From: Patescibacteria group bacterium
GTDB lineage: Bacteria > Patescibacteriota > Saccharimonadia > Saccharimonadales > 2-12-FULL-41-12
DNA: 64,000 nt
Assembly: GCA_038064875.1 (NCBI GenBank)
Contig: JBBTSC010000001.1
Location: 507,004 to 571,003 of the forward strand
Direction of reading: 5' to 3'
Part shown: one piece after another, positions 1 through 64,000 of the stretch
Position numbering within the stretch: position 1 is the first letter of the stretch
Layout: every line of letters starts with the position of its first letter
Position numbers and translations under genes: made by a program
Notes under the pieces: model-generated
Seen by the model: only the letters and a program-made list of their open reading frames with translations
Told to the model about the DNA's origin: nothing
Databases searched by the model: none

Positions 1-619
1 CCTTATCGTCGATCTTTACATCCAATATTTCGCTTGCCCTTTTTATGATCTGAGCAACTTGTGGTTCTGAGTAAAATTCAAGCCTGTGCTGTATCCCAAA
101 TCGATCTCTCAGTGGCGCCGCCAAAGATCCAGTCCTAGTCGTAGCTCCGATTATCGTAAATTTTGGTAGATCAAGACGCAAACTTTTTGCACTAGGACCT
201 TTGCCAATCATAATATCCAACTTAAAATCTTCCATCGCAGAGTAGAGAATCTCTTCTATAGATCTGTTAAGTCTATGTATTTCGTCGATGAACAAGATAT
301 CTCCGTCTTGAAGGTTTGTCAGCATGCTGGCTAGATCACCAGCTCGTTCTATCGCTGGACCAGACGTTACTCTTAGTGCAGATCCCATTTCATTAGCAAT
401 CACATGTGCCATGGTGGTTTTGCCAAGCCCAGGGGGGCCAAAAAGAAGAACGTGATCAATAGGCTCACCACGCTTTTTGGCTGCGTCTATTGCCAGTTGC
501 AGATTCTTTTTTAAACGATCTTGACCAATATAGTTTTTGAAATCTTTTGGACGAAGAGTTACTTCTTCTTTTGCCTCTACCTCATCTGGTTCTGGCTGGG
601 TAATCCTCTCGATAGCCAT
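1..619 (-). CDS. ruvB: Holliday junction branch-migration ATPase RuvB (3' end cut by window edge)
   Basis: Own minus-strand translation from the ATG at 619-617 gives [11 protein letters not shown]...[24 protein letters not shown]...[11 protein letters not shown]...[20 protein letters not shown]. These are the RuvB Walker A/B and sensor motifs. The start abuts the ruvA stop codon at 620-622. Confidence 0.93.
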
Positions 620-1198
620 CTATTTGCCCCTCAAGGCTTCTTTAATTCTTTGCTCTGTTGATAGACTCTTGTCGACTTTAGCCAACGCACTTTTGGCGTC
701 TTGGTCGGAAAAACCGAGAGCAACCAATCCTGAAAACGCTTCATCTTTGCTAGATACATAATCGCCGTCCAACATATCGCTAGCAGATACCTTACTGACT
801 AGCCCAACCTTATCTTTAAGCTCTATTACCACTCGCTCTGCCAGCTTCTTGCCAACACCAGGGGCAATCTGGATGAATTTAACATCACCACTCGCTATAG
901 CTAAGCGCAGTTCTTTGATAGAGCCGATACTTAACATGTTAAGTGCCATCTTTGGCCCTACCCCATTAACTTCTATTAACTTTTCGAAGAAGTTCTTGTC
1001 ATCTTGGCCGATAAAACCAAAGAGATCATGACTTTGCTCTCTTATATGCTCATAGATGTAAAGTTTTTGGCTCGCTGAAACTTTTAGCTTCGATCTGTCG
1101 TCATCACTGACAAAAATACCATACCCAACACCCCCAACATCGAGAACGACATAGTCTAAGTTGGTAGATATAATTTTACCCTCTAAATATGCAATCAT
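620..1198 (-). CDS. ruvA: Holliday junction DNA helicase subunit RuvA
   Basis: 192 aa ORF with MIAYLEGKI N-terminus and HhH-type GVGPKMA / APGVGKKLAERV motifs. Conserved ruvC-ruvA-ruvB order. TATAAT (1211-1206) lies 7 nt upstream of the ATG. Confidence 0.9.
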   Translation of the reverse strand: MIAYLEGKIISTNLDYVVLDVGGVGYGIFVSDDDRSKLKVSASQKLYIYEHIREQSHDLFGFIGQDDKNFFEKLIEVNGVGPKMALNMLSIGSIKELRLAIASGDVKFIQIAPGVGKKLAERVVIELKDKVGLVSKVSASDMLDGDYVSSKDEAFSGLVALGFSDQDAKSALAKVDKSLSTEQRIKEALRGK

Positions 1199-1226
1199 TG
1201 GCTATATTATACCCTGATAGGGTGAT

Positions 1227-1706
1227 CTAGGCGAATCTTGCTGTCATGCTATGAGCAATAGCGCATGCCAAAGCATCTGCGCAGTCATCTGGTTCAGGTA
1301 TAGATTTTAACTTTAGAATCACTTTTACCATTTCTTGAACTTGTTTTTTATCGGCTTTGCCATAGCCTGTCACTGACTGCTTTATCTGAAGTGGTGTGTA
1401 CTCAAAAATATCTAAGCCATTCTGTTTGCCCAGCAACAATACGACTCCTCTAGCCTGAGAAACACTCATAGCAGTCGTAACGTTACGCATGAAGAAGAGT
1501 TTTTCTACTGCCATGACGTGAGGCTTATGCGTTTTTATGATTTCCTCAAGCTCAGAGCTGATAGTTACAAGGCGACTAGCCTCTTCACTATTTGCGGGTG
1601 TAGTTATAACCCCTCCATCAACTAACTGGACCTTACCGTCATCTCTATAGTCAATAACCCCGAATCCGAGACGACCTGTGCCCGGATCAATTCCAATTAT
1701 CCTCAT
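1227..1706 (-). CDS. ruvC: Crossover junction endodeoxyribonuclease RuvC
   Basis: 159 aa ORF with the RuvC signature N-terminus MRIIGIDPGTGRLGFGVID. The 4 nt overlap (1703-1706) with the upstream ORF suggests coupling. Confidence 0.9.
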   Translation of the reverse strand: MRIIGIDPGTGRLGFGVIDYRDDGKVQLVDGGVITTPANSEEASRLVTISSELEEIIKTHKPHVMAVEKLFFMRNVTTAMSVSQARGVVLLLGKQNGLDIFEYTPLQIKQSVTGYGKADKKQVQEMVKVILKLKSIPEPDDCADALACAIAHSMTARFA

Positions 1707-2485
1707 GAGTTCTTCTTTGCTTTTATGATATCCACAATTTGCTGATGTACATGCCCATTACTTGCTACAAAACCATTTATAGGTTGGTTGTATTTCTGCT
1801 GATTACCATCCAAGTCTGTAACTTTACCACCCGCTTCTGTGACAATCAAGGAAATAGCTGCTCCATCTTCTGGCTTGGGATTATTAAATATCGTAGCCGT
1901 GAACTCACCAGAAGCAACCAATGCAGTAGGCAATATCACAGACCATAGAGACGTTATATGAGCCCCTAGACTTACTAATTCTGATTCAACGGGTTGCATC
2001 TCTAAAACTTTATTTTTTAGTCCGCCTTCCATATCAATAAGCGCATTCTCTAAAGTATTCTTGCTTGAAACTGATATTTGATCTCCGTTCATAAAAGCAC
2101 CATCACCTTTTGATGCAGAAAACAATCTGTTCTGGTAGGGATCGTAGACAATCCCTACTATACTCTCGCCTTTTTTTGTCAAAGCTAAAGAGAACGTAGA
2201 GATTGGTAGACCATGCGAGAATGGAACAGTCCCATCAACAGGATCAACCACCCAGGTATATTCTGAATCTGATACTTTACTCTCTTCTTCGCCCAGTACC
2301 CCATGCTCAGGATACATCTTTGCTATCTCCTCTATTACAAGCTTGTTCACTGCCAGATCAGTCTCCGTGACAGGAGTATTATCTGACTTCCAATTCTTAT
2401 TCATCCCTGATGCAAAATTCTGTCTTATAAGAGCACCTGATTTTAGCGCTAAATCTTTAGCAAAATTGAGATAATCATCATGCAT
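1703..2485 (-). CDS. Inositol monophosphatase family protein
   Basis: 260 aa ORF with the IMPase motifs VLGEEE and WVVDPVDGT. Confidence 0.8.
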   Translation of the reverse strand: MHDDYLNFAKDLALKSGALIRQNFASGMNKNWKSDNTPVTETDLAVNKLVIEEIAKMYPEHGVLGEEESKVSDSEYTWVVDPVDGTVPFSHGLPISTFSLALTKKGESIVGIVYDPYQNRLFSASKGDGAFMNGDQISVSSKNTLENALIDMEGGLKNKVLEMQPVESELVSLGAHITSLWSVILPTALVASGEFTATIFNNPKPEDGAAISLIVTEAGGKVTDLDGNQQKYNQPINGFVASNGHVHQQIVDIIKAKKNS

Positions 2486-2489
2486 ACTC

Positions 2490-3203
2490 TCAGGCCTCTA
2501 CGTCGAAGTTTACGTGAGTTTTTACGACGTCGTCGTTCTCTTCTATCTTGTCCAGCAACCGAGTGATCTTGCCTATAGTTGATTCGTCAGTAATAGTAAT
2601 GATATCTTTTGGCACATATGTTAGCTCTGCTTCTGTTACAGTATATTTTTCCTTGATAGCATCTCTAACTTCTGCAAGTTTTTTAGCCTCTGTGTATATT
2701 GTTGTCTCACCTTCGTCTTCCAAAACATCCTCAGCTCCGACATCGAGCGCGTCCAAAAGAAGCTCCTCGCCAGTCTCTTTAACGATAATCATTCCTTTGT
2801 GGTCAAACAAAAATGCCACTGAGCCTTTTTCCGCAATACTACCACCGTGCTTGGTAAATGCTAACCTAACTTCTGGATACGTTCTATTAATATTATCCGT
2901 GGCGCACTCTATCAAGATCGCTGTTCCGCCGGGGCCGTAACCTTCGTATAAAACTTCTTGAATTTGCTCTCCGCCGAGTTTGCCAGAACCACGATCTATC
3001 GCTTTTTGAATATTAGTCCCGGGCATATTAGAAGCCTTGGCCTTGTCGATTGCAAGCCTGAGCGTAAAGTTAGTGTCTGGGTCAGCTCCAGCTCGTGCGG
3101 CTATGGCTATGTTGTTGCCCAGCTTTGTAAATACAGCTCCGCGTTTGGCATCTTCTATAGCTTTGCCTCTGTGAATTTTCGCCCATTTACTGTGTCCAGC
3201 CAT
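2490..3203 (-). CDS. yebC: YebC/PmpR family transcriptional regulator
   Basis: 237 aa ORF with the family-typical N-terminus MAGHSKWAKIHRGKAIEDAKRG. AAAGGAG SD upstream. Confidence 0.9.
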   Translation of the reverse strand: MAGHSKWAKIHRGKAIEDAKRGAVFTKLGNNIAIAARAGADPDTNFTLRLAIDKAKASNMPGTNIQKAIDRGSGKLGGEQIQEVLYEGYGPGGTAILIECATDNINRTYPEVRLAFTKHGGSIAEKGSVAFLFDHKGMIIVKETGEELLLDALDVGAEDVLEDEGETTIYTEAKKLAEVRDAIKEKYTVTEAELTYVPKDIITITDESTIGKITRLLDKIEENDDVVKTHVNFDVEA

Positions 3204-3204
3204 G

Positions 3205-4680
3205 CTAAAGTAGCTCCTTTTCTAGATCAATTATATCACGACGATTCTTGGTTTTATGATACAGAATCAAACAAATAACAATAATTAGTGCATAAGCAAA
3301 GATCATTTCAGTCAAACTTATTTTTGTATCAATCAACGCTCCTGGAATTTGAGCAAATAAATTCGCCACGTCTAGTATCGCAACCAGCATGATTTTTGCA
3401 GGCAAAGCTAAGACTCCGGCCACATGTGGGGATAACATACCTGCTATACCGGCGATAAAGCTGGACAACATGGCAAAAGGCACCAACGGAACCACAATAA
3501 TATTTACCATAAACCCTACCAAAGAAACACGTCCGAATATAAACATTATTATCGGCAATGTGAGAATCTGCGCAGAAAATGTATCGCTAATTAGCTGTTT
3601 AAGTGTGAGTAATTTGTCGCTTTTAGAGTACCTGAGGATCAATAGTGGCGAAAGCACCAGCACTCCAAAAAACGCCAAGAATGACAAATACCAACCTATA
3701 TCGAACCAGACGTATATTGGGTTCCAAATGCCTGTGATAAATGCTGTCAGACCGATTAGCAAGACAGGCTTCATAGAACGACCAACATACCATGTCAGCA
3801 GAGACAGCGCACTAACTATAGATGCCCTGACTATTGAAGCGCTGAACCCAGTGATCAACAAAAATCCGACTATCAACCCGCCAGACAGGAGTGTGGCTTG
3901 GTACTTTGATGTTTTTTCTAAAAGTCTCCGCGCAAAAAGCACTAAGATAGTCAGGTTATAACCCGACACCGCTACAATGTGTACCAGTCCAACTTTCTTA
4001 AAATTTTCGTCTACGTTGTCTGGCAATGTACTTCTCTGGCCTATCAGCAAACCCAGAGCAAAAGATGCAGCTGGTTCTGGCAAAGCATTATAAACTCCAG
4101 CAACAAAATTTTGCCTAATCTTCTCTACGAACGAGTCTGTTCTGTTAATCACTTCTATTTGAGCAAAACTGATTCTGCCGACTTTTCCCCCTCTCGTCTG
4201 ATAAATTTTGCCCTCTACCTGAACAATATCTCCTCTAGTTACAGCAGGAGTGCCAAATCCGGAAATGGTCATCTTGCCCGGCAGATACAGATCCTCTTCT
4301 GGAATATATACATCACCAACCTCGAACTCTAATTGTTTTTTATCATCGTAGACACCGTCACTTCTAGCCTCGGCAACAATGACAACTTTCTTCTCATAAA
4401 TCCGGTCATACGCCGAAAAACTCTGCTGGAACTGATCTCCACGCCAAAGACCCAAGCTCAGACCAAACAAAATCATAAAGATCATCCACGCGATATTTCG
4501 ACTGCGAATAGTTAACATGCTAAGTAATCCAAATATCAAGACTAACTCAAGTTGTAATGGCTGAAAATTCTTTGCCAAAAATAGTCCAGCAACAGCCAAA
4601 AAACAGAAGCATGTCAGCCCCGTCGTCCAATTAAAATGCATAGCGAGAACACGCTTAAGCTTTTTCATTCTTGGATACAT
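3205..4680 (-). CDS. comEC: ComEC/Rec2-family DNA internalisation channel (short form, no metallo-beta-lactamase domain)
   Basis: 491 aa polytopic membrane ORF with the competence-domain motif GLVHIVAVSGYNLTIL. The start is uncertain: ATG 4680, or the fifth codon ATG 4668, which lies 10 nt downstream of a TATAAT (4684-4679). Confidence 0.75.
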   Translation of the reverse strand: MYPRMKKLKRVLAMHFNWTTGLTCFCFLAVAGLFLAKNFQPLQLELVLIFGLLSMLTIRSRNIAWMIFMILFGLSLGLWRGDQFQQSFSAYDRIYEKKVVIVAEARSDGVYDDKKQLEFEVGDVYIPEEDLYLPGKMTISGFGTPAVTRGDIVQVEGKIYQTRGGKVGRISFAQIEVINRTDSFVEKIRQNFVAGVYNALPEPAASFALGLLIGQRSTLPDNVDENFKKVGLVHIVAVSGYNLTILVLFARRLLEKTSKYQATLLSGGLIVGFLLITGFSASIVRASIVSALSLLTWYVGRSMKPVLLIGLTAFITGIWNPIYVWFDIGWYLSFLAFFGVLVLSPLLILRYSKSDKLLTLKQLISDTFSAQILTLPIIMFIFGRVSLVGFMVNIIVVPLVPFAMLSSFIAGIAGMLSPHVAGVLALPAKIMLVAILDVANLFAQIPGALIDTKISLTEMIFAYALIIVICLILYHKTKNRRDIIDLEKELL

Positions 4681-4694
4681 TATATACTAGGTAT

Positions 4695-5642
4695 ATGGAT
4701 GAAATTGCACGATATTTTGAAAACTTAGGACTCGAGCCTTCACACACTCAAATGGCACCGATTAAAGGTGGCCATATGTCATATAGCAAATCTGTATACA
4801 TCAATGATAGCGAAAAAATCTTTGTAAAGAAATTTGTTGCTAGGGCCGACTTGACCAAACTACAATCTGCCCATGCTCTTGCCTATCTACATAAAGAAAA
4901 CAAGATAATAAACCAACTCTCTGGCCTGGACATCTCTCCAGAATTCTCTGAGCTGATATCATCAAACTCTTTGATCCTACCTGCATATACTGAAGAGTCT
5001 GGTTGGTTCTGGGAGGCGCCTGAGGATACTGAGTTACTGGAAAACTACATCTCTTCTATCCTGAGTGTACTGTCTGAAAAAGAGAGTGCCACTGTTGATT
5101 TTGAAAATGTTGATATCCTGCCGAGTCAACAAACCCTCGAGTCTAGTGGCTGGCAAAAATTAACAAAACTACCGGATCTCAAGTCTCAAATAACAGACAA
5201 GGTTGCACAGTTCAAATCAGCCTTGCACCCAATTACGGTTAACTCTGGTCATGATTTGGTAGAGAATATAGGAGATCTCATTAACCAATACCGGCCAGTC
5301 AGTAGCAAAGAATTAACAGCTTTTTCTCATCACGATGCTCGGCAACACAACATTGCATGGCACCCTGATCTTGGGGTTAGGATAGTCGATTGGAGCTGGG
5401 CAGGAATGGGCTTGCCAAATTCTGATACAACTATGTTCCTAGTAGACCTAACAAAGAGCGGGATAGATGTTTCTGAATATCTAGATCGATATTTTAATCC
5501 AGATCATGCCCACATACTTATTGGTTTTTGGCTAGCTAGAGCGCTGGAACCACCGAGCAAGTCTAACCCTGAAGTCCGCTTGCACCAACTAGCCTCCGCC
5601 ATCACCGCATACAACCTCATTAAATATAAAAACCCCACTTAG
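4695..5642 (+). CDS. Phosphotransferase (APH/choline-kinase-like) family protein
   Basis: Contains the kinase-like catalytic loop HHDARQHNIAW followed by IVDWSWAG. The track ORF begins at TTG 4671. I prefer ATG 4695 because TATACT (4683-4688) lies exactly 6 nt upstream. Confidence 0.6.
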   Translation: MDEIARYFENLGLEPSHTQMAPIKGGHMSYSKSVYINDSEKIFVKKFVARADLTKLQSAHALAYLHKENKIINQLSGLDISPEFSELISSNSLILPAYTEESGWFWEAPEDTELLENYISSILSVLSEKESATVDFENVDILPSQQTLESSGWQKLTKLPDLKSQITDKVAQFKSALHPITVNSGHDLVENIGDLINQYRPVSSKELTAFSHHDARQHNIAWHPDLGVRIVDWSWAGMGLPNSDTTMFLVDLTKSGIDVSEYLDRYFNPDHAHILIGFWLARALEPPSKSNPEVRLHQLASAITAYNLIKYKNPT

Positions 5643-5658
5643 ATGTGGGGTGCTTATA

Positions 5659-5734
5659 TGGAGGACCCAGTGGGACTCGAACCCACGACACGTGGCTTAA
5701 AAGGCCACTGCTCTACCAACTGAGCTATAGGTCC
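5659..5734 (-). tRNA. tRNA-Lys (anticodon UUU), CCA encoded
   Basis: Manual cloverleaf: GGACCTA/TA/GCTC-AGTTGGTA-GAGC/A/GTGGC-CTTTTAA-GCCAC/GTGTC/GTGGG-TTCGAGT-CCCAC/TGGGTCC/T/CCA. 76 nt. Confidence 0.9.
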
Positions 5735-5812
5735 ACACTCGAAAATGTGGCAATTACTCCCTATAATTATGCAGATTTTTAACCAAAAGTCAATCTGTTA
5801 AACAGATGGGGC

Positions 5813-6274
5813 CTACTTATGATGGTCTCTTTTGACTTTATGCAAACTCACACTCAGTAGCAAAACGGCTAGAAGCATAGTGACTGCAACATAAATATCT
5901 ACTTGGTGGCTAAAGTTACGCAAAAAACTGTCTGACAAATCACGAAATAGACTGTAGTTATATCGACTCGCAAGAATCACAATCGAAAAAGAACCAACTA
6001 TCCGTAGCACGTGATCAAACAGCCTGTGCTTAATCTGTCTCTTTCGCCCTACAAAGATCAAGGCCAACATTGGAGCCACGAATAATATTATATTGCTCAT
6101 GTTCTGACCGAGCACGGAAATATTCGGCATCCAGAAGCTCAATCTATTTGCCATGAAATCACCTATCAACGCACCTACAAGTATTATCGATGCCGGGACA
6201 CGGAGCACAACCCCCAGCAAACATATTGCTACGGTGAGCCCGATGCCGATGATTGGTAAATCGCTTATGTTCAT
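5813..6274 (-). CDS. Hypothetical polytopic membrane protein
   Basis: 153 aa ORF with several hydrophobic spans. Abuts the upstream ORF with a 1 nt gap. Confidence 0.6.
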   Translation of the reverse strand: MNISDLPIIGIGLTVAICLLGVVLRVPASIILVGALIGDFMANRLSFWMPNISVLGQNMSNIILFVAPMLALIFVGRKRQIKHRLFDHVLRIVGSFSIVILASRYNYSLFRDLSDSFLRNFSHQVDIYVAVTMLLAVLLLSVSLHKVKRDHHK

Positions 6275-6275
6275 A

Positions 6276-6710
6276 TCACTCTAAGTTTATCTTGTCGCCA
6301 ACTTTTAGTCCACTACTTCTAAGGTCATCCACGTTGACCTCAATCACATGGTCAGCCCTGTGACAATATGGCTCGGGGTACGTTGCAGGACTAATATCTG
6401 GTTCAATATGAGAGACTTTTTTGCTATCAACCCATATTATTGCCAGATTAAATCTCATCTCTTTCATCCACATACACATTTCTTCAGATTCATTGCTCGA
6501 GAAGATCATCCCCTCATTTTTGCCTAAAGATTCTCTGCCTGATAGACCAATTGCTTTGTCTTCTGTAGAACTAGCAACTTCTAACTTAAAACTTTGGGTA
6601 CCTAGTTGCACCACCAACTTGTCTGTCCTCAGAGACAGCAAAAGAATAAATATCGCCAGAACCAAAGCAAAGATCTGCCAATTCTTTTTGAGACTAGTAA
6701 TTAAATTCAT
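6276..6710 (-). CDS. DUF192 (COG1430) family protein with N-terminal membrane anchor
   Basis: 144 aa ORF. GLSGRESLGKNEGMIF...MWMKEMRFNLAIIWVD...VIEVN matches the DUF192 pattern. Confidence 0.7.
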   Translation of the reverse strand: MNLITSLKKNWQIFALVLAIFILLLSLRTDKLVVQLGTQSFKLEVASSTEDKAIGLSGRESLGKNEGMIFSSNESEEMCMWMKEMRFNLAIIWVDSKKVSHIEPDISPATYPEPYCHRADHVIEVNVDDLRSSGLKVGDKINLE

Positions 6711-6712
6711 AG

Positions 6713-6829
6713 CTAATTCTGTGACTTAACTCTCAAAAAAGCTAGAGTCAGTACTGCCACCATAATAACTATCAACACCAATATCATCAGAACAAATCCA
6801 GATTGATTATTGTCTTTTTTTTGCTTCAT
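6713..6829 (-). CDS. Candidate 38 aa single-pass membrane peptide (below the ORF-track cutoff)
   Basis: Own translation: MKQKKDNNQSGFVLMILVLIVIMVAVLTLAFLRVKSQN. The stop lies 2 nt before the DUF192 ATG. No SD seen. Confidence 0.35.
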   Translation of the reverse strand: MKQKKDNNQSGFVLMILVLIVIMVAVLTLAFLRVKSQN

Positions 6830-6864
6830 TAAGAATATTTATATCACAAAAAGCATAAGGATTT

Positions 6865-7971
6865 CTAGATGTTAAAGATCCCGCCACCTTTGGTGTCTTT
6901 GAACTGCTCTAGTAATTCTTTCTGTTTTTTGCTGAGTTTTGTTGGAGTTTCAACTATTATCGTTACTATGTGGGCACCACGAGAACCACTTTTAACGTGT
7001 GGCACGCCATGGCCTGATAGTTTGAAATCTGTACCGCTCTGCGTCCCGGCTGGCACTTTCATTTTGACCGGACCATCTACTGTATCAACTTCTATTTCTG
7101 TGCCTAAGGATGCGTCTATCATGCTGAGTTTTTCTTCGCTCAATATCAAGTTGCCTTCTCTGGTAAATCGTTTGTGAGGTTTGACTCGCATGTGTACATA
7201 TAGATCGCCTTTTTTGCCACCGGCTACAGCTTCACCGCGCTCGTGCAGTCGTATCGTCGCACCATCATCAATTCCTGCTGGGATTTTAAGCTTGATCGTC
7301 TGCTGAGTATCTTTTGTCCCTTTGCCACCACAGACTGTGCAGAGTTTTTCTGGGACTCTCCCAGAACCCTGACAGTTTTTACAAACAGCAGCTTGATTAA
7401 TCACACCAAAAGGCGTTCTGATACCTTGGACAACTTGTCCAGCACCCTTACAAACGTCACATGTTTTGAGCTCATATCCTGGCTCTGCCCTAGATCCTTT
7501 GCAGTGTTCACAGTTGTCATGCATACGGATTCGTAGTTCTTTTTCTATTCCAAATACTGCATCTTCAAAAGTCAGCTCTATTGCAGTCTCTACATCATGT
7601 CCTCGTTTTTGTCCGCCACGATGACCTCCACCTGCGTCTCCTCCAAAAAAGCTACTGAATATATCGCCGAGTCCTAGGTCTCCAAAGTCAAAGTGCATTT
7701 CCTGCCCCTGTCCGCCAAATCCTGCAAAAGGATTACCGCCGTCGCTAGACGCACTTGTACCGACTCCTGCGTGACCGAACTGGTCGTATCGTTGCCGTTT
7801 GGCTTGGTCTTTTAGGACTTCATAGGCTTCGTTGGCTTCTTTGAATTTAGCCTCATCTCCACCTTGGTCAGGGTGATGCTCAACCGCAAGTTTTCGGAAC
7901 GCCTTTTTGATCTCGTCCGCACTCGCGTCTTTTCCTATTCCCAGTACTTCGTAATAATCTCTTTTACTCAT
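6865..7971 (-). CDS. dnaJ: Molecular chaperone DnaJ
   Basis: J domain with HPD, a G/F-rich region and four CxxCxGxG zinc-finger repeats. The ATG overlaps the upstream stop (TAATG at 7969-7973). Confidence 0.95.
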   Translation of the reverse strand: MSKRDYYEVLGIGKDASADEIKKAFRKLAVEHHPDQGGDEAKFKEANEAYEVLKDQAKRQRYDQFGHAGVGTSASSDGGNPFAGFGGQGQEMHFDFGDLGLGDIFSSFFGGDAGGGHRGGQKRGHDVETAIELTFEDAVFGIEKELRIRMHDNCEHCKGSRAEPGYELKTCDVCKGAGQVVQGIRTPFGVINQAAVCKNCQGSGRVPEKLCTVCGGKGTKDTQQTIKLKIPAGIDDGATIRLHERGEAVAGGKKGDLYVHMRVKPHKRFTREGNLILSEEKLSMIDASLGTEIEVDTVDGPVKMKVPAGTQSGTDFKLSGHGVPHVKSGSRGAHIVTIIVETPTKLSKKQKELLEQFKDTKGGGIFNI

Positions 7972-8342
7972 TAACTATCCACACAGTGTCTATTATTATC
8001 TTCGAGTTTGGTACTAACGCTAAAAGTTCTTGATGAGCCTTCTTCGCCATTACATTTTTTTGCAAGATGCACAGCTATAACTCCTTTTTCATCTTTTTCA
8101 GTCACCAGAAATTTATACTTCTGTTTTATCTCTTGCTCAAACTCGTCTGATGGCAAAAAACTCTTGTCCTCTATCTGCTCTTTGGCTGGTAACTTTCCCC
8201 TATTGTTTGATTGATAGACCGCGATAGCGGACACGGTAGCAGAGACAGCATTCTTATGCGTCGTATCGCCCTGCTTTCTGCTGAGGCTAGGTGTCGCCAA
8301 TACAGGAAAGAGTAGTGCAAAAAATGCCAAAATTATAATCAT
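7971..8342 (-). CDS. Hypothetical secreted/anchored protein inside the dnaK-dnaJ interval
   Basis: 123 aa ORF with a hydrophobic N-terminus (MIIILAFFALLFPVLATP). Its stop is coupled to the dnaJ ATG. TATAAT (8355-8350) lies 7 nt upstream of its ATG. Confidence 0.6.
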   Translation of the reverse strand: MIIILAFFALLFPVLATPSLSRKQGDTTHKNAVSATVSAIAVYQSNNRGKLPAKEQIEDKSFLPSDEFEQEIKQKYKFLVTEKDEKGVIAVHLAKKCNGEEGSSRTFSVSTKLEDNNRHCVDS

Positions 8343-8405
8343 AACTTATATTATACCTGTTCTTGTTCTCTTAAACTCTTGTGTAGCCATACTATATTCT
8401 AACTT

Positions 8406-8813
8406 TTATTCTCTTTCGTGGCCAACTATTGCTCTCATGAAATTAATTAATTTCTCTGCATCATCTTCTGTCGCTAGAGCAATAGGATCTTTATCTGGGA
8501 AAGTATTCATTCTCTCTGATGCATTTGTTCGTAATTCTTCATCACTAGATCTAGAGTCTACCAGATGGCTACTAGCACGAATCAAATAATGATCCTCCGC
8601 TATCCAAAAGGAATGTGCCATAAATAGATGACTTTCATCCAGCTCCATGATCCCCAGTTGGAGCAATGGCATACCATCAATTATGTTGTTACCCATACCC
8701 CAGCGAATACCGCCTGAAACGCCTTCAGTCATTTTACCACCATCTAGCTTAGGTAACTTTGGCTCAATACTTTCCCAGCCAAATCTATTAAGATCAACTA
8801 TTCTCACTCGCAA
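8406..8813 (-). CDS. Hypothetical cytosolic protein downstream of dnaK
   Basis: 135 aa ORF with a TTG (8813) or GTG (8807) start preceded by AAGGAAGGAAG. No recognisable motif. Confidence 0.55.
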   Translation of the reverse strand: MRVRIVDLNRFGWESIEPKLPKLDGGKMTEGVSGGIRWGMGNNIIDGMPLLQLGIMELDESHLFMAHSFWIAEDHYLIRASSHLVDSRSSDEELRTNASERMNTFPDKDPIALATEDDAEKLINFMRAIVGHERE

Positions 8814-8849
8814 CTTCCTTCCTTAGAGCTAAACCTAACCTAACAGGAA

Positions 8850-10763
8850 TTATTTTTCTTTTTTGTCGTCTTTTTCGTCTTCTACTACTTCGCCTTCTAT
8901 TGGTTCGTCTTTTTCAGATTTCTTTTCATCGCCTTTGACGTCCGCTTCTTCTTTTGCAGCTTCTTCATACATTTTGGCGCCGATAGGCATGATCACATCG
9001 TTCAATTTCTTTAGTGCTGTCTCAATCGCTTCTTTATCTGCCGTTTCATCAGATTGAACTTTTTTAGCTGACTCTACTGCGTCGTCAATAGCCTTTTGGT
9101 CATCCTCAGAAATCTTTTCTTTGTTGTCGTTCTTTAGTTTCTCAGCTTGGTAAACTGCGTTTTCTAGAGCGTTTCTGACCTCGATAACTTCTCTTTTAGC
9201 TTTGTCCTCGTCTGCGTGAGCTTCTGCTTCTTTTTGAGCTTTTTCGACGTCTTCTTTAGACAAATTACCACTGTTTTGGATTGTGATACTTTGTTCTTTG
9301 CCAGAACCTTTGTCCTTGGCAGTTACGTTCAGAATTCCGTTGGCATCTAGGTTAAAAATAACTTCAATCTGCGGAACACCACGTGGTGCAGGCGGGATAC
9401 CATCTAGCACAAATCGTCCAAGTGATTTGTTATCCGCAACCATACCACGCTCTCCCTGAACCACGTGGATTTCTACCTGTGGCTGGTTATCAGCAGCGGT
9501 GGAGAATACCTCGCTCTTGCTTGTTGGGATAGTTGTGTTTCTCTCGATCAATTTTGTAGCCACACCGCCTAGAGTCTCAATACCGAGGCTTAGCGGAGTA
9601 ACATCTAGTAGCAATACGTCCTTAACATCACCTGCCAACACTCCACCTTGGATAGCAGCACCGACAGCAACAACTTCGTCTGGGTTGACTCCTTGTTTTG
9701 GATCTTTGCCAAAAATACTTTTGACCTTTTCGATCACGGCTGGCATACGAGTCATGCCACCTACTAAAATTACTTCGTTGATATCGCTAGCTTTTAGCTT
9801 GGCGTCTTTCAGAGCTTTCTCTACTGGACTTGCAGTTCCATCGATAAGATCAGCAACTAGCTCGACCAATTTTGCACGAGTTAGCTTGTACTCAAAGTGC
9901 TTTGGCCCATCTGCATCAGCAGTCAAGAACGGCAAGTTAATATCTGCAACTTCAGTGGTAGAGAGCTCTTTTTTAGCCTTTTCTGCCTCTTCTTTAAGTC
10001 GTTGCATAGCAGCCTTGTCGTCTTTAACATCAATACCTGATTCTTTCTTGAACTCATCGACAAAGTGGTTGACGATCCTAAGGTCAAAGTCCTCACCACC
10101 AAGGTGTGTGTCACCATTTGTGCTCAGTACTTCAAAAACGCCGTCACCAAGTTGAAGGATAGATACGTCGAATGTCCCACCACCAAGATCGAACACAGCG
10201 ATCTTTTCTTCCTTGCCTTTGTCTAGTCCGTACGCCAGTGCCGCAGCAGTTGGCTCGTTGATAATCCTCTTTACTTCCAAGCCCGCGATCTTACCTGCGT
10301 CTTTGGTAGCTTGACGTTGAGAGTCATCGAAATATGCAGGAACGGTGATAACCGCCTCTGTTACTGGCTCGCCGAGAAATGCTTCTGCATCAGCCTTTAA
10401 CTTGCTAAGTATCATTGCACTGACTTCTTCTGGACTGTAACCTTTACCAGACATTTCTACTTGTACAGCTGTGCCCTTTTTCTCAATCTTAAATGGCATC
10501 AGCTTGATATCTTTTTGAACTTCCTTGTCGCTAAATTTACGACCAATAAGTCTCTTAACACCAAATATTGTGTTAGTAGCATTAGTCACACGCTGACGGT
10601 TGGCTACCTGTCCGACAAGTCGCTCGGCGTTTTTGTTGATAGCTACAACACTCGGTGTAGTACGGTTCCCCTCGCTGTTAGCGATAATCTCTGGCTTACC
10701 AGATTGCATCACAGCCATAGCACTGTTAGTTGTACCAAGGTCTATTCCTATAATTTTTCCCAC
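8850..10763 (-). CDS. dnaK: Molecular chaperone DnaK (Hsp70)
   Basis: 637 aa ORF with [17 protein letters not shown] and an acidic C-terminal tail. GTG start at 10763 with the AAGAGGAGA SD (10779-10771). Confidence 0.97.
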
Positions 10764-10804
10764 TGTTTTTTCTCCTCTTAATATCGTATTTTGTTACTAT
10801 TATT

Positions 10805-10831
10805 TTAGCACTCATGTGCTTATAGTGCCAG
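10805..10831 (-). promoter_or_regulatory. Degenerate second CIRCE-like inverted repeat over the predicted dnaK transcription start
   Basis: The minus strand reads CTGGCACTA-N9-GAGTGCTAA. The right arm is perfect and the left arm matches 6/9 of the consensus TTAGCACTC-N9-GAGTGCTAA. It lies immediately after the -10. Confidence 0.45.
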
Positions 10832-10858
10832 TATAATAAACTAGCACTCTCATGTCAA
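10830..10858 (-). promoter_or_regulatory. dnaK promoter TTGACA-17-TATACT
   Basis: -35 TTGACA is the complement of 10858-10853. -10 TATACT is the complement of 10835-10830. The spacer is 17 nt. Confidence 0.7.
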
Positions 10859-10867
10859 GAGTGCTAA
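10841..10867 (-). promoter_or_regulatory. CIRCE operator (HrcA binding site) upstream of dnaK
   Basis: The minus strand reads TTAGCACTC-TTGACATGA-GAGTGCTAG, which matches 17/18 of the CIRCE consensus. The spacer contains the -35 hexamer. Confidence 0.85.
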
Positions 10868-11068
10868 CAGATTTATTTGATCGGGCTATAGTTTTAGTGA
10901 AGAATACGCTAATTTATGAGACTCTGAGCGATGTGTGGCCGTGGCTACACTGAGCTGAATCGGAATAAATTAGTTAGTGTTATTTGCTACAAATATAGTT
11001 CTAGCAGATAAATCTGCTTAGTATTCTTGACATGGGTCAAGAGTGCTAGTTAGTATGATATTTATATC

Positions 11069-11509
11069 TTATTGTTTATCTTGATCTACTAGTTTGTGAG
11101 CTGTCTTAAGTGATCGAATCACACTCCAAAGAGACAGCTTATCAAAATTATCAGCTGTACCATGCGGATTAAATAACCTTACATTTTTACCCTGACCATC
11201 GGGTACAGTCTCATCAATGTCCTTCTCTGTTATGAGATTGATCTCTCCGGTGTCTTCATCACGATCAATATGAATATGTTTCCATACTACACTTCCATTA
11301 CCTCTGGGCATCTTGACATCAACCCTGTGAGGAACAGCGTTAACATCAATTGGTTCTACGGACAGGTAATCAGGAAGCGTATCACACAGATCTTTGATTC
11401 GCTCCAGCTGATACGTTCTAAGACTATCTTTTAGTAATTCAAACGGTGTTCTGAGACCAGGCTGGACTCCTTCCATTGGCTCTGGATCTTTGAGTAATTC
11501 TACACTCAT
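11069..11509 (-). CDS. Hypothetical protein between grpE and dnaK
   Basis: 146 aa ORF, acidic, with no recognisable motif. Confidence 0.55.
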   Translation of the reverse strand: MSVELLKDPEPMEGVQPGLRTPFELLKDSLRTYQLERIKDLCDTLPDYLSVEPIDVNAVPHRVDVKMPRGNGSVVWKHIHIDRDEDTGEINLITEKDIDETVPDGQGKNVRLFNPHGTADNFDKLSLWSVIRSLKTAHKLVDQDKQ

Positions 11510-11564
11510 AATAACTACACATTGTATACGGCAACTGTTCTTTTACCAAGCATAAGTGTTTCCC

Positions 11565-12041
11565 TTAAGACTTTTTGACTTTGACCATAGCGTGACGGAT
11601 GACTTCTTCGCCTAGTGTGTAGCCTGGCTGAAGTTCTTCGCTGACTATTTCGTGATCGCCACCTTCGTCTTCCATACTGACAGCTTCGTGGATCTCTGGG
11701 TTAAAAGGCTCACCTACAGTCTTAATTTTTTTAACACCGATATCTGTCAATGCCTTTTCAAACTGTTTTACGACTCCGCTGACGCCTTTTACATAGTCAT
11801 GCCCTTCGATGTCTTTTGGTGCGTGTTTTAATGCTCTCTCTAGATTATCTATTGCTGGCAATAAATCACTTATTACTCCTGCTTTTACGCCAGATTTCAA
11901 ACTTGAAAGCTGTTGTTCGTACCGACGGCGAATATTCATAGAATCTGCTCGTTCACGTTGTAGAGATTCCGTTAGCTCGGCGACTTCCTTCGCAAGCTCC
12001 TCAGCTATTTGCCGATCCTCAGACTTCACTTTTTTACTCAT
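11565..12041 (-). CDS. grpE: Nucleotide exchange factor GrpE
   Basis: 158 aa ORF with a coiled-coil N-terminus, the LLPAIDNLERAL motif and a C-terminal beta domain. ATGA overlap with the upstream ORF at 12038-12041. Confidence 0.9.
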   Translation of the reverse strand: MSKKVKSEDRQIAEELAKEVAELTESLQRERADSMNIRRRYEQQLSSLKSGVKAGVISDLLPAIDNLERALKHAPKDIEGHDYVKGVSGVVKQFEKALTDIGVKKIKTVGEPFNPEIHEAVSMEDEGGDHEIVSEELQPGYTLGEEVIRHAMVKVKKS

Positions 12042-12364
12042 GATATTTCCCCCATGCTTGCCGTCAGTGACTCTTTCCGTATCCCTATTGCTGTATGAAG
12101 CGCTAAATTAACATATGCATCAACCATGTTGATATCACTTGGAAAGTTCTCTTTTATTATTTCTTCTGTTCTGGTTATTATTGATTCTCTTGCTTGATCT
12201 ATCTCTTCTTGAGTTGTTGCATCAAACCCCCCATTTCTATCCCAAAATTCAAGATGGTCTGCCCACATATCCAGAATAGGTGTAACTTGAGGTAAACGCT
12301 CAAAAACATCTTCCCGCCTTCTCTGGTCGCTTTTTTCGTGAGCAGGAACGCTATATGCTTCCAT
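12038..12364 (-). CDS. Hypothetical protein between hrcA and grpE
   Basis: 108 aa ORF with a GGAGAAG SD 8-9 nt upstream of the ATG. Its stop overlaps the grpE start (ATGA). Confidence 0.6.
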   Translation of the reverse strand: MEAYSVPAHEKSDQRRREDVFERLPQVTPILDMWADHLEFWDRNGGFDATTQEEIDQARESIITRTEEIIKENFPSDINMVDAYVNLALHTAIGIRKESLTASMGEIS

Positions 12365-12383
12365 CTAGTATCTTCTCCATTTT

Positions 12384-13082
12384 CTACTCATAAATAGCTT
12401 CCTCTAGGGATTCGCCTGTCCTTTTGACTAAATTCATTACGCCTTTGTAGCTCTGCCGTGTTGGACCGAGTACACCTATGTAGCTGTTGTCGCTATATGG
12501 ACTTCTGAATTTGCTGATGATCAAACTACAGCCACTGTTACGACCAATTGGGTTTTCTTGTCCGATAAATACGCTGAGTGGTTCGTTTGGCTTTGCCTCA
12601 TGTAGCCATGGCTCTAAATTATCTAGTAAGCTGGCGACTTCGCGGACAGCTCCCCCGCTAGAAAACTCTGGTTGAGCAAAAAGATTTGTCAGCCCTGACA
12701 TATACAGTTGGTTGCCGATAGTCGCAAGGCCTAGGTTATGTGTCATTTCTACAAGCGTATCGACTGCACTGCGTATAGTTCGCTCAGGGGCATTGTTGTC
12801 GCTAACTCGTGCAGAAAGCGCACGCTCTGTCCTTTTATCTACTGAAGTTTCGTCACTAAGTGTGTTGACATAATATCTATAGCCTTTGTCTGTAGGGATA
12901 CGACCGGCACTGGTATGAGGTTGTGTGATGAGGCCAAGTCTCTCCAGCTCTGCCATTTCTGCGCGAATCGTCGCACTAGATACACCAAAGACCTTAGCCA
13001 AAAGACTTGAGCCGACTGGACTTGCTACTTCTGCATATTGTTCAATTATCGATTTTAGGATTAGTTCTTGTCTAGGACTCAT
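12384..13082 (-). CDS. hrcA: Heat-inducible transcription repressor HrcA (compact 232 aa form)
   Basis: N-terminal winged-helix region (GSSLLAKVFGVSSATIRAEMAELERLGLITQPHTSAGRIPTDKGYRYY) and C-terminal IGVLGPTRQSYKGVMNLV motif. A CIRCE lies upstream. Confidence 0.85.
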   Translation of the reverse strand: MSPRQELILKSIIEQYAEVASPVGSSLLAKVFGVSSATIRAEMAELERLGLITQPHTSAGRIPTDKGYRYYVNTLSDETSVDKRTERALSARVSDNNAPERTIRSAVDTLVEMTHNLGLATIGNQLYMSGLTNLFAQPEFSSGGAVREVASLLDNLEPWLHEAKPNEPLSVFIGQENPIGRNSGCSLIISKFRSPYSDNSYIGVLGPTRQSYKGVMNLVKRTGESLEEAIYE

Positions 13083-13091
13083 GATGAGCTA

Positions 13092-13120
13092 ATTATATAA
13101 ATTTAGCAGTCTGAGGTCAA
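13092..13120 (-). promoter_or_regulatory. hrcA promoter TTGACC-17-TATAAT, near-leaderless
   Basis: -35 is the complement of 13120-13115 and sits inside the CIRCE spacer. -10 is the complement of 13097-13092. The ATG at 13082 is 9 nt after the -10. Confidence 0.65.
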
Positions 13121-13129
13121 GAGTGCTAG
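13103..13129 (-). promoter_or_regulatory. CIRCE operator upstream of hrcA
   Basis: The minus strand reads CTAGCACTC-TTGACCTCA-GACTGCTAA, which matches 16/18 of the consensus. It overlaps the stop codon of the upstream ORF at 13126-13128. Confidence 0.8.
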
Positions 13130-13602
13130 ATGATGTTAGGCATGTCTTTAAGGCGAGCACGTACAATTTCCTGAGCTTCAACCATATCTCGCTCTGGAAC
13201 TTTGGGAAGATCAGGATACATATCAACATAATGAGAAAGTCTCAGTATTGGATCACCATATATAACAAGACCTCCTTTAAATAAGTTGAGTGAAGAATCT
13301 AGCGGAGTTATCTCTAAAGCTTGAGTATTGCTATTTGCATTGACTATTGCTGTACCCGCGAGAGTCATCACATGAGCATATGCTTCATACGGATTAGGGT
13401 GGACCAAAAAACCCGTTTCTCCTTCAAGTTCTTCTAAAATAGTCGCGATAAAGAATGCCCTCGGAACACAGTTTGCAGTCCCTGTATCAAGAGCTTCGAG
13501 CGGATTAACCTGCCTTTCATCAAAATGAGGCAATGCAGTTGCACAAAAATATCCAGCTTTCTCCATCGCAGGAGTAACCAAATCAGCTGATCTAGCATTC
13601 AT
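13126..13602 (-). CDS. Hypothetical protein (possible Cys/His hydrolase-like core)
   Basis: 158 aa ORF. The motif GTANCVPRAFFIATIL followed by YAHVMT resembles a transglutaminase-like Cys...His arrangement, but this is weak. Confidence 0.5.
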   Translation of the reverse strand: MNARSADLVTPAMEKAGYFCATALPHFDERQVNPLEALDTGTANCVPRAFFIATILEELEGETGFLVHPNPYEAYAHVMTLAGTAIVNANSNTQALEITPLDSSLNLFKGGLVIYGDPILRLSHYVDMYPDLPKVPERDMVEAQEIVRARLKDMPNII

Positions 13603-13610
13603 AATATAAT

Positions 13611-13638
13611 ATTATACAAGGATTTAACTAAAAGTCAA
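13611..13638 (-). promoter_or_regulatory. Promoter TTGACT-16-TATAAT for ORF 13126-13602
   Basis: -35 is the complement of 13638-13633 and -10 is the complement of 13616-13611. The ATG at 13602 is 8 nt after the -10. Confidence 0.65.
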
Positions 13639-13641
13639 GTA

Positions 13642-13857
13642 TTAGCCTACTAAATAATACTGGCCGTGTTCACTATCTACGTATTCAAGTCCTGAGTCAT
13701 TGTGATAATCTTCGCCAAATATACTTCTCAGATGTCCTTCTGACTCTTCTTCGAGATCAACTAGTAATTTCGCGCTATCTTGATCTGGGTTTAAGTCGAA
13801 TGATATAAGTTGCTCATCTTCATCTATTGCTTTAGCACGTACTAATTCTTTAATCAT
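13642..13857 (-). CDS. Hypothetical small acidic protein
   Basis: 71 aa ORF downstream of a consensus promoter. Confidence 0.45.
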   Translation of the reverse strand: MIKELVRAKAIDEDEQLISFDLNPDQDSAKLLVDLEEESEGHLRSIFGEDYHNDSGLEYVDSEHGQYYLVG

Positions 13858-13911
13858 TTGTTTCTCGCTTTCTATTTGTTTTTACTATTTATTTTTGTTT
13901 ACTAGGATTAC

Positions 13912-13940
13912 ACTATAGCATAAGCGATATAATTTGTCAA
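13912..13940 (-). promoter_or_regulatory. Promoter TTGACA-17-TATAGT
   Basis: -35 is the complement of 13940-13935 and -10 is the complement of 13917-13912, with an exact 17 nt spacer. Confidence 0.65.
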
Positions 13941-13963
13941 TGTACGAATTGTCTTGTTGTGTT

Positions 13964-14662
13964 CTAGAGGTTTTGCAGGATTTGTTCTGCGATTTCTCTA
14001 CCCTGAGCCTGATAATCAGGATCTGATGGCCCACCTTTTGCTAATCTATCGACTGCATGTACTGCACGAGATAGTTCGTCATTTACGACAAATTGAAAAT
14101 AATCTTTACTGAGTGCCAGTTCTATTTCCTCACGGGCTATCCTACGACGTCTCGCCAAGTCTTCTTGATCAATGCCATGTTTGTATCTGTTAAGTAGTCT
14201 AGTTTGCCATATCTCGTAGTCAGGCGGAACAACAAAAACTACTTTAATATTTTGAGAAATATTCCAGTATTCTTGAACACCTTGCACTTCTATGTCAGTG
14301 ATGGCTATTTTGTTGTCGTCACGCGCCTTTTTGATCTCTGACGCACTGGTGCCATAGACGTTCTGACCATAAAGTTTGGCTTCAACAAACTCCTGATTTT
14401 TTACCATATCTATAACTCGCTGATTGTCTACAAAATGATATTCAACCCCATCCTGCTCCATCACACCATAGTTCTCACGAGGACGGCGGGTTGTGTGCGA
14501 AATTATCCGGTGATAATCTCCTGACTTTAAAAGCTCATTAATAATGGTGTTCTTGCCAGCACCAGAAATACCAACGACAAAAAGTAATTTGTGTGATCGA
14601 ACGATCTCGATTACTTCCTCACCAGGTTTGTAATCAACCAAAAGTTTTTTCAACTCTTCCAT
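13964..14662 (-). CDS. gmk: Guanylate kinase-like protein
   Basis: P-loop GISGAGKNT and ISHTTRRPRENYG..GVEYHFV motifs. TATAAT (14675-14670) lies 7 nt upstream of the ATG. Confidence 0.8.
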   Translation of the reverse strand: MEELKKLLVDYKPGEEVIEIVRSHKLLFVVGISGAGKNTIINELLKSGDYHRIISHTTRRPRENYGVMEQDGVEYHFVDNQRVIDMVKNQEFVEAKLYGQNVYGTSASEIKKARDDNKIAITDIEVQGVQEYWNISQNIKVVFVVPPDYEIWQTRLLNRYKHGIDQEDLARRRRIAREEIELALSKDYFQFVVNDELSRAVHAVDRLAKGGPSDPDYQAQGREIAEQILQNL

Positions 14663-14677
14663 TTGTTTAATTATACA

Positions 14678-16453
14678 CTAGTCTCTCTTGAGCATTACGG
14701 TGAAAGCTTCTGCTGGAATATCGACTGTGCCAAATCTTTTCATTCTGGCTTTTCCGCGCTTTTGTTTTTCTAGAAGTTTTTTCCGCCGAGTTACGTCACC
14801 GCCATATAATTTGGCCGTCACATCTTTTCGGTATCCGCTGAGGTCTTCGCGGGCAATGAACTTTCCGCCAATCGCTGCCTGCAGTGCTACCTTGAAGTTC
14901 TGACGAGGGATGATTTCTTTAAGTTTACCGACGGTTTCCCTGCCTAAACTTTGTGCTTCGGATCTGTGACACATGACACTCAGTGCTCCAACAATATCAC
15001 CAGCCACGTAAAAATCTACCCTCACCAGATCTTCGGCTCGATAATCTTCGAGCTCGTAGTTGAATGAGCCATAGCCACTGGTTACGCTCTTTAGTTGATC
15101 ATAAAAATCAGTCAAAAGATTTGCGAGTGGTGCTTCAAAATCTATAATCGCTAGATGTTCATCTACATAACCTAGATTCTTCTGAAAACCACGCTTGCTG
15201 GTAATCAGGCTGAGCACTCCACCAACGTAGTCTTTCGGCACAACAATCTCGCCCTTTATCCAAGGCTCTCGGATTTCAACGATCTTGCTTGGTTCTGGCA
15301 GTTCACTGGCTGACTTAATATCCAGAGTCTCTCCACTAACCAAGCTGACTTGGTAATCAGAAGATGGATTTGTAACAATCAGACTTAAGTTATATTCACG
15401 CTCTAACCGCTCACGCACAATATCCATATGGAGAAGTCCCAAAAAGCCTATACGCATACCAAATCCGAGCACTGGCGAATTCTCTGGGATAAATTGTAGT
15501 GCTGAATCGCTCAATGATAATTTCTCAACTGCCTCTTTGAGCTCTTGATAATACTCGTTACTCTCGGGAAAGAATCCAGCATAGACAAATGGCTTCACAT
15601 CTTTATAGCCTGGTAGTGCCTCTGCGATATTGTCTGATACGAGTGTTACTGTGTCACCAACTTTCGCCTCACGTGTTGTCTTGAGGTTAGTCACGATATA
15701 ACCAATCTCACCAGTCTCTAAAGCCTTGCTGGGCTTCATGGCTGGCTGAAGACTACCAACTTCCAGCGCTATGCCTTCTGCGTTTGTCGCCATCATTTTG
15801 ATATTTGCGTTCTTAGATATTTGACCATCTATGATCCTGACGTAGAGTATCACTCCTCTATAATCATCATAATAGCTGTCAAAAATTAAAGCTCTCGATG
15901 CTGTATCTGAACTTCCAGTTGGCGCAGGGACTTTTTCGATTATGGCATCCAAAACTTCATCAACACCATCACCCGTCTTGGCAGATATCAAGAGAATATC
16001 TTCTTTCTGGCATCCAATAAGACTGATGACTTCCTTGCTGACTTTTTCTACATCAGCAGCTGGTAAATCTATTTTATTAAGCACTGGGATGATAGTCAGA
16101 TCAGCTTCCATCGCCAAGTATAGGTTCGCCAACGTTTGAGCTTGGATGCCCTGAGACGCATCCACAACCAACACCGCTCCCTCACAGGCTTGAAGACTTC
16201 GTGATACTTCATAGCTAAAATCTACGTGCCCAGGAGTATCGATCAAATTAAGTTGATAATCTTTATGGTTCATTCGAACGGGGGCTAACTTTATAGTTAT
16301 CCCTTTTTCACGTTCTAGATCCATCTTGTCCAGATGTTGTGCCTTCATATCCCTTTTCTGGACGGTGCCTGTGAGCTCTAGCAAGCGGTCTGCCAAAGTT
16401 GATTTGCCATGGTCTATATGTGCGATTATACAAAAGTTACGAATTTGTTTCAT
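14678..16453 (-). CDS. lepA: Translation elongation factor 4 (LepA)
   Basis: 591 aa ORF with MKQIRNFCIIAHIDHGKSTLADRLL, DTPGHVDF and the LepA C-terminal domain. Confidence 0.95.
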   Translation of the reverse strand: MKQIRNFCIIAHIDHGKSTLADRLLELTGTVQKRDMKAQHLDKMDLEREKGITIKLAPVRMNHKDYQLNLIDTPGHVDFSYEVSRSLQACEGAVLVVDASQGIQAQTLANLYLAMEADLTIIPVLNKIDLPAADVEKVSKEVISLIGCQKEDILLISAKTGDGVDEVLDAIIEKVPAPTGSSDTASRALIFDSYYDDYRGVILYVRIIDGQISKNANIKMMATNAEGIALEVGSLQPAMKPSKALETGEIGYIVTNLKTTREAKVGDTVTLVSDNIAEALPGYKDVKPFVYAGFFPESNEYYQELKEAVEKLSLSDSALQFIPENSPVLGFGMRIGFLGLLHMDIVRERLEREYNLSLIVTNPSSDYQVSLVSGETLDIKSASELPEPSKIVEIREPWIKGEIVVPKDYVGGVLSLITSKRGFQKNLGYVDEHLAIIDFEAPLANLLTDFYDQLKSVTSGYGSFNYELEDYRAEDLVRVDFYVAGDIVGALSVMCHRSEAQSLGRETVGKLKEIIPRQNFKVALQAAIGGKFIAREDLSGYRKDVTAKLYGGDVTRRKKLLEKQKRGKARMKRFGTVDIPAEAFTVMLKRD

Positions 16454-16456
16454 GGA

Positions 16457-18043
16457 CTAAATCTTGACTGGTTTTAGAATAATATCCTTGAGCTTCCTGA
16501 CAATAGGCTGAACTTCGCTGAGTCCAAAAACTGCAGACATGGTCAGATGTGTCAAAAATGCTACGGAGGAAATGATCGCCAATTTACTACCAAGGACAAA
16601 GAATCCTTTGTCTCCTACTTCCAGCGGATAAATCGATATCACCGCAAAAGTCGCGATAACAGTAAAACCAGATACTGCTATTATTCTGGCTATGCCGTCC
16701 CAGAAATCAATATCTAGTAACTTACGATCTCTTTTAACCATGATTGTCATTAGTATCAACACCTCAGCAAAAGCGACTATGGATTGCGCCATAGCAAGCC
16801 CGGCCACACCATAAGCCGAAGCCTTTGCTAAATTAAATGCTAGTATCACGTTAAGTATAATCGCAAATAAAGAAACAAACAGTGGAGTTTTGGTATCCTT
16901 TTGTGAGTAGAACCAGCGAGAGACTATCACGTAGATAGTCCTAAACACTATCGCGCCAACGAAAAATCCAAGGATCAAGGCGATTTCAGGTGAATCTCTT
17001 GAGAAAATCAACCTGGCTAGATAGCCTCTGGCAAAATAACCAATGATCGCTACTGGCATAATGATCCAAAATATTAGTCTTAAGATCTGCAAAAAATCTC
17101 TCCGAAATAAATCACTTCTATTTTGGGCAAGTCTGTCGTTAAGTCGTGGGAAGGCGGCAGTTGCTATTGTCGTGCCTACCAGCAATGTTGGGGCCATCTG
17201 CAGAGTATAGGCGTTTTCAAAATAACTAACGTTTCCTTCACCCAGCCGACGCGCGAAGTTTGTCTCCGCGATACTGTTGATCGAGTCGATCCCTTGGTCT
17301 ATCGACCTTGGGGGCAGTTGCCTTAGTATTTGTTTGAACTCACGGTTGTTGAAATTAATAACATGCTTGTACGAATAACCAAGTCCTATGAAACCGCCTA
17401 GTGCTACAAAGAGTTGAATCAGGGCTCCCGCCAGAGCACCTACACCTAGCCCGATAAGTCCTATGTTGTCTTTGAAAAAGTAGATACTCAAAATAATACA
17501 TACGTTGTAGAACAACGGTGCGATAGCAAAGAAAAAAAATCGTCCAAATACTTGTTGAACACTGGTCAGAATTCCAGATATTGTAAAGAGTAGAGGGTTA
17601 AAGGCGACAAGTCGCATTATGGTAGATGCATTATGTAGCTGTTCTGGACTCATGTTGGGTGCCACAATATAGTGAATGAGTTCTTCGGCAAATAACAAGA
17701 TAATAATACCGACAAAGAACATAACCACTGCCAGAAGATTTAGTAGGCTGTTACTGAGTTCCCATATACCTTTTCTGTCATTTTTGGCTAATCGATCTGC
17801 CAAAAATGGCATGAAAGCCACACCCAACGCACCGGCTGCCAAGGTAAAATAAAACAAATCAGGGATCTTAAAAGCAGCGAAATATGCGTCAGTGCTATCT
17901 GGACCAAGAGCTGAGAAGTTGGCGTTGACTAATTTTGTCCTAAGAAAACCAAGCAATTGTCCGAGCATGGAGGCAACGATAAGTAATGCTGCTGCATTAC
18001 CCAGACTAATTCGTTGATTGGCTTTCTTAAATAATCTAGACAC
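16457..18043 (-). CDS. murJ: Lipid II flippase MurJ (MviN family)
   Basis: Polytopic ORF with LGFLRTKLV...DAYFAAFKIPD. The track start (18142) would overlap the divergent ORF. I prefer GTG 18043, which lies 7 nt after a TATAAT (18056-18051) and gives the N-terminus SRLFKKANQRISLGNAAALL. Confidence 0.8.
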   Translation of the reverse strand: MSRLFKKANQRISLGNAAALLIVASMLGQLLGFLRTKLVNANFSALGPDSTDAYFAAFKIPDLFYFTLAAGALGVAFMPFLADRLAKNDRKGIWELSNSLLNLLAVVMFFVGIIILLFAEELIHYIVAPNMSPEQLHNASTIMRLVAFNPLLFTISGILTSVQQVFGRFFFFAIAPLFYNVCIILSIYFFKDNIGLIGLGVGALAGALIQLFVALGGFIGLGYSYKHVINFNNREFKQILRQLPPRSIDQGIDSINSIAETNFARRLGEGNVSYFENAYTLQMAPTLLVGTTIATAAFPRLNDRLAQNRSDLFRRDFLQILRLIFWIIMPVAIIGYFARGYLARLIFSRDSPEIALILGFFVGAIVFRTIYVIVSRWFYSQKDTKTPLFVSLFAIILNVILAFNLAKASAYGVAGLAMAQSIVAFAEVLILMTIMVKRDRKLLDIDFWDGIARIIAVSGFTVIATFAVISIYPLEVGDKGFFVLGSKLAIISSVAFLTHLTMSAVFGLSEVQPIVRKLKDIILKPVKI

Positions 18044-18086
18044 TAACAATATTATACTCTTCTCAGGAGTATTTTTACAGATCAAT

Positions 18087-18114
18087 TTGCCATAATAATC
18101 GATATCTATATAAT
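18087..18114 (+). promoter_or_regulatory. Promoter TTGCCA-16-TATAAT, leaderless-type
   Basis: -35 at 18087-18092 and -10 at 18109-18114. The ATG at 18122 is 7 nt after the -10. Confidence 0.6.
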
Positions 18115-18121
18115 AAAAACA

Positions 18122-19099
18122 ATGTATTTGACTCCGGAACAAGCACGTGACAAAGAAGTATATACAAAACTATCCGAGGTTGCTTCTTCTAGAATCAAAG
18201 AAGGCGAGGAGCATATTTGGAGAGTTCTGCCCTATGATCCTGAGTCTGAGTATCATAAATTATCGACTGTTTATATAGATCCGTTGGAAGATCTAGACCC
18301 TGATTACACAAAGCAACTAACTGCGTATGGTTTAGCGAACTATCGACATGACCTGCAAAACAAAGCTTCCTCTCGTTTAGAATCGATTATTGAAGATTTT
18401 AGGATAGTTAGAGGAGATGAAGTTAGAGATATTGTAGATAGCGGAGAACATCTAGCTATTAACGTAGACCATCAGTCTAGATTTTCTGCTTTAATTGCAT
18501 CAGCAATTGTACAATTTGCCATATCTGAATCTAGAGAAGACGCGAATAGAATTAGGCAGATTTCTTCCACAATTGTTACCAGATATTTAGAGTGCTATGG
18601 AGTCAACATGGGAGCTGTTTTGAATAATCCACAGCTTCCAGTAGTAAATGCTCTTGAGATTGCACGAAACTTCTCAGGAATAATCCCTATTTTCCCAGAT
18701 ACTGAATTACGACAAGAATCAGAGGTTGATCCTGTCGTACAGGAAAAATTTAATTCCAAAGCCATAATCAGATCACGTCCGAGAACAAATACCCCCATGC
18801 TCAGGACATTTGTAGCTTCTGCAGCTTCTGATGAACAAATGAGCTCTGGTGGTTATCGAATGAGAAGCGTAGGAGATCAAGTAAAAAGGCTGTTCTCTAT
18901 CGGCAACTGGCACACTATGTCTGTGGCTACCAATATAGATCCTGGGGATGTATCGAAGACATTCTTCGTACCATCTGAGATAACTCCTTCGAGTGAATAT
19001 TCTATGGATACACTCGATGAACATAATCTATGGATAGCACAGACAAGACAGGAAAGAACCGGTGAGCCAGTTATTTACATCCCGAATGAATCTAGCTAG
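18122..19099 (+). CDS. Hypothetical protein (325 aa orphan)
   Basis: Long ORF with ordinary amino-acid composition and no recognisable motif. Its stop overlaps the ftsH stop on the opposite strand (CTAG at 19096-19099). Confidence 0.55.
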   Translation: MYLTPEQARDKEVYTKLSEVASSRIKEGEEHIWRVLPYDPESEYHKLSTVYIDPLEDLDPDYTKQLTAYGLANYRHDLQNKASSRLESIIEDFRIVRGDEVRDIVDSGEHLAINVDHQSRFSALIASAIVQFAISESREDANRIRQISSTIVTRYLECYGVNMGAVLNNPQLPVVNALEIARNFSGIIPIFPDTELRQESEVDPVVQEKFNSKAIIRSRPRTNTPMLRTFVASAASDEQMSSGGYRMRSVGDQVKRLFSIGNWHTMSVATNIDPGDVSKTFFVPSEITPSSEYSMDTLDEHNLWIAQTRQERTGEPVIYIPNESS

Positions 19100-20976
19100 T
19101 ACAATGAGGCAGATTTTGGAAGATGAGAGCCTTCAAAAATCTTCAGCACTTCAGGCGCTTCAACTGTCTCTTTTTCTTTCAAGGCATCTTTCAACTTCTC
19201 TAGGTAACTTTTGTTGGCATTGATAACAGCTCGTGCCCTCTCGGCAGCCTCAGTAATCAAGCCTTCAACTTCGTCATCAATGATTTTAGCAGTATCTTCA
19301 GAATATTGTCTTTCGTGTGTCATGCGGTCAAACATCATACCAGACTCTACCTGGAAAACTTGGTCACGAAGTTTTGTGCCCATACCTTGGTTGATCACCA
19401 TATCACGAGCCAGCTCTGCTGCCTTCTGTAAGTCATTACCAGCGCCAGTTGTTACTCTATCTTTGCCGTAAACAATTTCCTCTGCAATACGCCCACCAAG
19501 CATGCGAGCCAGCACGTCTTTGTACTCGATAATACTATGGTAACTTTTATCCTCTGGTGGGATGAACCACGTTACTCCACCCGTGCCACCACGAGGGATT
19601 ATCGTGACTTTGTGTACGAGATCACTATCCGGCAAAACATGGCCGACAATTGCATGACCAGCTTCGTGATAAGCAGTCATTTCCTTTTCGTGCTCGCTCA
19701 TGACTTTACCCTTACGCTCTGGACCTATGGCAACTTTTTCAAAAGCGTCTGTGACCACGTCTTGTGTGATTTCTTTTTGATTACGGCGAGCAGCCAAAAT
19801 CGCTGATTCGTTAGTGATGTTGGCAAGATCTGCGCCAGAACTTCCGGCAGTTTTTGCAGCTAATGCATCGATATCTACGCTCTTTGCTAGAGGTTTTTTA
19901 GCAAAATGAACTTTCAAAATGGCTTCACGATCTTTACGGTCAGGCAAGCCAATATGTACACGACGATCGAATCGCCCTGGTCGAAGCAGTGCTGGGTCAA
20001 GTACGTCTGCTCGGTTAGTGGCAGCTAGTACAATAACATTTTGTCCTTGTTCAAATCCATCCATTTCTACAAGTATCTGGTTCAATGTCTGCTCACGTTC
20101 ATCGTGTCCACCACCCATGCCACTTCCTCGCCGACGACCTACTGCATCTATTTCGTCGACGAATATAATACAAGGTGCATTTTTCTTAGCTTTGCTAAAT
20201 AAATCACGAACACGACTCGCACCAACACCAACAAACATTTCGACGAATTCTGATCCTGAGATACTAAAGAATGGCACGCCAGCTTCTCCTGCAACAGCAC
20301 GTGCGAGCATGGTCTTACCTGTCCCCGGAGGACCAACTAACAAGACGCCTTTTGGTATTTTTGCGCCAACATCTTCAAATTTCTTTGGATGCTTCAGGAA
20401 ATCTACAACTTCTTCTAGGTCTTGTTTTGACTCTTTGGATCCAGCTATGTCTTTGAAAAGGACTTTGTCTTTTTCGTTGCCGTATAGGCGTGCCTTGCTC
20501 TTACCGAAACTGAGCGCTTGAGACCCTTGTCCCTGTGCACTACGCATCATGTAAATAAGCACCATTGTGATAATAACTATTGGCAGTAAGCTCAGCAGGA
20601 CGTTCGTCCAGATTGCACCACTGTTGGATTCTGGCTTGTTAATTACCTCGACTGGGGCGTCTTTGTTAAGACCTTGCTCGTAGATACTAGACCCGGTCTC
20701 TTTGCGGGTTTTTTCTGAGGCTTTTTCTTCATCTTTTTTAGTAACATTGATGTTGTCACCAGTTATTTCAAGCTTTTTCACTTGTCCACTGTTAGCTCGT
20801 TTTACCATGTCAGAAAAGGCAACTGATTTCAGATTTGTAGGTTTTGTTGTGGCACTAATAATTATAAGTCCGAACAAGATTATCAATGCGACAAATCCAG
20901 CATTTTTAAAATGTGATTTCTTATTGTTTTTATTGCCAGGAGCCTGCCCAGGCATTTTAAATTTATTTCTCACCAT
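19096..20976 (-). CDS. ftsH: ATP-dependent zinc metalloprotease FtsH
   Basis: Two TM segments, AAA Walker A GPPGTGKT, the SRH region and the HEAGH zinc motif. Confidence 0.96.
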
Positions 20977-20988
20977 ATATATGTATCA

Positions 20989-21852
20989 TTATACACCATC
21001 AACTTGTACAAAGTCTTTGCCAATCTTGATCTTTTTGTCGTTTTTTATTGGAAAAAGTGAACCACTACGTCCTGTCTTTATTCGAACACAGAGAAGCTCT
21101 AACGTTTTGCTGTCAAAACTAATATCGTGACTCCTCAGCCAAAAAGCCAACAACTCCAAAGCGCTTTTATGATCTAGCAGGACAAATTGCTTTCTATTAA
21201 GATCTTTTGTCGCAAAACTTTTCAGTAGATTATCGATTTCATCATTTGTCTTTTTTACATCTTTGATTACCGTAGCAAGACGCTTTTTATGGTCGGTATT
21301 TGTATCTTTTGCCAAGACTTTTCTGATACGATTTCTTAAATATTTTTCGTCTTCGTTAGATTCGTCTTCTACCCAAGATAGGTTGTGAGATCTTGCATAG
21401 TCAAGAATCTGATTCTTCGTGTGGTCAAGTAGAGGACGAACCAAATCCTCACTATTACTCAAAGAGCTCAACCCCTTTCTGCCTGTGCCACGAACCAGGT
21501 TTATGAGCGCTGTCTCAAGCTGATCATCATGATGGTGCGCCGTGATAATAGCTTTGGCTTTTTTGCTACGCACAACTTGCTTCAAAAAAGTGTATCGAGC
21601 TTCCCTAGCCAATGCTTCACTCGCCTGTGGGCCCAACTCTTTTCTTTCAGTGATAAATTCGTAGCCATATTTTTTACTTAAATTCTCTACAAATACCGCG
21701 TCATCAGCAGATTTTGGCCTAATCCCATGATCAAAATGTGCAATGATGAGCTCCAGATCTTCGGTCTTGGACAGAATATCGAGCAAAACGACAGAATCAA
21801 CCCCCCCACTAACAGCAACAACATACTTTCCAGGCAAAACATCGACTTTCAT
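20989..21852 (-). CDS. tilS: tRNA(Ile)-lysidine synthase TilS
   Basis: PP-loop VAVSGGVDSVVLLD and the conserved tilS-ftsH adjacency. TAAGAT (21864-21859) lies 6 nt upstream of the ATG. Confidence 0.85.
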   Translation of the reverse strand: MKVDVLPGKYVVAVSGGVDSVVLLDILSKTEDLELIIAHFDHGIRPKSADDAVFVENLSKKYGYEFITERKELGPQASEALAREARYTFLKQVVRSKKAKAIITAHHHDDQLETALINLVRGTGRKGLSSLSNSEDLVRPLLDHTKNQILDYARSHNLSWVEDESNEDEKYLRNRIRKVLAKDTNTDHKKRLATVIKDVKKTNDEIDNLLKSFATKDLNRKQFVLLDHKSALELLAFWLRSHDISFDSKTLELLCVRIKTGRSGSLFPIKNDKKIKIGKDFVQVDGV

Positions 21853-21874
21853 ACATATATCTTAGAGTCTTTTA

Positions 21875-21903
21875 TTGTTAAAACCAAAGGTTTACGCTAT
21901 AAT
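21875..21903 (+). promoter_or_regulatory. Promoter TTGTTA-17-TATAAT upstream of tRNA-Met
   Basis: -35 at 21875-21880 and -10 at 21898-21903. Confidence 0.5.
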
Positions 21904-21954
21904 TTCATCTGTTACGCGTTAAATTGACTAAAAAGTACAACGCGAATCCAGTAT

Positions 21955-22031
21955 GGCAGGGTAGCTCAGTTGGTTAGAGCGCAGGACTCATAAGCCTGAG
22001 GTCGCGAGTTCAAATCTCGCCCCTGCTACCA
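21955..22031 (+). tRNA. tRNA with CAU anticodon, most like elongator tRNA-Met; CCA encoded
   Basis: Manual fold: GGCAGGG/TA/GCTC-AGTTGGTTA-GAGC/G/CAGGA-CTCATAA-GCCTG/AGGTC/GCGAG-TTCAAAT-CTCGC/CCCTGCT/A/CCA. The D-arm resembles E. coli metT as I recall it. Confidence 0.8.
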
Positions 22032-22079
22032 GTAAGCAGACTCTGTTTTGGCAGCCAGACCAAAAATTGAAGATCCAGT

Positions 22080-22114
22080 ATATTTGTAAACAATTCTTGT
22101 ATATTTACAAATAT
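22080..22114. promoter_or_regulatory. Perfect 11 bp inverted repeat (candidate operator) overlapping the -35
   Basis: ATATTTGTAAA (22080-22090), a 13 nt spacer, then TTTACAAATAT (22104-22114). Confidence 0.5.
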
Positions 22115-22132
22115 TGACAAGTGTGGTATAAT
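22104..22132 (+). promoter_or_regulatory. Promoter TTTACA-17-TGgTATAAT (extended -10)
   Basis: -35 at 22104-22109 and -10 at 22127-22132 preceded by TGg. The ATG at 22143 is 10 nt after the -10. Confidence 0.7.
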
Positions 22133-22142
22133 ATATACCATA

Positions 22143-23213
22143 ATGTCTGGTGAGAATATGGAGCAAAGAATTGACGTTGGTGAGATCCCTACTGGTGGAG
22201 TAGTGCCCACAGAAGATCAGATGGCTAGTATCGATCGTTACGTCGAAGGAGGCCATATGAGCCACGCTGAGGCAACCATGAAGGTACTAGGCGTTATGCC
22301 TGGCCGAGTTTATGAAGATCCACGCACCGAAGAGCCACCAGCTCCGCAAGAACCAACCTACGATGATAAGGCTAAGGTTGCTAATCTGATACACATGTAC
22401 AAAATTCGGTCTGGTATTGGGCCAAAAATATCCGAGTTACATACACTTAAAGGTGATGCTTGGGGAAACAAAGCAACTGAAATCAAAAGAGACAAGAGCA
22501 AGGGCGATATCTATATTAAGAGGGCTTGCGCAACGTGCACAAGGCAAAATGATTGCGACGAAAAAGGCAAGACTTTCGAGCAAGGTATCGGTGCTATACA
22601 CCCTAGATTAAAGCCAAGCGAAAAATATCCTCACGCAAATATAGGGGAAAGTCTGCTTGAGATGATCCAACGTCAGACCAAAAACCCTGATGCTCACTGT
22701 AACCCAGCAAAAGACGAGATTGCGTTAGATCTAGATGAGATATCCCCTGTCATTGAGATTACTGCTGGTGAGGCGGTAGTTGTGTCCACTGAAGACGAAG
22801 GAGATAGAACAACAGCAAACCTCGAACTCAGGAACGCACATTTAGCAAAGGCAGATAAAGCATTAAGCAAAAGAAATAGCCTAAATAGACAGGCGAAAAT
22901 GAGCGTCCCGGAAAAATCTGGAAGATTAGCTGAAGAATCCAATGATTTTTTTGAAATATTTTCAGACGAGTTGAAGCAAGGCTGTAGTTCATGCTCTGAT
23001 AGAGGGGTCTGTCCTTTAGCTTTAGATCCAGTGGCCTGGGACGAAGCAAAACATTACTCAAGATCACCTAGTACAGAATGGGAAGACACTGTTGACGACA
23101 ACGGCGTAAAGCACGAATCGAGAGAGCAATGGAGAAGGAGACAAGAGCAAGACCCTAACGCATCCTGTGTTCCACCTGTTGCAGATTCTGAAAACATACC
23201 CAAAGTCGCCTAA
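22143..23213 (+). CDS. Hypothetical acidic protein with duplicated CxxCx5C...C motif
   Basis: 356 aa ORF. Cysteines fall at 129/132/138/186 and 281/284/290/342. An alternative start at ATG 22158 follows GGTGAG. Confidence 0.6.
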   Translation: MSGENMEQRIDVGEIPTGGVVPTEDQMASIDRYVEGGHMSHAEATMKVLGVMPGRVYEDPRTEEPPAPQEPTYDDKAKVANLIHMYKIRSGIGPKISELHTLKGDAWGNKATEIKRDKSKGDIYIKRACATCTRQNDCDEKGKTFEQGIGAIHPRLKPSEKYPHANIGESLLEMIQRQTKNPDAHCNPAKDEIALDLDEISPVIEITAGEAVVVSTEDEGDRTTANLELRNAHLAKADKALSKRNSLNRQAKMSVPEKSGRLAEESNDFFEIFSDELKQGCSSCSDRGVCPLALDPVAWDEAKHYSRSPSTEWEDTVDDNGVKHESREQWRRRQEQDPNASCVPPVADSENIPKVA

Positions 23214-23218
23214 AAACA

Positions 23219-23247
23219 TTGATCTTTTCACCTCTGTTTGCTACAAT
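23219..23247 (+). promoter_or_regulatory. Promoter TTGATC-17-TACAAT upstream of tRNA-fMet
   Basis: -35 at 23219-23224 and -10 at 23242-23247, 23 nt before the tRNA 5' end. Confidence 0.6.
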
Positions 23248-23270
23248 GTAATTCTGTCTCATGGTATTAA

Positions 23271-23345
23271 TGCGGGGTAGAGCAGTGGCAGCTCGTGTGG
23301 CTCATAACCACAAGGTCGCAGGTTCGAGTCCTGTCCCCGCTACCA
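23271..23345 (+). tRNA. tRNA-fMet (initiator-like, CAU anticodon), CCA encoded
   Basis: Manual fold with an unpaired 1:72 position (T/T). GCGGGG...GAGCAG...GCTCGT.GGCTCATAACC..AAGGTCG..GGTTC...CCCCGC.ACCA closely parallels E. coli initiator tRNA as recalled. It has only two G-C pairs at the base of the anticodon stem. Confidence 0.75.
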
Positions 23346-23354
23346 AGTAAAGTG

Positions 23355-23378
23355 CCCGTCCTATGGACGGGTATTTTA
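23355..23378 (+). terminator. Rho-independent terminator after tRNA-fMet
   Basis: CCCGTCC-tat-GGACGGG stem-loop followed by TATTTTACTT. Confidence 0.7.
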
Positions 23379-23468
23379 CTTATAACGAAGACTAGTGTCG
23401 AGCCAAAAGGGTTCGTAACTGTCGTCCCTGCCCCTTCCATACTTACTAAATGATATACTTCTAAGTAT

Positions 23469-24047
23469 ATGAGTAGCTCAATCTATCTGATTATTTTACT
23501 GTTAGGAATTGCAACTTATGGTTCTGCTGTATGGCAGATGCTGAAGGGGCAGTACTCACCAAGTTTTTTTAGTCGAGGTGTTTGGTTCTTGCTGGGCATC
23601 AATAGTTTCGCCGGTGTATTGCTGGGTGACGGAAGCACCCCATCAGTGATTCTTGCCTCAACGCTTTTTGTTGGTAATGCTGTTGTTTTTGCAGTTAGTT
23701 ATAAAAGGGGTTCAAGAGATTTCCGCTCTGTTGAGAAATTTAGTCTAATCCTACTCATAATAAGCGTGTTTGTATGGGCTGTATTCGACCAGCCATTTAT
23801 AGGATTGGTCATGAGCTTAGTTGCGCATTTTATCGGTGGTATTCCGACAATATGGAGAGTTGCCAAAAATCCAAAAAGCGAGCAGGCTTATCATTGGTAC
23901 TTTTTCTTTGTAGCCTGCGTTATAAGTATCGTCGCTAGCGACAACAAATCGATAACGGCGATTTTATTCCCTGTGTATTTTGCCTTGTTTGATGGACTCA
24001 TCATATTCCTTGCTAATAGAAAACGCGCGTCAAAGTTTTTGAAATAA
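23469..24047 (+). CDS. Hypothetical polytopic membrane protein
   Basis: 192 aa ORF with about 6 hydrophobic spans. TGaTATACT (23451-23459) lies 9 nt upstream of the ATG. Confidence 0.6.
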   Translation: MSSSIYLIILLLGIATYGSAVWQMLKGQYSPSFFSRGVWFLLGINSFAGVLLGDGSTPSVILASTLFVGNAVVFAVSYKRGSRDFRSVEKFSLILLIISVFVWAVFDQPFIGLVMSLVAHFIGGIPTIWRVAKNPKSEQAYHWYFFFVACVISIVASDNKSITAILFPVYFALFDGLIIFLANRKRASKFLK

Positions 24048-24064
24048 ATCTAAGCCAATGGATC

Positions 24065-24913
24065 CTAAAAGGCGATCAACAACGCTCCAACAAAACAAAC
24101 AATAGCTGATAGAATTTTCTTTGGCAGATGATCTCTCTCTTTTAAGAAAATTATTGCTAGCAAAGTGGTTATAACAATCGATGTTTGGTTAATAGGCGCA
24201 ACTGCGCTAACATTTCCCTTGTTATACGCAGTAAGTAGAGTAACCGCACCAATGCTAAATGTGACGCCAAGTAAAGCCATTCGAATAAGCTTAGCGCCAC
24301 TTAGAAATGATTTCATATGTTTTACTGATCTAGGGTATGCGATCAATACAACTAAAGAAGGGCCTGCAAAACTTATTGCCGTCCACGAAGCTACATCAGA
24401 ACCGCGACCTACGTATGCCCATAGCGCCACTGCAAGACCGTAGATAAACCCTGTCAGGAGTCCCAAGAGAATACCCTTACTAAACTTGAGTGATTTCTTG
24501 CTATATCCTAAAACCGCAATGCTAAAAAATATTAAGATAGATCCAATAATTTGCCTGGCTGACAGAGCTTCGTCAAGAAAAATAATTCCCATCAGCATCA
24601 CCCAGACCGCACCAGTAGCAAATAGTACCGAAAATATTGACGCTTCTACTCGCTCTAGAGTCTTTGCGTAGACCACATTTCCTGCACCGAACAAAACACA
24701 AGTTGCTGTGATTGCTAACCAATACTTGCCAAAATCAGGCATAACAAAACCATTAATAACCGCATACGTCCCGACGAGCAAAGCAACCAGAGCTTGAAAA
24801 ACTACTATATAGGCAAATGTATTGCTTTTGTCTCTATGTAGAAGCAGTCTCTGGAGAAGAACAGATATTGAACCCGCAACCACGCTAACTGATATAAAGA
24901 ATTGCCATGACAT
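24065..24913 (-). CDS. EamA/DMT-family transporter
   Basis: Ten-TM-like profile with two EamA-like halves. I prefer ATG 24913 (MSWQFFISVSV...) over the track start at 25051. The extension is non-membrane, overlaps a plus-strand small ORF, and a TATACT (24927-24922) lies 8 nt upstream of 24913. Confidence 0.7.
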   Translation of the reverse strand: MSWQFFISVSVVAGSISVLLQRLLLHRDKSNTFAYIVVFQALVALLVGTYAVINGFVMPDFGKYWLAITATCVLFGAGNVVYAKTLERVEASIFSVLFATGAVWVMLMGIIFLDEALSARQIIGSILIFFSIAVLGYSKKSLKFSKGILLGLLTGFIYGLAVALWAYVGRGSDVASWTAISFAGPSLVVLIAYPRSVKHMKSFLSGAKLIRMALLGVTFSIGAVTLLTAYNKGNVSAVAPINQTSIVITTLLAIIFLKERDHLPKKILSAIVCFVGALLIAF

Positions 24914-24962
24914 ATAGCCATAGTATAATTGTATTAGAAGATTGACAAGCTGGGGGTGAGTA

Positions 24963-25154
24963 ATGTTATTTATGGGAGCAACGATGTTGGTAGTTATGCC
25001 AATATTTTTAGTTATATCCGCAAGGATGGTGGCAAAGAGCAGTTTTGGCAAGCGACCAAGCGGGCTGATACTACAAGGTGTTTTCTACATTTTTGCCCTG
25101 ATGGCAATAGTTGGCCTGATATCTCTAACTGCCCAGATTATCCGTAAAATCTAA
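24963..25154 (+). CDS. Hypothetical 63 aa two-TM membrane protein
   Basis: MLFMGATMLVVMPIFLVISARMV...VFYIFALMAIVGLISLTAQII. GGGGGTGAG SD at 24952-24960. Upstream promoter TTGCCA-16-TATAAT (24902-24929). A terminator hairpin follows immediately. Confidence 0.5.
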   Translation: MLFMGATMLVVMPIFLVISARMVAKSSFGKRPSGLILQGVFYIFALMAIVGLISLTAQIIRKI

Positions 25155-25186
25155 AAAGCCTCCCAGGATTGAGAGGCTTTATTTTA
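25153..25186. terminator. Bidirectional terminator hairpin
   Basis: AAAGCCTC (25155-25162) pairs with GAGGCTTT (25173-25180). An A-run precedes it and a T-run follows. It sits between convergent ORFs. Confidence 0.6.
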
Positions 25187-25196
25187 GTTTTTTCTT

Positions 25197-25592
25197 TTAT
25201 TCTTTTGCTTCATCACCGTGAACTACCAATGCATAAAGCACTAAGCTAGCTATGACTATAGCAGCTGTGCTCCAGATTGGGTAGGCTGGCAAGAAGACCA
25301 AGTTAGTAACTATTGATAGACCTGCTACCAAACTACCAACTACTCTTCCCCATGAACCACCAGCAAATACTGAGAAAGCGGCTGTTAGAAGCAAAATGCT
25401 CACTAAGATGTGCCCCCAGCCCCATGCTGTGTAGTTAAAAACGGCCAGTCTCTCAGGTGTTACCACGTAAAAGTCTGGTTTTGATAGCGCTACTACTCCC
25501 AAGAAACCTTGAAAGAAAGACGCTACAAGCATAAGTATACCGCCGAAGTATACCCAGCCGACCCACCCTGATGGTCCGTTATTTTTTGCCAT
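25197..25592 (-). CDS. Hypothetical four-TM membrane protein
   Basis: 131 aa ORF with a GGAGGG SD 7 nt upstream. Trp/Gly-rich TM helices. Confidence 0.6.
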   Translation of the reverse strand: MAKNNGPSGWVGWVYFGGILMLVASFFQGFLGVVALSKPDFYVVTPERLAVFNYTAWGWGHILVSILLLTAAFSVFAGGSWGRVVGSLVAGLSIVTNLVFLPAYPIWSTAAIVIASLVLYALVVHGDEAKE

Positions 25593-25750
25593 TTATGTTC
25601 CCTCCTTTATATTGCATTTTTATCGTAATCCTATGTAGCATGATTGTCAACATCCTTAGATAATAATGCTTATGTTTATAATTTTAGTGCGTCCAAATTT
25701 CTCACTACTGAGGAAAGATTGTATGATGAATACATAAGGGGTATAAAGGT

Positions 25751-26692
25751 ATGAAAGTAGCACAAATCAACGAATATGGAGATGCATCGGTTATTGAGAT
25801 TAAGGATGTGGAAAAACCATCTTTAAAGCCTGGGCAGGTATTGGTTGAGGTATATGCTTCAAGCATTAACCCTTTTGATACCTCAATTCGGGCAGGATAT
25901 ATGGAAGAGATGATCCCCCTAGAATTGCCTATTACTTTGGGCGGAGATATTGCAGGAATTGTGGTAGAAGTGAGTGAAGATGTTGCGGAGTTATCAGAAG
26001 GAGACAGAGTCTATGGCCAAGCAAATGTTGTGGCTGGTAACAGTGGAGCATTTGCGGAATTTTCAGCGACAAAAGCCAGTCAAATTGCCAAAGCACCAAC
26101 AAATACTGATTTTAATGAATCTGCTTCATTGCCTCTAGTGGGAGTTAGTGCCTTTCAGGCTTTAACTGAGCATATTCAACTAAAGCAGGGGCAAAAAATA
26201 TTTATCCACGGTGGAGCCGGCGGGATTGGTACTGTCGCTATTCAGATTGCTAAAAATATTGGAGCATATGTAGCCACTACTGCGACCGGTGAGGGTATTG
26301 ATTATGTTAAGGGTCTTGGAGCTGATGAAGTTGTTGACTATAAAACGCAAGACTTCAGTGAAGTTCTAAGTGACTATGATGCAGTCTTTGATGCTGTCGG
26401 TGGTGATGATTTTAATAAGTCATTTACCCTACTTAAGAAAAATGGTGTAGCAGTTACTATGATCGCTGAACCAGATGAAACTCGCGCTAAAGAGCTTGGA
26501 ATTACAGTAGTGAGACAATCTACCCATGTCACAACAGACCATCTGTTAGCCTTGGCAAAATTAGTGGAGGAAGGTGTTGTTACTCCACATGTCGATGCAG
26601 TATTTTCACTTGATGAGATTCAAAAAGCTTTTGAACTGCGCGAGAGTGGAGCAGTCAAAGGTAAAGTCGTTATCGAAATCAAAAAAACATAA
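25751..26692 (+). CDS. NADPH:quinone oxidoreductase / zinc-type alcohol dehydrogenase superfamily (MDR) protein
   Basis: 313 aa ORF with a GroES-like N-terminus and the Rossmann motif IHGGAGGIGTVAIQIAK. Confidence 0.85.
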   Translation: MKVAQINEYGDASVIEIKDVEKPSLKPGQVLVEVYASSINPFDTSIRAGYMEEMIPLELPITLGGDIAGIVVEVSEDVAELSEGDRVYGQANVVAGNSGAFAEFSATKASQIAKAPTNTDFNESASLPLVGVSAFQALTEHIQLKQGQKIFIHGGAGGIGTVAIQIAKNIGAYVATTATGEGIDYVKGLGADEVVDYKTQDFSEVLSDYDAVFDAVGGDDFNKSFTLLKKNGVAVTMIAEPDETRAKELGITVVRQSTHVTTDHLLALAKLVEEGVVTPHVDAVFSLDEIQKAFELRESGAVKGKVVIEIKKT

Positions 26693-26755
26693 CCTCCCTA
26701 CCATTTGCTCTAACTTTGTGAGAAAATAAAGTTGCAATAAGCATAAGGGGAAATT

Positions 26756-26956
26756 ATGGCTAAAAACGACAAAACTATAAAAGTTATTAACAAGGGCGGA
26801 CCAGCAGGCGGATTTTACTTCCTGACATATATAGGTACTGCAACGTATTTTGTACAAGGATCAGACGGGATCGGAGGTTTTATTTTAGCCCTGCTTCAGG
26901 CTGCTGTTTGGCCTGCCTATTTGATACATCGGGTTTTTGAAATACTTCATATATAA
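26756..26956 (+). CDS. Hypothetical small membrane protein
   Basis: 66 aa ORF with an AAGGGGA SD and two hydrophobic segments. Confidence 0.5.
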   Translation: MAKNDKTIKVINKGGPAGGFYFLTYIGTATYFVQGSDGIGGFILALLQAAVWPAYLIHRVFEILHI

Positions 26957-26974
26957 ACTAATCTGGAGCAAATT

Positions 26975-27388
26975 ATGAGCAACATCAAAGTAGAACCATA
27001 TCTATTTTTTAAAGGAAATGCCCAAGAGGCAATCAAGTTTTACCAAAGTATATTTGGTGGTGAAATAGAAACCATGACCTATAAGGATATGAACATGCCC
27101 TTGCCAGTGGGATTCACTGAAACAAGTCTAATGCATGCTAGCCTCAAAGGCGGTGATGTTGATCTGATGGTTAGCGATACAGAAGAAGCTAGTGAAAAAG
27201 CTACCAAAGTAACTATATCTCTTGGTAGCGATGATGAGGAAAAGTTAACAAGTTATTTTAACGCTCTTAGTGAAGGGGTAACCGTACGATACCCTCTTAA
27301 AAAAGAGGTCTGGGGTGACACATTTGGTATGCTAACTGACAAATTCGGTATTGATTGGATGGTCAACATTGAGTCAAGAAAAACATAG
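26975..27388 (+). CDS. VOC/glyoxalase-fold protein (PhnB/YjdN-like)
   Basis: 137 aa ORF. The N-terminus VEPYLFFKGNAQEAIKFYQSIFGGEIE is typical of the PhnB-like family. Confidence 0.75.
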   Translation: MSNIKVEPYLFFKGNAQEAIKFYQSIFGGEIETMTYKDMNMPLPVGFTETSLMHASLKGGDVDLMVSDTEEASEKATKVTISLGSDDEEKLTSYFNALSEGVTVRYPLKKEVWGDTFGMLTDKFGIDWMVNIESRKT

Positions 27389-27394
27389 AAAATT

Positions 27395-28087
27395 CTAATA
27401 AGCTATGTGGAAGATGTGAAATTTATGATCTTTTATTTCATTAACCAATTTTCCACCAAGTTTTTTCTTGATAGCCTCCCTCTCTGATTTGGAAAACCAG
27501 TGGCTTGTATAACCAGTATCAGTGGCGAATAGTCCGTTATCTATATCAGATCTTTCTGAATCATAATTGCCAAGAAGAGTGCTTACAGTTGCATACATAG
27601 GAATTCCCCAGTCTAACAAAGACTCTCTACAAAATAGAGAAATAATAATTTCACCATGTCTAGGTTCCGCCACCTGTCTCATAGCATCAATGGCTTTATC
27701 TCTGACGCCATCCCAAGGGCCTAGAGTATTTTGCAGTGACAGGATCACGGGTCTCGATACAGAACCGTCGACTATGCTAGCTAGGTTATCACCTGACTCA
27801 ACTACGACTTCCACATTTGAATGTCGACCTGCAACTGACCTTAACGTACTTACGAGATCATCATCAACCTCTATAGCTATAACTTTATCTGCAATTGGCG
27901 CAATGTACGGGATAGCCCTTCCGTATCCTGCGCCTACATCAATAAACGTTTTTTCTTTTGAGTTATCTATTGAATCTTTTAAAAACTTTGCTTCTCTAGC
28001 TTGATATTCTTGCAGTCCCTGGTCTGAACCATTCTCTACTTCGTCTATATACGCCTGTGCACTCCAATGATAGTGATTATTTGACAT
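27395..28087 (-). CDS. Class I SAM-dependent methyltransferase
   Basis: Motif I FIDVGAGYGR. TATAAT (28099-28094) lies 6 nt upstream of the ATG. Confidence 0.75.
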   Translation of the reverse strand: MSNNHYHWSAQAYIDEVENGSDQGLQEYQAREAKFLKDSIDNSKEKTFIDVGAGYGRAIPYIAPIADKVIAIEVDDDLVSTLRSVAGRHSNVEVVVESGDNLASIVDGSVSRPVILSLQNTLGPWDGVRDKAIDAMRQVAEPRHGEIIISLFCRESLLDWGIPMYATVSTLLGNYDSERSDIDNGLFATDTGYTSHWFSKSEREAIKKKLGGKLVNEIKDHKFHIFHIAY

Positions 28088-28223
28088 AACTATATTATAG
28101 AATAATTGATATTTTCTATCTAGGACTGGCTGAGAGGTAGCCTAGTTTTTGTAACATATCTCTTTCTGATATGACGACAAGAATGTAACTGCCAAGCACA
28201 GCTCGCAGACATAAGCGTTTTAA

Positions 28224-28538
28224 TTATTTGGACTTTTTCTGGGCACGATTTGTGGCAGCTCTTTTTATGAGTAGATTTGCAAAAGTAGCTATTATACCGA
28301 TGCCAGCTAACACATAAAATGCTGTAAAGAGCTTGCCAATATCAGTTTTGGGAGTTATGTCACCATATCCTACAGTAGCAAGTGTAATAACACTAAAATA
28401 AAAAGAATCCAGATATGATAATTTCTCTACAAAATGATAAAAGACAGTTCCGATAAGTATCATGCTTCCTGCTAGTAATCCTGCTAACCGAAAATTTGTT
28501 CGAATTTTTCTGATTTGTTGCGCCTCTAGATCAGTCAT
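28224..28538 (-). CDS. Minimal two-TM potassium channel (pore-only)
   Basis: 104 aa ORF with the canonical selectivity filter TLATVGYGD between two TM helices. Confidence 0.85.
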   Translation of the reverse strand: MTDLEAQQIRKIRTNFRLAGLLAGSMILIGTVFYHFVEKLSYLDSFYFSVITLATVGYGDITPKTDIGKLFTAFYVLAGIGIIATFANLLIKRAATNRAQKKSK

Positions 28539-28542
28539 TGGA

Positions 28543-28914
28543 TCAAATCCTTTGTTTTGACTTAAGTTTTTGAATAATTTGAAAAGAAATATACAGCAAA
28601 AAGAAACTACCTGAAAGCGTTACAATACCAAAGACATTTGACAGTAAATTAGCGCTAATAACTCCCGTGGCTTTGGCAAAGAAATATACGCCAATAGAAA
28701 CAAACCCAAGCGTACCTAGCCAGCTGTTACTGCTTTCATTTTTAGGCGTCATCATCAGCCCACCTCCTATAAATATAAACCCGAGCAAAAAGAGCTCTGA
28801 CGTTGCCATTCTATCTTCTGGTATAGACATGAGCCTATAGCCAAACCAAAAAAGAAAGATTGCTAGCAAAACCACAAAGATCAATTTTAACCAAAGTTTG
28901 TATTCGGACTGCAT
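28543..28914 (-). CDS. Hypothetical four-TM membrane protein
   Basis: 123 aa ORF with an AGAGGAAG SD. It lies 4 nt upstream of the K+ channel gene. Confidence 0.55.
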   Translation of the reverse strand: MQSEYKLWLKLIFVVLLAIFLFWFGYRLMSIPEDRMATSELFLLGFIFIGGGLMMTPKNESSNSWLGTLGFVSIGVYFFAKATGVISANLLSNVFGIVTLSGSFFLLYISFQIIQKLKSKQRI

Positions 28915-28988
28915 GATAACTTCCTCTACTACAAATATTCTATTCCTCTTTGTGGATAAAAGTAAAGTCTACTAGCAATACCAAACTA

Positions 28989-29017
28989 TTGACAGCTTTG
29001 CTATTTAGGCGTATATA
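28989..29017 (+). promoter_or_regulatory. Promoter TTGACA-17-TATATA
   Basis: -35 at 28989-28994 and -10 at 29012-29017, followed by the AAGGAGGG SD before the ATG at 29048. Confidence 0.65.
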
Positions 29018-29047
29018 TTAGGAAATACTAACAAGGAGGGATCCAGT

Positions 29048-29593
29048 ATGAGTAAACAAGATAACGATTTGTGGGGAGGCCTAGCGTTCAGAGGAATGCT
29101 GGCAATAGTGTTTGGGCTGGCAGCTGTTTTTTGGCCAGGGCTTACACTTGTAACATTAGTCTATTTATTTAGTGGCTTTTTACTAGCCAGTGGACTTATA
29201 GGCTTGGTGCTCGGGCTCGTAAATATTTTTAATGGAAAAAATTCTTTGCTAACAAGGGTACTTGCTGTTGGCCTGGGAGCTGTAGAAATTGGTGCTGGTG
29301 TATATTTACTCCGACACCCCGAAGTAGCTTTCTCAACCTTCATATTAATCATAGGACTTCTATTCATTGGTAGAGGTGTTATTGATGCTTTCGTAGGTAT
29401 ATTTGAAGATGATGCTGCAACTACCAAGACAATCTCAACTATCAGTGGAGTATTGTCTGTAATAGTTGGGGTGATTCTACTCATGCAACCTGCATCAGGT
29501 GGCGTGGCTTTCGTCTGGATTCTTGGTCTATACGCCTTGATCACTGGGCCAATGCTATTGGCGCTGTCTTATGATCTAAAGAACGCAAAATAA
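29048..29593 (+). CDS. HdeD/DUF308-family membrane protein
   Basis: 181 aa ORF with repeated DUF308-like helices (GLAAVFWPGLTLVTLVYLFSGFLLASG). Confidence 0.7.
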   Translation: MSKQDNDLWGGLAFRGMLAIVFGLAAVFWPGLTLVTLVYLFSGFLLASGLIGLVLGLVNIFNGKNSLLTRVLAVGLGAVEIGAGVYLLRHPEVAFSTFILIIGLLFIGRGVIDAFVGIFEDDAATTKTISTISGVLSVIVGVILLMQPASGGVAFVWILGLYALITGPMLLALSYDLKNAK

Positions 29594-29620
29594 ATAGTAG
29601 CCTAAAGAACAGTTGGGCCC

Positions 29621-29664
29621 AATAAGGCAGAGATATCTCTCAAGATTATCTGCCTTATTTTTAT
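29621..29664. terminator. Terminator hairpin between convergent genes
   Basis: AATAAGGCAGA (29621-29631) pairs with TCTGCCTTATT (29649-29659) and is followed by TTTTT. Confidence 0.6.
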
Positions 29665-30170
29665 GTTTGGCCTATCGTTCTACCGAAACGAACCAAGCTC
29701 TCAGGCGCACTAAAACTATCTAGCTGAGATGGCTCAACAACATCTTTTACTAGCATCTCAACTGCAACTTGACGATACCTTTCTGGTAAATCTTCTAGTA
29801 AAACTAGTTCTGTGCCAGGTAGCCATAGCAAACCATCGTGTTCATCGCTCAGCACAAGTTCTGGTCGAATACCCGGGACTGTCGCTTGGAATAAACTCGT
29901 CTCACTTGTGACTAGTTGTTTCTTTGTTTGTTTTTCTTGAGAAACAGTTCTTAGAAAAATTGGATTTTGCAGGAATAATCCTATCTCTTCCAATCCTTCT
30001 CTGTACATAGCCTCTAGCACCGAGCTATCTGTCTTGTCGACCTTTCCGCCAACCAAATCAGACTCAAATGGTCGATGTTTGGTTGTACCACTCCTCTTGA
30101 GAACCAAAAAATCACCAGCTTCATCCTGAACAAAAGCTTTGGCTTTTTCTTTGAGAATCTCCCTTCTCAT
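29661..30170 (-). CDS. NUDIX hydrolase
   Basis: Nudix box GGKVDKTDSSVLEAMYREGLEEIGL. TGaTATAAT (30185-30177) lies 6 nt upstream of the ATG. Confidence 0.85.
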   Translation of the reverse strand: MRREILKEKAKAFVQDEAGDFLVLKRSGTTKHRPFESDLVGGKVDKTDSSVLEAMYREGLEEIGLFLQNPIFLRTVSQEKQTKKQLVTSETSLFQATVPGIRPELVLSDEHDGLLWLPGTELVLLEDLPERYRQVAVEMLVKDVVEPSQLDSFSAPESLVRFGRTIGQT

Positions 30171-30176
30171 ACGCGA

Positions 30177-30185
30177 ATTATATCA
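30177..30185 (-). promoter_or_regulatory. Extended -10 (TGaTATAAT) of the leaderless NUDIX transcript
   Basis: Complement of 30185-30177. The ATG at 30170 begins 7 nt after the hexamer. Confidence 0.6.
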
Positions 30186-30248
30186 TCGTAGTAATATCTG
30201 TCTAGTTAATAATCTAGCTCGGTTATTCCCGTCTTCAATCATGTCTTT

Positions 30249-30257
30249 TGATATAAT
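30249..30257 (+). promoter_or_regulatory. Extended -10 (TGaTATAAT) of the leaderless VIT-family transcript
   Basis: Located at 30249-30257. The ATG at 30264 begins 7 nt after the hexamer. Confidence 0.6.
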
Positions 30258-30263
30258 TGCCCT

Positions 30264-30812
30264 ATGCGACATACTAATCCAAGAAAATGGGGACAATTCA
30301 TCCGTGATATTGTATTTGGCACTAACGATGCCCTTCTGACTAATATAGGTATTATTACTGGTTTTACCGCATCTCTTGCTAGTACTAGGCTTATTGTTAT
30401 GGCGGTGCTAGTAGATATTTTTACTAGCGCATTTGCGATGTCGTTTGGCACATATTTATCCAGAACTAGCGAAGATGACTACCTGAAAATATCGATGACA
30501 AAAGAAAGTAAAAAAAGCGTCGACGAGGTCTTTGCTAACCCTTATGTGGCCTCTACTGTAATGTGGATAGTCTACGTGATAAGTGGCTTTATACCACTGC
30601 TACCTTTCTTTTTTGGTCTTGAATCAACAGATGCTGCCAAAGCTTCTGTAGCTCTAGGCTCAGTGACATTCCTAATAATTGGAATTTTCAAAGGCAAAGT
30701 TACCGGTACATCACTATACAAGAGTGCGATTCAATTTTTTGTCATTGGCACTATCGCCGCACTTATCGGTTATGGTATAGGAAAATATGCCAGCACTATA
30801 GGGATCAGCTAG
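30264..30812 (+). CDS. VIT1/CCC1-family iron/manganese transporter
   Basis: 182 aa ORF with the motif IRDIVFGTNDALLTNIGIITG and C-terminal TM helices. Confidence 0.75.
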   Translation: MRHTNPRKWGQFIRDIVFGTNDALLTNIGIITGFTASLASTRLIVMAVLVDIFTSAFAMSFGTYLSRTSEDDYLKISMTKESKKSVDEVFANPYVASTVMWIVYVISGFIPLLPFFFGLESTDAAKASVALGSVTFLIIGIFKGKVTGTSLYKSAIQFFVIGTIAALIGYGIGKYASTIGIS

Positions 30813-30856
30813 AGCTAGTTTTGAAGGTATAACTTAAGAACTGTTACAATATATTT

Positions 30857-31771
30857 ATGGCAAGTTTTGAAGCCAGTATAATAATCAATAATCTTAGTAA
30901 ACGATATGGTAAATCTGATAAGTTAGCACTTGATAACCTTTCTATTTCGATTAACGCAGGTGAAGTGTATGGTTTTTTGGGTCCAAATGGGGCAGGTAAA
31001 TCTACTGCTATAAAATTGCTGATGAATTTCATTCAGCCGACTTCTGGTTCTGCCACAATTCTTGGGAAAGATATCGTGGACGACACTGTTGCTATAAGAA
31101 AATCTGTAGGCTATCTGGCAGGTGACGGTGAAATGTATCCTAAAATGACAGGCAGGCAATACCTAAGATATATGAGTGAAATTCAGCCAGCAAAGAGCCA
31201 AGCATATATTAGTGAACTAGAGAAAAGGTTTAAAGCAGACCTTGATAAAAGGCTTGGCGAATTATCACGCGGTAATCGGCAAAAAATTAATATTATTCAA
31301 GCATTTATGCACCAGCCAGATATTTTAATATTGGACGAACCCACAAGCGGTCTTGATCCATTAATGCAAGAGGAATTTTATCGATTGATTAAAGAATCTA
31401 AGTCGCGTGGGGCAACTGTATTTGCCAGTAGCCATATACTGAGCGAAGTGCAAAAGATGTGTGATCGTGTCGGGATCATTAGAGAAGGTAAGCTTGTCAC
31501 AGAACGAAATATTTCCGAGATGATAAATGAGGCTGCTCAGACATTCGATATAACTTTTGCCAATAAGGTTCCGAGCTCAGAACTAAGCAAAATCAATGGG
31601 GTTAAGGTAACAAGCCACAATGGCCAAAATGCTACTATCCATGTTCATGGAAAATTATCCCCTGTCTTCTCTGTTCTTGCAAAACATGATGTCGTAAAGA
31701 TAGACGCCCGCAATCTCGACCTAGAAGAAGTATTTTTACGCTTCTACCAAGAAAAAGGAGCAAAAAAATGA
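30857..31771 (+). CDS. ABC transporter ATP-binding protein (ABC-2 type)
   Basis: Walker A GPNGAGKST, signature LSRGNRQK and Walker B ILILDEP. TGtTACAAT (30842-30850) lies 6 nt upstream of the ATG. Confidence 0.9.
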   Translation: MASFEASIIINNLSKRYGKSDKLALDNLSISINAGEVYGFLGPNGAGKSTAIKLLMNFIQPTSGSATILGKDIVDDTVAIRKSVGYLAGDGEMYPKMTGRQYLRYMSEIQPAKSQAYISELEKRFKADLDKRLGELSRGNRQKINIIQAFMHQPDILILDEPTSGLDPLMQEEFYRLIKESKSRGATVFASSHILSEVQKMCDRVGIIREGKLVTERNISEMINEAAQTFDITFANKVPSSELSKINGVKVTSHNGQNATIHVHGKLSPVFSVLAKHDVVKIDARNLDLEEVFLRFYQEKGAKK

Positions 31772-32562
31772 TACCAATAATTAAATGGACTCTCTGGCAA
31801 AGAAGATGGAGCATCATGTGGTGGTCAATCGGTGCCTTTGGCTTGATCTTTATCAACATGGTTTTTTATCCTTCGTTCAAAGACCAAGCTAAAGAGCTAC
31901 AAAAAAGCTTTGAGAATATGCCCGAAGCGGCGGTACAACTACTTGGCGGTAGTACAGATTTCTTTTCACCTATCGGATTTGTGAATAGTCAGATTTTCTT
32001 TTTAATGCTCCCTCTTATACTTGGCATACTGGCTATCGGACTGGGAAGTAGTCTGCTGGCAAAAGAGGAACAAGACGGAACTATAGAAAGTCTATTGTCG
32101 CGACCTATTGCGCGCGGGCAACTTCTGGCTTCAAAGGCTTTGAGTGGAATAATTATACTCACAATAACGACTCTATCTGCCCTACTAACTACTGTTATAA
32201 CTGCAAAGTTTGTTGATTTGGAATTGTCTCTATGGCTGATGACTCAAGCAACTATTAATTGCTTTTTGATGAGCGCTAGTTTTGGCGCAGTAGCATTTGT
32301 GCTAACGACTTTAGGCAAGGCAAGAAGCGCCAGTCTAGGAATTGCCTCTTTGGTGGGGCTAGGCGGATACCTCATATCTTCTCTATCCGGTACTGTTGAG
32401 TGGCTGAAGATTCCTGGCAAAATACTTCCCTTTAATTACTACCAGTCCGAGGCTATTCTGAGAGAAACTTACAACTGGCTGAATAGTCTGTATTTTGTTG
32501 GGTTGATATTTATATGCGGAGTCATATCTTGGGCTGTATTCAGAAAAAGAGATATAGGATAG
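31768..32562 (+). CDS. ABC-2 family transporter permease
   Basis: 264 aa ORF with six hydrophobic spans. ATGA overlap with the ATPase gene. Confidence 0.75.
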   Translation: MIPIIKWTLWQRRWSIMWWSIGAFGLIFINMVFYPSFKDQAKELQKSFENMPEAAVQLLGGSTDFFSPIGFVNSQIFFLMLPLILGILAIGLGSSLLAKEEQDGTIESLLSRPIARGQLLASKALSGIIILTITTLSALLTTVITAKFVDLELSLWLMTQATINCFLMSASFGAVAFVLTTLGKARSASLGIASLVGLGGYLISSLSGTVEWLKIPGKILPFNYYQSEAILRETYNWLNSLYFVGLIFICGVISWAVFRKRDIG

Positions 32563-32564
32563 AT

Positions 32565-33434
32565 ATGCCAGCTGAAACACATAAAGAAAGAATCCTAAAA
32601 GAGTTAAAACAAGCGGGCGTAACTAGATACGGATTGTTCAGATCAGAAAGTAAATTTTTGCCCAAACTTATCCATAAAGATGAGCATGTTGGAGGGGTAA
32701 TATACGGGCGTGTTGGTATAGATTTTGTGATGATGGTCGCAACAGATAAACGTGTTTTGTATTTTCAAAGTAAGCCATTTTATTCAGATGTTGATGAGGT
32801 AACTTACGACGTCGTCTCAGGTATTGATAATAGTGATGCTGTAATATTTTCTGCTGTAACTTTACACACTAGGGTCAAAAACTATACGATACGCTACGTT
32901 AATCCTAGGTGTGCACGCAACTTCGTTAAATATATTGAAAGTAGAAGAGTTGAGAGAGATGGCTACAATTCTGGGCGAACAGCGAAAAAAGCCGATGAAA
33001 AACCTTTTATTATCCAATCATTATCAGATGAAAAAGGCATAAAGTTTATCAAAGAACATGATCTCGCGGTACTATCTACTGCTGACAAAAAAGGTAACTT
33101 ACACGGAGCTGTAGTTTACTACGTAGTTGACGACGAAAACTTTATCTATATACTCACTAAATCCGAAAGCACCAAAGCTAAAAATATTTTTAGTGGGTCT
33201 TCTGTAGCTCTAACAATTTATGAGCCAGGAACTCTTCAGACCACCCAGATCCAAGGCAAAGCCCAAATAGAAAGTGATTTAGAAAAAAGAGTGGATATCT
33301 ATGAACAAATAGTAAAACTTCGTCCGTATCGCGGTAAAATGCAACTCCCCCCTGTGACAAAACTCGAACAAGGTGCCTTCACTATACTACGTATCAGCCC
33401 TACTAATATTCACCACTCTGATTATTCTGATTGA
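32565..33434 (+). CDS. Bacterial PH-domain / pyridoxamine 5'-phosphate oxidase-fold fusion protein
   Basis: The N-terminal half resembles YokE/bPH domains (GVIYGRVGIDFVMMVATDKRVLYFQ). The C-terminal half resembles the PNPOx split barrel (AVLSTADKKGNLHGAVVYY). I prefer ATG 32565 over the track start at 32514, which overlaps the permease. Confidence 0.55.
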   Translation: MPAETHKERILKELKQAGVTRYGLFRSESKFLPKLIHKDEHVGGVIYGRVGIDFVMMVATDKRVLYFQSKPFYSDVDEVTYDVVSGIDNSDAVIFSAVTLHTRVKNYTIRYVNPRCARNFVKYIESRRVERDGYNSGRTAKKADEKPFIIQSLSDEKGIKFIKEHDLAVLSTADKKGNLHGAVVYYVVDDENFIYILTKSESTKAKNIFSGSSVALTIYEPGTLQTTQIQGKAQIESDLEKRVDIYEQIVKLRPYRGKMQLPPVTKLEQGAFTILRISPTNIHHSDYSD

Positions 33435-33437
33435 AGT

Positions 33438-34709
33438 CTAGCCACGCCTCAGGGCATCTATTGGATTAATCTTGGCTGCCCGGCGTGATGGGAAGAAAGC
33501 TACTAATATACCGACAACGACCATGAATAGTATCATGGCCCCCATCAGCCATAGAGGTGTTGAGAATAGATCAAAATTCTGGGTTACACCCCTTGTGCGA
33601 GCCGAAGTATTCATAGCAAAATTGACAATTTCCCCAGAAAGCATAGCGAATATTATACCGATAACAGCTCCAACTATTGATAGAAGTATCGCTTCAAAAA
33701 TAAATAACTTACTCATGTCGTTATTTCGTCCACCCAGAGCCATCATCAGCCCGATTTCTTTTGTTCGTTCGAGTAATGATATGGTCAGGGTGTTGAACAT
33801 ACCAAGAACTGAGACGATCATGCCGATCGCACCAAATCCTGCCAGCACGATTGTAAAGAATTTGAATATTTGATTGATTTGAGCCAGAGTATCTATCGGT
33901 GAAGAAGTCTGATAACCCAAGCTTTCTATTTGCTTGCGCAGATTTACCACACTACTTGTATCGTCTGCAACAATTTTAACCTGTGAGTAGTATTTAACAC
34001 CCGCGCCCTCTATAACACCAGCTGGCATAAATATTTCACCACCTGACCCAGAATCGATAACGCCAACTATTGTGAACTGTTGATTAATTTCTTTTAGGCT
34101 AGGATCCTTGGCACTAAGTGGGATTTTAATATCAAGTTTTTTGTTAAGAGCAGATTTGTTATCTGTTATCCCCACGGTTCTTAGAAGTGAGCTGTTGACT
34201 ACTATTGAGAAAGTGTCTGTGTTGGTTATTAGCCGACCAGTAGATAGATTCAGTGAGCTAAGATCTTCATAGTTTTTATCGACTCCATAGACCACAGCAT
34301 CTGTGTCACTTTTGTTGTAACTGACACTTCCTGGAAATGAGAAGGCTTTACCTACTTTCTCGACATGAGGCAGTCCTGTAAGTTTGTTTATGAGCGGAGC
34401 ATCGAGATTCAAAACCCGAGAATTTGGCGTGCTAACATCTATAGATTTTATGGATTTGTCACCAATAACTTGTTTTGTCACCAGCTCGCGAAGCCCTAGT
34501 CCAAACGATAGTAGGAAGAATATCGCACCAATACCGATGATAATTCCAAAGACCGTCAAGAATGTCCGTAGCTTTTTACTAACTAGATTTCTCCAGGCAA
34601 TATGAACTAGGGTCAAAAGCGAAATTGTTTTTCTATTTCTCTTTGTCCTTGGCAATCTGGATTTAACCGAATTAAAGACTTTCGCTAGCCCACCCACGTA
34701 TTTATTCAT
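33438..34709 (-). CDS. MacB/FtsX-type ABC transporter permease with large extracytoplasmic domain
   Basis: 423 aa ORF with an N-terminal TM, an extracytoplasmic domain of about 230 aa, and a C-terminal FtsX 3-TM bundle. ATGA overlap with the ATPase gene (34706-34709). Confidence 0.85.
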   Translation of the reverse strand: MNKYVGGLAKVFNSVKSRLPRTKRNRKTISLLTLVHIAWRNLVSKKLRTFLTVFGIIIGIGAIFFLLSFGLGLRELVTKQVIGDKSIKSIDVSTPNSRVLNLDAPLINKLTGLPHVEKVGKAFSFPGSVSYNKSDTDAVVYGVDKNYEDLSSLNLSTGRLITNTDTFSIVVNSSLLRTVGITDNKSALNKKLDIKIPLSAKDPSLKEINQQFTIVGVIDSGSGGEIFMPAGVIEGAGVKYYSQVKIVADDTSSVVNLRKQIESLGYQTSSPIDTLAQINQIFKFFTIVLAGFGAIGMIVSVLGMFNTLTISLLERTKEIGLMMALGGRNNDMSKLFIFEAILLSIVGAVIGIIFAMLSGEIVNFAMNTSARTRGVTQNFDLFSTPLWLMGAMILFMVVVGILVAFFPSRRAAKINPIDALRRG

Positions 34710-35497
34710 AGCTCAACCTTCTTCTGTTTTGCATTGGCAAATTGGTCCAGTCGCTCTTTCATACTGTTGATCATCTCGTCTGTTGTTGCCTTGATGGAAC
34801 TACTATCTGGATTCTGAACTTCTCCATCTTGGATATGAAGTAGGTTATCAGCCAGAGGCAGATATTCCATATTGTGAGTGACCAAGATAATGGTTCTCAG
34901 AGAATCAGAATAGGCTCTCCTGAGAAGATCCATTATTTTATCGCCGTTCTTGCTGTCGAGGCTTCCCGTCGGTTCATCAGCAATAATAAACATGGGATCA
35001 TTGACAATGGCTCGCGCCATGGCAACCCTCTGCTGCTCACCACCAGACAACACTGATGGATATTTCTTTGCATAACTTTGCATATCGATTCTCTCAAGAG
35101 CGATCATCGCCATATCGGCTGCTAGAGATCTATTGTAGCCCAAGAAATACAGTGGCATCGCCACGTTCTCCATAACATTGAGGCTCTGTACCCAGTAATT
35201 TGATTGGTAGACAATACCAATACGACTAGCCCTAAATCGCGCTAACTCATCTGGCGTAAACGAATACACATCCTCGCCCTTGAAAGTGATAATTCCCTTA
35301 GAAGGGCGCTGAAGACCGGTTAATATGTTTAGCATCGTTGACTTACCAGAACCACTGGCTCCATAGATGACATTGAATGTGTTGTTGCGAATCTCAAAAT
35401 TAACATTTTTGATAACATTGACCACTTCGTCACCTTGTCCAAAACTCTGACAAACTCCGTCTGCTTTAATCAGTACTTCCTTTTTGTTATCACTCAT
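34706..35497 (-). CDS. ABC transporter ATP-binding protein (MacB/LolD/FtsE-like)
   Basis: Walker [10 protein letters not shown], signature [14 protein letters not shown] and Walker [13 protein letters not shown]. It starts 3 nt after the giant ORF stop. Confidence 0.9.
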
Positions 35498-35500
35498 AGC

Positions 35501-38500
35501 CTAAAACCCAAACACTTTCTGGAGCGAATTAAGAATTATGGTAAGTACACTGTCTGAAGCTCGACCGATGATTGCTGATTGTGGCTCGCCGACACCTGCG
35601 TTGCCTGACTTATCTTTAGAAACTGGCTGAATACTATAGACCTTGGACGTTGGTAGATCAGATACTATCACGATATGCTCTGTACCTAAGCCCCCATCTT
35701 CAGATGTCTTGTTATTGAATACCACTGCGTTAGATCCTTCCGCGTAGGCTACCTGGCTGGTTGAAGGCTCATCGGTCTTCCATGATACTACAACTTGTCC
35801 TCTGGCCTCTGCACCTGTGCCACGTATTGAAGCTTCTATTACTATATCGCTAACTTTTGGAGGACGTGTATCGAGAGCTGTTCTAAATTGTTGCCTGTCC
35901 GACACAGCTAAGTTTCCACCACCGTCTCGACTCTGCGCAATCAAGAAGTATTCACTGTCGTCTTCAAGGTTGCGCAAGGTTATCTGGTGCTGAGTGGTTT
36001 GTGTTGAATCCTGAATATCAACACCGCCTGATCCAACTTTTCCATACGTCACTGTCGATGTGGAAGGCACGTTGGTAGTCCATGTAACTTGTTGTGTACT
36101 AGTAGGCTCTCCAGCTACTGGCTGGAAGCGAAGATCACTAATGCGTGGTCGTGATGGTGTAGTAAATGACGAGACACTTCCGTCATAAGAATTATCTTCG
36201 TTGTCAAAGGCAACCAATTTATAGAAGTATTTTGAACCATCATCAAGACCTGATAGCTCCACCGAATACGTTGACTCTGAAGTCGAAGTATTAACACTCT
36301 TGAGTCCACCGAATCCTTCACTCTTTCCATAGAATACGTTAATACGAGTGGCGTCCTTGGATGTGAATTGAACCACAGCATTTGATAGGCCGATCTTGGT
36401 AGTTGTTATCTCTTTTAGTGTTGGCGCCGGAGCTGTTCTGAAAGTATATTCTTGACTAACTCCTGTGTTACCATCTTCGTCAGTCCACTTCACAACAAAG
36501 TAGTATGTCGTACCAGCGCTTAGGTTAGTTAGGTCAACCTGGTGAGAGCTGACTTGGTCAGATATAGCAACTTCTGAAGGGCTGTATTTGCCACTGGATG
36601 TTCCGATAGCTACTTTTGAGTCACTCGCCCTATCTGTACTCCAACGAATAGTTGCTTTTCTGGTAGTTACATTGGAGACAGCCGGCTCAGCTACCAACGT
36701 CGCAGGGCTTGTGAATTTACCAGTCGGTATTTCGTTTACAACCGCACTGTTTGCCCCACAATTATTCGTGCTGTCACAAGCAATAACTCGATAATAATAC
36801 CTTTGTTGAGATAATCCCGCATCGATATAAGTAGTGCTTGAACTACTTCCGACAAAGAAGAAGTTAGTGTTATCCGTAGAGCGATAGACTTTGTAGCTAG
36901 ATATTCCTGCTCCTGTGTAGCTTGGCTGATCCCAAGTTAATGCCAGACGCCAGTTGTTGGTTGTTTTTATTGAAACATCCACGATATCTGCGTTGAGAGG
37001 AATGCCTGGAGATGGAGTGTTAGCCGTAAAGTCGGCTGTAGAATAACTAGCATAATTTATATTGCTTGATTCGTCTTTAGCTACAACATAAATTGTGTTT
37101 TGGCCTGGCTGGGTCGCGTATGGCCCCGCCCCCAGACTAGTCACTCCAGCACTAGTAAAAGTACAGTTGCTGGCCGAAGGAACTGCATTGAAAGTATAGC
37201 AATATGTTAAGTTAGTAGAGCTTCCCACAAAGGTATTTGGCGCCTGCCAGCTAAATGAGAACGAGTTAGAAGTATTGGTTGTTGGCGACGCTTGTAGATT
37301 CTGTGGCTCACTAGGTGCCCCGGCTGTGTTGATCTTTACGGCTGCCGTAGTATATGAAGTTGTGACATTACCCGCTTGGTCCCAGGTACGGAAATAAACT
37401 GTGTTGACTCCTTCATTTAGATTTGTGTAGTCGGGGGTTGGCGATGAGGTATAAGACCCATCATTGGCCAAAACGTCATTTATATCCCCTGTACCGCTAT
37501 GCGAATCGCCGTACCATGTTGTGTTGTTAATTCGGTACTGTAATCCAGCTAGCCCGGAGTTACTATCTGCGGGAGCACTACCGCCAGCAGTAGGCCAACT
37601 CAGTGTGACATCTTTAGTATTTATGAATCCTGATGGCGCGGTAATATATCCAGGATTGGACGGGGCAGTATTATCAAATCTGAAATAAAATTGTGTTGAG
37701 GCTGTAGTGACATTTCCCGCGTTATCCATAGCTTTTATGGTCAGGTAATATGGAGAATTACTGGTGGCCAATGCAGATGCGATATATCCAGAAGTTGAAG
37801 TATCGATATTGTTAGGACTTACCAAAAATTGACAATGCCCCCCGGTGGTAACTGGACTAGTACCGAGTAAACCCTTTGTCGTTACTGGGTCTGCCGTATT
37901 GTCTGTGCCAAGATACAGACAGTACCCCTTTATACCAGAATCTATGTCGGTACCTGACGCCCATGAAAAGTAAGGCGAACTACCGTTTGTCCAAGCATTC
38001 TGGGTTAGAGATGCGCCACCACTCGCCTTAAGTGCTGAAATACTACTGGCATTGGCAGAAGGTTCAATAACATCTGATGTTGATGACAGATCCAGACTAT
38101 TGAGCGTAACTTGCTGCGTTCCGTCGCCTTTTAGGACTGCCTGCCATTTGATTCCGCTAAATGTCACTGGGAAAGTAGCGATATTGGTGTCAACAACAGC
38201 TATAGGATTTGCTTCTGTGTTGTTGCTGGAAGTAGCCCAAGCACTGCCAGTCCAATATTGCCAGGTTGTTCCATTGTCAGAAGACAAGCGGTATTTGATA
38301 TTACCACCATTAGCCGTTTCACTCGATGCTAAATTATCCCAATGCCAAACACCACTGGTACGCACAGCGTTATTGAGCGTTACTGTTTGCTCTGTATTGC
38401 TATACGGTTTTGTGGTAAACCCAGACCTTGCGTTATCACTTATTCGAATTTCATCTATTGCGCCAGTGAAATAACCTTGGGCCCAGCCTGCCTCTGATGT

Positions 38501-41500
38501 TCCAAAAGTAGAGCCAAGCAAAAGTGGCTGCGTAGAATCAGGAATAGACAAAGAGATATTTGTCTGAGCATCTAGATTACCGTCTATATAAAGTTTCATG
38601 GTTGTGCCGTCATAGGTAGCAGCAAGATGATGCCAGCTCGTATCTTGAGATGATGTCGATGATTGCAAAAATCCATTATTGCCATAAGACCATACAGACG
38701 CATCTGCGTTTGCTGTATTGCCCAGTCCTGCGTAGAGCTTGCCTTTGTAGGTACTAAAACTCTGTACTGTTTCGATTGTGTTGGCAGCCCAGCTACTGTT
38801 AACGAGTCCACCTGCTACTTTGGACCAAGTTCCGTTATCCAGCTCCCATATCTCACCGTCTCCTGCTGTATTGCCAAGTCCTGCGTAGAGCTTGCCGTTA
38901 TAGACGACCATTGTTTTAGCTTGTTCGTACTGACCATCTAGCCAACTACTATTTAGCCCGTCACCTCCGATTTGTGTCCAAGATGTTCCGTTATACTCCC
39001 AGATTTCTGCGTCCGCTGTACTGTTGCCCAAGCCCGCGTAGAGTTTTCCGTTATATGGGATCAACGACTCGACTTGCTCATAGTTGGTATTCCAGCTACT
39101 ACTAACGCCATCACCGCCAACTTTAGACCAAGCACTTCCATTCCAAGTCCAAACTTCTGCGTCAGTAGTTGACACGCCAAGCCCGGCGTAGAGTTGCCCG
39201 TTATAAACACCCATGGAGCTTACTCGTTCAAAGTTAGTAGTCCAACCACTGTTTGTACTATCCCCACCAATCTTTGTCCAAGCAGTACCGTTCCAGCGCC
39301 AGACTTCTGCGTCGTTGGCTGAGTTAGCCAATCCAGCGTATAGATTGCCACCATATGTAGCTAGTGAGCTGACTTCTTCATAGTTAGTAGTCCAGCCACT
39401 ATTTAGGCTATCACCACCGATTTGTGTCCAAGATGTCCCATTGTAGCGCCAAACTTCTGCATCGTTGGCTGTTGTTCCCAATCCAGCGTATAGATTGCCA
39501 CCGTAGCTAACCATACTAAGCACGTCTTCGTAAGTTCCAGGTGCCCAACTGCTGTTCACGCCCTGACCCCCGACAATCTCCCAGGTTGAACCATCAAATC
39601 GCCAGACTTGTGCATTACCTGCTACAGTATTACCCGTGCCAGCATACAAATACTCTCCATAAACCGTCATCGTCTCTACGTTTTGTAAGTTAAAATATCC
39701 CCAACTTTTATTGATAAATCCACCGCCAAAACGCGTCCAAGCTGATCCGTTCCAGCTCCACATCTCAGAGTTTGTGCCCGTAGCCGTCAATCCTGCATAA
39801 AGCGTGCTGTTACCGTAGGCTAGTGACTGAACAATTGTATGGGTATTGGTAAATCCACTATTTACTCCGTCTCCGCCGATCTTGGTCCAAGCTGATCCAT
39901 TCCAACGATAAACTTCGTTGTCGCCGGCTGTGTTACCTAGCCCTGCGTACAAATTCGTCCCGTCGTTTGTTAAGGCATAAACCATTTCATAAGAACTTGA
40001 ATCCCAAGACGAATTGAGGGTGTCTCCGCCAATTTTGGTCCAAGCGGTGCCGTTCCATCGATAAACTTCAGCATCGCCTGCTGTAGCACCCAATCCAGCA
40101 TATAGATTACCCCCAAAATAAGTCATGCTAAAAACGTATTCATAAGTGCTAGCTGCCCAGCTTGAATTTACACCGTCTCCACCGATCTGCGTCCAAGCGG
40201 TGCCGTTCCAACGCCATACATCCGCGTCACCAGCTGTTAAGCCTGTTGAAGCATAGACATTGGTGCCATCGTTGGTAAGCGAATAGACAGCTTCTATGTT
40301 TGTAGTCCATCCACTGTTGAGGCTATCTCCGCCAATTTTGGTCCAAGCGGTGCCGTTCCAACGCCATACTTCGGCATCATTGGCGCTTAATCCTAGTCCA
40401 ACGTAGAGATTTCCTCCCATAAATGTAGTGCTTTCAACTGACTCATAAGTATTAACTGCCCAGCCCGAGTTAATCCCGTCACCGCCAATCTTGCTCCAGC
40501 TCCCGCATCCTGAAGAAGTATCACAACTCCAAACCTCAGCGTCACCAACAGTTGAGCCCAAACCAGCATATAGAGTATTACCATTTGATGTCATCGAAGT
40601 AACGTTCTCGTAAGTTAAGTCTGCCCAGCTACCATTTTTACCATCTCCACCAACTTGAGACCAAACCGTACCATCCCATTTCCAAACCTCAGCGTCACCA
40701 ACCGCATTACCTAACCCAACATACAAATTGCTACCTATAACTGTTTGCGATACAACTGCAAATTTGCCATTTAAATCCCAACTACCTTTGATATCATTAC
40801 CGGCTTGTTGAGTCCATGTATTTGCAGAGCTATTGGCAAGCTCGTAGGTTGCCTTGCCCGTTTCTTGATCATAATAAAGTTTGTACGAGCCTTTGTCTAT
40901 TACCCCTTGTTTGTGGTCATGGCTACCTCCGCTAAAACTCGTGCTGAATTTAGTCCAAGCCTCTAGAGTATTATCTTGTGTCAGAGACAGGGAAGACGAA
41001 TCTGGGGTACTAGCATTCGCGCTGGCACCATTTAGCGACAACCCATTGTTGAGATTTCCTGTTGCGAACGAGCCATTGGCTACGGTCGCGTTGTTCGCAT
41101 TGGCTGAACTATCACTAGCAGTTGACCCGGATGCTTCATCAAGGTGAAATAGTGCTTTTGTGTTACTGTCACTGGTATAGTTTTGCGCTTTTAGACGCAC
41201 GCTACTGCCACTTGTCTCAAGTCCAGAGTCCAAAGTATATGAGCTAGGTGTTGAGAAATCCCAGTTATTGAATAAATCTGAAGCTGCTAGAACTTTCTGA
41301 TACGAAGTTATCACGATAGCTCCAACTACCAATAAATAGACGCCAAGTGTTGCGTAATGGACATGTTGATGCTTTTCCCATTCATGCCAAGCCTTGTAGC
41401 GTGAATATTTATTAGTGAAGTGTACGTGTGGCCTGTGAGCTATGTGGTGATGAGAGTATTTAGCAAATTTTTTACTGTATGCCATCGCAAGAATTGAAGC

Positions 41501-41683
41501 CAAAATTATCGCTTTTTTGCTCAATTTAGCTACGCGAAGAGCAAAAGCCTTACCTCTTTTTTGGCAAACCTTCAAAATCTTGACAACAACTGGCTGTAAA
41601 ATTTTTCGAGTTTCTAAGAGAAGTATTCGCATTTTTACTAACAGTAGTCTGACAGTTTGTATATTCATAGCTCCCAAATGCAC
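35501..41683 (-). CDS. Giant membrane-anchored surface protein: His-rich N-terminus + TM, LamG-like, 14 Kelch-like blades, LamG-like, multiple FN3-like modules
   Basis: 2060 aa ORF. Elements are HHHIAHRPHVH then the TM LGVYLLVVGAIVITS, two concanavalin/LamG-like segments, about 51 aa repeats (LYAGLG...DAEVWRWNGTAWTKIGGD..NS.W), and C-terminal FN3-like modules (e.g. ATIRWSTDRASDSKVAIG...YTFRT, 4 copies). The start is uncertain: GTG 41683, ATG 41668 or ATG 41485. Confidence 0.85.
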   Translation of the reverse strand: MHLGAMNIQTVRLLLVKMRILLLETRKILQPVVVKILKVCQKRGKAFALRVAKLSKKAIILASILAMAYSKKFAKYSHHHIAHRPHVHFTNKYSRYKAWHEWEKHQHVHYATLGVYLLVVGAIVITSYQKVLAASDLFNNWDFSTPSSYTLDSGLETSGSSVRLKAQNYTSDSNTKALFHLDEASGSTASDSSANANNATVANGSFATGNLNNGLSLNGASANASTPDSSSLSLTQDNTLEAWTKFSTSFSGGSHDHKQGVIDKGSYKLYYDQETGKATYELANSSANTWTQQAGNDIKGSWDLNGKFAVVSQTVIGSNLYVGLGNAVGDAEVWKWDGTVWSQVGGDGKNGSWADLTYENVTSMTSNGNTLYAGLGSTVGDAEVWSCDTSSGCGSWSKIGGDGINSGWAVNTYESVESTTFMGGNLYVGLGLSANDAEVWRWNGTAWTKIGGDSLNSGWTTNIEAVYSLTNDGTNVYASTGLTAGDADVWRWNGTAWTQIGGDGVNSSWAASTYEYVFSMTYFGGNLYAGLGATAGDAEVYRWNGTAWTKIGGDTLNSSWDSSSYEMVYALTNDGTNLYAGLGNTAGDNEVYRWNGSAWTKIGGDGVNSGFTNTHTIVQSLAYGNSTLYAGLTATGTNSEMWSWNGSAWTRFGGGFINKSWGYFNLQNVETMTVYGEYLYAGTGNTVAGNAQVWRFDGSTWEIVGGQGVNSSWAPGTYEDVLSMVSYGGNLYAGLGTTANDAEVWRYNGTSWTQIGGDSLNSGWTTNYEEVSSLATYGGNLYAGLANSANDAEVWRWNGTAWTKIGGDSTNSGWTTNFERVSSMGVYNGQLYAGLGVSTTDAEVWTWNGSAWSKVGGDGVSSSWNTNYEQVESLIPYNGKLYAGLGNSTADAEIWEYNGTSWTQIGGDGLNSSWLDGQYEQAKTMVVYNGKLYAGLGNTAGDGEIWELDNGTWSKVAGGLVNSSWAANTIETVQSFSTYKGKLYAGLGNTANADASVWSYGNNGFLQSSTSSQDTSWHHLAATYDGTTMKLYIDGNLDAQTNISLSIPDSTQPLLLGSTFGTSEAGWAQGYFTGAIDEIRISDNARSGFTTKPYSNTEQTVTLNNAVRTSGVWHWDNLASSETANGGNIKYRLSSDNGTTWQYWTGSAWATSSNNTEANPIAVVDTNIATFPVTFSGIKWQAVLKGDGTQQVTLNSLDLSSTSDVIEPSANASSISALKASGGASLTQNAWTNGSSPYFSWASGTDIDSGIKGYCLYLGTDNTADPVTTKGLLGTSPVTTGGHCQFLVSPNNIDTSTSGYIASALATSNSPYYLTIKAMDNAGNVTTASTQFYFRFDNTAPSNPGYITAPSGFINTKDVTLSWPTAGGSAPADSNSGLAGLQYRINNTTWYGDSHSGTGDINDVLANDGSYTSSPTPDYTNLNEGVNTVYFRTWDQAGNVTTSYTTAAVKINTAGAPSEPQNLQASPTTNTSNSFSFSWQAPNTFVGSSTNLTYCYTFNAVPSASNCTFTSAGVTSLGAGPYATQPGQNTIYVVAKDESSNINYASYSTADFTANTPSPGIPLNADIVDVSIKTTNNWRLALTWDQPSYTGAGISSYKVYRSTDNTNFFFVGSSSSTTYIDAGLSQQRYYYRVIACDSTNNCGANSAVVNEIPTGKFTSPATLVAEPAVSNVTTRKATIRWSTDRASDSKVAIGTSSGKYSPSEVAISDQVSSHQVDLTNLSAGTTYYFVVKWTDEDGNTGVSQEYTFRTAPAPTLKEITTTKIGLSNAVVQFTSKDATRINVFYGKSEGFGGLKSVNTSTSESTYSVELSGLDDGSKYFYKLVAFDNEDNSYDGSVSSFTTPSRPRISDLRFQPVAGEPTSTQQVTWTTNVPSTSTVTYGKVGSGGVDIQDSTQTTQHQITLRNLEDDSEYFLIAQSRDGGGNLAVSDRQQFRTALDTRPPKVSDIVIEASIRGTGAEARGQVVVSWKTDEPSTSQVAYAEGSNAVVFNNKTSEDGGLGTEHIVIVSDLPTSKVYSIQPVSKDKSGNAGVGEPQSAIIGRASDSVLTIILNSLQKVFGF
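38684..40798 (-). repeat. In-frame tandem array of 14 repeats of about 150-153 bp (about 51 aa) inside the giant gene
   Basis: LY(A/V)GLG anchors fall at residues 320, 371, 426, 476, 527, 578, 628, 679, 731, 781, 831, 881, 932 and 983. Near-identical DNA stretches are visible, e.g. ggtccaagcggtgccgttcca around 40040, 40200 and 40345. Confidence 0.85.
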
Positions 41684-41850
41684 GCATGACCGTCTATAGC
41701 GTCGGTAGTGCTTAAGATTATTATATAGCGCAGAAGAAAATATTCATAGCTTTTTTACAACTATAATTTACCTAATTTGAGCTAAAATGAGTGGCTACAG
41801 ATTATTCACAAATAACGAAGCGCTACGAAAATTTGTCTTTTGTTATAAAT

Positions 41851-43416
41851 TTATTTCTTCCAAACCCTAACGTAATCTGTTTTGACCTGTGACGACGCGC
41901 CATATGCAGCAGTATTGCCACTTCCAACATTGAGAATAAGATAGTGAGGAGAGCCATTATCGTAGCTTGTGTAAGAACGCACTAGCTTGCCATCAAAGTA
42001 AATGTCATTTTTGCCGTTTTGTCGATGAACTCCATATGTATGGTAGCTGTTGGACCATGTTCCTGGAATTTGATTTGAATTATTCGCGACATGCTGGCCA
42101 TTAGAAGAATAATGGTAATTCGATGTCATTTGACCAAGTCCTTCAGCAATATCTATCTCACCAGTAGCTGGCCAAGATTGTCCGTTGGTCCACCATGCAG
42201 GGAAATTATAGATTGTGTCTCCATTGCCCGGGAAATACATTCGTGCTTCTGCATAATATCCAGTACCGAATTGGAAACCTGCTATCCCACAATCATTCGG
42301 GTTAGTGTTTATAAGCGCGCCATTGCTTGATGAAGCCAGTGTCATTATCATGTTGCCTCCAGATACACTGACGTTATTAGCACTAGTTGAGACATTGTTC
42401 ATAACGCCACCTTTGAACCAAGCATTACACCATTTTGTGGTATTAAGAGTGGTGCCATCAAATTCGTCATTGAATACTACTGACCCCCAACCACTTGCGC
42501 CAGTTGTAGTCCCGCCAATGCAAGGAGCGACTATTGTGCCACTTGTACATCCACCTGTTGAAGAAGTGCTGTCATTTGGAGTAGGGGCTGAGGGTGGCAG
42601 TGTCGCTACAGGATTATTAACATTAACTGCTATCTTACTACTACCCACATTGCCTGCAGGATCATATGCACGAGCTTCAAAACTATGAGTTCCGTTGGTA
42701 ATTTTTGTAGAATCACCAGTGTAAGTATACGGCGCTACTGAGCTTGTCGAGACGAGATTGTTGTCCACATAAAATTCAACTTTTGAGACACTAACATTGT
42801 CACTTGCTGTCGCAGTAATCGTAAAGTTACCTGCAACATTGCTATCATTTGCTGGAGAAGACACATTTACAGTAGGCTTAGTCGCATCAGAAGGTACTGG
42901 AGAGTTTGCAAACAGAGAAACTTTATCAACTAAGAGATTCCGGTCGCATCTGCCTGGCAACCACTTATCATTAGGAAATGTAACACTTAAGGTGTGGGTG
43001 CCGGGAGCTATATTGACAGTCTGACGGAATTTGGCCCATTCTCGGTTTTTGACAGTACTGGTTGTGCCTTGTTGCTTGCCATCTACTTTAACCACAAGGT
43101 TCGGATTGCCCTTACAGTATGTTCCTTTAGCGATTGTCTCTATCACTATTGTTGAGTCAGTGGTAACGAAATTGGTAGATGTAATTGTCCCAGCACTATA
43201 CATGGTGACTCTTTTTCCGCCACTGGCCAGAGAGTCAGGGTCAACACCCCCGACATAGCCGGGAATATTCATTGATTCAGATTCTAAAGACGACTGTAGA
43301 GAATAATTTGTAGCTGCTCTACTTATTAACGTCAGCGCTGTGCCTATTATTGCAAATGTCACGATGGCTATTAATAAATTTGTTTTGGTGATTTTTTGTG
43401 TGTTTATCATTTTCAT
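41851..43416 (-). CDS. Secreted modular glycoside hydrolase family 16 protein (signal/anchor + CBM-like + Ig-like + GH16)
   Basis: 521 aa ORF. The GH16 catalytic motif GEIDIAEG (ExDxxE) is in the C-terminal domain. There is an Ig-like module (VSVSKVEFYVDNNLV...YDPAGNVG), and the N-terminal 270 aa are paralogous to ORF 49050-50738. Confidence 0.75.
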   Translation of the reverse strand: MKMINTQKITKTNLLIAIVTFAIIGTALTLISRAATNYSLQSSLESESMNIPGYVGGVDPDSLASGGKRVTMYSAGTITSTNFVTTDSTIVIETIAKGTYCKGNPNLVVKVDGKQQGTTSTVKNREWAKFRQTVNIAPGTHTLSVTFPNDKWLPGRCDRNLLVDKVSLFANSPVPSDATKPTVNVSSPANDSNVAGNFTITATASDNVSVSKVEFYVDNNLVSTSSVAPYTYTGDSTKITNGTHSFEARAYDPAGNVGSSKIAVNVNNPVATLPPSAPTPNDSTSSTGGCTSGTIVAPCIGGTTTGASGWGSVVFNDEFDGTTLNTTKWCNAWFKGGVMNNVSTSANNVSVSGGNMIMTLASSSNGALINTNPNDCGIAGFQFGTGYYAEARMYFPGNGDTIYNFPAWWTNGQSWPATGEIDIAEGLGQMTSNYHYSSNGQHVANNSNQIPGTWSNSYHTYGVHRQNGKNDIYFDGKLVRSYTSYDNGSPHYLILNVGSGNTAAYGASSQVKTDYVRVWKK

Positions 43417-43541
43417 ATATTTAAATTTCTTTTTATTTTTTTAGGATTCTTTATACTCTATTTTATACATTAATTTAGTTTAAATTACAACCTAGCGTAT
43501 TTCAAAGAACTAAGTTATCCGTCACATGATATAATTTGATC

Positions 43542-43796
43542 ATGGTATTAATTGCCCATATTCTTCTAGCCCTGTCGAGCATACTTTTTTCTACTTACGT
43601 GCTTTTTAATCCGTCTAGGAGCAAAATATACAGTTCATACTCCTTAATTGCGAGCACTCTAACAACTGGAGTTTATCTGACGCTTATCCACCCTGCCCAT
43701 ATAAAGCAAGCCTGCATAAGTGGTGTCGTCTACATAGCAACCATGTCAGCAATTATGATTTCTGTTCACGCCAGGCTTGAGAAGACCACGAACTAG
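43542..43796 (+). CDS. Hypothetical small three-TM membrane protein
   Basis: I prefer ATG 43542 over TTG 43536 because TGaTATAAT (43527-43535) lies 6 nt upstream. Confidence 0.5.
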   Translation: MVLIAHILLALSSILFSTYVLFNPSRSKIYSSYSLIASTLTTGVYLTLIHPAHIKQACISGVVYIATMSAIMISVHARLEKTTN

Positions 43797-43799
43797 CTT

Positions 43800-45392
43800 C
43801 TACCAGCTACCGCCACCTCCGCCACCAAATCCGCCACCCGAAGATCCGCCACCTCCGGATGAACTAACAGTGGAGTTGCTACTCACTACAGGAGCAAAGC
43901 TATTTCCTAGATCATTTGCAAGATTCATAGCAGAAAATCCGGCATAAGAACCTGCGTACCAGTTGGTAGCCTTGGCGATATCAATACCTTCGAACTGTTT
44001 TGCCCACTCTTTTTCTACTCCCAAAGCAACGGCAAAGGGCAAATATTTGCTGAATAACTCTGGTGTCCGCTCCGGAGCATCATGAAATTTCATTCGCTCT
44101 TTCTCAACTACGCTCAAGTAAAGCTTAAAGCCATCTACTTTTGCCCATATTTTGGCTCCTTCATCAGTTATATTGCCAGCATCCAGCATCTTTTCTAGAA
44201 TATTTGGTTCCGAAGCGATGCTAGCGTAAAAGCCTTTGCTCTCAAGCGATTTCTTGGTATTGCTATGTATCTTGTAGATAGTCGTACTCATCGTTGATTT
44301 GCTAAGATTATCTATCTGAATTTTATTATCTTTTGCTGTAGAAAATAGCGCATTAAAAAGCATATCTTCACTGGTATCTAACCCTTTGGATTCTTTTAGT
44401 TTCAAAAGCGTATATTTTGCCTTCTTTAGAAAGGACTTTTTCTGAGTCTGCTGTATCTTTAGATAACCTTTTACAGCCATACTTATAATCATGGCTGTTA
44501 TCTCCTGGACGCTTGAAGTATCATCTTCTAAATGTCCTATTTCTGCAACGGACAAATTTGAAGGTGGTTCATATTCGGCAACTACTGTTTGGTCTTTTCG
44601 ACGCCTTCTTTTTCTAAGAGAGCGCGCTAGTAAAATTACACTAATGACCAGGCCAACTAAGATGGCAAATACAAAACCAGCTATGATCCCGATATCTGAC
44701 TTTGTCAGTGGTCTTTTCTGATTAGGTTGTAAATATTTTGCTATGTAGCCACCCGCAACATACCCTTCTATGCTAAATCCTTCGCCCGCCTTGAGATTGT
44801 CTGCAGTAAATTTCTGCCCGTCAATCACACAGTTCTGCTCTGTAGAGCCAACTACTCCTGTAAAACATGCGGGTTTCTCTAGACTGGCCCCATCAAGTCT
44901 GACCACTGCACTCGCGTGCAGAATTGGCACACTCCAGCCATTACCTGTTACATCAAGAGCTAGGAAACCCTTTTGATCTTTTTGGGTGACTATCGGCCAA
45001 AGCTTGTACTTAATCTTGTAAGTATGCTTTCCTGTCACATACTTATCTGCCTCCCCAAGACGTATCCGGAAATTCCCATCAGACTTTGAAACTGATGCTT
45101 TTACTTCTTTACCGTTTTCATCAGTTGTTTTGGTGTGCTCCATCGCCAAACGATAGACATTACCCTGCGGATCTTTGTAGTCTATCGGCACGTCTCTGTA
45201 TATTCCATGATGTTGAGTTAATCCAAAGTCATAAGCTATAACTTCTGAAATCTCAGCTTGATTATCCTTGTTAATATGAATTTCTGATTCAAAAGAGTCT
45301 ATTTTCTCTGTGCCAACCGCTCCAACACTGCTTGTTAGAGTTAAAAAACTGATCCCAAGAGCAAATATTAATAGTAATATTCTATTTTTCAT
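43800..45392 (-). CDS. DUF2207-family membrane protein
   Basis: 530 aa ORF with a signal peptide, an N-terminal beta-rich ectodomain (HHGIYRDVPIDY), central TMs and the typical Gly-rich tail SSGGGGSSGGGFGGGGGGSW. Confidence 0.8.
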   Translation of the reverse strand: MKNRILLLIFALGISFLTLTSSVGAVGTEKIDSFESEIHINKDNQAEISEVIAYDFGLTQHHGIYRDVPIDYKDPQGNVYRLAMEHTKTTDENGKEVKASVSKSDGNFRIRLGEADKYVTGKHTYKIKYKLWPIVTQKDQKGFLALDVTGNGWSVPILHASAVVRLDGASLEKPACFTGVVGSTEQNCVIDGQKFTADNLKAGEGFSIEGYVAGGYIAKYLQPNQKRPLTKSDIGIIAGFVFAILVGLVISVILLARSLRKRRRRKDQTVVAEYEPPSNLSVAEIGHLEDDTSSVQEITAMIISMAVKGYLKIQQTQKKSFLKKAKYTLLKLKESKGLDTSEDMLFNALFSTAKDNKIQIDNLSKSTMSTTIYKIHSNTKKSLESKGFYASIASEPNILEKMLDAGNITDEGAKIWAKVDGFKLYLSVVEKERMKFHDAPERTPELFSKYLPFAVALGVEKEWAKQFEGIDIAKATNWYAGSYAGFSAMNLANDLGNSFAPVVSSNSTVSSSGGGGSSGGGFGGGGGGSW

Positions 45393-45473
45393 ACTTATAT
45401 ATTAGCACTTGCTTATATTTTACTATTGCACGACTTATGGATTATTATGTAGGTACAAACTTAGGAGGTTTAT

Positions 45474-46061
45474 ATGCTCAAGAATAAAAAAATATTAATC
45501 GCAATCATCGTTGTTGTAATCATTTTACTAGGTGGTATTGGTTGGTTCGCCACTCAAAACGAATCCGACAACACATCAACGAAAAGTTCGTCATCTCAAA
45601 ATTCGGATTCCAAATCAAGCGTAACAAAAGGAAGTCTAACTTCCTTATCGACTGGCAAAAAGGCTCAAGAGTGCACAATGAGTTACTCCGGGGCTAATGG
45701 CAGTGGCACCGGCACAATGTACACTGATGGCAACGGGCGTGGACGCATGCACCTAGACCTTAAGACAGAGAAAGGTAATGTTGCCCAAACCGACCAAATT
45801 ATGAAGGACAACAAAGCCTACAGTTGGACAACAACAGGAGAGCAAACTTTTGGAATGGTCATGGATCTATCAAAGATGAACTCTCAACAATCACAAGCTC
45901 AAGCCCAGAGCCAATCAGGCAATAGCTCACCTACACCTAGTCAAGACTTTGATATTAATTGCAAAGATTGGAAGGTAGATGAAAGTAAATTTGCAGTACC
46001 CGCTAATGTAAATTTCATGGATCTCAGCAATATCCAGAACTCAATCCCAACGTCTAGATAA
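45474..46061 (+). CDS. Hypothetical secreted/anchored Ser- and Gln-rich protein with two cysteines
   Basis: 195 aa ORF with a TAGGAGGT SD and an N-terminal TM. Confidence 0.6.
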   Translation: MLKNKKILIAIIVVVIILLGGIGWFATQNESDNTSTKSSSSQNSDSKSSVTKGSLTSLSTGKKAQECTMSYSGANGSGTGTMYTDGNGRGRMHLDLKTEKGNVAQTDQIMKDNKAYSWTTTGEQTFGMVMDLSKMNSQQSQAQAQSQSGNSSPTPSQDFDINCKDWKVDESKFAVPANVNFMDLSNIQNSIPTSR

Positions 46062-46085
46062 AAGACATAATGCTATAATTAGATA

Positions 46086-46790
46086 ATGAAAAAAGCTTAT
46101 GTTGTTCTTCCTTTAGTGCTTTTGGGGTTCGCTCTTGCATACTTTACTCTTATGAGAGATCAGGACAAGCCGAATCAGGCCACGCTTTCGGACGTTCAAA
46201 AGTCAGCCAAAACATCTCCGACAGATGAAGTAACATCTGACAAGGCTCTTGAAACACTTATAATTGGCGACCCTTCTGCTAGAGTGACAATTGTCGAATA
46301 CGCTGATTTCAAATGCCCGAATTGTAATAAATTCCATCAACAAGTTGGCAAACAGCTCAGAACAGATTTTATTGACCGCAAATTAGCAAAAATTGAATTT
46401 CGTAATATTCCTTTTATCGCTAGCGACTCCCGCCCAGCAGCCGAAGGCACATACTGTGCAAATGATCAGAAAAAGTTTGTCCAGTATCATGACAAGGTCT
46501 TTGAATTTATGTGGACGAATTATTATCGTCAGGATAATTCAAAAGAATTTGATAATATTTTGACCGTTGAGAAACTAACCGAACTTGCAGGAGAAGCTGG
46601 GCTCGATAAAACTGCTTTCAATCAGTGCCTAGCAACAGCAAAGCACAAATCAAGCGTTGACAGTGATCTTAAAAAATCAGAACAAGACGGGGTTACAGGA
46701 ACCCCACATATAATAATTAACGGCAAAGCCGTAGTTGGACCGCAGTCATATTCTGCCTATAAAACATTACTCGAGATTGCGCTACGGTGA
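46086..46790 (+). CDS. DsbA-family thiol:disulfide oxidoreductase (membrane-anchored)
   Basis: Thioredoxin-fold active site FKCPNC. TGcTATAAT (46071-46079) lies 6 nt upstream of the ATG. Confidence 0.85.
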   Translation: MKKAYVVLPLVLLGFALAYFTLMRDQDKPNQATLSDVQKSAKTSPTDEVTSDKALETLIIGDPSARVTIVEYADFKCPNCNKFHQQVGKQLRTDFIDRKLAKIEFRNIPFIASDSRPAAEGTYCANDQKKFVQYHDKVFEFMWTNYYRQDNSKEFDNILTVEKLTELAGEAGLDKTAFNQCLATAKHKSSVDSDLKKSEQDGVTGTPHIIINGKAVVGPQSYSAYKTLLEIALR

Positions 46791-47350
46791 GTTTGTTCAT
46801 ATTAAAACTAAAGATTAGTTTGAAATCTGTTATATCAGTACTATTCAGATGGCCATATCTCTTGATCGCGATTTTTGCCAGCTTAGTAGCAGAAGCTATG
46901 GTCCTGTGGTCTCTCAATATTGATCTTGTCAAATACATCATCTTTGATAGTGGTGTAAGTATTGGGACTAAGTTCGAGTTTTTCTTTAGCGTTTACCGTG
47001 ATATTTTCATCAACTATGAAGCTGTTCAAGCTCTGGCAATCATCACATTCTCTTTTTTGTTCGGGATCAACTCTGCACTGGTAGTATTTGTGCTAAAAAA
47101 CCAAGATTATAAATCAATACCGAAAAAGAGTGGCTTTGGCGGACTAGTTCTGGCAATAATTGGTGGTGGCTGTCTGGCGTGCGGAACATCAATCTTATAC
47201 CCAGTTTTGATAACTCTAGGTGTTGGAACCAGCGTATTCGCAAGTCAGCTTGGGCTTATCTTAAGCGCTATTGGTAGCGTATTTTTACTATTTTCTATCT
47301 ATAAACTTGGTGGTGTAGTATCCTTTGTATTAAAATCAAGAGAACAATGA
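46787..47350 (+). CDS. Uncharacterised polytopic membrane protein with intramembrane GGGCLACGTS (CxxC) motif
   Basis: 187 aa ORF. The GTG start overlaps the DsbA stop (GTGA), and its stop overlaps the VKOR ATG (ATGA). Confidence 0.6.
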   Translation: MSLFILKLKISLKSVISVLFRWPYLLIAIFASLVAEAMVLWSLNIDLVKYIIFDSGVSIGTKFEFFFSVYRDIFINYEAVQALAIITFSFLFGINSALVVFVLKNQDYKSIPKKSGFGGLVLAIIGGGCLACGTSILYPVLITLGVGTSVFASQLGLILSAIGSVFLLFSIYKLGGVVSFVLKSREQ

Positions 47351-47943
47351 TCAAAAAATATCTAAAAGACAAGTTATTGGTAGCGCTACTTATCGGGGGA
47401 TCTGTCGGTCTCTTTGCAGCCTTTGCCAGCAGTGTTGAACTAACAAAAAGCCTGAAAGACCCGAGCTACAACCCGCTTTGCAGTATCAACCCTATTATTA
47501 GCTGTGGATCTGTTTTGGATTCACATCAAGGCTTTATTTTTGGGTTCTCAAACTCATATCTAGGCATGATCGCGTTCTCTATAGTGCTAGGCATAGTCGC
47601 CTGTTTATTTGCCGGAGCTAAATTACCAAATTGGTTCTGGAAGTTATTCCTGATCGGTATTTCGTTTGGTTTTATCTTTGCTCTTTGGCTAATTACACAA
47701 TCACTATTCGTAATAAAAAATCTCTGTATTTACTGCATGATGACCTGGGTAGCTATTTCTATAGTCTTTTGGTATAGCTTGCTACACAATCTCGAACTTA
47801 AAAATTTTGGCAAAAATAAGAAGTTAGCAAAAATAACTGAATTCGCTTCTAAGCATCATGTCGATATATTTGTTGGCTGGATTTTGATAATCTTTTTACT
47901 TATCGTTTGGCAGTTTTGGTATTACTGGAAAACATTGCTTTAA
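47347..47943 (+). CDS. Vitamin K epoxide reductase (VKOR) family protein
   Basis: 198 aa ORF with the loop cysteines CSINPIISC and the TM CxxC motif CIYCM. Confidence 0.85.
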   Translation: MIKKYLKDKLLVALLIGGSVGLFAAFASSVELTKSLKDPSYNPLCSINPIISCGSVLDSHQGFIFGFSNSYLGMIAFSIVLGIVACLFAGAKLPNWFWKLFLIGISFGFIFALWLITQSLFVIKNLCIYCMMTWVAISIVFWYSLLHNLELKNFGKNKKLAKITEFASKHHVDIFVGWILIIFLLIVWQFWYYWKTLL

Positions 47944-47952
47944 TCCAATCGA

Positions 47953-48420
47953 TTAGTCTGAAGACTCTCCCTTAAAGAATCTTATCCAACTCTCAATATT
48001 TCTTTGATATCTATTTTTCTGAATCTCTGGCTCTGGTATATCTTCGACAATTGGCTTAACGTTGATGCTTGAAGATTCTGCTAGACTTCTAGGTATCAAA
48101 TAGAGTTTTTCGCCTTCTTTGGCCTTGCCTAATTGGCGCCTGGCTGTCAGCTCGAGATATTCGTCACTCTCATAGTATTTATTCCTCAGTTTCTGATTTT
48201 CATTCTCAAGTTTTGCAACGTCGTTTCTTTGCTTAAGTGATGAGATCTTTTTCTCCAGTTCATAGTTTTGTTGTAGAACGCCAACGCTGTTCCAGGCTAC
48301 CAAAACCGCAATAACCGCAAATCCTATGAGCGCAAGCGCCCTGGTATCGCGCAGTATAGACTCTATAAGTTTTAGAAATTTGCGGAGATAATCCATTGCT
48401 CTATTATAGCCCAGGATCAT
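47953..48420 (-). CDS. Septum formation initiator (FtsB/DivIC-like) protein
   Basis: 155 aa ORF with a single TM followed by a coiled coil (LEKKISSLKQRNDVAKLENENQKLRNKYYESDEYLELTARRQLG). Confidence 0.7.
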   Translation of the reverse strand: MILGYNRAMDYLRKFLKLIESILRDTRALALIGFAVIAVLVAWNSVGVLQQNYELEKKISSLKQRNDVAKLENENQKLRNKYYESDEYLELTARRQLGKAKEGEKLYLIPRSLAESSSINVKPIVEDIPEPEIQKNRYQRNIESWIRFFKGESSD

Positions 48421-49019
48421 CTTGGGACGAATATGTGTGGATTGCGAAGGCTAACCCATGCAAGCATATAGACTAGATAGGCATTATAGGCTAAACAACC
48501 GAGACTTATTAGTACATGTGGCAAAGACAAATTGATTACGCCAAATTCAAATATATTGAGCCAGATCAGTAGAAGCCTGGTCAAACTCAACGACAAAAAT
48601 ATAGCGAACGAGAATATCCAGACAACCCTTCGATATTCATCAAATCTGGAAAATGAATCGAATCTAACAAAACTGTGGTTCTGCTTTTCTAAAATATATC
48701 TATTTATGACCATGATGATGATGTCCATGACGGTAACAATGATCACGTAGCTAATAACCCCTATGATACCCCAAACAAATATACTTGATATGTATTCTGA
48801 GAAAGGTAGGTAGTCAATATTTGCTATAAAATCAGAGATGTTTTGCTTCAGATAACTCTTTGTCTCATTGTCTTCTATGAAAAAACTCATCAGATGATCA
48901 GCGAAGATAATTAAAAGCAGAGCAGCCGAAGCTATGAGAAACAGAATTACTTGACTCGCGTTGGGTATCAGTATTTCTCTGAGTGTCGTAAAAAATGGTC
49001 GAAGGCTATACTTTTTCAC
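48417..49019 (-). CDS. Hypothetical polytopic membrane protein
   Basis: 200 aa ORF with a GTG start and a 4 nt overlap with the ftsB-like gene. Confidence 0.5.
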   Translation of the reverse strand: MKKYSLRPFFTTLREILIPNASQVILFLIASAALLLIIFADHLMSFFIEDNETKSYLKQNISDFIANIDYLPFSEYISSIFVWGIIGVISYVIIVTVMDIIIMVINRYILEKQNHSFVRFDSFSRFDEYRRVVWIFSFAIFLSLSLTRLLLIWLNIFEFGVINLSLPHVLISLGCLAYNAYLVYMLAWVSLRNPHIFVPR

Positions 49020-49049
49020 TAGTTTGTAATCTCTTTTGGTAATTGAACT

Positions 49050-50738
49050 TTAATTTATAACTCGCACTGAGGCCCACGGTATTTGACCTAGCCCTATACC
49101 TGTTCCATATGAGGAAGGCCACCTATTTGAAGTCTCGCCGTAAATAGCGAACGATCCACCGTTGTCCCGAAGGTAAGCGCCATGCGTCTGCAATGCCTTG
49201 GCAATGGTCTTTTGCGGTTCTGGAAGTCCGGAGATGTTAACAGATGGATCTAATTGTATCTTTGAACCTTCAGCTAAGACAGTATTACAGATTGTTTTGC
49301 CAACTTCACTACAGGTAACTCCCACGTTAGACCATGCTGGGAATATTGCTGGTCCGGCCTTAATACCAGGAACAGAAAATGCGAGGGCGTGGTCAATATG
49401 TCCTGAGGCAAGCTCTTCTGGTGTTATGAGACCTGCAAGTAGCGACAAACCTGCCGCATTAGAAGTAGCATCAGTTGTGTTTGTTTGCCCATTTCCATCT
49501 AGATTTGCCCGTCCAATTGCTTTTGCATTGGTAATAGTTCCGTCAGCAGAAACAGTCGCTTTGAATATTTCATATACGGTTCTATCTACAATCACTGCGA
49601 GATGTCCGTCTGTTCCACTAACAGGCTTGGTCCCGGGAGGCACTTTAGGCACAGGGAACTTACCAGCTTTACCAAGGTACTGAGCACCACCCTCACTCAC
49701 TGGACCAGGAGGAAACGGTGTAAACTCACCCGTACCTTTCACGACTGCAACGCCATAAGAACCGATGCTAAAGTTCGGATTCCAAAATTTACCGGCGATG
49801 AACTGTTGCATAAATGCTGAGGAATCAGATCGCACAACAGGACTTGTAACCGGAGAAGTAAATGAAGTTGCCTGAGGGAAATATCCTATGTTCAGCCCAT
49901 TTGTACTTGTAGGCGTAGGGGTTGGTGTGACTGGATTATTCACAGTAACAACCGAACTTGCTGTACCAACGTTACCGGCTGAATCATAAGCCTTAGCATA
50001 GATTGTATGTTGCCCATTGCTCAGCTTAGAACTATCAGCTAGGTATGAGTACGGGCTAGTCAAACTTGTGCCGACTAATGTACTGTCTGTATAAAATTCA
50101 ACCTTTGTAACGCTGACATTATCGACAGCTGTTGCAATGGCCTGGAACTGCCCCGTTACAGATGAGCTCGGTGCTGGAGATGTGAGTTTTACTGTTGGCG
50201 CAGTTACGTCTGACGGTACTGGTGTGTTAGCAAATAATGAAGTCTTGTCGATATATAGATTTCTGTCACAAATTCCTTTTTTATATTTATCATTTAGAAA
50301 AGCAATGTTCAGATTGTGATTACCGGCCGGTATGCTTGTCGAGATCGAGTAAGTCTGCGCTGATCGAGAGCTAACACTGTAGGTGCTACCGATTTGTTTG
50401 CCATCTACTTTAACAGTCATTTTAGGATTTCCATCGCAATTACTACCTTTGGCAACAATTTGAACGCTTATAGTAGTGTCTGTAGTCGTAAATGTCGGTG
50501 ATGTAATGCTTCCGTTCGAAAACATGTTAATAGCCTTGCCACCACTCGCGCCTTTGTAGTCAATGACATTACTAGTAGATTTATTGTATTGCATAGATTC
50601 ACCTTCAAGTAGTGATTGGAGTGACAAATTAGAATCTGCTCTACTTTGCAGAGTCAAAGCTGTGCCAATCATCGCAAATACTACTGCCACGACTGCTATT
50701 TGTTTTCTTGATAGTTTTTTTACGTTTAGAAATTTCAC
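49050..50738 (-). CDS. Secreted modular protein: signal/anchor + CBM-like + Ig-like + uncharacterised C-terminal domain of about 290 aa
   Basis: 562 aa ORF with a GTG start after AAGGAAT. The N-terminal 270 aa align colinearly with the GH16 protein (IGTALTL.SRA, KVDGKQ.G, CDRNL..DK.SLFAN.PVPSD, DNVSV.KVEFY). The C-terminal domain has no GH16 motif. Confidence 0.75.
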   Translation of the reverse strand: MKFLNVKKLSRKQIAVVAVVFAMIGTALTLQSRADSNLSLQSLLEGESMQYNKSTSNVIDYKGASGGKAINMFSNGSITSPTFTTTDTTISVQIVAKGSNCDGNPKMTVKVDGKQIGSTYSVSSRSAQTYSISTSIPAGNHNLNIAFLNDKYKKGICDRNLYIDKTSLFANTPVPSDVTAPTVKLTSPAPSSSVTGQFQAIATAVDNVSVTKVEFYTDSTLVGTSLTSPYSYLADSSKLSNGQHTIYAKAYDSAGNVGTASSVVTVNNPVTPTPTPTSTNGLNIGYFPQATSFTSPVTSPVVRSDSSAFMQQFIAGKFWNPNFSIGSYGVAVVKGTGEFTPFPPGPVSEGGAQYLGKAGKFPVPKVPPGTKPVSGTDGHLAVIVDRTVYEIFKATVSADGTITNAKAIGRANLDGNGQTNTTDATSNAAGLSLLAGLITPEELASGHIDHALAFSVPGIKAGPAIFPAWSNVGVTCSEVGKTICNTVLAEGSKIQLDPSVNISGLPEPQKTIAKALQTHGAYLRDNGGSFAIYGETSNRWPSSYGTGIGLGQIPWASVRVIN

Positions 50739-50880
50739 TTTTATTCCTTTATTTGATTTTTGTGGTATACATAAGCTTAATTATCTACAACAACGATTTT
50801 AATTGCAAATATTGGTATATTTCACTTCTCTAAAGCCAGCATTCGTGATATATTATTGTGGTCACACATCGTGCACCCAT

Positions 50881-50956
50881 GGGGGTGTAGCTCATCGGTT
50901 AGAGCAGGCGGCTCATAACCACTTGGTAGTAGGTTCGATTCCTACCACCCCCACCA
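50881..50956 (+). tRNA. tRNA with CAU anticodon, candidate tRNA-Ile2 (lysidine-modified); CCA encoded
   Basis: Manual fold: GGGGGTG/TA/GCTC-ATCGGTTA-GAGC/A/GGCGG-CTCATAA-CCACT/TGGTA/GTAGG-TTCGATT-CCTAC/CACCCCC/A/CCA. The GAGCAGGCG.CTCATAA..CTTGGT stretch resembles E. coli ileX as recalled. An extended -10 TGaTATATT lies at 50846-50854. Confidence 0.75.
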
Positions 50957-50963
50957 AAATTAT

Positions 50964-52082
50964 CTATTCCCAGCGGAAGACTTTGAAAGCTATCAGATAG
51001 ACAATAACTGTCCAACTTAACATCACTGCGAACTGTGGAGCAAGTTCAATTAAAGTTGCTCCTTCTGTTATAACCAACCGACTTGCATCAATTATCGGCG
51101 TAAGTGGGATGAACTTTGTGATGCTTTGCAGGACTTCTGGCATCAGAAAAGTTGGGAAGAACACCCCGCTCAAGAACATCATTGGAAGCGTTACAAGTTG
51201 TGCCAGTGGCGCTGCTTGATTTTCGTTTTTTGCCCAACCACCTAGAGCCAATCCTATTCCAAACAGAAGTATAGTTCCCGTCATCACAACTATTGCCAGA
51301 TTGAAATAACTGCCTCTCATGCTCAGATCAAACATAACGACGGCAGCTACAAACATGATCACAAGTGCTAGCAAACCAATAATAGCGTTGGAGATAACGT
51401 TCCCGGTAAAATATTGCCACACCTTCAGCGTAGTTGTGTGATAACGCCTAAGAACACCGCGCTGTTTAAGCCGTGGGAATACCGTTGTTGGACCAAAGAT
51501 ACCCAGCGACAACAGAGTAAATCCAAGTATTCCTGAGAATGTATAGTCAAATTGAGTCAGACCCTTGGTAGCTGTCGATTCTGTTTTAACAACAAAAGGC
51601 TCTGGGCTCGGAGGAACAACCTTATCATTTATATCTTTAAAGACACCTTCCATAACACTACCAAGTGTACGTCCAGCTTGTTCGTTACTTTGATCATACA
51701 GAATTTTAGCCTCACCGGTCGGATAGTTGCCACTACCCACGTTGCCGAAACTCTCTGGCAAGATAATAGTCGCATCTAATTGACCGCGATTCATTTTCTC
51801 CTTGGCAAGGTCCAGTGATGTAAGCTCTTTGTCTACCTTGAAAACTTCATTTTCTTGAACTTGTTTCACAAATTGAGTTGAAAAATCGCTTTTTGATTCG
51901 TTAAGAACAGCTACTCTAAATGAAACTCCATTATTACCGCTAAATATACTTCCGAATATTGCCAAGAAAATTAAAGGAAATATAAAGACGAAGAACACCG
52001 CAGTTTTATCTCGAAATAGTCGCCTAACATCAATCTTTACAAAAGTTTTTACTGGTAGTAATTCTCTCTTCAGTCTGTCCAT
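50964..52082 (-). CDS. ABC-2 type transporter permease with large extracytoplasmic loop
   Basis: 372 aa ORF with an N-terminal TM, a loop of about 150 aa, and five C-terminal TMs. Confidence 0.8.
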   Translation of the reverse strand: MDRLKRELLPVKTFVKIDVRRLFRDKTAVFFVFIFPLIFLAIFGSIFSGNNGVSFRVAVLNESKSDFSTQFVKQVQENEVFKVDKELTSLDLAKEKMNRGQLDATIILPESFGNVGSGNYPTGEAKILYDQSNEQAGRTLGSVMEGVFKDINDKVVPPSPEPFVVKTESTATKGLTQFDYTFSGILGFTLLSLGIFGPTTVFPRLKQRGVLRRYHTTTLKVWQYFTGNVISNAIIGLLALVIMFVAAVVMFDLSMRGSYFNLAIVVMTGTILLFGIGLALGGWAKNENQAAPLAQLVTLPMMFLSGVFFPTFLMPEVLQSITKFIPLTPIIDASRLVITEGATLIELAPQFAVMLSWTVIVYLIAFKVFRWE

Positions 52083-52084
52083 AT

Positions 52085-52843
52085 TCAGTCCCTTAACGCC
52101 TTTCCTGTCAGGTCAATAAAAACATCTTCCAAATTTGCCTGCTCTACCTGTTGTTCTTTCTTGAATCCTTTTTTCAATAAAGCCTTGATAAGATTTTTTG
52201 GCGTATCAAGTGCCACTATCTCGCCTTCATCCATGACAGCAACCCTGTCACACAACAGCTCTGCTTCATCCATATAATGAGTTGTCATAATCACTGTCAC
52301 ACCACGGTCGCGTACTTCGCGGATCAGATCCCAGAGATTTCGCCGAGCTTGTGGATCTAGACCAGTAGTTGGTTCATCCAGAAAGAAGACTTTCGGTCCG
52401 TGCACTAAAGCGGCAGCAATTGAAAATCTCTGTCTCTGTCCACCTGAAAGGTTCTCAACATAGCTGTTTGCCTTATCGAGTAGTTGCAAATCGTCTAAGA
52501 ATTTCTTTGGATCGACCTTCTCTCCGTAAGTAGATGCAAAAAATTCTATGAGCTCAGTAAGCTTTGTCTTTTCTTCAAACGAAGGCGTCTGTGGCTGAAC
52601 GCCTATGAGGGTTTTTATTTCATCGGGGGAGCTTGCAACGTCTATCCCGTTTAGAGATGCCGTACCACCATCTATCGGACGCAATGTTTCTATCATCTCA
52701 AGAGTAGTTGTTTTACCCGCACCGTTCGGCCCTAAAATACCAAAGATCTCGCCGGCTTTTACTTCAAAACTGATTCCTTTGACAACTTTTTTGCCGTCGT
52801 ATTTCTTAACTAAATTATCTATTTTTACTATCGGTTTTGACAT
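52085..52843 (-). CDS. ABC transporter ATP-binding protein (DrrA-like)
   Basis: Walker A GPNGAGKTT, signature LSGGQRQR and Walker B FFLDEPTTGLD. TAGTAT (52857-52852) lies 8 nt upstream of the ATG. Confidence 0.9.
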   Translation of the reverse strand: MSKPIVKIDNLVKKYDGKKVVKGISFEVKAGEIFGILGPNGAGKTTTLEMIETLRPIDGGTASLNGIDVASSPDEIKTLIGVQPQTPSFEEKTKLTELIEFFASTYGEKVDPKKFLDDLQLLDKANSYVENLSGGQRQRFSIAAALVHGPKVFFLDEPTTGLDPQARRNLWDLIREVRDRGVTVIMTTHYMDEAELLCDRVAVMDEGEIVALDTPKNLIKALLKKGFKKEQQVEQANLEDVFIDLTGKALRD

Positions 52844-52888
52844 ATTAATAGATACTATTCTATCAGGTTTGATCTGCTATAAAAAATC

Positions 52889-53050
52889 TTAGGCTGGATG
52901 CACGCCAAGGTCGGTCAGGTCAAATCCATAATCATCAAGTTTACTAAGGACATAGTCACTATCACCCACTTTATATTCATGAGCTAGAGCCTGTAAAAAC
53001 GCCTCAACTCTCTCGAATAATTCACCATAAAGTTCATAGACTGCTACCAT
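52889..53050 (-). CDS. Unlisted 53 aa ORF with strong ribosome-binding site
   Basis: Own translation: MVAVYELYGELFERVEAFLQALAHEYKVGDSDYVLSKLDDYGFDLTDLGVHPA. AAAGGAGGG lies 8 nt upstream of the ATG. It is below the 60 aa track cutoff. Confidence 0.55.
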   Translation of the reverse strand: MVAVYELYGELFERVEAFLQALAHEYKVGDSDYVLSKLDDYGFDLTDLGVHPA

Positions 53051-53144
53051 AACTATTGCCCTCCTTTAGCACTTGTTACTATAGCTAAAATTGGGCCTAG
53101 AATCTGTTAGCGTTATTACAAAGAATTAGTGAATTAACTAACTG

Positions 53145-54128
53145 TCATTGTTTCGTTGAGTGGTTGCCTAGGGATTCTTCGATAATACTCAGTAGTTCAT
53201 CCGTCGTCTGGCAACCCATGAGTTTTTCCCGAAGTTCTTTCGCGCCGTCAAATCCATTGATATAGATCTTGCAAAACTTATTAAGCGGAGCGGTTGTTTT
53301 GTACTTTCCTGCCCAAGTATCTTCAAATAATTCTATATGCTGTTTGTAGAGGTTTATTCTAAACTCTGCGTCTTTATCTTCCCAGACACTTTGTTTAGAG
53401 AAAAGATAAGGATCGTGAAAGATCCCACGCCCGATCATCACGCCATCTATTTTATATGTGTTGGTCAGCTCCTTAGCGTGAGCCAAACTATTTACGTCAC
53501 CATTACCAACCAATATAGTGGTCGGAGCGATTTTATCTCGTAACTTCTTGATGTCATTCATCAAGTCCCAATGGGCGGGAACTTTGGACTGCTCTTTTAC
53601 TGTCCTCAGGTGAACTGTCAGCATTTCTAGATTTTGCTCCAACAAGAATTCTATCCAGGACAAATCAATTGTGTTCCAGCCAATCCTTGTCTTAACGCTT
53701 AGTGGCAATGACTCGCCTGATGCATCTATACCCTTACGCGTAGCTTCAATAATAGCTTTGGCGTCTTCTCTGTGATTTATAAGTGCACTACAGCATCCAT
53801 TTTTAACTACGGCTTTGACCGGGCAACCCATATTAATATCAATTCCGTCAAAACCTAAACCCGCTAACTCTTTGGCTGTTTGATAATAGTTGTCAGGGTT
53901 CTTGCCCCAAAGTTGGGCAAATATAGGCGATTCATTGTCTGTTTTTTTAATTTTCTTTGCTACTTTGTCTTTGCCCGGTGAACAATAGCCATCAACGTTC
54001 ATGAACTCTGTAAAATACAGGTCTGGTGGCGCCAGAGAACCCACTATCCTCCGAAAAACCGTGTCTGTTACATCATCCATCGGTGCCAGGATAAAGAATG
54101 GTTTTGGTAGCTTGCCTAATATATTCAT
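53145..54128 (-). CDS. dus: tRNA-dihydrouridine synthase
   Basis: 327 aa ORF with LAPMDDVTDTVFR and the GFDGIDINMGCP TIM-barrel motifs. Confidence 0.9.
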   Translation of the reverse strand: MNILGKLPKPFFILAPMDDVTDTVFRRIVGSLAPPDLYFTEFMNVDGYCSPGKDKVAKKIKKTDNESPIFAQLWGKNPDNYYQTAKELAGLGFDGIDINMGCPVKAVVKNGCCSALINHREDAKAIIEATRKGIDASGESLPLSVKTRIGWNTIDLSWIEFLLEQNLEMLTVHLRTVKEQSKVPAHWDLMNDIKKLRDKIAPTTILVGNGDVNSLAHAKELTNTYKIDGVMIGRGIFHDPYLFSKQSVWEDKDAEFRINLYKQHIELFEDTWAGKYKTTAPLNKFCKIYINGFDGAKELREKLMGCQTTDELLSIIEESLGNHSTKQ

Positions 54129-54142
54129 AATTCTTTTAGTTT

Positions 54143-54170
54143 AAAAAGCTCGCTAGATTTCCTAGCGAGC
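54143..54170 (-). terminator. Rho-independent terminator after ORF 54196-54393
   Basis: The minus strand reads GCTCGCTAG-gaaat-CTAGCGAGC (a perfect 9 bp stem) followed by TTTTTAAA. Confidence 0.75.
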
Positions 54171-54195
54171 CCCTTAAGTATTTTGTTCTATCTAT

Positions 54196-54393
54196 TTATT
54201 TGAAGCTAACTGTCAAAAATCCGTTTCGTGGATTTTCGTTTACTTTTCCACCACTTGGTAGTTCAGTAGCTGTGTCTTTTCGCTCGTCTTTACTAAAGTA
54301 GTAAATTCGTTGCTTCTTGCCACCACGAAGTACAACTTCCTTGGTGTTTAGGTAATAAGTAATACCTTTTGAGTTTTTGTGACTGTAAGCCAT
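54196..54393 (-). CDS. Hypothetical small basic protein
   Basis: 65 aa ORF with an AGGGGAG SD and its own terminator. Confidence 0.6.
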   Translation of the reverse strand: MAYSHKNSKGITYYLNTKEVVLRGGKKQRIYYFSKDERKDTATELPSGGKVNENPRNGFLTVSFK

Positions 54394-54506
54394 TATTGTT
54401 GCTCCCCTCTTATTGCTTAATAATGTATAACTACATTAACTCTAATCACTAACACTTGTCAACTTCTTATTGTAATTTTTGCGTCACCTACAGTCAGATG
54501 AAGGTC

Positions 54507-54535
54507 TTGATATCACAATCCTTATGCTTTAGAAT
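54507..54535 (+). promoter_or_regulatory. Promoter TTGATA-17-TAGAAT
   Basis: -35 at 54507-54512 and -10 at 54530-54535, followed by a leader with the GAGGTGG SD before the ATG at 54578. Confidence 0.6.
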
Positions 54536-54577
54536 AAGACCCATACACTAATTAAAGTAATTAACTAGAGGTGGTAG

Positions 54578-55243
54578 ATGGATTTTACAAATCAGCCAAA
54601 CAAGCAAGCGCCCCAGAGACCAAGTACTCTAGGGACAAATCCGGATTATAGCTCGGAACCAGAACAATCTAACAAGAAAGGTAACCAAAAAGTGAAGAGA
54701 CACATAGACAAGATAACAGCCGCAAAGATTCCATTCTTACTGCTAACTTTTGGTATCGTAGTACTAATCGTTGCACTTGTATTTAAGATTTCTATCTTCT
54801 CAGATAATTCAGAGGCAAAAGCAGTTAACAAATCTGCTTACCAAGCCGTGTTCTTAAACAACAACCAAGTTTACTTTGGCAAATTGACTGATGTCAACAA
54901 GGGCTCTGTAACTCTAACTGACATCTACTACATCCAGCTTGATGGCAAACAACAAGACACATCACAAGCTCAAAGTAGCTCAAACAACATCACTCTTGTA
55001 AAACTAGGTTGTGAGATTCATGGACCACAAGACAAGATGGTTGTTAACAAATCTCAAGTTCTCTTCTGGGAGAATTTGAAGGACGATGGTCAGGTTGTAA
55101 AGACTATCAAGGCTAACCAAGCTAAAGGTGCTCAGAACTGTGATACACAGCAATCAAATTCTGACACTCAGAAGAGCGCTAACCCTACTACGCCTACAAC
55201 TACCACACCAAGCACAACAACTCCAACGACTACATCTCCGTAG
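54578..55243 (+). CDS. Hypothetical membrane-anchored protein with Thr/Pro-rich tail
   Basis: 221 aa ORF with a single TM (IPFLLLTFGIVVLIVALVF) and the C-terminal PTTPTTTTPSTTTPTTTSP. Confidence 0.6.
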   Translation: MDFTNQPNKQAPQRPSTLGTNPDYSSEPEQSNKKGNQKVKRHIDKITAAKIPFLLLTFGIVVLIVALVFKISIFSDNSEAKAVNKSAYQAVFLNNNQVYFGKLTDVNKGSVTLTDIYYIQLDGKQQDTSQAQSSSNNITLVKLGCEIHGPQDKMVVNKSQVLFWENLKDDGQVVKTIKANQAKGAQNCDTQQSNSDTQKSANPTTPTTTTPSTTTPTTTSP

Positions 55244-55270
55244 TCTGGACCAATCGGAGCAGATTAAATT

Positions 55271-55305
55271 GAGGGGCTACTACAGCCCCTCTGTTAATTT
55301 CTTTA
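55271..55305 (+). terminator. Terminator hairpin
   Basis: GAGGGGCT-actac-AGCCCCTC followed by TGTTAATTTCTTT. The right arm lies in the last codons of the convergent femX-like gene. Confidence 0.5.
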
Positions 55306-56233
55306 CTGCTTTATAAAGCTTGTAGGACACTCCTAGTGGCATATCCCATGTACCGCCGAAGTCTTTGTCGTCTCCGCCAAAAGACCGCTTAAAACTACTG
55401 ACACTGGCCCACTTGTGGCTCTTTTCTTCTAATGGCGATACTCCGTAGAAATCAAAATAGTCTAAACCGAGAGCTTTTGCATCTTTGATCATATACCAGG
55501 CCAAACCCCGCGAAGCTGGGATTTTTCTAATTACTTCTTGATTTGCTCCAGCATGTATATAGTACCTCGTCCCGTTCCAGTCGACACCAACGACTCCAGC
55601 GATAACGTTCCCTTCATATTTAGCCCAGTAGATCTTCGCAACCTTTGCTTCTAATAAAAATTTGAGCTGTTTCTCCAGATAAGTTCTTGATTTTGCGCTG
55701 TAATTCTTATACTGTGCTGTCCCGAGCATCAAATCCAAAAACATATCTATCATCTTATGATCATCCGATATGCCGTATTCTATTTCTAGTTTTTCAGAAC
55801 GATTTACTAAGTTGCGGTCAGTCTTACTCATACGACTTTTCACAGTGGCCAGTTCGTCGGCAAGATTTATTATGTGCGTATATCTTGGTTGAACTTCTCC
55901 GAAGTAAACACAGTCATTTCTCCTCATCAACTCCTCACCGTAGCCTCCAGCCAGATCAAATCGAGCAAACATGCAACCGGATTCTTTGGCTTTTGCCTTT
56001 ATGGACTTAAGCGCGTTTGCCAAGCCTCTCTCATCCCGAACCGTGGGCCCATATGGAACATACAGATACGTAATCCCCAAACGTCCATTAACTTTATACC
56101 CTCCCCAGAGATATTCATCAGTTTTTTCAAAAAAAAGTTGTTGATCTAAGCTTTCTTGGAATTTCAGCCAAGCTTGAGATTGCAAAAAATGCCCATCAAG
56201 ACCTTTAAGTCTCTCATCCCAATCTTCACCCAT
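55280..56233 (-). CDS. FemAB-family peptidoglycan bridge-forming aminoacyltransferase
   Basis: HFLQSQAWLKFQ and overall FemX-like features. I prefer ATG 56233, which overlaps the upstream stop (TAATG), over the track start at 56293. Confidence 0.7.
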   Translation of the reverse strand: MGEDWDERLKGLDGHFLQSQAWLKFQESLDQQLFFEKTDEYLWGGYKVNGRLGITYLYVPYGPTVRDERGLANALKSIKAKAKESGCMFARFDLAGGYGEELMRRNDCVYFGEVQPRYTHIINLADELATVKSRMSKTDRNLVNRSEKLEIEYGISDDHKMIDMFLDLMLGTAQYKNYSAKSRTYLEKQLKFLLEAKVAKIYWAKYEGNVIAGVVGVDWNGTRYYIHAGANQEVIRKIPASRGLAWYMIKDAKALGLDYFDFYGVSPLEEKSHKWASVSSFKRSFGGDDKDFGGTWDMPLGVSYKLYKAVKKLTEGL

Positions 56234-56850
56234 TAGAATTTGTCTTCCATCCGGCGTACTAACAATCTGTCTATGATTATTCGCAAAATCCAAAGAACAT
56301 AGGCGGACACAGCTAGGACTAAACTTATCCCAGCGAGGTCAGGTGACCATTTAGGGCTGATGAAATCGAATTTGTAAAATTCTGTCGGAATATCTCTAGG
56401 TTTGGTCGCATTAGCAGAAACATACTCTTGAATACAGGTAACTTTTGCCTGGTTAAATCCTGCTGAAGGGAACTGTGCGTTACAGACATTCGTCGCTGTA
56501 ACATTAACTTGGTTGTTTGTTTGTTTAACTCTCTCTGTCTCCTCAGCAAGTAGCTTTTCGTATTGGGTCTTCAGCTGTATTGGAGGCTTTATAGTAGAAC
56601 CACTACTCAGATCAGTATTCATATGAGCGTAGACGAATTCTCGCAAATTACGAAGTGCTCCCTCGATATCGCCATTGTTTTGATCTGCAACCTCAACTTG
56701 CTTGCGAAGCTCTAACATCTTCAGGTTATTTTGACGCAAACTATAACCACTGATAAGTGTCATTACAACGGCGAAAATCAAAATAAACTCTGGTCTGATA
56801 ATTTTCAGTCTCTTGTGCCACCTATAAAAACTTTTTATTTTCTTTGTCAT
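56233..56850 (-). CDS. Hypothetical bitopic membrane protein
   Basis: 205 aa ORF with N- and C-terminal TM segments. TGaTATAAT (56866-56858) lies 7 nt upstream of the ATG. Confidence 0.55.
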   Translation of the reverse strand: MTKKIKSFYRWHKRLKIIRPEFILIFAVVMTLISGYSLRQNNLKMLELRKQVEVADQNNGDIEGALRNLREFVYAHMNTDLSSGSTIKPPIQLKTQYEKLLAEETERVKQTNNQVNVTATNVCNAQFPSAGFNQAKVTCIQEYVSANATKPRDIPTEFYKFDFISPKWSPDLAGISLVLAVSAYVLWILRIIIDRLLVRRMEDKF

Positions 56851-56857
56851 AAGCGTA

Positions 56858-56866
56858 ATTATATCA
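56858..56866 (-). promoter_or_regulatory. Extended -10 TGaTATAAT (leaderless-type)
   Basis: Complement of 56866-56858. The ATG is at 56850. Confidence 0.6.
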
Positions 56867-56876
56867 CTACGATAAG

Positions 56877-56885
56877 TGTTAAAAT
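56877..56885 (+). promoter_or_regulatory. Extended -10 TGtTAAAAT (leaderless-type) for murC
   Basis: Located at 56877-56885. The ATG at 56892 begins 7 nt after the hexamer. Confidence 0.55.
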
Positions 56886-56891
56886 ATAGTC

Positions 56892-58169
56892 ATGCATATA
56901 TTTTTCAGTGGAATTGGCGGAACAGGCATTGGGCCACTAGCTTTAATCGCCCACCAGGCAGGATACACCGTTTCTGGATCTGACAAACAGAATTCTGCAT
57001 ATATAGATTATCTGCGGAATCAAGGACTGGAAAATATTCACATAGGGCAATCAGCTGAGGATATAGAGAAAGTACATCGGGCCCAGCCTATAGATTGGCT
57101 GGTGCACTCATCAGCCGTTAGCATTGAGAACCCAAATCACCCTGAGCTTATTTTTGCTCAAAAGAATAATATCAAGACCACCAAGCGTGACGAGTTAACC
57201 AACCATATTCTCAAAGAAAAACATTTAAAACTCATAGCGATTGCCGGGACTCACGGCAAAACCACCACGACAGCGATGGTTATCTGGCTTTTTAAAGAAC
57301 TAAATATCTCAATAAGCTACTCAGTGGGGGCAAAGATATCCTTCGGTGATATGGGGCATTTTGACCCTGCAAGCGAATACTTTGTCTATGAATGTGACGA
57401 GTACGACCGAAACTTTTTGGCTTTCAAGCCACACCTCAGTCTAATAACCGGTATCGCCCACGACCATCATGATATTTACCCAACTGAAGCGGACTACAAT
57501 AATGCCTTTAGAGATTTCTTAGATCAAAGCGAACAAAAAATACTCTGGGGCGCTGACCAGAACAAGCTATCTCTGCCAGATTCAGATAAATTGCACTCTC
57601 TAGGGAGCATTTTAGATGGAATAACCTTGGCAGGCGAAGTAAATAGACTAGATGCTAGTCTAGCAATTCAAGCTGTTGGTGATCTCACCAAAGTACCAAC
57701 AGCGGATCTAGTAAAAATCATCAACCGATTTCCAGGAGTCTCTAGAAGATTCGAAAAAATTGCTGACAACATCTACAGCGACTATGCCCACACTCCAGAG
57801 AAAATTGCTGGGTGCCTAGAAATGGCTAAAGAACTTTCAAATAAAGTAGTGGTGGTCTACGAACCGCTGACCAACAAAAGACAATATAGTATTAGAAATA
57901 CTTACACTGATCTATTTAAGAATGTTAAGAAATTATATTGGGTGCCTAGCTATTTAACTCGTGAAGATCCTGATCAACATGTGCTAACTCCGACTGAATT
58001 GATAGAAAACATGGGCAATAAAGAAATTGCCGAACCTGCAGAATTGAACCCTCAACTACTAGAAAGCATAAAAAAACACCAGTCGGATGGTGATTTAGTT
58101 ATCTGTATTTCTGGTGGTGGCGGAGGAAGCCTCGACGAATGGCTCCGGCAACAATTTATAGCTACTTAA
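56892..58169 (+). CDS. murC: UDP-N-acetylmuramate--L-alanine ligase (MurC-like Mur ligase)
   Basis: N-terminal Rossmann motif IFFSGIGGTGIGPLALIAHQAGYTVSGSD and the ATP-binding loop AGTHGKTTTTAM. Confidence 0.8.
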   Translation: MHIFFSGIGGTGIGPLALIAHQAGYTVSGSDKQNSAYIDYLRNQGLENIHIGQSAEDIEKVHRAQPIDWLVHSSAVSIENPNHPELIFAQKNNIKTTKRDELTNHILKEKHLKLIAIAGTHGKTTTTAMVIWLFKELNISISYSVGAKISFGDMGHFDPASEYFVYECDEYDRNFLAFKPHLSLITGIAHDHHDIYPTEADYNNAFRDFLDQSEQKILWGADQNKLSLPDSDKLHSLGSILDGITLAGEVNRLDASLAIQAVGDLTKVPTADLVKIINRFPGVSRRFEKIADNIYSDYAHTPEKIAGCLEMAKELSNKVVVVYEPLTNKRQYSIRNTYTDLFKNVKKLYWVPSYLTREDPDQHVLTPTELIENMGNKEIAEPAELNPQLLESIKKHQSDGDLVICISGGGGGSLDEWLRQQFIAT

Positions 58170-58186
58170 CAAGTTAAGGACTATCT

Positions 58187-58531
58187 TTAACGGTTATCAC
58201 CGGAGCCTTTGGTTTGGTTTCTTTTTTTGCGACTGTGAACTTTTTCTAAGTTTTTATCTGCAATATCATCTAGTGACAGGCCTAAATAGCAAGCCATGGC
58301 ATTGACATACCAGAGCACATCACCAAGCTCTTTCGCTATTTCGTCAATATCCTCAGGTGTTATCTTTCCGTTTTTGTCACGAAGAATTTTCTTAAACTTT
58401 TCAGCAACCTCTCCGGACTCTCCTACCAGGCCGAGAAGTTTGCTCATAAATGCATGGGAATCTATCGCCACAGTTTTGCCGTCAAAAGAATCAGTTGCTA
58501 TTGCTTGTTTTTGATATTCGTCAAAGGTCAA
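58187..58531 (-). CDS. MazG-like nucleotide pyrophosphohydrolase
   Basis: 114 aa ORF with LVGESGEVAEKFKK and ELGDVLWYV motifs. TTG start preceded by GGAG. Confidence 0.75.
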   Translation of the reverse strand: MTFDEYQKQAIATDSFDGKTVAIDSHAFMSKLLGLVGESGEVAEKFKKILRDKNGKITPEDIDEIAKELGDVLWYVNAMACYLGLSLDDIADKNLEKVHSRKKRNQTKGSGDNR

Positions 58532-58582
58532 AGATGCTCCAAATCGCTTACGTTTATAGATTTACTACGATATAATCATTAT

Positions 58583-59455
58583 ATGGTTGAGGAGATGTTT
58601 ACGCAAATCAGCAATTACTATGATCTGGCGTATTTAAACACGAAGAACTGGCTTCATATTCATGGTCCGGATATTATCATAATCCTCATTGTTTCTTGGT
58701 TGACCCATCTATTTGCTAGCAAATTTGTTTCAAGCTTACTGCACCATACTGTACGAGCAGATCTCTACCCTTCACGCGTAGATAGAGAAAGACGCCTTAA
58801 GACTATCGAGGGACTGGTAGGCGTGGTGCTACGAATTGTGGTCTACGGAGTAGCTTTTGTTCTGATCATAGGTGAATTTGGCATCAATACTGGACCTTTG
58901 ATTGCCAGTGCAGGTGTTCTGGGCATCGCCCTTGGTTTTGGGGCACAGAGCTTGATCAAAGATTTTACCAGTGGCATCTTTATTATTATCGATAACCAAT
59001 ATCGAGTCGGAGACTTTGTCACTATTGATAAAGTATCTGGCACTGTCGAAGCAGTAACTATTAGAACAACTATCTTGCGAGACCTTGATGGTAGCCGTCA
59101 TCATATTGCCAACGGATCAATACTCGTAGCCACCAACCAGACGGTTGACTTCGGCGGTATAAGCGAGGATATCCTGATAGGCAAAACCTCGAACATTGAT
59201 AAGGTAAGAGACGCTGTTAACAAAGTTGGTCAGGAGATGCTACAAGACAAAGTTATTGGACCAAAAATCAAAGAAGCACCATATTTTGATCGGGTGCTAA
59301 AATTTGATAAGAACGGAATTTTTATACGTGTCCTTGGTACAACCGGCGCAAATGACCAGATAGAAGTTGTTGGCAATCTCTATGAGAGATTGCTCACCGA
59401 ATTTAGGCATCTGAAGATAGAACTCCCTGATACTAAGATCTCTGTTGCTAAATAA
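58583..59455 (+). CDS. mscS: Small-conductance mechanosensitive channel (MscS family)
   Basis: GIALGFGAQSLIKDFTSGIFIIIDNQYRVGDFV. I prefer ATG 58583, 6 nt after the TATAAT at 58571-58576. The track start at 58454 overlaps the mazG-like gene. Confidence 0.85.
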   Translation: MVEEMFTQISNYYDLAYLNTKNWLHIHGPDIIIILIVSWLTHLFASKFVSSLLHHTVRADLYPSRVDRERRLKTIEGLVGVVLRIVVYGVAFVLIIGEFGINTGPLIASAGVLGIALGFGAQSLIKDFTSGIFIIIDNQYRVGDFVTIDKVSGTVEAVTIRTTILRDLDGSRHHIANGSILVATNQTVDFGGISEDILIGKTSNIDKVRDAVNKVGQEMLQDKVIGPKIKEAPYFDRVLKFDKNGIFIRVLGTTGANDQIEVVGNLYERLLTEFRHLKIELPDTKISVAK

Positions 59456-59746
59456 TTATTGTTGCTGAAGCTGTATATAGATTGCCAGCCCAACAAGCAA
59501 CGCGCAGATAAAACAAGCTATGAGGATTACGCCAATATTTGACGAGGGCTTGTTATTTGGAACTTTTTTGGGCTGATCTGGTTTTTTGTCTTTTGAATCT
59601 TTGGGTTTTTGATCAGTCGTACCCGGCTTCTTTACATCCATAACAGGTTGTTGAGCGAGTTGAGGAGCGGGCTGGACTGAAGGTTGAGCTTTAGGAACAT
59701 CGTTAACTGGTGGCTTCGCTATCGTTGGCTTGATGTCTTCCTGCAT
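59456..59746 (-). CDS. Hypothetical Pro/Lys-rich C-tail-anchored protein
   Basis: 96 aa ORF with a C-terminal TM (IGVILIACFICALLVGLAIYI). TGgTAGAAT (59761-59753) lies 6 nt upstream of the ATG. Confidence 0.5.
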   Translation of the reverse strand: MQEDIKPTIAKPPVNDVPKAQPSVQPAPQLAQQPVMDVKKPGTTDQKPKDSKDKKPDQPKKVPNNKPSSNIGVILIACFICALLVGLAIYIQLQQQ

Positions 59747-59802
59747 AGAATCATTCTACCATAAGCATTTGGTTCTAGAATTTAGGGATTTGTCCTACCC
59801 AA

Positions 59803-61905
59803 TCAGTAGTAATACCAACGATCAATCCCAGCAGTATTCGTAACATTAGCAATCTTCTTTTTCTCTCCACCGTCTTTGCTAATGGCATAGTCTGCAATCT
59901 CATTGTTGTTAACGATCCTGAATACAACCGTGTCCTTGCTCAACCAATAAATAGGGTTAGCGAGACCGGGCTGTACTTCAAGTTGTTTGTCCTTTTTTGT
60001 GCCCTTATCATAAAGTATCAACACACCTTTACCATCTCGTTGATCTACTAAGACACTTTGATTCTCCGTGTTGTCTACTATTACTTTACTGTCGTTGCTG
60101 GCTGGTGGACCTGCCAATTTGGTTAATTTTGAGTTATCAAGACCATAATCATACCACTGCTGACCTACAGAGATAGACAGGTTATCATAAGTTTGTCTCA
60201 GAATATTCCAAGCTTCTTGATTGATAATAGTCTGTTTATTTGTGCCGTCAGGATTGACCCTGAAAAGTCCGATCGATCCTGCAAGCTTAAAGGATGTCGG
60301 CGCATAGTATATGCTCCCAGATGCTGAGAGAACATCGTTGAAATAGTTAGCACTGGCAAGTTCTTTTTCTTCGCCGGACTGCGCATTGTAAGAAATTAGT
60401 TTATGGCGGGCGGGATTCTCTGCAGATGTACCCTCTGTGGCTTTTACATAGACAAGCCTCGGCCCGAACCAGCCAATAATTTGAATCCTCTCTGACCGTG
60501 TTATAACTTTATTCTTATTCTCATTTGCATCGATTATGTAGAGGCTACTCAGGAGAAATCCATCCTTGTTGCGGTTGTTGTCTCGAGTGGTTACAAAAGC
60601 TATATTGCTGGATTCAAGTGCTGGCGATATCATAAGACCCTCTGGCTTTTCATATCCTGTGCCGGCTAATATTTTTTGTTCGTCCTTGCCGTCAACATAA
60701 ATAGAATAAAGATCGTATTTACCGCTTCTCTTTGAGACGAAGGCGTGCTTATGGTCAGGCACCATAGCGATGTCTCGTGCTTGTTTGTCGTTCCTATCTA
60801 GGGTTAGCTTTTCTTCTCTGAATTTGCTCGCGCGGATTTTAACATATATTTCTGATTGTTTTGTGTCTTCAACAACCAAGCTCGCTTCGCCCTTTTCATT
60901 TGCTACTGCTGTAGCTTCACCATCTTCCGTCTCAACTTCAACTTCTTTTATTGGTTGGCCTGACAAGTAATGTTTGATATTGAAATTATAGTGACTTCCT
61001 ACAGGATTCAGTTTGAGCTCTCCCAAAGGGTTCGAACCCCAACCAATAACAAGTGTCTTTTTTATATCAGCAAAAGCTGGTTTTTTGACGGTCATTTCTT
61101 GCGATCCAAGCTTTATGTTCTTAAGGTTTGCCTTACCTTCTTTGTCAGTCTTTACATTAATTTTACCTATAGTTACTTCGACGTTTTTAAGTGGTTGCAA
61201 AGTCTTCTCATCAACGACCTTGACTGAACTTGAGCTTCGAACACCTACTGTATTGAGTAAAAAGTACCTAGAAGCAGGAACCGCTAGACTGAAAAGCACA
61301 CATAGAAAAATCACGCCTATTAGAATTTTTCTTCTTTTTGGATTTGTGAAAATACTTAAACAGGCTTTCTTAAATTTGGATAATTTTGAATCTTTGACTG
61401 GTTGATTGAGGGCTTCTCTTTGAGCATCTTCAACGTTCATGATATTGTCAGACTCTTGGGCAACAATGTCATCTATAGCATCACTCTCTGATATGACCTC
61501 ACTGGACTCAGTTGTTGTGGGGTCTATTGGTTCGCTTATCTCAACTGGTTCGTTCTTATCTGTTTGCTCAATCTTAGCCTGCAAATCTTCGATAGTCTCA
61601 TCTAAATTTGGCTCTTCTTCCTCTGGTGTTTGCTCTTTTTCGTCCTCAATAACTTCAAGTTCAGGTTCAGGTGACTCTTCCTCTGCCTTTGCTTCCTGTT
61701 CTGGTGGCAATTCTTCTTTTGCAATCTTCGCGGGCTTTTTGGTAGGTTCATCGTCTAGCAGAGGGGCCGTTGATGGTGTTTGTTCTTTGGGAGATTCTGG
61801 GACAATTTCTTCCTCAACACTCATCATTGCGTCTACTTTGTTCTCAATTGCCTTATCGGCGTAAACTTCTGTCTCTTCTAATTTGTTCTTTTTCTTTTTT
61901 GCCAT
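59803..61905 (-). CDS. Hypothetical membrane-anchored protein: acidic disordered N-terminus, TM, Ig-like (carboxypeptidase-regulatory-like) modules, beta-propeller-like C-terminus
   Basis: 700 aa ORF with an E/P/K-rich first 190 aa, then the TM ILIGVIFLCVLFSLAV. The domain guesses rest on motif resemblance only. Confidence 0.6.
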   Translation of the reverse strand: MAKKKKNKLEETEVYADKAIENKVDAMMSVEEEIVPESPKEQTPSTAPLLDDEPTKKPAKIAKEELPPEQEAKAEEESPEPELEVIEDEKEQTPEEEEPNLDETIEDLQAKIEQTDKNEPVEISEPIDPTTTESSEVISESDAIDDIVAQESDNIMNVEDAQREALNQPVKDSKLSKFKKACLSIFTNPKRRKILIGVIFLCVLFSLAVPASRYFLLNTVGVRSSSSVKVVDEKTLQPLKNVEVTIGKINVKTDKEGKANLKNIKLGSQEMTVKKPAFADIKKTLVIGWGSNPLGELKLNPVGSHYNFNIKHYLSGQPIKEVEVETEDGEATAVANEKGEASLVVEDTKQSEIYVKIRASKFREEKLTLDRNDKQARDIAMVPDHKHAFVSKRSGKYDLYSIYVDGKDEQKILAGTGYEKPEGLMISPALESSNIAFVTTRDNNRNKDGFLLSSLYIIDANENKNKVITRSERIQIIGWFGPRLVYVKATEGTSAENPARHKLISYNAQSGEEKELASANYFNDVLSASGSIYYAPTSFKLAGSIGLFRVNPDGTNKQTIINQEAWNILRQTYDNLSISVGQQWYDYGLDNSKLTKLAGPPASNDSKVIVDNTENQSVLVDQRDGKGVLILYDKGTKKDKQLEVQPGLANPIYWLSKDTVVFRIVNNNEIADYAISKDGGEKKKIANVTNTAGIDRWYYY

Positions 61906-61959
61906 GGCTTTGTCCGTGAATAAAGCATAACAAATTTGACGCTATTTATCTAGAGCCTG

Positions 61960-63270
61960 CTAAGGTGTTAGACGATTAATATCTCTTGGAAATAATGTGG
62001 CTTCTTTGACGTTGCTGAGACCTACAATTTTCTGGGTCAATCTCTCAAGACCCATACCAAACCCACCATGTGGAGGCATCCCATATTTCATAGCGCTCAA
62101 AAGTGGAGCAAAACCAGGATCAGTTGGATCACCCTTTGCTAGCTCTTTAAGTTGTTTCAAGACTATTTCGTACTTGTTCTCGCGCATACTTCCAGTGGTA
62201 ATCTCAACCCCCCTAAAGAGTAGGTCGATTCGATCCGCCAACTTTGGATCTTTATCATTTTTTTTGTGATAGAATTTCATCTCGTCTGCTGGCCATTCAC
62301 TTACAAAAACTGCTTCTGATTTAAGATTTTTCTTTGCATAGTCACAGATCCAACGCTCTTCATCAGGACGAAGATCTTTCTCCCCAACAGAATTCTCTCC
62401 GGTAGCTTTTGAATATTTCTCATGAATTTCTTCAAGCGAAAGCACTGGGATTTTGGGTGGCAAGAGTGGCTTAGTTGCATTCCACTTTTTTAGCTGGATC
62501 TCATGCTTATCCCACACACCATCAACAACTCTGCCCAAAAGATCACTCAAGAGTTGCTCTAAGTCTTCTAGATCAATAAATCCTAGTTCCGCGTCAATTG
62601 AAGTGTACTCTGTCATATGACGACTTGTGGCACTTGGCTCAGCTCTATAAACTGGAGCTATCTCATAAACTCTCTCAAAAGCACCAACCATCATTTGCTT
62701 ATAAAACTGTGGGCTTTGCGCTAAGGTTGCTGTTTTGCCAAAGTAATCCAATGTGAAAACTTCAGCTCCACCCTCAGTAGCTTCTGCCAAAAATTTAGGA
62801 GTATGTATTTCTGTAAATTCTCTACCCTCAAAAAAAGATCTAAGTGACGAGCAGATTGTAGCCTGAACATCAAAGACAGCTCTCTCTTGCAGATTTCTTA
62901 GCCCGACTACTCTATGTTCGAAGAGCGTATCTAGATTTTCGGATTTGTGTTGAAGTGGCTTGTCAATTTCAATTGGAGGTTCGTCTGTGACAGGTACAAG
63001 TACTTCGATTTCAGGATCGTGAATCTCTGCACCACCTGGAGCTCTTTTATCACTTATCAGCTCACCCTTTACTGATAGAACGCTACCGATCTGTAGTCCC
63101 CGAAGCTTTTCAATCTCGTTCTTATCCTGCACCAACACCTGAGTCAACCCTGACCTATCACGCACATTTATAAAATTAAGCCCGCCGAGCAGTCGCTTTT
63201 TGTGAAGCCAGCCTTCTATAGTGATCGTTTTGCCAACATGTTTTTCCAAGTCTTTTGCAAGTGTTCTCAT
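61960..63270 (-). CDS. aspS: Aspartate--tRNA ligase, archaeal/type-2 form (possibly non-discriminating)
   Basis: 436 aa ORF with an OB-fold N-terminus, LAQSPQFYKQ, motif 2 YRAEPSATSRHMTEY and motif 3 GGFGMGLERL. TAGAAT (63282-63277) lies 6 nt upstream of the ATG. Confidence 0.85.
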   Translation of the reverse strand: MRTLAKDLEKHVGKTITIEGWLHKKRLLGGLNFINVRDRSGLTQVLVQDKNEIEKLRGLQIGSVLSVKGELISDKRAPGGAEIHDPEIEVLVPVTDEPPIEIDKPLQHKSENLDTLFEHRVVGLRNLQERAVFDVQATICSSLRSFFEGREFTEIHTPKFLAEATEGGAEVFTLDYFGKTATLAQSPQFYKQMMVGAFERVYEIAPVYRAEPSATSRHMTEYTSIDAELGFIDLEDLEQLLSDLLGRVVDGVWDKHEIQLKKWNATKPLLPPKIPVLSLEEIHEKYSKATGENSVGEKDLRPDEERWICDYAKKNLKSEAVFVSEWPADEMKFYHKKNDKDPKLADRIDLLFRGVEITTGSMRENKYEIVLKQLKELAKGDPTDPGFAPLLSAMKYGMPPHGGFGMGLERLTQKIVGLSNVKEATLFPRDINRLTP

Positions 63271-63290
63271 CAGAATATTCTACACTTTTT

Positions 63291-63450
63291 AGTAGCCTAC
63301 TCAAAGCAAAATGATATTTTTTGGGATGATTGTCTCTGAGATAAAATTAACTTATTCTGACTAAAACATAGGTGACCTACGTTGCGGGAAGAATGATTAA
63401 TTTTAGCCAGAGAGAACATTTTAAAGAGTTTTATTTTGCTTTGAGTAGGC
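63291..63450. repeat. 160 bp concentric inverted-repeat element (21 bp perfect arms), MITE-like, flanked by a 10 bp direct repeat
   Basis: Arm GTAGCCTACTCAAAGCAAAAT (63292-63312) is the exact reverse complement of 63433-63453. A nested imperfect IR (TCTCT...TAAAATTAA / TTAATTTTA...AGAGA) and a central palindrome TAGGTGACCTA (63369-63379) lie inside. The flanks are TACACTTTTT (63281-63290) and TACACCTTTT (63451-63460). Confidence 0.8.
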
Positions 63451-64000
63451 TACACCTTTTGATCAAAGAAGAGTTGTAGCACCTGATAGATGTTCACTAC
63501 ACCTCGTATATTTTCTTTAGCATCAATAACAAGAAACTGTTCGTTTTTGTATTCTACAAAGACTTCTATCAACCCTTCTATTGATTCGTCTTCTTTGATG
63601 TAATTAACCTCGCTCTTTGTAAAGTCTTTGACCTTAGTTTTCGCTGTATGATCTTTCATATCAATGAGCCTAACGCTACCGATTATCCTACCTTCTGACG
63701 CAACTGGAAATATTGTTAGCGAAGTCTTGTGAAGCTCGTCTAATAAGATAGGACCGATGTAATCATCCTCGTCAATGACTACCACTTTAGCCATTGGGAT
63801 CATTATGTCCTCTACGCTTGAATATTGAAGTTTGAAGAGATTTTCAATCTTGCCAAGAACCTTCTTGTTAACTAAATTATTACTACTATGCAAGCTCGTG
63901 ATAAGTTTTTTGAATTCTTTATCATCATAGGGCTTATAGATCTTCTGATCCCCAGATTCTAGTAAAAAGTAGTTGCTTAACTTGTTAAGCTTTTGGTCAT
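63450..64000 (-). CDS. CBS-domain protein, probably CNNM/CorC/HlyC-type (5' end beyond window)
   Basis: The frame stays open to the window edge upstream of the track TTG start at 63893. It contains the CBS-pair pattern VEDIMIPMAKVVVIDEDD...TIFPVASEGRIIGSVRLIDMKD. Confidence 0.65.
   Translation of the reverse strand, partial: DQKLNKLSNYFLLESGDQKIYKPYDDKEFKKLITSLHSSNNLVNKKVLGKIENLFKLQYSSVEDIMIPMAKVVVIDEDDYIGPILLDELHKTSLTIFPVASEGRIIGSVRLIDMKDHTAKTKVKDFTKSEVNYIKEDESIEGLIEVFVEYKNEQFLVIDAKENIRGVVNIYQVLQLFFDQKV

Follow-up and report, generated by a model that had tools for sequence, protein, structure and literature searches.

The window analyzed here is a 64,000-nucleotide stretch of DNA from a member of the Saccharimonadales (Saccharibacteria/TM7, CPR) found in a groundwater metagenome, with a highly reduced CPR genome of 41% GC. 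A recurrent arrangement at its gene starts is a -10-like hexamer followed, after a short gap (the nucleotides between hexamer and start codon), directly by the start codon. On the plus strand, the gap is 6 for the genes beginning at ATG 4695 (TATACT; 4683-4697), ATG 30264 (TGaTATAAT; 30252-30266), ATG 43542 (TGaTATAAT; 43530-43544) and ATG 46086 (TGcTATAAT; 46074-46088), as well as for an ABC ATPase gene recognized by its protein profile (ATG 30857, TGtTACAAT; 30845-30859), murC (ATG 56892, TGtTAAAAT; 56880-56894) and mscS (ATG 58583, TATAAT; 58571-58585). It is 7 at ATG 18122, where the hexamer is accompanied by a -35 element (TTGCCA-16-TATAAT; 18109-18124), 9 at ATG 23469 (TGaTATACT; 23454-23471) and 10 at ATG 22143, again with a -35 element (TTTACA-17-TGgTATAAT; 22127-22145).

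On the minus strand, a gap of 6 is found at ATG 28087 (TATAAT; 28085-28099), ATG 30170 (TAGACA-16-TGaTATAAT; 30168-30182), ATG 45392 (TGcTAATAT, weak; 45390-45404) and ATG 59746 (TGgTAGAAT; 59744-59758), and at tilS (ATG 21852, TAAGAT, weak; 21850-21864), aspS of the non-discriminating type (ATG 63270, TAGAAT; 63268-63282) and a DivIC-like gene (ATG 48396, TATAAT; 48394-48408) that was absent from the list in a first-pass annotation of this DNA. TATAAT at a gap of 7 precedes ruvA (ATG 1198; 1196-1211), the gene at ATG 8342 (8340-8355), gmk (ATG 14662; 14660-14675), which is just 15 nt from its upstream gene, and murJ (GTG 18043; 18041-18056). The gene at ATG 56850 has TGaTATAAT at the same gap (56848-56863), and its putative promoter stands back-to-back with that of murC in a 41-nt intergenic region. 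Gaps of 8 occur at ATG 13602 (TTGACT-16-TATAAT; 13600-13616), an EamA transporter gene (ATG 24913, TATACT; 24911-24927) and another ABC ATPase gene (ATG 52843, TAGTAT; 52841-52857), and a gap of 9 at hrcA (ATG 13082, TTGACC-17-TATAAT; 13080-13097). Two further genes, both with TATAAT and an uncertain start, are a near-leaderless comEC-like gene (ATG 4668, gap 10; 4666-4684) and ftsH, with a short leader (ATG 20976, gap 11; 20974-20993). The -10 hexamer of the comEC-like gene overlaps that of the divergent promoter at 4695.

Shine-Dalgarno (SD) sequences lie on the leaders of 19 other genes in the window, some with AAGGAGG; the only SD-like sequence among the leaderless-type starts is a 4-nt AGGT at 8342. 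SD-led starts include ATG 29048 (AAGGAGG, spacing 8; 29033-29050, plus strand), ATG 45474 (TAGGAGGT, spacing 4; 45462-45476, plus strand), a 53-aa ORF at ATG 53050 (AAGGAGG, spacing 9; 53048-53067, minus strand) and dnaK at GTG 10763 (AAGAGGAGA; 10761-10779, minus strand), whose product aligns with the DnaK profile from residue 1 and which has two CIRCE elements upstream (10805-10867). Also in this class are a 65-aa gene at ATG 54393 (GAGGGGAG; 54391-54409, minus strand) and a gene at ATG 54578 (GAGGTGG; 54568-54580, plus strand). Their orthologues retain the SD in 26/26 and 15/15 cases, so that these SD-led controls keep it in 41/41, and have a -10 hexamer at a gap of 6-9 in 0/26 and 1/15, respectively.

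The first-pass annotation had listed 22 leaderless-type and 4 near-leaderless sites. All of them exist in the sequence with the coordinates, hexamers and gaps it gave, as do the four SD sequences it quoted, and the gene names ruvA, gmk, murJ, tilS, aspS, dnaK, hrcA and ftsH agree with NCBIfam. It had also proposed six revised start codons, at least five of which have independent support: those at 4695 (315 aa), 18043 (528 aa), 43542 (84 aa), 58583 (290 aa) and 56233 match independent public gene calls, and the one at 24913 is backed by the EamA domain boundary, which is residue 48 when counted from the start of the long ORF and residue 2 when counted from ATG 24913. The mscS start at 58583 is further supported by the N-termini of orthologues and by an MscS profile that aligns from residue 4.

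The hexamers were scored with the loose pattern TAnnnT and, more strictly, with a -10 position weight matrix (PWM). TAnnnT lies at a gap of 6-8 before 23 of the 66 CDS starts in the window, compared with 7.1% of all ATGs (p = 6.5e-11). With gaps up to 9 allowed, 27/66 genes have the -10 geometry and 5 further genes have it at a gap of 10-11; the mode is a gap of 6 (14/32 sites). TAnnnT alone is not discriminating, because its gap histogram over all ATGs is flat and it occurs 2645 times in the window. It is expected by chance at about 5 of the 66 starts, so TAAGAT (21852), TAATAT (45392) and TAGTAT (52843) are not individually significant. Several of the listed hexamers are indeed weak, and it is the near-consensus boxes that make up the signal, with exact TATAAT at 15 of the 26 listed sites. 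The PWM, at a threshold of at least 5.5 bits and a gap of 5-9, matches 15-18 of 61 long-ORF starts in the window that were picked blind to the motif, compared with 3.1% when every ATG is taken (p between 5e-10 and 3e-13). Downstream of the 56 exact TATAAT copies in the window, an ATG occurs at gaps of 6, 7 and 8 in nine, six and two cases, and about once at each other gap.

The comparison set consisted of the window and 34 Saccharimonadales loci, 686 gene starts in all, with gaps 12-60 of the same upstream regions and internal in-frame ATGs as background. At gaps of 5, 6, 7, 8 and 9, there are 0, 49, 40, 25 and 20 matches to the -10 hexamer, against a background of about 4.2 for each position from gap 12 to gap 60 (Poisson p = 1e-66). 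The distance distribution, which the first-pass annotation had named as a computational test of its proposal, thus has a sharp peak at 6-8 nt, with zero at 5 nt. The profile is flat, without a peak, for internal in-frame ATGs, there is no excess of boxes at gaps 20-28 in the window and the 34 loci, and the negative control, E. coli K-12 (150 kb, 133 genes), has no gene with a -10 hexamer at a gap of 5-9. Among related genomes, the share of starts with a box under the strict PWM varies between 0 and 33%, with the lowest values in GC-rich genomes. In the groundwater Saccharibacteria genome of the window, between a third and half of the genes carry a -10 box at a distance of 6-8 bases from their start codon. 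At 41% GC, with so many copies of TAnnnT and a flat histogram over all ATGs, one might suspect a chance pattern arising from AT-rich intergenic background or from the stop codons of upstream genes, a reading to which we assign negligible probability and which the distance distribution effectively refutes: tested against several backgrounds, one of them the remaining positions of these upstream regions, the p values lie between 1e-10 and 1e-73, the pattern is kept in orthologues, the E. coli control is empty, and eleven sites have a divergent upstream neighbor, so that no upstream stop codon is involved.

Statistics on promoter features were taken over 133 sites. The consensus of the box is exactly that of a sigma-70 -10 element, with T, A and the final T invariant, and the -35 element is mostly weak or absent. 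A TGn extension is present at 32% of the sites, compared with 7.7% for -10-like hexamers in general (p = 1.6e-16), and a TTG preference is seen exactly 17 nt upstream of the box, with T, T and G at 49%, 44% and 33%, respectively. Position -1 holds a pyrimidine at 84% of gap-6 sites versus 61% elsewhere (p = 0.001), and an A at 16/40 gap-7 sites. A sigma-70 extended -10 promoter has TG one base before a TAnnnT hexamer, in some cases a TTGnnn 17 +/- 1 nt upstream, and initiates about 7 nt downstream at a purine that follows a pyrimidine. Hexamer, TGn, TTG at 17-nt spacing and -1 pyrimidine agree with this, the start site being predicted here. Six of the seven best full matches to TTGACA-N16-18-TATAAT in the 12-32 kb part of the window are followed by a start codon at a distance of 6-11 nt. 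Finally, CIRCE has three matches in the window versus 0.03 expected, among them an operator that lies over the -35 element and spacer of the hrcA promoter (13103-13129).

The occurrence of the box depends on gene context. It is found in 2/16 genes located at most 5 nt from a co-directional upstream gene versus 29/49 others (p = 0.0013), and as a rule such tightly coupled genes have neither an SD nor a -10 box. It is frequent in co-directional spacers of 6-70 nt (13/19), and 11 of the 20 genes with a divergent upstream neighbor have leaderless-type geometry. The 27 leaderless-type genes start with ATG in 26 cases and GTG in one, with no significant contrast to the SD and no-signal starts (ATG in 28/34). 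Thirteen leaderless-type or near-leaderless starts follow a co-directional gene by 6-70 nt with no obvious terminator, and for these read-through mRNAs with internal SD-less ATGs probably also exist. The likelihood of read-through at sites directly behind co-directional genes, together with a box-to-start distance that equals that of an SD, could be taken to mean that the box acts in translation, as a non-SD signal within a longer leader such as those of Bacteroidetes group B, and is not a promoter. We find this very improbable in view of the exact sigma-70 consensus, the TGn and correctly spaced TTG, the CIRCE operator over one box's promoter and the zero matches at a gap of 5; furthermore, the box is nearly absent from tightly coupled and SD-led genes, whereas group B motifs stand before all genes.

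Conservation was assessed in orthologues, where the chance of TAnnnT at a gap of 6-9 is about 10% per site. It is kept there in 29/32 distinct upstream regions of murC (p = 1e-25) and in 13/17 of the ABC ATPase gene at 52843, eight of these with TGn. For aspS, a -10 hexamer at this gap is found in 7/12 orthologues, while those in loci L010, L015, L024 and L030 have an SD in its place. Despite the kept box, the hexamer letters and flanks diverge among the orthologues of these three genes. The DivIC-like gene has orthologues in more than 10 loci whose ATG is preceded, at 6-12 nt, by TATAAT or TATACT, a gmk orthologue (L008) has TATACT at a gap of 6, and three murJ orthologues begin at the same residue as murJ, with ATG and with TATAAT or TATACT 8-9 nt upstream. 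These start positions also bear on whether the start codons are mis-assigned, the true ones lying downstream behind an SD and the boxes being ordinary promoters with leaders. There is genuine ambiguity at ftsH (20976/20955, the latter being the public call, 619 aa), the comEC-like gene (4680/4668, with the public call at ATG 4680, 491 aa) and the DivIC-like gene (48420/48396, with the public call at the overlapping ATG 48420). As a general explanation, mis-assignment is nevertheless extremely unlikely: the alignments to family profiles begin within residues 1-9 of the proposed products (RuvA from residue 1, HrcA from residue 3, TilS from residue 9), the murC products of 34 species all open with MHIFFSGIGG as their residues 1-10, orthologues of murJ, mscS and the ABC ATPase begin at the same position of the protein, public gene calls agree with the proposed starts, and for most genes no SD is seen at downstream candidate codons. 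The geometry and its statistics, the promoter-type features, the conservation and the context dependence were all observed directly.

Judging from the sequence, we consider it highly probable that the boxes belong to sigma-70 extended -10 promoters making leaderless (5'-AUG) mRNAs, beside SD-led and coupled genes. The coexistence of leaderless and SD-led mRNAs, the central claim of the first-pass annotation, is supported by the distance peak, the promoter features, the orthologues and the gene context. The boxes would serve housekeeping sigma-70 promoters as their -10 elements, with TGn in about a third of cases and a weak -35 element in most, and RNA polymerase would start from them at, or 1-4 nt from, the A of the start codon. 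At a gap of 6, this A would be the start site as the seventh base past the hexamer. Transcription start is centered 7 bp downstream of the -10 element (PMC12641261), which fits the hard lower limit at gap 6, with zero matches at gap 5. The resulting mRNAs would start 5'-AUG with no SD leader, and we propose that ribosomes must therefore load on the 5'-terminal start codon. Such loading is known as leaderless translation in other bacteria. Where transcription begins and how ribosomes load are both what we infer from the geometry. At sites with a gap of 9-11 nt, a leader of 2-5 nt and not of zero is implied, and one could imagine real promoters of which most transcripts have leaders of 1-5 nt, a near-leaderless rather than strictly leaderless regime, given that about 40% of the sites have gaps of 8-11 nt and that the -1 A at 16/40 gap-7 sites could itself be the start site. 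That most transcripts are of this kind seems unlikely, since the mode is a gap of 6 (49 sites), where the canonical start is the A of the ATG and the -1 pyrimidine is enriched; in addition, RNA polymerase can pick starts 6-9 nt from the -10 element, and leaders shorter than 6 nt are functionally classed as leaderless (PMC6028130).

Mycobacteria and Deinococcus are well-known cases of leaderless initiation. The geometry described here, which the first-pass annotation did not know to have been described for this kind of genome, corresponds to the published group C of GeneMarkS-2, in which a Pribnow box lies 6-8 nt from the start and which affects 25-50% of operons in Actinobacteria and Deinococcus-Thermus (M. 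tuberculosis, M. smegmatis and D. deserti) (PMC6028130). As in group C, leaderless-type genes without an SD coexist with SD-led genes in a dual regime, the box has a sharp spacer mode of 6-8 nt, and it is typical of genes that open a transcription unit, not of those tightly coupled within one. Unlike the group C hosts, which are high-GC Actinobacteria or Deinococcus, the present organism has a highly reduced CPR genome of 41% GC; the Saccharibacteria boxes, known here from sequence alone, are near-perfect TATAAT, often with TGn, and many lie in 12-45-nt spacers inside co-directional arrays. With extended -10 (TGnTATAAT) sigma-70 promoters, they share the TGn (32%), the weak or absent -35 element and the invariant T, A and final T, but the classical promoters drive leadered mRNAs, whereas the Saccharibacteria discriminator runs straight into the start codon. 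In archaeal group D, too, the mRNA begins at the start codon, as is predicted here, and the SD is mainly on other genes; its TATA box is some 22-26 nt away from the start (PMC6028130), unlike the Saccharibacteria peak at 6-8 nt with a bacterial -10 consensus. Bacteroidetes group B resembles our genes in having an A/T-rich motif near the start and no SD, but its motifs are found at internal as well as initial genes of operons and cannot act as promoters (PMC6028130), whereas the Saccharibacteria motif, which comes with -35 and TGn features, hardly occurs at coupled genes. The closely spaced divergent starts recall yet another system.

Bidirectional promoters are reportedly formed by symmetric -10 sequences (Warman et al. 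2021). Resemblances in the window are the back-to-back -10 boxes at 56858-56885 in the 41-nt intergenic region, the overlapping boxes at 4679-4688 and the palindrome TATAATcATTATA at 58571-58583. The difference is that here one or both arms would be leaderless, so that a divergent control region could be as short as 26-41 nt.

The only set of Saccharibacteria start sites that we found, 188 sites inferred from RNA-seq coverage in N. lyticus TM7x, was remarked on for its variable -10-to-start distance and not for leaderless starts, and our literature search found no paper that ties leaderless initiation to Saccharibacteria or CPR. The kind of pattern is therefore known, as group C, and the lineage is what appears to be new. 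In our estimation, there is an even chance that Saccharimonadales, and perhaps Saccharibacteria or CPR, are an unrecognized major lineage in which leaderless is the commonest start of transcription units, with upkeep gene by gene, interchange with SD as in aspS, and compact control regions. If so, the leaderless mode would be kept gene by gene over deep divergence, leaderless and SD modes would swap over evolutionary time, as in aspS, and control regions would be squeezed to 15-41 nt, including single-gene promoters inside co-directional arrays, all of which could connect with the reduced ribosome and translation-factor set of CPR.

The 50 nt 5′ of each start codon in the first-pass annotation, which had proposed widespread leaderless mRNAs with a −10-like hexamer ("box") just ahead of the start, were inspected. 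The listed hexamers and gaps (the nucleotides between hexamer and start codon) could be read out at all 22 sites and at the four sites called "near-leaderless"; 15 of the 26 have an exact TATAAT. The Shine-Dalgarno (SD) sequences quoted before the genes starting at 29048, 45474, and 53050 and before dnaK are likewise all present. NCBIfam agrees with the names ruvA, gmk, murJ, tilS, aspS (of the non-discriminating type), dnaK, hrcA, and ftsH, and also identifies murC and mscS. Since its profiles begin aligning at residues 1–9 of the proposed proteins, the start codons are essentially right. Shorter starts had been proposed for six genes, and those at 4695 (315 aa), 18043 (528 aa), 43542 (84 aa), 58583 (290 aa), and 56233 (317 aa) match public gene calls, taken from Hainich groundwater metagenome contigs (Hain_H51_01um) bearing identical proteins, while that at 24913 is supported by the onset of the EamA domain at residue 48 of the long ORF. 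In the public Hainich assembly, ruvA and murC of the window fall on separate contigs (122,993 and 239,460 nt, respectively), so the window must derive from an assembly of the same population that is more contiguous. For ftsH, a box does lie at the proposed distance from the near-leaderless start 20976, but the public call begins at 20955, which leaves this case uncertain. One further site, before a DivIC-like gene (ATG 48396, TATAAT, gap 6), was absent from the list and is supported by orthologues.

The box-to-start pattern exceeds chance in several tests. Because the gap histogram of the loose motif TAnnnT is flat over all ATGs of the window, this criterion is uninformative by itself and was dropped as the sole test in favor of exact and PWM-scored boxes and of ORF-opening ATGs. 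Of the 56 exact TATAAT hexamers found on the two strands, 9, 6, and 2 are followed by an ATG at gaps of 6, 7, and 8, respectively, versus about one per other gap. In a motif-blind set of 61 starts (longest ORF or first ATG), 15–18 have a −10 PWM match of ≥5.5 bits at gaps 5–9, compared to 3.1% when all ATGs are considered (p = 5e-10 to 3e-13), and with curated starts TAnnnT is found at gaps 6–8 in 23 of 66 CDS versus 7.1% (p = 6.5e-11). About five sites could be chance matches, and the weak hexamers at 21852, 45392, and 52843 are not significant one by one.

The distance distribution was then obtained for relatives. The window belongs to Saccharimonadia, part of the candidate phyla radiation, and a murC scan with one genome per species yielded 34 loci (MurC identity 54–64%), 32 of them labelled Candidatus Saccharibacteria, Saccharimonas, or Saccharimonadales and two titled "bacterium" only. 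Among the 686 first-ATG starts pooled from the window and these loci, the −10 matches number 0 at gap 5, 49 at 6, 40 at 7, 25 at 8, 20 at 9, 13 at 10, and 20 at 11, beyond which they level off at ~4 per position, a plateau that extends to 60 nt. The anticipated peak at 6–8 nt thus stands far above the plateau of the same upstream regions (Poisson p = 1e-66), and internal in-frame ATGs, used as a control, give a flat histogram without it. In the 34 loci alone, a box precedes 115 of 635 starts versus 1.9% of ATGs (p = 6e-73), with per-locus rates of 0–33% that are lowest in GC-rich genomes. The identical script found no box at any of 133 genes in 150 kb of E. coli K-12.

On five grounds, the boxes are better read as promoter elements than as ribosome sites. 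The lower limit is sharp at 6 nt between hexamer and start codon, and at this gap the A of the ATG is the 7th base past the hexamer; across 49 bacteria, transcription start sites centre on the 7th base after the −10 (PMC12641261). A TG stands one base 5′ of the hexamer at 32% of 133 sites versus 7.7% of all −10-like hexamers (p = 1.6e-16), TTG is favored exactly 17 nt upstream of the boxes (T 49%, T 44%, G 33%), and position −1 is a pyrimidine at 84% of gap-6 sites versus 61% elsewhere. An independent consensus scanner was applied to the region from 12 to 32 kb, and of the seven full promoters it ranks best there, six directly precede start codons. The CIRCE operator over the −35 of hrcA, described below, is a further ground. 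The boxes also follow gene context. They precede 11 of 20 genes whose upstream neighbour is divergent; where that neighbour is co-directional, the count is 13 of 19 for spacers of 6–70 nt and 5 of 10 for longer ones, but just 2 of 16 when the spacing is ≤5 nt (p = 0.0013). The arrangement can be very compact. The 41 nt between the divergent starts 56850 and 56892 hold two whole opposed promoters, and the gmk box lies inside a 15-nt spacer.

Conservation among orthologues is clearest for murC, where the N-terminus MHIFFSGIGG is fixed across 32 distinct upstream regions, 29 of which have TAnnnT at a gap of 6–9 (chance ~10% per site, p = 1e-25), even though the hexamers vary (TAAAAT, TATGCT, TACCAT, TAGACT, TACACT, and others) and the flanks cannot be aligned. 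The ABC ATPase starting at 52843 scores for a TAnnnT box in 13 of 17 orthologues. In murJ orthologues, the start residue coincides with the GTG at 18043 in the window and is an ATG with TATAAT or TATACT 8–9 nt upstream. Two SD-led controls, in contrast, keep their SD in 26/26 and 15/15 orthologues and have a −10 at gaps 6–9 in 0/26 and 1/15. The gene aspS (start region at 63268–63282 in the window) is leaderless-type in 7 of 12 orthologues and SD-led in the loci L010, L015, L024, and L030 (AAGGAAG, GAGGA, or GAGGAG); both types thus occur within Saccharimonadales, and the gene has switched initiation mode in evolution. Orthologues of the gene at 56850 were discarded as conservation evidence, their N-termini being too variable for reliable start placement (6/20). 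For the DivIC-like gene, many relatives (L004, L005, L007, L011, L018, L020, L021, and L023) have a divergent tRNA gene upstream, whose end is a few nt away from the TATAAT box in these eight loci; the neighbour upstream in the window is a co-directional ORF instead.

Two initiation modes probably coexist in the window, as had been suggested: 27 genes are leaderless-type (gap ≤9) and 19 are SD-led, while five are near-leaderless (gap 10–11) and 15 have neither signal, about half of the latter overlapping or coupled. Several genes that lack both signals without being tightly coupled begin at 13857, 43416, 49019, 25751, 6710, 61905, and 41683, and may form a third, leadered non-SD initiation class. 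Long A-rich stretches precede some of them, such as aaaaaaataaaaagaaatttaaatat ahead of 43416. The 16S rRNA 3′ end (anti-SD) was sought in the window, which has four tRNAs and no rRNA, and a 16S signature was sought in the 34 loci, in which none was found. One no-signal gene is a giant minus-strand ORF (35501–41683; 2043–2060 aa) with Laminin_G_3, fn3, and PhoD_N-type domains and an ambiguous start, either GTG 41683 or ATG 41632; it and its neighbour, a CBM60/Big_7/GH16 protein (41851–43416, minus strand), are likely cell-surface proteins.

Several promoters have additional features. In the hrcA promoter (TTGACC-17-TATAAT, gap 9), the −35 is covered by a CIRCE inverted repeat, the HrcA operator, at 13103–13129, and two tandem copies at 10805–10831 and 10841–10867 lie upstream of dnaK, which also has a leader and an SD. 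With three CIRCE matches in the window versus 0.03 expected, located at dnaK and hrcA, the wiring of the heat-shock regulon has been retained in this reduced genome. A MazG-like gene (58187–58531, minus strand) starts with TTG 58531 after a GGAG SD, and its likely −10, TATAAT at 58583–58578 (minus strand), overlaps the A of the mscS start codon. The two −10 elements form the palindrome TATAATcATTATA (region 58531–58585), which would act as a symmetric promoter for both directions, leaderless on one arm and leadered on the other. At 24920–24929 on the plus strand, an 11/12 match (TTGCCA-16-TATAAT) overlaps the minus-strand EamA promoter; no plus-strand gene lies within ~800 nt downstream, and −10 symmetry may have given rise here to an antisense or divergent start. 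Finally, a strongly conserved element, TATGGTAGGGGTACCATTACTAA, is found ~25–45 nt upstream of the gene for a 65-aa basic protein (MAYKH...; ATG 54393) that has no Pfam match, both in the window (54394–54470, minus strand) and in the equivalent region of ~30 loci (e.g. L017, L019, and L025). The window copy reads TTGACA-18-TAATGT, TATGGT being the conserved −10 form. As the element is also an inverted repeat, ATGGTA-N4-TACCAT, it could act as an operator or an RNA hairpin, but a conserved −10 with a G-rich discriminator is the simpler reading, and the element is probably that part of a leadered, SD-dependent promoter.

The geometry of the window matches group C of GeneMarkS-2, in which first-in-operon genes have a Pribnow box 6–8 nt ahead of the start, the remaining genes follow a second RBS model, and 25–50% of operons are affected; the pattern is characteristic of Actinobacteria (90%) and Deinococcus-Thermus (97%) (PMC6028130). 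It differs from the archaeal pattern, with its box at 22–26 nt, and from the Bacteroidetes non-SD motif, which precedes all genes. The pattern had been thought undescribed. For the lineage this appears to hold, in that full-text searches found no literature tying leaderless initiation to Saccharibacteria, TM7, Patescibacteria, or the candidate phyla radiation, but the geometry itself is that of the published group C, and some Saccharibacteria may already be classed there automatically by GeneMarkS-2. For TM7x, 188 start sites have been inferred from coverage with leaders undiscussed (PMC12641261), and a transcriptome preprint contains no analysis of start sites, promoters, or UTRs. Genetic systems for Saccharibacteria use the entire tuf and rpsJ upstream regions as "promoters" (PMC10633639). 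A recent perspective on the phylum mentions neither promoters nor translation initiation.

Sequence statistics and comparative evidence thus give solid support to a −10 geometry in Saccharimonadales that predicts leaderless mRNAs. Direct ribosome loading on a 5′-terminal AUG is established in other bacteria and, the mechanism being known, the finding is useful to specialists and not very surprising. Gene calling in Saccharibacteria and other CPR genomes is almost wholly automatic, and longest-ORF starts are wrong for six window genes; a dual start model is needed for a genome in which a third or more of the starts lack an SD. The TGnTATAAT-N6-ATG unit, at 15–40 nt, would serve as a minimal, portable expression element. 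The lineage offers clean cases of one gene switching between SD-led and leaderless modes, and would extend the leaderless-rich groups, for the most part Actinobacteria and Deinococcus-Thermus, by a low-GC, genome-reduced member.
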